A stretch of 20,000 nt of DNA, taken from an uncultured virus (IMG/VR IMGVR_UViG_3300038415_000352) (taxonomy: Duplodnaviria; Heunggongvirae; Uroviricota; Caudoviricetes). The notes under the pieces were generated by a model. The model saw only the letters and a list, made by a program, of their open reading frames with translations, had not been told where the DNA came from and did not search any database. The position numbers were made by a program, and so were the translations under genes. The stretch lies in the IMG/VR virus record IMGVR_UViG_3300038415_000352; one strand, 5' to 3'. This document shows positions 1 through 20,000 of this stretch, in pieces. How positions within the stretch are numbered: the stretch's first letter is position 1; each line of letters starts with the position of its first letter.

Positions 1-336
1 CTCGGCGGCGAGGGCGGCTACGAAATCCTCGGTATCGCCGTTCGGAAGGCGGAGTTCTACGACGTCGGCGTCCGTTCTTCGGTCGCCTACCTCGCCGTCC
101 GGAGCAAGAACTACCCGACGCCGTCGGCGCTCGTCGTCCTCGTTACCCGGAAGAACGGCGCGTTCTGCTACAAGGATATGTCGGAGGATATGGGTCCGAA
201 CGAGGACCATTGCCCCGAGAGTATCCTCCGCCTCCTCGGCCCGATTACCGGCGACGAGATGGGCTACGCCCGAGCTTGGCGGGAGCGGGCGTGGGCGAAC
301 CTCGGGAAGGCCCCGCCGGAACTACGGAGGGAGTAA
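1..336 (+). CDS. 5'-truncated DUF6927-like mobile-element protein
   Basis: Frame 1 is open from the window edge: ...AFCYKDMSEDMGPNEDHCPESILRLLGP...YARAWRERAW...ELRRE*. YKDMxExMGP-CP-IL-L-AxxWRxR matches my recollection of DUF6927. Not in the ORF track. Confidence 0.6.
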   Translation, partial: LGGEGGYEILGIAVRKAEFYDVGVRSSVAYLAVRSKNYPTPSALVVLVTRKNGAFCYKDMSEDMGPNEDHCPESILRLLGPITGDEMGYARAWRERAWANLGKAPPELRRE

Positions 337-338
337 GA

Positions 339-590
339 ATGGACCCACGCTGGATAGCCTCGACCGCGATTCTGCTGACCGGGCTCGGGATGCTCCTCGT
401 CGGGCACTTCTATGGGGTATCGGAATACCTCGTCTTCGGGGTTATCGTCCTCGTCCTCGGTATCGTGCTCTCGGCGGCGTTCGCAGGGCTTACCGACTGG
501 CGGGCGTTAATCATCCTGACCTTCGGACTCCTCATCTTCTTTACGCTCGCCGACGTCTACAACCTCTTCGGTCTATCGGGGTGGGTCTGA
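339..590 (+). CDS. Small integral membrane protein (83 aa, about 3 TM)
   Basis: ATG at 339 follows the junction motif, so the TTG start at 210 is rejected. MDPRWIASTAILLTGLGMLLVG... is almost entirely hydrophobic. Confidence 0.75.
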   Translation: MDPRWIASTAILLTGLGMLLVGHFYGVSEYLVFGVIVLVLGIVLSAAFAGLTDWRALIILTFGLLIFFTLADVYNLFGLSGWV

Positions 591-620
591 GGCTCAACGG
601 AATAGGAAGGAGAAAGGAAC

Positions 621-2345
621 ATGAAGCAGATACTAGCGTTCGTGATAGGGGTAGCTCTCTTGGTCGACGTCTCTCTCTTCGTCGGCCTCGGGTTCGGTTT
701 CGGAGCCCTCTCCGTGACCGGCTCGAACAATCTACAGACCTGTAACTCGTCGGACCAGTACTGCTGGACGATGAGCCCGGGTTGGGCCTCCCCCGATAAG
801 CAGCAGGGAATCCAAATCAATATCGAGTCGAGCGTCCAGCAGGGAGCGAATCCGATTACGACGATGCTCTCGGGGGACCAGAGTACCTCGGTCAGCTTCG
901 GTATGTACGCGCAACTTTCTCCGTACGACGCCTGCCCTCGGTCGGGCGCTTGGCAGGGCGGTTACGAAGCGTGGTGGGTTATCGTCTGGCCCCAGTCCGT
1001 CTCGGGGTCTATCGACGGGACGCAGTTCACGGGCTCGACCTGGTCGGGGCAGAACCTCGCCCAGAACGATAGTATCTCGGCGGGCCTCGCGGACCTAGTC
1101 GGTTGCCAAGCCGGTACGGGATACAACGATAACGGACCGACCGGGAACCTCTATACGCATACGGTAACGCTTACCGGGCTCTACCCCGTCATGACGATGA
1201 ATCTCTACTTCGGTACGTACGGACAGTGGTGCGATAAGTACGCGGGTTCCGTTACGAACCAATGCTACGGTCTCTCGCAGGCGATTACCGAAACCTACGG
1301 GGCCGGAACGGGGAATAACGGAGGCTGGAACGCCGAAGCCTCGGCCTCGTTCGTCTGGCAGTCCGCGCAGGCTTCCTTCCAGTTCGTCGACCCGCAGAAC
1401 AACTATAACGGCGGGACGCTAACCGCGATTTTCTATACCGCCTATAACGGGGCGAACGGCTACAAGTTCTCTATCGATACCCCGTCGGAACGGCCGAACG
1501 GCGGCCAGCTCGATACGAACTTCGCGAATAACCCGATGACGATTCCGAACTTCTGTACTACGGGATGCGAGTACAAGTGGGCTATCCCGAAGACCCTCGA
1601 TACGAACCTCTCGGGGCACGACGTCCAATGGGACCTTTGGTCCGGAGTCCTCTCGGCCTCGACGGTAGCGGAGCAGATAACGCAGTTCACCGTTATCAAT
1701 CCACTCTACGCTCCGACGACCCCCGTCGTTACCTATACGAGTAGCGGAGCGGGCATCTACCCGGCGGTCGGCGATACGGTTACCCTGACCGTCTACTCGA
1801 ACGCCTCGCAGGACTCGGGGATGGTCCAGAGCATCGACGTCGAGGTCTACTACCTCTCCCCGGGGCAGGGCGTATCGTCCGCGCCTTCGTGCGGTTCGGC
1901 TCCGGCTTGGGTGACGCCCTGCCCGAACGGGCAAATCCTCGTCGTAACGCACGACGGAAAGAACGCGGTCGGGACGTACACCTTTAAGGTAAACCCGCCC
2001 ATCGGAGATACGGCTATCGCGGTCGCGGCGGTATCCGCCTCGAATATCTCCCCGTCGCTCTTCGGCTACCAACTTATCAGCATTAAGGCTTCCGACTGCG
2101 CGCCGGGCGCTACCTGCGACCCGCTTCAGTCGGGGGTAACGACTTGGGAGATTATCGGGCCGATACTCCTGATGGGGGCTTTCATCCTAGGGGCGGTCCT
2201 CCTCGTCCTACTCGTTCCGATACCGCCGTGGGTCCGCTTCGCGCTACCTATCGCGGTCGTAGCCATACTGATACTCCTCTATGCCCTCGGCTGGATAACG
2301 GGGCTCTTCGTACCCGGCGGAGCCTTTAACTCGGCGGTGGCTTAG
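621..2345 (+). CDS. Large surface protein: N-terminal signal/TM, Cys/Gly/Thr-rich beta ectodomain, C-terminal TM hairpin (574 aa)
   Basis: Hydrophobic N-terminus, S/T/G/N-rich middle with paired Cys, two C-terminal hydrophobic helices. Purine leader GGAAGGAGAAAGGAAC. Confidence 0.8.
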   Translation: MKQILAFVIGVALLVDVSLFVGLGFGFGALSVTGSNNLQTCNSSDQYCWTMSPGWASPDKQQGIQINIESSVQQGANPITTMLSGDQSTSVSFGMYAQLSPYDACPRSGAWQGGYEAWWVIVWPQSVSGSIDGTQFTGSTWSGQNLAQNDSISAGLADLVGCQAGTGYNDNGPTGNLYTHTVTLTGLYPVMTMNLYFGTYGQWCDKYAGSVTNQCYGLSQAITETYGAGTGNNGGWNAEASASFVWQSAQASFQFVDPQNNYNGGTLTAIFYTAYNGANGYKFSIDTPSERPNGGQLDTNFANNPMTIPNFCTTGCEYKWAIPKTLDTNLSGHDVQWDLWSGVLSASTVAEQITQFTVINPLYAPTTPVVTYTSSGAGIYPAVGDTVTLTVYSNASQDSGMVQSIDVEVYYLSPGQGVSSAPSCGSAPAWVTPCPNGQILVVTHDGKNAVGTYTFKVNPPIGDTAIAVAAVSASNISPSLFGYQLISIKASDCAPGATCDPLQSGVTTWEIIGPILLMGAFILGAVLLVLLVPIPPWVRFALPIAVVAILILLYALGWITGLFVPGGAFNSAVA

Positions 2346-2361
2346 GGGAGGAGAAAAGAAA

Positions 2362-3573
2362 ATGAGCGCACAGGTCGGCGGAGTACTAACGGCGGTCGGA
2401 GCTATCGGGCTCGTTATCGGGATTCTCGGAGCGTTCGGTATCGTTCCCGGTCTCGCGGTAACCTGCGTCTCGAACTGCGGTACCGGGATTACTCCCTCGT
2501 TCTCGGTATCCCAGAACGGGTATGCGATTTACCTGAACGATACGTCCCACTGGGCGAACTCGGCCGATAGGAACGGCTACCTGACGTTAAGCGTCAATTG
2601 GGGCGATAGTACGCCGGCCTCGGCCTTTACGCCCCCGAATAACCAGCTCCCTATCTCGCACATGTTCGAGCACGTCTACGTCGCGGCCGGGACCTATACG
2701 GTAGCAGAGACTATCGCGCACGAACAATGCGCCGGCGGGCGGGGCGGCGTCCACTGCAAGACGACCGATATCGTCGCGCAGGGTCAGTTCGCCATCTCGG
2801 GCATCGGGGGGCAGAACAAGTACGTCCCGGGCTTTACCTATACGACTGCGACGGGGAACGTCGTTAACGTTAAGGATACCTCGACGACCTACGGCTCCCC
2901 GACCCTGACCTCGATTAAGTTCGTCTGGGGCGACGGGTCTACGAACAGCCCGACGGCGCTCGGGTTCTCCCTCTCGCATACCTACGCCGCCGCCGGGAAC
3001 TATACCGCTACGGAGACGATATCGTGGACCTACGTCGGCGAGCCCTTCTCGGCGCCGTTCTCGACTACGATACCGGTAGGCTGCTCCAGTTGTACGAACG
3101 TAGTGACCGTTAACGTAGACTTTTCGACGAGCTTCGTAAACTACACGCTGGCGGTAAAGGATACCTCGACGACCGTCGGCTCTCCGACGGTTACGGGTCT
3201 AGCGCTCGCTTGGGGCGACGGCCAGACGGGTTCGGCGAAGGCGCTCGGGGCTAACTTTACCCATACCTACTCGACGTACGGGAACTACTCGCTTACCGAG
3301 ACCGTATCGTGGACCTACTCGGGGAACTCGTACTCGGCGACCTCGAACGCTACGGTATCGCTCCCCTGCTTCGGGACTTGCGGAACGAAGACGAACACGA
3401 CGACGAACTCGACCTTCTCGTTCAACCTCGTAACGGGAGTCCTTATCGTCGGGTTCGGAACGCTCGCCCTCCTCGGGTTCCTCGTAATGCGGTTCCCGGT
3501 CTACGGAACGGTCATCATCCTCGTCATGTTCGCGCTCGGCGGGGCCATCGGCTACGTAGTCGGGGGTCTCTAG
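2362..3573 (+). CDS. Membrane-anchored protein with three PKD-like domains (403 aa)
   Basis: Three repeats of DTS...WGD(G/S)...HxYxxxGxY(T/S)xxET, with an N-terminal TM and a C-terminal TM pair. Confidence 0.85.
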   Translation: MSAQVGGVLTAVGAIGLVIGILGAFGIVPGLAVTCVSNCGTGITPSFSVSQNGYAIYLNDTSHWANSADRNGYLTLSVNWGDSTPASAFTPPNNQLPISHMFEHVYVAAGTYTVAETIAHEQCAGGRGGVHCKTTDIVAQGQFAISGIGGQNKYVPGFTYTTATGNVVNVKDTSTTYGSPTLTSIKFVWGDGSTNSPTALGFSLSHTYAAAGNYTATETISWTYVGEPFSAPFSTTIPVGCSSCTNVVTVNVDFSTSFVNYTLAVKDTSTTVGSPTVTGLALAWGDGQTGSAKALGANFTHTYSTYGNYSLTETVSWTYSGNSYSATSNATVSLPCFGTCGTKTNTTTNSTFSFNLVTGVLIVGFGTLALLGFLVMRFPVYGTVIILVMFALGGAIGYVVGGL

Positions 3574-3602
3574 GGACGCTCTAAGGGAAAGGAGGAAAGA
3601 AG

Positions 3603-4601
3603 ATGAATCAGTGGTCGGGAATCCTAGCGGTAATCGGGGTCGTCGGGCTCCTCGTCGGAATCTTCGGGGCTATCGGGACGATTCCCGGCCTCGCAGTAAC
3701 CTGCCCGACGACCGCTATCGTAGGGGGTAGCACGGCGTTACCCCGCTGCGGCGGTACTCCCGAGATTACGGCGTACCTTACGGTCGCCCCGGGAACGACC
3801 GGCGCGAACGTTACCATCTCGGGGGCCTACTACCCCTCGGGGATGACGCAACCCGTCGTCTCGTTAAGTATCGATAGCGCGTCGGTCGCGCTCACCGCGA
3901 CTACGAAGGTAAACTCGGTAGACGCCTATACGAATGGGCCCGCGTTCTACACGCTCTCACCGGGGAACCATACCGCAAAGGCGACCGCTACGTCTTCGTA
4001 TCTCGGAACGAAGTACTCGGCTACGAGCGAGTCTATCGCGTTCATCGTCGGGTCGAACTCGCGGTGCCAGATAAACTGCAATACGACGAAGTGGTCGATT
4101 ACCCCCGCGTTCAAGTATACCTCGACCTCGGCCGGGGTCCTTACGGTAATCGATACCTCTACAGTAAGCGGCGTTACCGGGGTCACGTTCGCTTGGACCT
4201 TCGGGGACGGCAGTACCGGCTCGGGTTCGAATGCGACCCATACCTACGCCGCGAGCGGGGGCTATACGGTAACGGATAAGGTTACCGGAACGACGTACCT
4301 CGGGGTAGCTACGGCGAGCGCAAGCCACGTCGTGAACATTACGGTAGGGACGACGACTCCGAACAATCAGACCTGCGGAACCCCGACGACGCCGATATGC
4401 GTCTCGACGGGTCCTCCTCCGCCAGCTCCGTCGGTTGAGCCGTTTAACGCCGCGACGGGCCTGCTGATTATCGGCTTCGGCGGGCTCTTCGTAGCGGCGA
4501 TTATCCCGGGGAACCCGGAATGGCGGGCTATCCTCGCTATCGTCGCGCTCGTCGTCGGCTTCGGGGCAGGGTACTTCGTCGGAGGACTCGGCCCGCTCTA
4601 G
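3603..4601 (+). CDS. Membrane-anchored PKD/Ig-like protein (332 aa), paralog of 2362-3573
   Basis: WTFGDGSTGSGSNATHTYAASGGYTVT is a canonical PKD motif. Shares PGLAVTC and the C-terminal FNxxTGxLIxGFG...GYxVGGL with the upstream gene. Confidence 0.85.
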   Translation: MNQWSGILAVIGVVGLLVGIFGAIGTIPGLAVTCPTTAIVGGSTALPRCGGTPEITAYLTVAPGTTGANVTISGAYYPSGMTQPVVSLSIDSASVALTATTKVNSVDAYTNGPAFYTLSPGNHTAKATATSSYLGTKYSATSESIAFIVGSNSRCQINCNTTKWSITPAFKYTSTSAGVLTVIDTSTVSGVTGVTFAWTFGDGSTGSGSNATHTYAASGGYTVTDKVTGTTYLGVATASASHVVNITVGTTTPNNQTCGTPTTPICVSTGPPPPAPSVEPFNAATGLLIIGFGGLFVAAIIPGNPEWRAILAIVALVVGFGAGYFVGGLGPL

Positions 4602-4659
4602 GGCGGCCTGAAGGAAAGGAGAAAGGGGAGGAACCCGAGCGGAGGGGGAGGGAGCGAAG

Positions 4660-5076
4660 ATGTTCACCCCGGAGGACGCCTACGGGAAAGGCCCATACGA
4701 AATCTGGTACCTACCTCGGTACCGCCCGACGGGGCCCGGCCACGACCTCTCCCACCCTGAGATGCGCGCGGCGTTCGGGACGAACTCGAAGTACTTCCGT
4801 GAGAACCCTATTACCGTCGAGGAGGTCGAGCATACCTACGCCCGGATGGGCTCGATAGCCGCGACCGGCCTCGAGGACGTCTGGGCGAAGATGCAGGGCG
4901 AGAACTGGGGGCGGGGCGAGGAGTCGAACGCCTTCCTCCGGAAGGTCGGTACGGGCCATACCTCGATGATGATGGGCGACGTTATCCAGCACGGAGGGAA
5001 GTGGTTCATCGCCGACGAGGTCGGCTTTACCGAGATTGACCGAGCCCCCTCGGGCCGCGGCCTACGGAGGGAGTAG
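4660..5076 (+). CDS. YodL-like domain protein (138 aa)
   Basis: LEDVW...GHTSMMMGDVI...WFIADEVGFTEI resembles the YodL pattern LExIF...HSxSVxDVV...YxVDxxGFxE (from memory). Ends RRE. Confidence 0.5.
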   Translation: MFTPEDAYGKGPYEIWYLPRYRPTGPGHDLSHPEMRAAFGTNSKYFRENPITVEEVEHTYARMGSIAATGLEDVWAKMQGENWGRGEESNAFLRKVGTGHTSMMMGDVIQHGGKWFIADEVGFTEIDRAPSGRGLRRE

Positions 5077-5472
5077 ATGCCGCGGTCGAAGCGCCCGAAG
5101 TTCGAGCGCGCGGTCGATATCAATAACGGGTCGACTTGGATGGTTTGGGATAAGGGACCGTGGGGCGTAGACGTCGTAGACGGGACGCACTTCGCGGCGC
5201 AGGTCTTCTCCGAGGAAGGATATACCTCGGAGGAAGGAGACGAAGATACGGAGACCGAGGTCTTCCCGCGCACCCTCGGAGGATTGAAAGAGGCCGAGGA
5301 CTTCCTAAGCAACAACGGGGGCCCGGACGATATTCACCTCGTCGATGTCGAGAAGGGCGTCGGCCGTCCCGAGGACCTTCGATACTACCGCGAGGACCGG
5401 CTAAAGGACGAGCGGCTATGGTCCGAGCGGATAGAGAAGGACCGGAAGCACGCCGACGTAAGGAGGGAGTAG
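5077..5472 (+). CDS. Hypothetical acidic protein (131 aa)
   Basis: ORF bounded on both sides by the junction motif; ends VRRE. Confidence 0.75.
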   Translation: MPRSKRPKFERAVDINNGSTWMVWDKGPWGVDVVDGTHFAAQVFSEEGYTSEEGDEDTETEVFPRTLGGLKEAEDFLSNNGGPDDIHLVDVEKGVGRPEDLRYYREDRLKDERLWSERIEKDRKHADVRRE

Positions 5473-5934
5473 ATGCAGCCTATCTCGGAAGAGGACCGTC
5501 AGAGGCTAGCGATGGAAGACGCCGAGTCGGAGTCGACCGAGAACCTCGAGGCGGCGGCGACGGTTTACGACCGGCTTAAGCGAGAGAGTACCGGGACCCC
5601 GGCCCCTCGGCCCCGCCCCTCTCGCGCGGAAATCGTAAAGGTCCTCAACCGCCGCCTTCGGGAAGTCGGTCTAACGAATCTCTCGGCGCACGGCGCTCGC
5701 GGAACGGCGTGGGGCTGGATAGAGGTATCGCCGAAGCATCGCGAGGGCGAGTCGTTCCGATACTTTACCCCGGAGGAGAGCGAGAAGCTCGGGAGAATCT
5801 ACGGGCGAGCCCCGGGACTAACGAACGTCCTCTCGGACGAGATAGACGATTGGGCGCTTAAGCTCGGGCTCCTCGCGCCCGAGGATTACCACGAGAGCCC
5901 GTGGCGGACGCTCGTACGGGAGAACCGAGACTAA
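5473..5934 (+). CDS. Hypothetical protein (153 aa)
   Basis: Starts at a TAGATG junction; contains LSAHGARGTAWGWIEV; TAATG overlap with the next gene. Confidence 0.75.
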   Translation: MQPISEEDRQRLAMEDAESESTENLEAAATVYDRLKRESTGTPAPRPRPSRAEIVKVLNRRLREVGLTNLSAHGARGTAWGWIEVSPKHREGESFRYFTPEESEKLGRIYGRAPGLTNVLSDEIDDWALKLGLLAPEDYHESPWRTLVRENRD

Positions 5935-6152
5935 TGAAGCGGTACGTAGTCCAACTCGAGACCATCTACGGCGACCGGGTCGTTGCTCTCGAAGGGAACG
6001 GGCCGAGGATTAGCGGTCGGGTCGAGGGTCATTCGACTGTCGCCGCGGCCTCTAAGGAGGCCGTTAAGCGAAGGCCCGCTCGCGTCTGGGACCGGAAGCT
6101 CCGCCGTCCGGTTACGTGGGCGAACGGCCGGACCCGGATACGGAGGGAGTAG
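5934..6152 (+). CDS. Hypothetical basic protein (72 aa)
   Basis: Start reassigned to the ATG overlapping the upstream TAA (MKRYVVQL...); ends IRRE. Confidence 0.7.
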   Translation: MKRYVVQLETIYGDRVVALEGNGPRISGRVEGHSTVAAASKEAVKRRPARVWDRKLRRPVTWANGRTRIRRE

Positions 6153-6686
6153 ATGCCGTACGATGAGGACGAGCTAAACGAGATTCGCGAGAACGACGAC
6201 CGCTCGTTCAAGCGGGAGGTCCGGCATGTCGAGGCCGAGGCCGCGTCGGAAGACCCCGCGCGTATCCGTACCTTCGACCGGCAGAAGGGAATCGTCGGCG
6301 ACCTAAACCGGGCACTCAAGCGGGCGAAGCTCTACCCGACGAAGAAGGAGTTCGAGCTTGGCTACTGGGCGGTTCAGAGCGGAGAGGAGGGAGGCTGGTC
6401 GACCGAGCCCCGCCCCGGGAACTCTAGGATAGTTCTCTGGCATCGGCTACCGAACGGTTGGGGCGACCCCCGCCGTCCTACGAGCGGCGGACTCTTCGGG
6501 GTCGCGACGCAGGACCTGGGCGGCTACCCGGTCGACGAAGAGAGCGCCTACCGGCTCATCCTGATTATCGACGGGCTCCGAGGGACGAGGAAGGAACGAC
6601 TCGAACAGCTCGGGAACATTACGCTAGCTATCGGCTACGCTCGGAACGAGGCGCTCGAAGCGGAAGACCGCCTACGGAGGAAGTAA
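6153..6686 (+). CDS. Hypothetical protein (177 aa)
   Basis: Junction start; ends LRRK with variant GGAGGAAGTAA. Confidence 0.75.
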   Translation: MPYDEDELNEIRENDDRSFKREVRHVEAEAASEDPARIRTFDRQKGIVGDLNRALKRAKLYPTKKEFELGYWAVQSGEEGGWSTEPRPGNSRIVLWHRLPNGWGDPRRPTSGGLFGVATQDLGGYPVDEESAYRLILIIDGLRGTRKERLEQLGNITLAIGYARNEALEAEDRLRRK

Positions 6687-6688
6687 CG

Positions 6689-6931
6689 ATGCCTCGGATG
6701 ACGGCGCAGGAAGCCGCGACGAGCAACGTTAAGTGCGTTAACTGCGGCCACGCCGGGAAGTACCACGCGCAAGAGTCCCTCTACGGAGGACTACGCGGGA
6801 AGTGGCGCCAATGCCGTCACCGAGTTCCGAAGCGCCTCGCGCGCGTCGGGGTAGACGAGTGCGGTTGTACCGACTTCGAGCCGCCGATGACTAAGGGAGA
6901 CCTCTTCCGGGCCCGGGTCAGGAGGGAGTAG
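6689..6931 (+). CDS. Small Cys/His metal-binding protein (80 aa)
   Basis: MPRMTAQE...CVNCGH...H...CRH...CGCTDF; starts after TAACG; ends VRRE. Confidence 0.75.
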   Translation: MPRMTAQEAATSNVKCVNCGHAGKYHAQESLYGGLRGKWRQCRHRVPKRLARVGVDECGCTDFEPPMTKGDLFRARVRRE

Positions 6932-7291
6932 ATGGGTTGGGAACTGCGGTACGACCGCGGAAAGGGATTCCGGTTCTTCTCGACGATTACGATGAGCTAT
7001 ATCTCCGGCTGGCTCAAGACGCCCGATAACGTAGGTCGGTTCGCCTACGAGACCGGGCTCGAGCACGCGCGGCGGCACCTCGCTACGGCCCCGAACGCCG
7101 GGGTCGTTAGGACTTCGACCGGCGGTCTCGGTCTCGGCTATTGGGGTCTCGGTTCCCCGCGTTCCGACCTCGACCGTACGCCCGAGGACTACGGTCGCTA
7201 CCTCGCCCGCTATTGGTCGGCCGAGGCGAAGAAGGAACTCAAGCGGGTCGGGAAGTATCCCGACCTGACTACCTACGGATGGAGGGAGTAG
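6932..7291 (+). CDS. Hypothetical protein (119 aa)
   Basis: Junction-bounded ORF; ends GWRE. Confidence 0.75.
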   Translation: MGWELRYDRGKGFRFFSTITMSYISGWLKTPDNVGRFAYETGLEHARRHLATAPNAGVVRTSTGGLGLGYWGLGSPRSDLDRTPEDYGRYLARYWSAEAKKELKRVGKYPDLTTYGWRE

Positions 7292-7295
7292 ATGG

Positions 7296-7463
7296 ATGCC
7301 GACCCCTCGGTTCGTTCTGCTCGCAGTCGGGGTTATCCTCGACGTCTTCGGGTTCCTCCTCCTCTTTACGGCGTACCTCTCCGTACCGGTTCCCCAATGG
7401 GAGGTCGGAGCGGCGCTCCTCGCTATCGGGATAGTCCTCGATATCGCGGGGGTCTTAGCGTAG
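7296..7463 (+). CDS. Small two-TM membrane protein (55 aa)
   Basis: MPTPRFVLLAVGVILDVFGFLLLFTAYLSVPVPQWEVGAALLAIGIVLDIAGVLA*. Below the track cutoff, and more protein-like than the overlapping 7292-7477 ORF. Confidence 0.7.
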   Translation: MPTPRFVLLAVGVILDVFGFLLLFTAYLSVPVPQWEVGAALLAIGIVLDIAGVLA

Positions 7464-7477
7464 GGGAGGAGACGTAG

Positions 7478-7819
7478 ATGCCGAGCGATAAGGTCGTAAT
7501 CGAAATCGACGGGAAGGCGCTTATCGCCGCCCCCGACGGTCCGGTGTTTATCCGCGAGCGGGCGATACAAGAGATTCGCCTAACGAAGCGGTACGACGAG
7601 GAGGAGATGAAGTTCGTCGAGAAGGACTCGACCTTTACCGCCTCCTGCGAGAACGCCTACCTAAAGGTCCGCGATGCGTGCTCGGGCCGAGAGTGGCACG
7701 AGGCGAAGGTCACCGATAAGGGGAAGACCCCGAGCCACGCGCCGTACCGCTGGAGCGTCGCGATTCACTACGAGCGGCCGGGGACCCGTGGGATGTTCAA
7801 CCGGCTAATGAAGGAGTAA
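7478..7819 (+). CDS. Hypothetical protein (113 aa)
   Basis: Leader GGAGGAGACGTAGATG; ends MKE with AAGGAGTAA. Confidence 0.75.
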   Translation: MPSDKVVIEIDGKALIAAPDGPVFIRERAIQEIRLTKRYDEEEMKFVEKDSTFTASCENAYLKVRDACSGREWHEAKVTDKGKTPSHAPYRWSVAIHYERPGTRGMFNRLMKE

Positions 7820-7821
7820 CG

Positions 7822-8094
7822 ATGACGTACGTAGTTCACGAAGAGTACCTCGCCCCGAACCCTCTCGGCCCGGGGGCCGACGCCGGGGGAGGAATCCCGA
7901 GGGGATACTTCCTCCTCTCGCGCGAGAAGTACTACGAGGACCACTCGGCCGCGATTCGTTCCGCGAAGCGGCGGGTACGGAATCCGAAGACCGAGCGGGT
8001 AACGATTACGCTCGTACCGAACCGGTCGGACCAACCGAGCCAGACGCTCTGGGCGTGGGAACGGAAGCGGACCTCGCCTATCGGGAGGGAGTAG
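7822..8094 (+). CDS. Hypothetical protein (90 aa)
   Basis: Junction-bounded ORF; ends IGRE. Confidence 0.7.
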   Translation: MTYVVHEEYLAPNPLGPGADAGGGIPRGYFLLSREKYYEDHSAAIRSAKRRVRNPKTERVTITLVPNRSDQPSQTLWAWERKRTSPIGRE

Positions 8095-8096
8095 CG

Positions 8097-8351
8097 ATGC
8101 CGCGACAGCCGTACCGGATGCGAAAGGCGGTCGAGAAGTTTACCCGGCCGAACCGGTACGACCCTTCTCTCCAGATGCCGATGGAGCGCCTCGAGTGCGG
8201 TCACGTAATCGCCGACCGGGACGTCCTCTATGGGAACGAGAAGTCCGTACAGGTCGGTATGGTCTTCCGGGCGGTTAGCGGCGAGAAGCCGCTCCGCCGA
8301 TGCTACCAGTGCGGTCGGGAGGCCGAGACTTCGGTCGTCGGGAGGGAGTAA
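8097..8351 (+). CDS. Putative zinc-binding protein (84 aa)
   Basis: Start reassigned to the ATG after TAGCG; LECGH...RRCYQC; ends VGRE. Confidence 0.75.
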   Translation: MPRQPYRMRKAVEKFTRPNRYDPSLQMPMERLECGHVIADRDVLYGNEKSVQVGMVFRAVSGEKPLRRCYQCGREAETSVVGRE

Positions 8352-8355
8352 GAAA

Positions 8356-8634
8356 ATGACGTCGGTCGAATGGGTCTACTTTAAGAACAAGCCGGGGAAC
8401 GCGGTCGAGATTACGGCGGAGATGGGGACCGTCTCGATAGTTCGCTACGAGCATGGTATCGCCGAGGCTCCCTCGTGGAGGCTCGACGTAAACCCCGGAG
8501 GAGCCCGCGAGATTGGCCGCCTCCTTATCGAGGCGGCCGAGATGACGGGCTACGGGCAGACCGAGGAGCAGAAGGAACGGCACGAGGCCCGTCGAAAGCA
8601 CCAGCAGCGAGCTTTCGAGGGACGGAGGGAGTAG
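8356..8634 (+). CDS. Hypothetical protein (92 aa)
   Basis: Start reassigned to MTSVEWV; contains AREIGRLLIEAAE; ends GRRE. Confidence 0.75.
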   Translation: MTSVEWVYFKNKPGNAVEITAEMGTVSIVRYEHGIAEAPSWRLDVNPGGAREIGRLLIEAAEMTGYGQTEEQKERHEARRKHQQRAFEGRRE

Positions 8635-8862
8635 ATGGTCTTCGACCGGGTCGTCTCGGTAAAGCCTATCGAGCAGTATCGGAAGGAACTCCTCGACCTC
8701 TTTAAGGTCGAGGAAATCTTCGAGGTACGCCTCGGGGAGTATCACTCGACGAGCGAGACGATTCTTCAGCTTACCGGCGACGCGGCCCGTCAGCTCGCCG
8801 TACGCCTCGTAGCGAGGACGAACCCGGTCGAGAAGCGACGAGACCTTTCGCGGAGGGAGTAG
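8635..8862 (+). CDS. Hypothetical protein (75 aa)
   Basis: Junction-bounded ORF; ends SRRE. Confidence 0.7.
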   Translation: MVFDRVVSVKPIEQYRKELLDLFKVEEIFEVRLGEYHSTSETILQLTGDAARQLAVRLVARTNPVEKRRDLSRRE

Positions 8863-8864
8863 CA

Positions 8865-9092
8865 ATGGTCTCCGGTAGCCTCTACGTTCGGCGTAGCGAG
8901 GTCGTCGAGGCTCGCTTCCCGGACGACGAGCTATTCGTCTGGGTCCGGACCGCGATTGGGCAGGAGGTCGCTCTCCATATCCACGAGGACGCGCTCTCCT
9001 ATATCTTCGAGAAGGCCGGACGGAACGGTCGCGATAACGTTCGTAAGGCGCTCGAGCGCGCCGAGGGCGCGGTCGCCCCGAGGAGGGAGTAG
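8865..9092 (+). CDS. Hypothetical protein (75 aa)
   Basis: Junction-bounded ORF; ends PRRE. Confidence 0.7.
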   Translation: MVSGSLYVRRSEVVEARFPDDELFVWVRTAIGQEVALHIHEDALSYIFEKAGRNGRDNVRKALERAEGAVAPRRE

Positions 9093-9341
9093 ATGACCGG
9101 TAGGCTCGTTTACGCCGTAGTCGTCCGGGGTACCGAACGTTCCGAGAGCCCGTCTATCTTCGGGGTCTACTCGCATAGCTATCCCGCGGAGCAGGCCGCG
9201 GCGGAGCGGAACCGGCATGCGAGCAGCGGAATCGTTCACGACGTCGTTCGGTATCGTCTCGTTAGCCCGAAGGTCGACTACCGGGGAACGAACGCCCGGG
9301 ACGCCCGGGACGCGGCCGAGTTCGCGCTACGGGCGGAGTAG
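9093..9341 (+). CDS. Hypothetical protein (82 aa)
   Basis: VYAVV...IFGVYS...AEQAA pattern, common in small viral proteins; ends LRAE. Confidence 0.7.
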   Translation: MTGRLVYAVVVRGTERSESPSIFGVYSHSYPAEQAAAERNRHASSGIVHDVVRYRLVSPKVDYRGTNARDARDAAEFALRAE

Positions 9342-9352
9342 GGGGGAGAACG

Positions 9353-9589
9353 ATGCCCGAGGACTACCACGAAACCGCCGCCGAGGAGAAGCTAACCACG
9401 CCTCCGCCCCCTCCGGCGAAGCCGAAGGAGAAGTCCCTCGGCGACCAAATCTGGTCCGATATCCTCGGCTTCGGGAAGAGGGCCGGGTCGTACGCGAAGG
9501 ACCGGTCGAAGAAGGCGAGCTACCATGCGAAGCGGACGGCGGGTAAGGTCGACGCGGAACTACGTCGTCGAAAGTTACTGGAGGAGTAA
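9353..9589 (+). CDS. Hypothetical Pro/Lys-rich protein (78 aa)
   Basis: PPPPP linker and basic helix; ends LLEE with GGAGGAGTAA. Confidence 0.7.
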   Translation: MPEDYHETAAEEKLTTPPPPPAKPKEKSLGDQIWSDILGFGKRAGSYAKDRSKKASYHAKRTAGKVDAELRRRKLLEE

Positions 9590-9591
9590 CG

Positions 9592-9774
9592 ATGCCCGAA
9601 GAGTACCCCCTCCGCGTTAAGCTCGAGTGTCGGAAGTGCGGGCGCGAGGTTCACGTCGACGGACGATACGTCCGTCACCAGGGCGGCGCGGTCTCCTTCA
9701 TAGTCCATAACACGGATAAGCCGTGCTACCTCTGTACCTCGGACGAGCGGGCGGACGCCGCTCGGAGGGAGTAG
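9592..9774 (+). CDS. Zinc-ribbon protein (60 aa)
   Basis: CRKC...H...CYLC; ends ARRE. Confidence 0.7.
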   Translation: MPEEYPLRVKLECRKCGREVHVDGRYVRHQGGAVSFIVHNTDKPCYLCTSDERADAARRE

Positions 9775-10056
9775 ATGGTCGACCCGAGCGTCCTCCGGAA
9801 GGCCGAGAAGCGTCTCTCGGAAGAGACGCGCTATACCTTCTATCTCGGCCCGATACGCCGGAACCGGGTCGAGGTCGAGGTCTACGACCCGTCGTACCCG
9901 GACGCCGGTCGACGGGCCATCTTCTCCGTCCCCCTCTCGAAGCACGCCGGTCTTAAGGAGGTCGTCCGTCGCGTAAGCGCGGGGTTCGACCGTTACGGTT
10001 CTCTCCCTCCGGTTTATCGGGAGCCGAGCGCTCTCGGGGAGGCGGGGGAGGGATAA
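9775..10056 (+). CDS. Hypothetical protein (93 aa)
   Basis: Starts at a TAGATG junction. Confidence 0.7.
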   Translation: MVDPSVLRKAEKRLSEETRYTFYLGPIRRNRVEVEVYDPSYPDAGRRAIFSVPLSKHAGLKEVVRRVSAGFDRYGSLPPVYREPSALGEAGEG

Positions 10057-10068
10057 GGAAAGAAGAAA

Positions 10069-10755
10069 ATGTCGGCAAAAGTATGGGTCGGAATCGGAGC
10101 CGCTATCGCCATCGTCGTACTGCTCTTCCTGACGATTTGCGCGCAGGGCGCGCCGTCGGCACCGACGGCCTCGACGGGAGCTACGCTAAACCCGTCGACG
10201 GCGCAGTCGGTTCAGGTCACCCTGAAGACGCAGTTCTACTCGTTAGTCGCGCCGAATACGATTTACCAGATAGGCGCGAAGTTCATCTACTCGGTCGTCG
10301 AGACCGGCGGGGGCGGGAATCCGGTAATCCTCGCTACGAACCTTACCGCCTCGGCGACGTCTATCTCCGTCGGGTCGAATAACCTCTATACGATGATAGG
10401 GGCGTTCACGGTAACGACCGTCGCGGTCTGCTCGTCCCCGCTGACCTGCGGGACGGCGCCGGAGAACCTGACGATTACCGCGACGGCGGACGTCTCAACG
10501 TACCTCGCCTTCTGGACGAGCCCTACGTCGACTATCGTATTCTCGAACGTCGCTACCTATACGAACGTTCCGGCGGTCGTCGCGCCGAACCCGAGTTCGT
10601 ACTACCTCGAACTCTACCTCCCGATAACCGGGATTTTCTTCGTCGGGCTCCTAGCGTTTACGATAATGCGTCCGAACGACTACTCGGTCGTCTTGACCTT
10701 TATCGCGGGTATCGCTATCCCGGTCGAGTTCATCCTCTGGGCGTACGTGCTCTAA
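10069..10755 (+). CDS. Membrane-anchored Thr-rich surface protein (228 aa)
   Basis: N-terminal TM, beta-rich ectodomain with NLT sequons and a Cys pair, two C-terminal TMs; purine leader. Confidence 0.8.
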   Translation: MSAKVWVGIGAAIAIVVLLFLTICAQGAPSAPTASTGATLNPSTAQSVQVTLKTQFYSLVAPNTIYQIGAKFIYSVVETGGGGNPVILATNLTASATSISVGSNNLYTMIGAFTVTTVAVCSSPLTCGTAPENLTITATADVSTYLAFWTSPTSTIVFSNVATYTNVPAVVAPNPSSYYLELYLPITGIFFVGLLAFTIMRPNDYSVVLTFIAGIAIPVEFILWAYVL

Positions 10756-10785
10756 GGGAGTAACCGAGAGAAGAAGGGGAAGAAA

Positions 10786-11733
10786 ATGAAGCGGAAGGGG
10801 AGCTACGCGACGCTCGTTCTCGTCGCGCTCGTCGCCGTAGTCTTCGGTCTTAGCGCCGTACACGCCGCACCGACCGCGAACCTGACCGGGTCGAGCGGAC
10901 TCCAGCCGGACGCCGTCCCGCCGGCACCGACGGGCCTTACCGCGACGGCGACGAACGCTACGGTTATCCATCTCGCTTGGACGAACCCGGTCGGGGCGCT
11001 AACCGATAACGAGTACTACGAGTTCGCAGCCGCCGCCTGTTCTGGCGGCCATAGTACCGTCGATATCGGTTCCGTCGTAACCTCCGCGAACGTCGGCTCG
11101 CTCTCTTCGGCGACCTCGTACGGCTTCGAGGTCCTCGCTAAGAATGCGACCGGCTTCTCGGCTCCGAGTACCTGCCACTCCGGGATGACCTACCCCGACG
11201 TTCCGACGAGCCTCGTAGCGAACGTCGCTAGCGATACCGAAATCGACCTGACGTGGACGAACCCGTCGGGGACGCTTACGGATACCTTCGTAAACGTCTA
11301 CGTCGCGTCTACCTGTACCGGGAGCCCAACGACGCTCGATATGGCCGGGGTCGTAACGGCCTACGCGGATATCGACCTCGCGCAGACGACGACGTATAGC
11401 TATACCATTGCCGCCGCGGATACGACCGGGACGGGTGCGGCCTCGGCCTGCGTTTCGGCGACTACGCAAGCTACCCCGGGCGGCGGTCCGCCCGGCGGCG
11501 GTAGTCCGCCCGGCGGAAGCGGTAACTCTACGAACGCTACGGGTACCCCGAACTACCCGACGAACGGACCCGCGCTAGCGTTCCCCGCGTTTACCCCGGC
11601 GGGCCTTCTCGTACAGAACTTCCTCGGTATCGTATCGCTTATCGGCGGCGCGGTCCTCTTCGCGTTCCGTCGGTTTATCCTCGGGCCGACCTTCCTCGGA
11701 ATCGGGCTCGTCCTCCTCTTCGTCGTCTTCTGA
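10786..11733 (+). CDS. Surface protein with two fibronectin type III domains (315 aa)
   Basis: PxxPTxLxA...IxLxWTNP...LxxxTxYxFxVxAxN/D occurs twice. Signal peptide ending VHA, Gly/Pro linker, C-terminal TM pair. Confidence 0.85.
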   Translation: MKRKGSYATLVLVALVAVVFGLSAVHAAPTANLTGSSGLQPDAVPPAPTGLTATATNATVIHLAWTNPVGALTDNEYYEFAAAACSGGHSTVDIGSVVTSANVGSLSSATSYGFEVLAKNATGFSAPSTCHSGMTYPDVPTSLVANVASDTEIDLTWTNPSGTLTDTFVNVYVASTCTGSPTTLDMAGVVTAYADIDLAQTTTYSYTIAAADTTGTGAASACVSATTQATPGGGPPGGGSPPGGSGNSTNATGTPNYPTNGPALAFPAFTPAGLLVQNFLGIVSLIGGAVLFAFRRFILGPTFLGIGLVLLFVVF

Positions 11734-11773
11734 GGAAGAGGTTACATATACTAGGGAGGAGGTTCAACGAACG
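11734..11773 (+). promoter_or_regulatory. Possible archaeal BRE/TATA promoter and SD
   Basis: Purine tract GGAAGAG, then TTACATATA (11742-11750) about 24-32 nt upstream of ATG 11774, and AGGAGGT at 11757-11763. Confidence 0.4.
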
Positions 11774-12103
11774 ATGACGCGGGGTGAGAGGGACGAGCGG
11801 GCGTTCACCCACTTTCTCGAGGATGAGATAGCGGGCGAGATTCGCCGGTGGGCGCAGCGGACGTTCCGCGGTCGCTTCATCGTTCGACTACGGGGAAGCC
11901 CGGGCGACGAGTTCGAGGACGCCGTCTGGCGCGTTACGATTAGCGACGGGGCGAAGCGGCGCTTTACCTATGAGTGGGAAGCGAATACGAAGTCGTGGGG
12001 GAACGACGCGCTCGAGACGACGACGGTCCCCGAGGCGACCCTCGCCGAGATTATCGAGGAGCACGGCTGGACGCGAAAGCCTTCGGTTCGATGGAGGGAG
12101 TAG
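11774..12103 (+). CDS. Hypothetical protein (109 aa)
   Basis: SD present; ends RWRE. Confidence 0.75.
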   Translation: MTRGERDERAFTHFLEDEIAGEIRRWAQRTFRGRFIVRLRGSPGDEFEDAVWRVTISDGAKRRFTYEWEANTKSWGNDALETTTVPEATLAEIIEEHGWTRKPSVRWRE

Positions 12104-12107
12104 GAAG

Positions 12108-12623
12108 ATGGCGCATAAGCTAGCAATCGGGAAGGGGAACACGACGGTGATGACTTGGCCCGAGTTCCGCGAGTTCCTTCGGGGGAAGATAATCTACCAC
12201 CACCAAGTGAACTGGGTCGAGGAGTGGACGAGTCTCGACCGCGAAGCGACGGAGGCCCAGTACTTCCCGTACAACGGGTTCCTGCTACGGAAGGCGGACG
12301 CCCTCGGCCGTTACCCCTACGCGGGCTACGGCGAGAAGACCCTCGGGACGACCGTTAAGCGAACGGGGAAGGGCTACTGGGACTCCGACTACTGGAAGGT
12401 TACCTACAACGACGGACGCAACGACTATACCGGCGCGAAGACCGGGCGAAAGCCGAAGTACTACGTTACCTTCCATAAGGGTCGTGAGGACGTTCTCTGT
12501 AACCGGTGCGGCCGGGAGATTACCGGCCGCGACGTTCAGCTCGGGAGCTACGTAAACTCGGGCGGCCAAATCTGCGGCGACTGCCGGAACGACGAGCGCG
12601 AGAAGAGCCTCCGGAGAGAGTAG
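12108..12623 (+). CDS. Hypothetical protein with C-terminal zinc finger (171 aa)
   Basis: Start reassigned to MAHKLAIG; CNRC...CGDC; ends LRRE (GGAGAGAGTAG). Confidence 0.75.
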   Translation: MAHKLAIGKGNTTVMTWPEFREFLRGKIIYHHQVNWVEEWTSLDREATEAQYFPYNGFLLRKADALGRYPYAGYGEKTLGTTVKRTGKGYWDSDYWKVTYNDGRNDYTGAKTGRKPKYYVTFHKGREDVLCNRCGREITGRDVQLGSYVNSGGQICGDCRNDEREKSLRRE

Positions 12624-13061
12624 ATGAAGTCCGTAACGATGGCGAGAGCGAACGAAGTCTGGGCCCTCGGGAAGGAACTCTCGGGCGGCTTCGGCCTCTG
12701 GGGGACTATCGACCAGCTAACGTCCCTCGACGGCTTTACCGAGTGGAAGCGTCTCGCGGTCGTAGAGGGCTGGATTAACGGGGCGAGGTCGCTCGGCTTT
12801 ACCGATACCGATGCGGCGGCGCTCGGGGACTGGCGGATAGGCCGGCACTTCGTCGATACGGCTTCCTTCTGGAACCTCGACCCGCCCGAGGTCGTTCGGA
12901 AGAAGGCGCAGAAGGCCGCGGTCGATGCGATTAGCTACGCCGTAAAGGACGAGGGTGGTATCGCGGAGGTCAAGCGACAGCTCGTTCTGAACTATACGAA
13001 CTACTACCCCGTTAGCTACGCGAACCGACTAGGGCGTACCCCGTCGGTTAGGAGGGAGTAG
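12624..13061 (+). CDS. Hypothetical protein (145 aa)
   Basis: Junction-bounded ORF; ends VRRE. Confidence 0.75.
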   Translation: MKSVTMARANEVWALGKELSGGFGLWGTIDQLTSLDGFTEWKRLAVVEGWINGARSLGFTDTDAAALGDWRIGRHFVDTASFWNLDPPEVVRKKAQKAAVDAISYAVKDEGGIAEVKRQLVLNYTNYYPVSYANRLGRTPSVRRE

Positions 13062-13280
13062 ATGCCGTTCTATCCGGTCGGTCGGAAGGCGAAGGGCGAA
13101 CTCCCGATGTACGCTGTTCTTCGGAGCTATAACGAAGGGACCGCGATAGAACGATACTTCGATACCGAGCGGGCGGCGAAGGACTGGGCCGAGAGCCATC
13201 TTCTTCCGACCGACGAGATGCTCCTCGTCGTTAAGCTACTCGGCTACGCGAGGCCCGTTACGGCCCCGAGGAGGGAGTAG
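13062..13280 (+). CDS. Hypothetical protein (72 aa)
   Basis: FDTERAAKDWAE motif; ends PRRE. Confidence 0.7.
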   Translation: MPFYPVGRKAKGELPMYAVLRSYNEGTAIERYFDTERAAKDWAESHLLPTDEMLLVVKLLGYARPVTAPRRE

Positions 13281-13283
13281 AAG

Positions 13284-13628
13284 ATGACGAGCGACGAGAA
13301 GCGGATGAGCCCCGAGGACGGCGGCGAGGTAGCGGAGTTCATTCGGAACGTCGACGAGGGGAGCTACGAGTGCCTCTGCGGGAATCACGTTAAGCTGAAC
13401 GAGCGCTCGTTCCGCGGCTATCCCCACGAGGGCGGCCTCTCCGATAAGAACGGGAAGCGCTGGTGGGTCTGGGCGACCTGCCCGCGATGCAACTACCAGA
13501 TGAGCTGGCGGAGCCTCCCGTACCGTCTCCGCCTAGAGCCGATGCCCGAGGGCTGGAAGCCCGGGGCGCCGGGATGGGAGCCGGGGTGGCAGGCTCGCCG
13601 CGTCAGCGGCTTTCTTAGGAAGGAGTAA
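13284..13628 (+). CDS. Zinc-ribbon protein (114 aa)
   Basis: CLCG...YPHEGG...WWVWATCPRC; ends LRKE. Confidence 0.75.
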   Translation: MTSDEKRMSPEDGGEVAEFIRNVDEGSYECLCGNHVKLNERSFRGYPHEGGLSDKNGKRWWVWATCPRCNYQMSWRSLPYRLRLEPMPEGWKPGAPGWEPGWQARRVSGFLRKE

Positions 13629-13630
13629 CG

Positions 13631-14116
13631 ATGTCCGACCCCGACGAGGACTACGATATCGACGAGGAGATGCGTCACGAGGCCCTTGTCGAGGCCGCGC
13701 ACGACGCGCGCGAGGAGGAGCGGCGCGCGAAGTGCCCTGATTGCGGGCAGAGCCACGAAGGGCTCGACCCCGATACGATTCGGAACCTCCACGCCGCGGC
13801 GACGAACTGGTATAGCGACTCGAACCGGCCGGGGTCGAGGGTCCTAACGAACGTCGAGCACGGCGGTATCCACGGAGAGAAGCCGGACCCCCGTTGGGCC
13901 GCCGCGATGGACCATCTCGGGAAGCTCGTCAAGACCTACTTCTTCGATAAGTACCACGAGGTCTACCTCGAGAAGTACGAGAACGGCGCTATCGTTTACT
14001 ACGTCCCGACCGGCTGGTGGTACTACTATCCGAAGGACATGATGGACGACGCCTTCGACTTCGCCCGCTCCCGGGGAACCCATTCGAGGGCGCTCAACCG
14101 TATCTTCGGAGACTAG
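13631..14116 (+). CDS. Hypothetical protein with CxxCxxxH (161 aa)
   Basis: Acidic N-terminus and CPDCGQSH. Confidence 0.75.
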   Translation: MSDPDEDYDIDEEMRHEALVEAAHDAREEERRAKCPDCGQSHEGLDPDTIRNLHAAATNWYSDSNRPGSRVLTNVEHGGIHGEKPDPRWAAAMDHLGKLVKTYFFDKYHEVYLEKYENGAIVYYVPTGWWYYYPKDMMDDAFDFARSRGTHSRALNRIFGD

Positions 14117-14127
14117 GGAGGGAGTAG

Positions 14128-14418
14128 ATGACGAAGCGCTCGGTCGAGGCCGCGGAGAGGAGAATCCGGAAAGAGGTAGTCGGCTGGCTCCGCGCTACGT
14201 ACGTCAAGAAGTCGCTCCGCGCCGAGGTGAACGTAGACGAGGATACGCTCGACGATGGTCCGTACTTCTGGGCCTATATCTACGACGGGAAGAAGCTCGT
14301 CGCCGAAGGCTCGGGATGGTTCGAGCAGCAGACCGACCCGTTCGACGAGATGGAATCGGACCTGAACGAGAAAGGCTACCGTCGTATTCCTCTACGGAAC
14401 CTGATACGGGAGGACTAG
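14128..14418 (+). CDS. Hypothetical protein (96 aa)
   Basis: Follows an intergenic exact junction copy; ends IRED. Confidence 0.75.
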   Translation: MTKRSVEAAERRIRKEVVGWLRATYVKKSLRAEVNVDEDTLDDGPYFWAYIYDGKKLVAEGSGWFEQQTDPFDEMESDLNEKGYRRIPLRNLIRED

Positions 14419-15030
14419 ATGCCCGACGACCTCTTCCGGGAATCGAACGACCCACCCGACCCGCACCGGAAGCCGTCGATGAACGAGTCGGACGCGGACT
14501 TTATCTACCGGACGGGGAGGAAGTTCTGGCTCGACCCCGATGGGACGAACCGTTGGGATATCGTCGAGCAGAACGGCGAGCCGCTCGTCGAGGACCTCGG
14601 CGCCCCGGTCGGGGAGTGCCAAGCCTGCGGCCATGCTATCGAGTTCAAGTTCTACGTTCGGCACCCGACCCGGGGCGTCTCGTACGTCGGCTCCGAGTGT
14701 ATCAATAAGGTCCGGATGACCTTCGACCTCGTCCGGCGGGCGAGGATGGACCGGGCGCTCTATAAGGCGAAGCGGATGCAGGAGCGGAAGGCCCTCGATA
14801 AGAAGATAGAGCTTCTCGAGGCCGCCGCCTCGGACCCGCCGGTACGGGTCGCCTACTGGGACTATCTCGGCCGGAGCCGGAACCTCTCGGAGAGCCTTCG
14901 CTGGTACGCGCAGGTCCTACGGGATAGCCGGAAGCGCCGGCCGATGTTCGAGAACGCCCTTCGCGCTCCGCTCGAGAAGTACGGGCACCCCGAGGTCTTT
15001 CCCCGGCGAAGGGAGAAGCCGCTTATATGA
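14419..15030 (+). CDS. Putative Zn-binding viral-type protein (203 aa)
   Basis: CQACGHAI...VGSEC motif; ATGA overlap with the next gene. Confidence 0.75.
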   Translation: MPDDLFRESNDPPDPHRKPSMNESDADFIYRTGRKFWLDPDGTNRWDIVEQNGEPLVEDLGAPVGECQACGHAIEFKFYVRHPTRGVSYVGSECINKVRMTFDLVRRARMDRALYKAKRMQERKALDKKIELLEAAASDPPVRVAYWDYLGRSRNLSESLRWYAQVLRDSRKRRPMFENALRAPLEKYGHPEVFPRRREKPLI

Positions 15031-15218
15031 GCCGTCTCGCCGAGCCTCCCGAACCTCCGCGCGAAACGCTACGGGGTCGCCTCTACCGATGCGAGCGATG
15101 CGGCTACGACCGGCGATTCTACCTCTCGCCGCCTATCGGCGAGCAACGGAGATGCCCGAAGTGCCGGCGCTACTCGCTCGAGCCGGTACGGGACGAGCGG
15201 GTCCTACGGAGGGAGTAA
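15027..15218 (+). CDS. Zinc-ribbon protein (63 aa)
   Basis: YRCERCG...CPKC; ends LRRE. Confidence 0.75.
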   Translation: MSRLAEPPEPPRETLRGRLYRCERCGYDRRFYLSPPIGEQRRCPKCRRYSLEPVRDERVLRRE

Positions 15219-15439
15219 TGCCCCGTCCTAACCCCCTTGACGAGCGGGAGGCCCGAATCCAGCGTGCCCACGACGCCTACCAGAAGGCCCGGGGAATCGC
15301 TGCCGCGGACCCGACCCCCGCGAACCTTACCGAGGAGAACCGCCTCCATAAGGAGTACGTAACGCTTCTCTACGAGGAAGAGCCTTCTCCTAGACGGGAG
15401 CAGACCATCGAGGATTTCGCTTCGATACGGAGGGAGTAG
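15218..15439 (+). CDS. Hypothetical helical protein (73 aa)
   Basis: TAATG-coupled start MPRPNPLD; ends IRRE. Confidence 0.7.
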   Translation: MPRPNPLDEREARIQRAHDAYQKARGIAAADPTPANLTEENRLHKEYVTLLYEEEPSPRREQTIEDFASIRRE

Positions 15440-16594
15440 ATGCCGAAGGTAATCGTAGTGCTCGCAATCGCGGCGACCGTCGTCATAGCGGCCTTCTCCG
15501 CGGCGACTACGATAGCGTACGGTTCCCTCGGCGCGCGGGGCGGGCTGTCGGTAGACGATACGAATAACTCGACCCTTCCCTCGCAGGACTTCCTCGGTAC
15601 CCCGACGGTGAACGTAACGACCGTTCCTATGCTCTACGACGACTCCGCGAGCTGGTTCTCGAACGGCTGCTCGTACAACGGGTCCGTACCGTATACGGTC
15701 CCGTTCCCCTCGAACGACCCGAACGCGACCCCCGGTACCCAGATGGCCGTAGTAAACGCGCTCGGGCCAGGCTACGGTTGCGGGACGGGCTGGTTCGCCG
15801 AGGTCTGGAACTTTACGGCGAACGCGACCCTCGTCGCGGAGAACGATTGGTTTAACGTTACGACGAACTGGACCCTCTCGAATACCTCGGGAGAAGTCGT
15901 AGGGGTTAACTCGGTCTCCGTGACCGTTAGCTCGGAGACCCTCTCGACGAACGGGACCTTCTCGCTCTACGTCGAGTTCCCGGGGAACCCGGTATCGCTC
16001 GGAACGACGAACGTTACGGTCGAGGCGGCGCCGCCGGTCTCGGTTCCCGCTACCTTCGGAGGGAACGGACGGGACGCGCGAGGAACCTTCCCTCCGGCGA
16101 ACGTATCGCAGAACTTCGTTGCCGACCCGGCCCTCGAGCCCCAACTCGTCGGGGAGCAGTCGACGATATACTCCGACGCGGTAGCGGCGCCGGATGGTTG
16201 CTCGAATAGCGTCGCGAATAGTACTCCCGGCGTCCTAACCGGTATCCCATTCCCCGAGCCCGGCGGGAACTACGAGCAGGCGCTCTTCGCGAACGCCGGC
16301 GAGGTCTCGGCCTGCTCCGGCGGCGACTACGGGATGCTCTTTACCTTCCTCGTCTCGACGCCGCTCTCGGCGGAGAACGATTGGTTCAACGTTACGACGA
16401 CTTGGGTGACCCCGGGCGGGGCGACCGTTACCGGGTTTAGCGACTCCCTCGTAAGCGTCGTCCCGGGGAATCTCCCGGGCGGGTCGGAGAACGCGCTCCT
16501 CCTCGTCTACGTCGACTACGGGGCGGGAACCCCGACCGTCCTATCGTGCTCGATTACGGTACAAGCGACCTCGCAGGTGGTCGTCGTAGGGTAG
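15440..16594 (+). CDS. Secreted putative glycoprotein with an internal two-domain duplication (384 aa)
   Basis: Signal-like N-terminus; AENDWFNVTT and LYV(E/D)(F/Y) each occur twice; many N-x-S/T sequons; no C-terminal anchor. Confidence 0.8.
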   Translation: MPKVIVVLAIAATVVIAAFSAATTIAYGSLGARGGLSVDDTNNSTLPSQDFLGTPTVNVTTVPMLYDDSASWFSNGCSYNGSVPYTVPFPSNDPNATPGTQMAVVNALGPGYGCGTGWFAEVWNFTANATLVAENDWFNVTTNWTLSNTSGEVVGVNSVSVTVSSETLSTNGTFSLYVEFPGNPVSLGTTNVTVEAAPPVSVPATFGGNGRDARGTFPPANVSQNFVADPALEPQLVGEQSTIYSDAVAAPDGCSNSVANSTPGVLTGIPFPEPGGNYEQALFANAGEVSACSGGDYGMLFTFLVSTPLSAENDWFNVTTTWVTPGGATVTGFSDSLVSVVPGNLPGGSENALLLVYVDYGAGTPTVLSCSITVQATSQVVVVG

Positions 16595-16605
16595 GAGAGA
16601 GTAGA

Positions 16606-17037
16606 ATGATTTTCGGACGACGACCCTCGGGGGCTACGGACGCGGAACTAATCTCGGCTTATATCGAGAGCCGAGTCGAGGAGAACCACTTCGAGTCGGA
16701 ACTCGAGCACGAGCGTATCGAGAACGGGCCGGAGGCCGAGCATTGGTCCTTCGAATGGCGGGAGAACTACCGTACCCGTATCGAAGGAATCGAAGAACGT
16801 CTCGGGGCGGTCCGCGAGCGGATGGCCGATATTATCGATGACCTCCGCGCTCGTAAGTACCGGCTTAACTTCGAGTATGAGGACGACCCGCTTACCGGGG
16901 CGCCTATCAATAAGGACCGTACCCATCTCTATACTATCCAGAAGGGACGACGGCGGTCCGACTTAATCGCGATAGAGTCGGTCGCGCGACGCCGTTTCCC
17001 GCCTACGGAGACGGGGCTAATACAGTGGAGGGAGTAG
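16606..17037 (+). CDS. Hypothetical coiled-coil protein (143 aa)
   Basis: Start reassigned to the ATG after GGAGAGAGTAGA; ends QWRE. Confidence 0.7.
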   Translation: MIFGRRPSGATDAELISAYIESRVEENHFESELEHERIENGPEAEHWSFEWRENYRTRIEGIEERLGAVRERMADIIDDLRARKYRLNFEYEDDPLTGAPINKDRTHLYTIQKGRRRSDLIAIESVARRRFPPTETGLIQWRE

Positions 17038-17039
17038 CG

Positions 17040-17504
17040 ATGACGATAGCCGACGAGAAGCCGTACGCCTCGGACCTAAAGGAGATGGAGCGCGTCTGGG
17101 ACGAATACGTCCGGAAGGAACTCGGCCGCGACTATCGGGGCGAGGTCCGCGACGGGGAGAATCCAAAGCGACGAGCCTCCATCGACCGTATCGATATCAT
17201 CGACGGGGGGCCCGGGGGCCGCTACGACGTAACGCTCGTCGTCGTCCGGGTCGCCCGCCGGCACGGCGACCTCGAGACGCGGGACGGGGTCGTTTGGAAG
17301 CGGCGGTATGACGTTCTCGATAAGATGCTCGTCCGGGACGCCGCGATACAGGAGAACCGTTCGATATCTGAATGGGAGCGGAACCGCCGGTCGGAGGACC
17401 TCTGGCGGAATACCCTGACCTACGATATTCAGGACTCGATTCGCGAGGGTGGGTTCCCGAGCCTTCGGAGGATTCGAAGCGAGTACGCGTTCCCGAGGGA
17501 GTAG
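17040..17504 (+). CDS. Hypothetical protein (154 aa)
   Basis: Start after TAGCG; ends FPRE. Confidence 0.75.
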   Translation: MTIADEKPYASDLKEMERVWDEYVRKELGRDYRGEVRDGENPKRRASIDRIDIIDGGPGGRYDVTLVVVRVARRHGDLETRDGVVWKRRYDVLDKMLVRDAAIQENRSISEWERNRRSEDLWRNTLTYDIQDSIREGGFPSLRRIRSEYAFPRE

Positions 17505-17759
17505 ATGCCGCGAAAGCCCCCCGAGTTCCTCGAGGAAGGATGCCCTGCCTGTACCTACCATTTTCTCTATAAGGGAACGGCGGATGGCTCGGGCTCAGGC
17601 GCGGGGGCGATTATCGCAATCGCGGCAGTCGCCATCGGTGCTACCGTTGCCGCCGGTCTTCTGGCCAATCGAAAGGTCCCGTGCCCTCGGTGCAAGAACC
17701 CTATTCGGCGAGGCATAGCCCAATGTCCCTATTGCTACAGCTCGATCACATGGTCGTGA
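17505..17759 (+). CDS. Probable chimeric ORF: array N-terminus (CPAC) fused to TM plus double zinc ribbon (84 aa)
   Basis: Junction start; composition changes near codon 23; hydrophobic helix then CPRC...CPYC. Confidence 0.6.
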   Translation: MPRKPPEFLEEGCPACTYHFLYKGTADGSGSGAGAIIAIAAVAIGATVAAGLLANRKVPCPRCKNPIRRGIAQCPYCYSSITWS

Positions 17760-18340
17760 ACGGCGGAAAGGAATGGAGACTCCGGGACCCTAAAGAGTGG
17801 AAGCGGCAGAACGGAGTTCGCCGCGGCGCCTGGGCCTGGCAGCGAGTCGGCCACTCAAACTTCCGATCGGCGAGGCGGTCCGAGACGCGAGACCTCGAGC
17901 TCCGCAAGTGCGGCCGCTGCGGGAACCCCGTCCATGTCACGTCCCTCAGAGCGCCGGTGGTCGAGGAGGGACCGCCGCCCTGGACAAAGGCGGCAGCGTC
18001 GTTCAATCCGCGCGTCTTCGCGGGCGACCCGCTGGGGAGCGTCTCCTGGTGCCCCAAGTGCGGAGTTGCATTTCCGCCGGCGGAGCACGTGCTGCGCGAG
18101 CAATTGCGTCGAGCCGAGGGGCGAGCGGACGGTAGGTTCACGAATGCCTTCCCGATTTGGTGGGATCAGTCCGAATCCGTGCGCCGATCCTGGGAGACGC
18201 GTCGTGCCCGCTACGGCCCGAATGGCTGGAAACCGGGAATGGAGCACGGCGGGTGGGAGACTCGACGGGCGCGGTATGGCCCGACCGGGATGAGACAGAG
18301 AATCGGCTTGGCGTCGAGTTCGACGGGGGTGCCTGCATGA
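17750..18340 (+). CDS. Zinc-finger protein with duplicated WETRRARYGP (about 196 aa)
   Basis: CGRC...CPKC; repeat at 18191 and 18254. Start is uncertain (ATG 17750 or GTG 17756). ATGA-coupled to the integrase. Confidence 0.65.
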   Translation: MVVNGGKEWRLRDPKEWKRQNGVRRGAWAWQRVGHSNFRSARRSETRDLELRKCGRCGNPVHVTSLRAPVVEEGPPPWTKAAASFNPRVFAGDPLGSVSWCPKCGVAFPPAEHVLREQLRRAEGRADGRFTNAFPIWWDQSESVRRSWETRRARYGPNGWKPGMEHGGWETRRARYGPTGMRQRIGLASSSTGVPA

Positions 18341-19017
18341 GTCCCGTTCCTACTCCCCCCATTCAAGGCACGGAAACGTCCCCGGGAGCGGGTCTCGGGA
18401 AACCCGGGATGGCCGATACGCCGTCTTCCCCCACAAGTCGGAATACGCTCGCCCGGACCCACACAATTCACGCAGGAACGCTCGCGCTGACCCCGGATGA
18501 GCTGGACCTCGTCTTGAGGCCCGTCGATCGCCTGGAGGAGCGTTCTCTGCTGGAGCTGGCGGCTACAACGGGCATCCGGCGAGAGGATGTGGTCGCGATT
18601 CCGCTGGAGGGGCTGGATCTTACCCGTGGGACAGTCAGATTCTACGAGTCCAAGAAACGGCGTACCCGGGAGGTCCCCGTCCAGGGCCGTGTCCTGGTGA
18701 CCCTCCGAACCTACGTTCGGCGCCTCCAGAAAGGCGAACGGTGGCTCTTCCCGTCGCCCAGGAAGGCCGGGAAGCATCAGACGGGGCGGTTCGCCTGGAC
18801 GATCTGGAATCGCTGGCTAGACGCCGCGGGGCTGCCCCGCCGGCCCTTCCACGCGCTGCGCGCGACCGCCTACAAGCTTGCGAAGGCGCGGGGCTGGTCG
18901 GTCGAGCTCGCGGCTGCACTTCTGGGGGATACGATTCGGGTCGCTCAGGAGTTCTACGGGGTCGCGACGCCCGGGGAGCTGCTCGAGATCGCGCGGGAGA
19001 GGCCGCTGCTGCCATGA
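18337..19017 (+). CDS. Tyrosine recombinase/integrase, catalytic domain only (226 aa)
   Basis: TTGIRRED (R), ESKK (K), WLFPS, FHALR (HxxR), LLGD (usually LGH), QEFY (Y). ATG 18337 overlaps the upstream TGA. Confidence 0.9.
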   Translation: MSPVPTPPIQGTETSPGAGLGKPGMADTPSSPTSRNTLARTHTIHAGTLALTPDELDLVLRPVDRLEERSLLELAATTGIRREDVVAIPLEGLDLTRGTVRFYESKKRRTREVPVQGRVLVTLRTYVRRLQKGERWLFPSPRKAGKHQTGRFAWTIWNRWLDAAGLPRRPFHALRATAYKLAKARGWSVELAAALLGDTIRVAQEFYGVATPGELLEIARERPLLP

Positions 19018-19128
19018 AGACCTCTGCCTTCACTGTAACGTGAAGCGTGGTGCGAAGAGTCTCCGGTCATACAATCCCGGCGCCCAGCGTACCCTCACGG
19101 AAGGGCTCGCAAAGGAGGAACCGAACAG

Positions 19129-19293
19129 ATGAGCGAATGCGTCCACTGTCACGCGGAGGTCGGCAGCCGACGGTGGCTCGACATGCCGATGTGCGAGGTC
19201 TGTGAGCTCGTTCAACGAGAGGCACTCTCTCGGATCGCGCAGCTGGTCCGCCCTGTCAAGTGGTCCGCGTCGCCGGAGCTGCTCGAGGAGTAA
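19129..19293 (+). CDS. Small CxxC-CxxC zinc-finger protein (54 aa)
   Basis: AAAGGAGG SD; MSECVHCHAEVGSRRWLDMPMCEVCELVQREALSRIAQLVRPVKWSASPELLEE*. Below the track cutoff. Confidence 0.65.
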   Translation: MSECVHCHAEVGSRRWLDMPMCEVCELVQREALSRIAQLVRPVKWSASPELLEE

Positions 19294-19867
19294 GGCTCCC
19301 TTCGCGCGCCCCGCCGCAATTCCCCTTCAGGTGCATCGCCGAAGTGAGATGGCGACGGTACGCATCGCCGCGGGCGAACGTAACGTGCCCACACTGGAAT
19401 ACAGGTGGTGGGGGAGGCGAGGAGACCGTAGCGCGCCCCGACTCGCCTTCGCTTGAGAGAGGGTCTGGAGCCGTTGTCGCCGCGGCGCCCAGGCAGACAT
19501 GCGTCGCGATCAGGTACGCAGAACCCAGCTTTCCACACTTCTTACACTCCCTAAGATGGCCCGACGGGTCGAGCGCGTGGAGGCGGAACCACTCTACGTT
19601 CCGGGCCTTTGCCCGCTCGTTGTAGGTCCTGAACCAGGCGGTCCCGTCCGGGTTCGGCCAGGTAATCGGGCTCACCGCGTTCCAAGCGTCGAACGGAACC
19701 AAAGCCTGGGACCGCTTGCGCTGGGCGCCGATGTAGGCCCGGTTCACCTGGGCCCGCCCCCTGTCGTTCACGAAGATCCAGAAATTGGCGAGGCCGGCGA
19801 CGAACAGGAAATCGAGGAGCTCCTTCTTGATCGCGCAGAAGATGGCCCCGTGTCCGTTCTTCCGCAT
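19256..19867 (-). CDS. Hypothetical protein with Cys/His zinc-finger-like motifs (203 aa)
   Basis: Strong GC3 bias in the 5' half on the minus strand; CKKC...HVC and C...RRHLTSAMH motifs. Confidence 0.6.
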   Translation of the reverse strand: MRKNGHGAIFCAIKKELLDFLFVAGLANFWIFVNDRGRAQVNRAYIGAQRKRSQALVPFDAWNAVSPITWPNPDGTAWFRTYNERAKARNVEWFRLHALDPSGHLRECKKCGKLGSAYLIATHVCLGAAATTAPDPLSSEGESGRATVSSPPPPPVFQCGHVTFARGDAYRRHLTSAMHLKGNCGGAREGSLTPRAAPATRTT

Positions 19868-19890
19868 GATCGAGGTCGTTCGTCTCGCTA

Positions 19891-19938
19891 AAGGAAGATA
19901 CGGCGCCGTATGGCGTAGCCGTCCCGAGGAGAGAGTAA
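19891..19938 (+). pseudogene. Orphan 3' fragment of an array gene (KEDTAPYGVAVPRRE*)
   Basis: Ends in junction variant AGG AGA GAG TAA CG ATG. No start codon between the in-frame TGA at 19867-19869 and this segment. Confidence 0.55.
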
Positions 19939-19940
19939 CG

Positions 19941-20000
19941 ATGGTCGAACCACCGAACTTTGGACCGAGACCCGAGCATCGCGATTCCGTACGAGTACCG
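19941..20000 (+). CDS. Start of the next array gene (3'-truncated)
   Basis: ATG after the junction variant; MVEPPNFGPRPEHRDSVRVP... is open to the window edge. Confidence 0.6.
   Translation, partial: MVEPPNFGPRPEHRDSVRVP

Follow-up and report, generated by a model that had tools for sequence, protein, structure and literature searches.

Why should some 30 small accessory genes, all on the same strand and arranged in very long operons, be chained to one another by a single fixed stop/start joint? The question is raised by a 20,000-nt stretch of DNA (IMG/VR record IMGVR_UViG_3300038415_000352; here, the window) which is part of a large, almost wholly ORFan element of a peat Thermoplasmata archaeon. 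The element is an uncharacterized mobile element (virus, plasmid, or island), and the window stretch is present in 20 peat and wetland runs. A PHROG search left 37 of the 40 window proteins without a match.

An earlier note on this DNA had reported 19 exact copies of the 11-mer GGAGGGAGTAR, placed at gene boundaries in a common phase, and this observation is confirmed. The window scan found the 19 copies at coordinates 326 to 17027, all on the + strand, versus 0.07 expected, and none of 200 shuffles got to 19. With up to two mismatches allowed there were 46 matches versus 16.3 expected, 34 of them on the + strand; 15 of these are inexact, two of which (3720 and 5229) are internal, while the other 13 fall at gene boundaries. 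Every exact copy is followed, −1 to +4 nt downstream, by an ATG opening an ORF of at least 60 codons, and in 18 of the 19 the TAG/TAA of the motif terminates the preceding ORF in frame, the joint carrying its own Shine-Dalgarno (SD) sequence, stop, and start, as the note had proposed. All 18 coding copies are in the phase nGG AGG GAG stop and give C-terminal tails RRE (13 proteins), WRE (3), or GRE (2). The joint-linked genes are mostly unrelated, only four different-protein pairs having been found at an E value of ≤0.01 (three at ≤1e-5) in an all-against-all BLASTP comparison of 51 proteins. A fifth match in that set is one gene occurring in both the window and C116.

The exact copy at 14117 is non-coding because the upstream gene already stops at 14116, and a one-mismatch copy at 16594 is a second non-coding one; both retain GAGTAG, though a stop is superfluous there. 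The joint extends past the 11-mer, its invariant core: in 12 of the 19 exact copies the sequence is GGAGGGAGTAGATG, Met-Pro is the N terminus of 12 of 38 proteins, and the overall consensus is nGG AGG GAG TAG-ATG CCn (hyphen, stop/start boundary). A second fixed form, AGTAACGATG, occurs four times (6676, 7809, 9580, and 13618). In the variants, SD, stop, and start are kept and other positions are altered. Gene-to-gene distances fall within −4 to +4 nt at 28 of 38 junctions and are exactly 0 at 14, with −4 and −1 overlaps at only three.

Table 1. Joints, genes, and structural features of the window (a hyphen before ATG marks direct contact; distances are from joint to ATG)
Coordinates	Strand	Feature	Remarks
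326..336	+	Exact joint GGAGGGAGTAA	Terminates gene 190-336 (tail LRRE)
339-590	+	Membrane-protein gene	ATG 2 nt past joint 326..336
621..4601	+	Three core genes, for two membrane proteins with PKD domains and a Cys-rich protein of 574 aa with a membrane anchor	
5066..5076	+	Exact joint, TAG-ATG, 0 nt	Left crossover site, block variant 1
5083..7473	+	Block variant 1, 7 whole genes	In window, absent in G001
5462..5472	+	Exact joint, 0 nt	Directly 5′ of core gene 5473-5934
6142..6152	+	Exact joint, 0 nt	
6676..6686	+	Variant GGAGGAAGTAA + CG + ATG	Second form AGTAACGATG
6921..6931	+	Exact joint, 0 nt	
7281..7291	+	Exact joint, 0 nt	Tail WRE
7465..7477	+	Variant GGAGGAGACGTAG-ATG	Right crossover site, block variant 1; GTAGATGCCG common with 5073-5082; poor motif copy
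7809..7819	+	Variant TGAAGGAGTAA + CG + ATG	Left crossover site, block variant 2
7825..9575	+	Block variant 2, 7 whole genes	In window, absent in G001
8084..8094	+	Exact joint, +2 nt (CG)	Tail GRE
8341..8351	+	Exact joint (stop TAA), +4 nt	
8624..8634	+	Exact joint, 0 nt	
8852..8862	+	Exact joint, +2 nt	
9082..9092	+	Exact joint, 0 nt	
9331..9341	+	Variant GGGCGGAGTAG	ATG 9353, 11 nt on
9580..9589	+	Variant GGAGGAGTAA + CG + ATG	Right crossover site, block variant 2
9764..9774	+	Exact joint, 0 nt	
10069..11733	+	Pair of core genes for membrane proteins, second with fn3 domains	Purine-run sites upstream
12093..12103	+	Exact joint, +4 nt	Tail WRE
12613..12623	+	Variant GGAGAGAGTAG-ATG	Tail RRE via AGA codon
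13051..13061	+	Exact joint, 0 nt	
13270..13280	+	Exact joint, +3 nt	
13618..13628	+	Variant GGAAGGAGTAA + CG + ATG	
14117..14127	+	Exact joint, non-coding, GAGTAG-ATG retained	Upstream gene stop 14114-14116
14408..14418	+	Variant GGGAGGACTAG-ATG	
15208..15218	+	Exact joint, TAA overlaps next ATG (TAATG, −1)	
15429..15439	+	Exact joint, 0 nt	Ahead of gene for 384-aa secreted/membrane protein
16594..16604	+	Variant GGAGAGAGTAG + A + ATG, non-coding	Upstream gene stop 16592-16594
17027..17037	+	Exact joint, +2 nt	Tail WRE
17494..17504	+	Variant CGAGGGAGTAG-ATG	
17589..17777	+	189 bp identical to small chromosomal gene of host genus	
17591..19873	+	Module with tyrosine recombinase, 2,283 bp	
18157/18253-19017	+	Tyrosine recombinase gene	Generic Phage_integrase match
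19928..19938	+	Variant GGAGAGAGTAA + CG + ATG	

The 16S 3′ end in same-genus genomes is GGAUCACCUCCU, and pairing of the motif with 16S ...CACCUCCU-3′ involves GGAGG only. A plain match to the host 16S is therefore insufficient to account for the motif, since it covers 5 of 11 bases. GGAGG peaks 6, 8, and 10 nt before the ATGs of the window (11, 7, and 5 cases, respectively), and a crude ORF-based analysis of one 160-kb host contig found no GGAGG peak before ATGs. The predicted unpaired probability is 0.47 at 38 starts versus 0.39 at 300 interior sites (p = 4e-5).

Outside the element, the host has next to no copies of the motif: of the 18 exact ones in the host MAG G001, 17 are in three element contigs and one is elsewhere. 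Within the element it favors accessory over core genes, as would be expected from the earlier proposal. The core genes at 621..4601 are common to distant relatives and have as their ribosome site a purine run (AGGAGG-A/G-rich-ATG), not the joint, so that two ribosome-site classes can be distinguished, one with the small soluble proteins and the other with the core membrane proteins. The distant relatives have the membrane-protein gene core in common but no fixed joint, their junctions being ordinary ones, e.g., TGATG. Eight genes common to distant relatives adjoin one another in L036 and are interrupted in this element by runs of joint-linked ORFans. One joint-carrying protein has N-domain homologs elsewhere, and the tail is missing from 29 of 29 of them, again in line with what had been suggested.

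Whether genes are actually gained and lost at the joint was examined against the element copy in G001, which is near-identical to the window (1 to 3 base differences). Three structural differences were found, and in two of them, each a block of seven genes, the crossover lies inside the joint. For block variant 1 the common sequence is GTAGATGCCG (10 nt); the joint lacking the block was also seen in runs X16 and X9, and it coexists with the full form in two of four peat runs (depth 130 versus 453 and 5.6 versus 11). For block variant 2 the crossover is TA[A/C]TG[A/G]AGGAGTAACGATG, with 17 of 19 nt shared, and in run X20 contigs break at 7810 and 9579, with reduced depth between. Haplotypes with neither, either, or both block deletions occur across G001 and the runs, and the window sequence itself was found without differences in contigs of all four peat runs and recovered in an independent MAG. 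The third difference, the recombinase module, has its breakpoints inside a gene and not at a joint. Of the modular gain and loss claimed in the earlier note, the exchange of whole blocks at the joint thus stands, while the third difference, which cuts a gene, does not conform. None of the three differences is a single-gene event, the junction events being only two, of seven genes each. Both crossovers look like ordinary short-homology exchanges, and selection against breakpoints inside genes would likewise enrich surviving events at gene boundaries.

In G001, 335 bp stand in place of the 2,283-bp recombinase module, both breakpoints falling within a zinc-ribbon gene, and the module is missing from 19 to 42% of copies in three of four runs while the array persists. 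The 189-bp segment at 17589..17777 (98% to G444), which in four of four runs has double depth and flanks of host type, is the probable attachment core of the module. An integron-type integrase was not found: the sole recombinase scored 36 bits against a cutoff of 220 in the XerA/integron-integrase model. Neither did attC-like hairpins recur at the joints among the 25 longest of 29 inverted-repeat pairs (scan 4600-17800).

Taken together, the data make it probable that the motif is a translational-coupling joint whose direct repeats double as homology for block gain and loss. Its primary job would be at the RNA level. GGAGG, sitting 6 nt ahead of the ATG, would pair with the CCUCC at the 3′ end of host 16S rRNA, and, with the upstream stop touching the start, a just-terminated ribosome or a fresh small subunit would then start the next gene (termination-reinitiation coupling). 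Such coupling would be needed deep in operons of 10 to 25 genes, host genes showing almost no SD signal. In the cited sections of Huber et al. (2023, PMC10666635), archaeal coupling requires overlap or a very short distance, is gone at ~20 nt, and needs no more of the upstream gene than its final 15 nt, and −4 and −1 overlaps predominate in prokaryotes. The window shows same-strand pairs at very short distance with the SD in the end of the upstream gene, although the 0-nt spacing is an unusual coupling geometry and counts against this explanation.

As direct repeats present in more than 25 copies, the same 11 to 17 bases would become a preferred short homology for general recombination, which would drop or add whole gene blocks, each time leaving a working joint, so that the array would be modular in practice. 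Joint-mediated exchange has been shown for two blocks; we infer that no dedicated recombinase takes part. Also counting against the coupling explanation, SD pairing accounts for only 5 of the 11 bases, with GAG, TAG, and ATGCC conserved beyond SD and stop needs, and the GAGTAG of the non-coding copies at 14117 and 16594 is not predicted by pure selection for translation. The extra conservation would most likely stem from unit-wise copying of the joint by the same exchanges, together with selection for a single optimal context. A further possibility, toward which we are rather doubtful, is that the archaeal mobile element has in the joint a selected "plug" that propagates itself, 11 to 17 bases copied with each gained gene. 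The plug would donate stop, ribosome site, start, and even the R-R-E/M-P protein end, so that recombination could add, drop, or move any ORF and its expression would follow at once; a factor of the element may read the joint as a unit.

It is unlikely, though worth serious consideration, that the 11-mer is instead the recognition site of an element-encoded protein or RNA factor coregulating the small-gene class, with recombination at the motif as a side effect. The factor could be an mRNA translational activator or repressor, an RNase that cuts ribosome sites, or a DNA-bound, stoperator-like repressor. T4 RegB is an RNase that cuts ribosome sites. Past the SD core, six further bases do not vary, not even in the two non-coding copies, the two ribosome-site classes separate small soluble from core membrane proteins, and the motif is nearly missing from the host, all as a recognition site would have it; the authors of the work on the start-associated sequences (SAS) of Cluster K mycobacteriophages, in its cited sections, suspected likewise for a very similar pattern (PMC3203893). 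However, the PHROG, NCBIfam, and Pfam searches gave no candidate binding protein among the window proteins (no match to nucleic-acid-binding regulator families in the latter two), the motif has no dyad symmetry, and the variants keep SD, stop, and start but alter other positions, a pattern more in keeping with translation than with a strict binding site.

The dedicated integron-like system without attC hairpins envisaged in the earlier note, in which a specific recombinase would move single genes at the joint, now appears most improbable. The joint does hold the crossovers of two of the three structural differences, the variants coexist within samples, haplotypes with neither, either, or both deletions are seen across G001 and the runs, the joint-linked genes are accessory, and a tyrosine recombinase gene lies inside the window. 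Yet the exchanged units are seven-gene blocks instead of single cassettes, the crossovers lie in plain shared sequence of 10 and ~17 nt with a poor motif copy as partner at 7465, and the joints lack hairpins among the 25 longest of the 29 inverted-repeat pairs. The sole integrase is generic and resides in a separate, dispensable module with its own 189-bp host-identical site, missing from G001 and a fraction of other copies that keep the array. Least credible of all is an ordinary strong SD site made uniform by chance, composition, or assembly artifact. GGAGG is the canonical anti-SD complement, and strand-biased GGAGG is also found in distant giant-virus contigs; this reading is nevertheless contradicted by the motif excess, by the variable spacers and missing fixed joint in the distant relatives and other GGAGG-using contigs, and by the reproduction of the sequence in all four runs and the independent MAG.

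The proposed coupling joint with its recombinogenic repeats bears on the assembly and turnover of the large sets of small orphan genes in viruses and plasmids, a question least understood in archaea. Here, in a natural and abundant element, expression signal and recombination substrate would be the same few bases, and whole-block gene variants coexist in single samples. Environmental data can therefore directly test two old ideas, linker-mediated modular exchange and SAS as regulatory handles. The plug, if true, would be a translation-level, hairpin-free archaeal counterpart of integron and PeSL cassettes. With SD, stop, and start in 14 nt, the joint also offers a compact natural design for gene chaining in archaeal expression constructs.

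Translational coupling by termination-reinitiation was reportedly treated by Huber et al. in 2019 (PMC6728339), and the modular theory of phage evolution, with its boundary or linker sequences, is said to be due to Susskind and Botstein. Like the joint, these linkers are short conserved gene-border sequences where homologous exchange swaps whole genes, but they belong to bacteriophages, and the joint of the archaeal element is far more uniform and numerous. Coupled genes as described in the cited sections of PMC10666635 are likewise same-strand neighbors about zero nucleotides apart with the SD in the end of the upstream gene; they usually overlap by −4/−1 in variable sequence, however, whereas here the distance is mostly 0/+2 nt and the sequence fixed. 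Integrons (attI/attC/IntI) likewise hold unrelated accessory genes that lack promoters and all point the same way; they differ in their attC hairpins, adjacent IntI-type integrase, and single-cassette events, none of which was seen here, the search for hairpins covering the 25 longest of 29 inverted-repeat pairs. The motif consists of purines save the T of TAG and so cannot self-pair.

The SAS of Cluster K mycobacteriophages (GGGATAGGAGCCC, 11 to 19 copies in one orientation; Pope et al. 2011, PMC3203893, cited sections) is also a short asymmetric repeat a few bases before ATG-enriched starts, restricted to non-structural small genes, with an SD core plus conserved positions unable to pair with 16S rRNA; the host genome lacks it, and it sometimes contains the upstream stop. 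It differs in sequence and in belonging to a phage of bacteria rather than an archaeal host. In the joint the stop is obligatory, phase-fixed, and touching the start (14 of 38 junctions have 0 nt between). The ESAS, a companion inverted repeat, has no counterpart here, and crossovers at the motif are documented. The joint is an analogue of SAS, not a member. The PeSLs of T4-type phages (Arbiol et al. 2010, PMC2839356, cited sections) are likewise conserved expression signals flanking ORFans in plastic regions and supply the homology for insertions, deletions, and replacements among nearly identical genomes. Their authors draw the integron comparison themselves and demonstrate mini-circles, with no dedicated recombinase known according to those sections. 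A PeSL is a ~100-bp intergenic unit with early promoter and terminator stem-loop; the joint has 11 to 17 nt, is partly coding and translational (SD, stop, start), and lacks promoter and hairpin, its intergenic space of 0 to 4 nt and the want of hairpins among the 25 longest of 29 pairs not matching such a unit. On the best reading, what would be new here is a SAS/PeSL-like joint in archaea, otherwise of a known kind.

The sequence GGAGGGAGTAR, the core of a joint that carries ribosome site, stop and next start between genes, occurs in 19 exact copies in the window, all of them on the + strand, against 0.07 expected, and none of 200 shuffles reached 19. When up to two mismatches were allowed, 46 matches were found versus 16.3 expected, 34 of them on the + strand, and 13 of the 15 inexact + strand matches lie at a gene boundary. 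Inspection of the contexts placed an ATG at -1 to +4 nt after each of the 19 exact copies. In 18 of these, the TAG/TAA terminates the upstream ORF in frame, read as nGG AGG GAG stop, and the encoded proteins end in RRE (n = 13), WRE (n = 3) or GRE (n = 2). The conserved stretch is longer than 11 bases, with GGAGGGAGTAGATG present in 12 of the 19 exact copies and a Met-Pro N terminus in 12 of 38 proteins; there are also four copies of a second fixed form, AGTAACGATG. The joint is therefore a real and striking feature, and the earlier note was right to describe it as a fixed, phase-locked stop/start connection at gene boundaries. Inter-gene distances fall within -4 to +4 nt in 28 of 38 cases and are exactly 0 in 14, and the predicted accessibility is 0.47 at starts versus 0.39 inside genes (p = 4e-5). 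An Rfam search of the window returned 0 families.

About 39 genes, all on the + strand, were counted between positions 190 and 17759. Almost all are ORFans, and the only Pfam matches in the window are PKD, fn3 and tyrosine recombinase; PHROGs and NCBIfam added nothing of substance, and the three collections together, applied to 40 window proteins and 34 neighbors, gave almost nothing besides PKD, fn3, TatC and integrase. Few of the small proteins resemble each other (among 51 proteins, four pairs of different proteins at E ≤ 0.01 and three at E ≤ 1e-5). A 90-nt tRNA-Gly(TCC) called by ARAGORN at 15091-15180 (- strand), within the coding gene 15027-15218, is probably spurious, because Rfam finds no tRNA there at gathering score.

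The nearest genome is G001, a 2.2-Mb, 86% complete metagenome-assembled genome (MAG) of a peat Thermoplasmata archaeon, in which the element is spread over three contigs with 3 base differences across the shared stretches. The joint-rich domain runs past both ends of the window, from position 952 of one of these contigs (C116) to position 4448 of another (C76). Larger genes lie downstream, among them those for a TatC homolog, a 2,474-aa protein and a 1,093-aa fn3 protein; the element may supply a secretion component of its own for its surface proteins. None of its genes was recognized as coding for capsid, terminase or replication functions, and the element may be a virus, a plasmid or an island. 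Window positions 4600 to 14000 are completely present in 20 peat and wetland runs, and full archaeal 16S matches were found in 16 of 21 relatives.

Features of the element and of related contigs (window coordinates unless stated otherwise)
Feature	Coordinates	Strand	Detail
Variant (a)	5083-7473		Seven whole genes absent in G001; new joint within GTAGATGCCG
Variant (b)	7825-9575		Seven whole genes absent in G001; crossover within TA[A/C]TG[A/G]AGGAGTAACGATG
Variant (c), integrase module (2.3 kb)	17591-19873		Within zinc-ribbon gene of element, which contains the two breakpoints; 335 bp instead in G001
Non-coding exact joint copy	14117	+	Upstream gene already ends at 14116
Non-coding one-mismatch joint copy	16594	+	
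Shared core genes	Two from C116		tblastn
Shared core genes	621-2345, 2362-3573, 3603-4601	+	tblastn
Shared core gene	5473-5934	+	tblastn
Shared core genes	10069-10755, 10786-11733	+	tblastn
Conserved core proteins	621-4601, 10069-11733, 15440-16594; L036 8345-18469		
Purine-run ribosome sites	2346-2361, 3574-3602, 10057-10068, 10756-10785; C116 80-99		
PKD domains	2362-3573, 3603-4601	+	Pfam
fn3	10786-11733	+	Pfam
Tyrosine recombinase	18157-19017	+	Pfam
TatC homolog (E 9e-31), 2,474-aa protein without any Pfam match, 1,093-aa fn3 protein	G001 C76 7622-19824 (L019)	Same as joint-rich domain	Downstream of joint-rich domain

Three structural differences separate the window from G001. The new joint of variant (a) lies in a sequence that exact copy 5066 has in common with variant copy 7465. 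Window and G001 differ at only three bases, two of which mark the edges of the (b) crossover. Whole gene blocks have thus been lost or gained at the joint in two events. The proposal that gain and loss breakpoints coincide with the motif holds for these two but fails for variant (c), the recombinase module, whose two breakpoints fall inside a zinc-ribbon gene at positions unrelated to any joint. The contigs of four peat runs were also compared with the window. Joint (a) was found beside the full form in run X16 (depth 130 versus 453) and in X9 (5.6 versus 11), and joint (c) in X16, X20 and X8. In X20 the contig breaks at 7810 and 9579, with a depth of 43.5 between flanks of 55 to 57, which fits variant (b), the (b) deletion joint itself being absent from the joints listed. 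All four (a)/(b) combinations were found across G001 and the runs, suggesting repeated events or exchange between variants, with the caveat that contigs lose rare variants. Three further joints (9782>17495, 10425>14281 and 12897>17368) were set aside as their shorter sides span only 21 to 22 letters; for at least the first, the likeness of two joints accounts for the match.

The first 189 bp of the integrase module (17589-17777) show 98% identity to a small gene, for a protein with a transmembrane (TM) segment and zinc-ribbon, in the chromosome of another species of the host genus, a match that ties the element to that genus. Its depth is about double in all four runs, where loose ends match the flanks of the chromosomal gene, and it is probably the attachment core (attP/attB) of the integrase module. 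The depths suggest about one element copy per host genome. G001 lacks the module, as do approximately 19 to 42% of copies in three runs, yet the array is retained there; the module is hence not what drives the array.

Homologs of the 574-aa protein, at 26 to 32% identity, were found in two MAGs of the same genus and in one metagenome contig, with no over-represented junction word in any of these loci. A tblastn search with all element proteins identified eight genes common to the element and those loci. In the distant relative L036 the eight are adjacent within ~10 kb, while in the window element stretches of 2 to 16 small ORFans, linked by the joint, lie between them. The ribosome site before the core membrane-protein genes differs from the joint, consisting of a purine run (e.g., AGGAGGAAAGAAGATG), and the L036 homolog of 5473-5934 is preceded by an ordinary TGATG overlap. 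The joint therefore goes with the accessory small genes and not with the core membrane-protein genes. A second class of ribosome site is formed by these pure purine runs, in which AGGAGG leads into an A/G-rich spacer such as GAAAGAAGAAAATG; translation may differ in level or timing between the two classes. The core proteins themselves are Cys-rich and PKD/fn3-bearing, carry a signal or TM segment at the N terminus and TM anchors at the C terminus, and are common to three other Thermoplasmata-associated contigs at 26 to 37% identity. Gene 5473-5934, which sits within a block without counterpart in G001, shares 73% protein identity with L036 14443-14757, its neighbors ~30%; the gene may have passed recently from one lineage to another, or may be under exceptionally strong constraint.

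Searches for closer relatives returned little. Megablast of the window against a phage collection gave no match. In IMG/VR no relative was found for the 574-aa protein or cassette family A3, family A2 matched only two distant giant-virus contigs, both without the joint, and a scan for the 16-base joint form gave 14 contigs with one copy each, i.e., chance level. Genome and metagenome scans with query A1 recovered only distant relatives (26 to 32% identity) without the joint, and a search of 180 genomes of the family for two cassette families found only G001. The ESM Atlas gave no usable match to the 574-aa protein, whose model was of low confidence.

Protein tails were examined in homologs of 12108-12623, for which an exhaustive HMMER search listed 35 proteins; 30 were used, after the query's own entry and four long proteins with multiple repeats had been set aside. 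Twenty-nine cover the N-terminal domain, and none of them ends in the R/G-R/G-E tail. The remaining one, P0017 from a putative sister element, covers the C-terminal part (54% identity) and ends in LRGE. Two other cassette proteins each have a single non-self homolog, P0002 (48% identity, ending in IGRE) and P0005 (58%, ending in IRGE), also from putative sister elements; a third query matched nothing besides itself. The tail is hence a property of the element lineage and not of the protein families. The N-terminal 120 aa of 12108-12623 belong to a widespread family of ~110- to 120-aa, mostly Lys-rich proteins with no Pfam name (29 representatives). In the window protein this domain is joined to a zinc-ribbon part at the C terminus. 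P0017, the sole homolog of that part, has a different N terminus, and the sequences suggest that domains have been shuffled within this lineage of elements.

As no archaeal small-subunit rRNA was found in G001, the 16S 3' end was taken from three relatives, two belonging to the same genus and one to the same order. Because it reads ...GGAUCACCUCCU in all three, GGAGG pairs with it 6 nt before the ATG; the GAGTAG that follows does not pair, and in the other register GGGAG can pair if one wobble is accepted but sits just 3 nt from the start. GGAGG shows sharp peaks 6, 8 and 10 nt before ATGs in the window and no peak on a 160-kb host contig, in a crude analysis counting as a start every ATG that opens at least 100 codons. 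Of the 18 exact copies of the motif in G001, 17 lie inside the three element contigs and one lies elsewhere (a reversed-pattern control gave 3). The refuting outcome of the motif being used equally ahead of host genes, as a mere 16S match, was not seen.

The anatomy of the joint, with a strong Shine-Dalgarno sequence, a stop touching the start and an open structure, suits the needs of translational coupling, and the distance dependence of termination-reinitiation in an archaeon (PMC10666635) agrees with such a reading. We consider coupling the probable primary mechanism of the joint, block exchange being probably a passive result of short homology and selection for intact genes. The invariance nevertheless exceeds what coupling needs, extending to GAG, to TAG in the non-coding copies and to ATGCC, and this leaves room for two other explanations. 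A factor of the element might read the joint as a unit, which appears rather unlikely; and a dedicated cassette mechanism might act at the joint, which we regard as highly improbable, none of the 25 longest of 29 inverted-repeat pairs between 4600 and 17800 recurring at the joints.

Read-through of TAG into polyproteins was rejected: TAG-ATG joints are in frame, those at +2 and +4 are out of frame, and TAG is a common host stop, closing 40 of 125 host ORFs of at least 300 aa (TGA 70, TAA 15). The window differs in stop usage, with TAG 25, TAA 10 and TGA 3 (n = 38). A promoter or initiator role was likewise discarded, there being no conserved TATA-like element 25 nt upstream.

In form, the joint comes closest to the start-associated sequences that Cluster K mycobacteriophages carry (PMC3203893). 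The two agree in copy number, orientation and position, in being restricted to non-structural genes, in conservation that goes further than 16S pairing and in not occurring in the host. In evolutionary behavior the closest analogue is the PeSL cassette of T4-type phages, a repeated expression signal that mediates ORFan shuffling and for which the authors draw the integron comparison (PMC2839356). No description of a comparable joint in an archaeal element was found in the literature, although the searches were not designed to exclude one. The joint resembles these known systems in kind and is not a separate new category.
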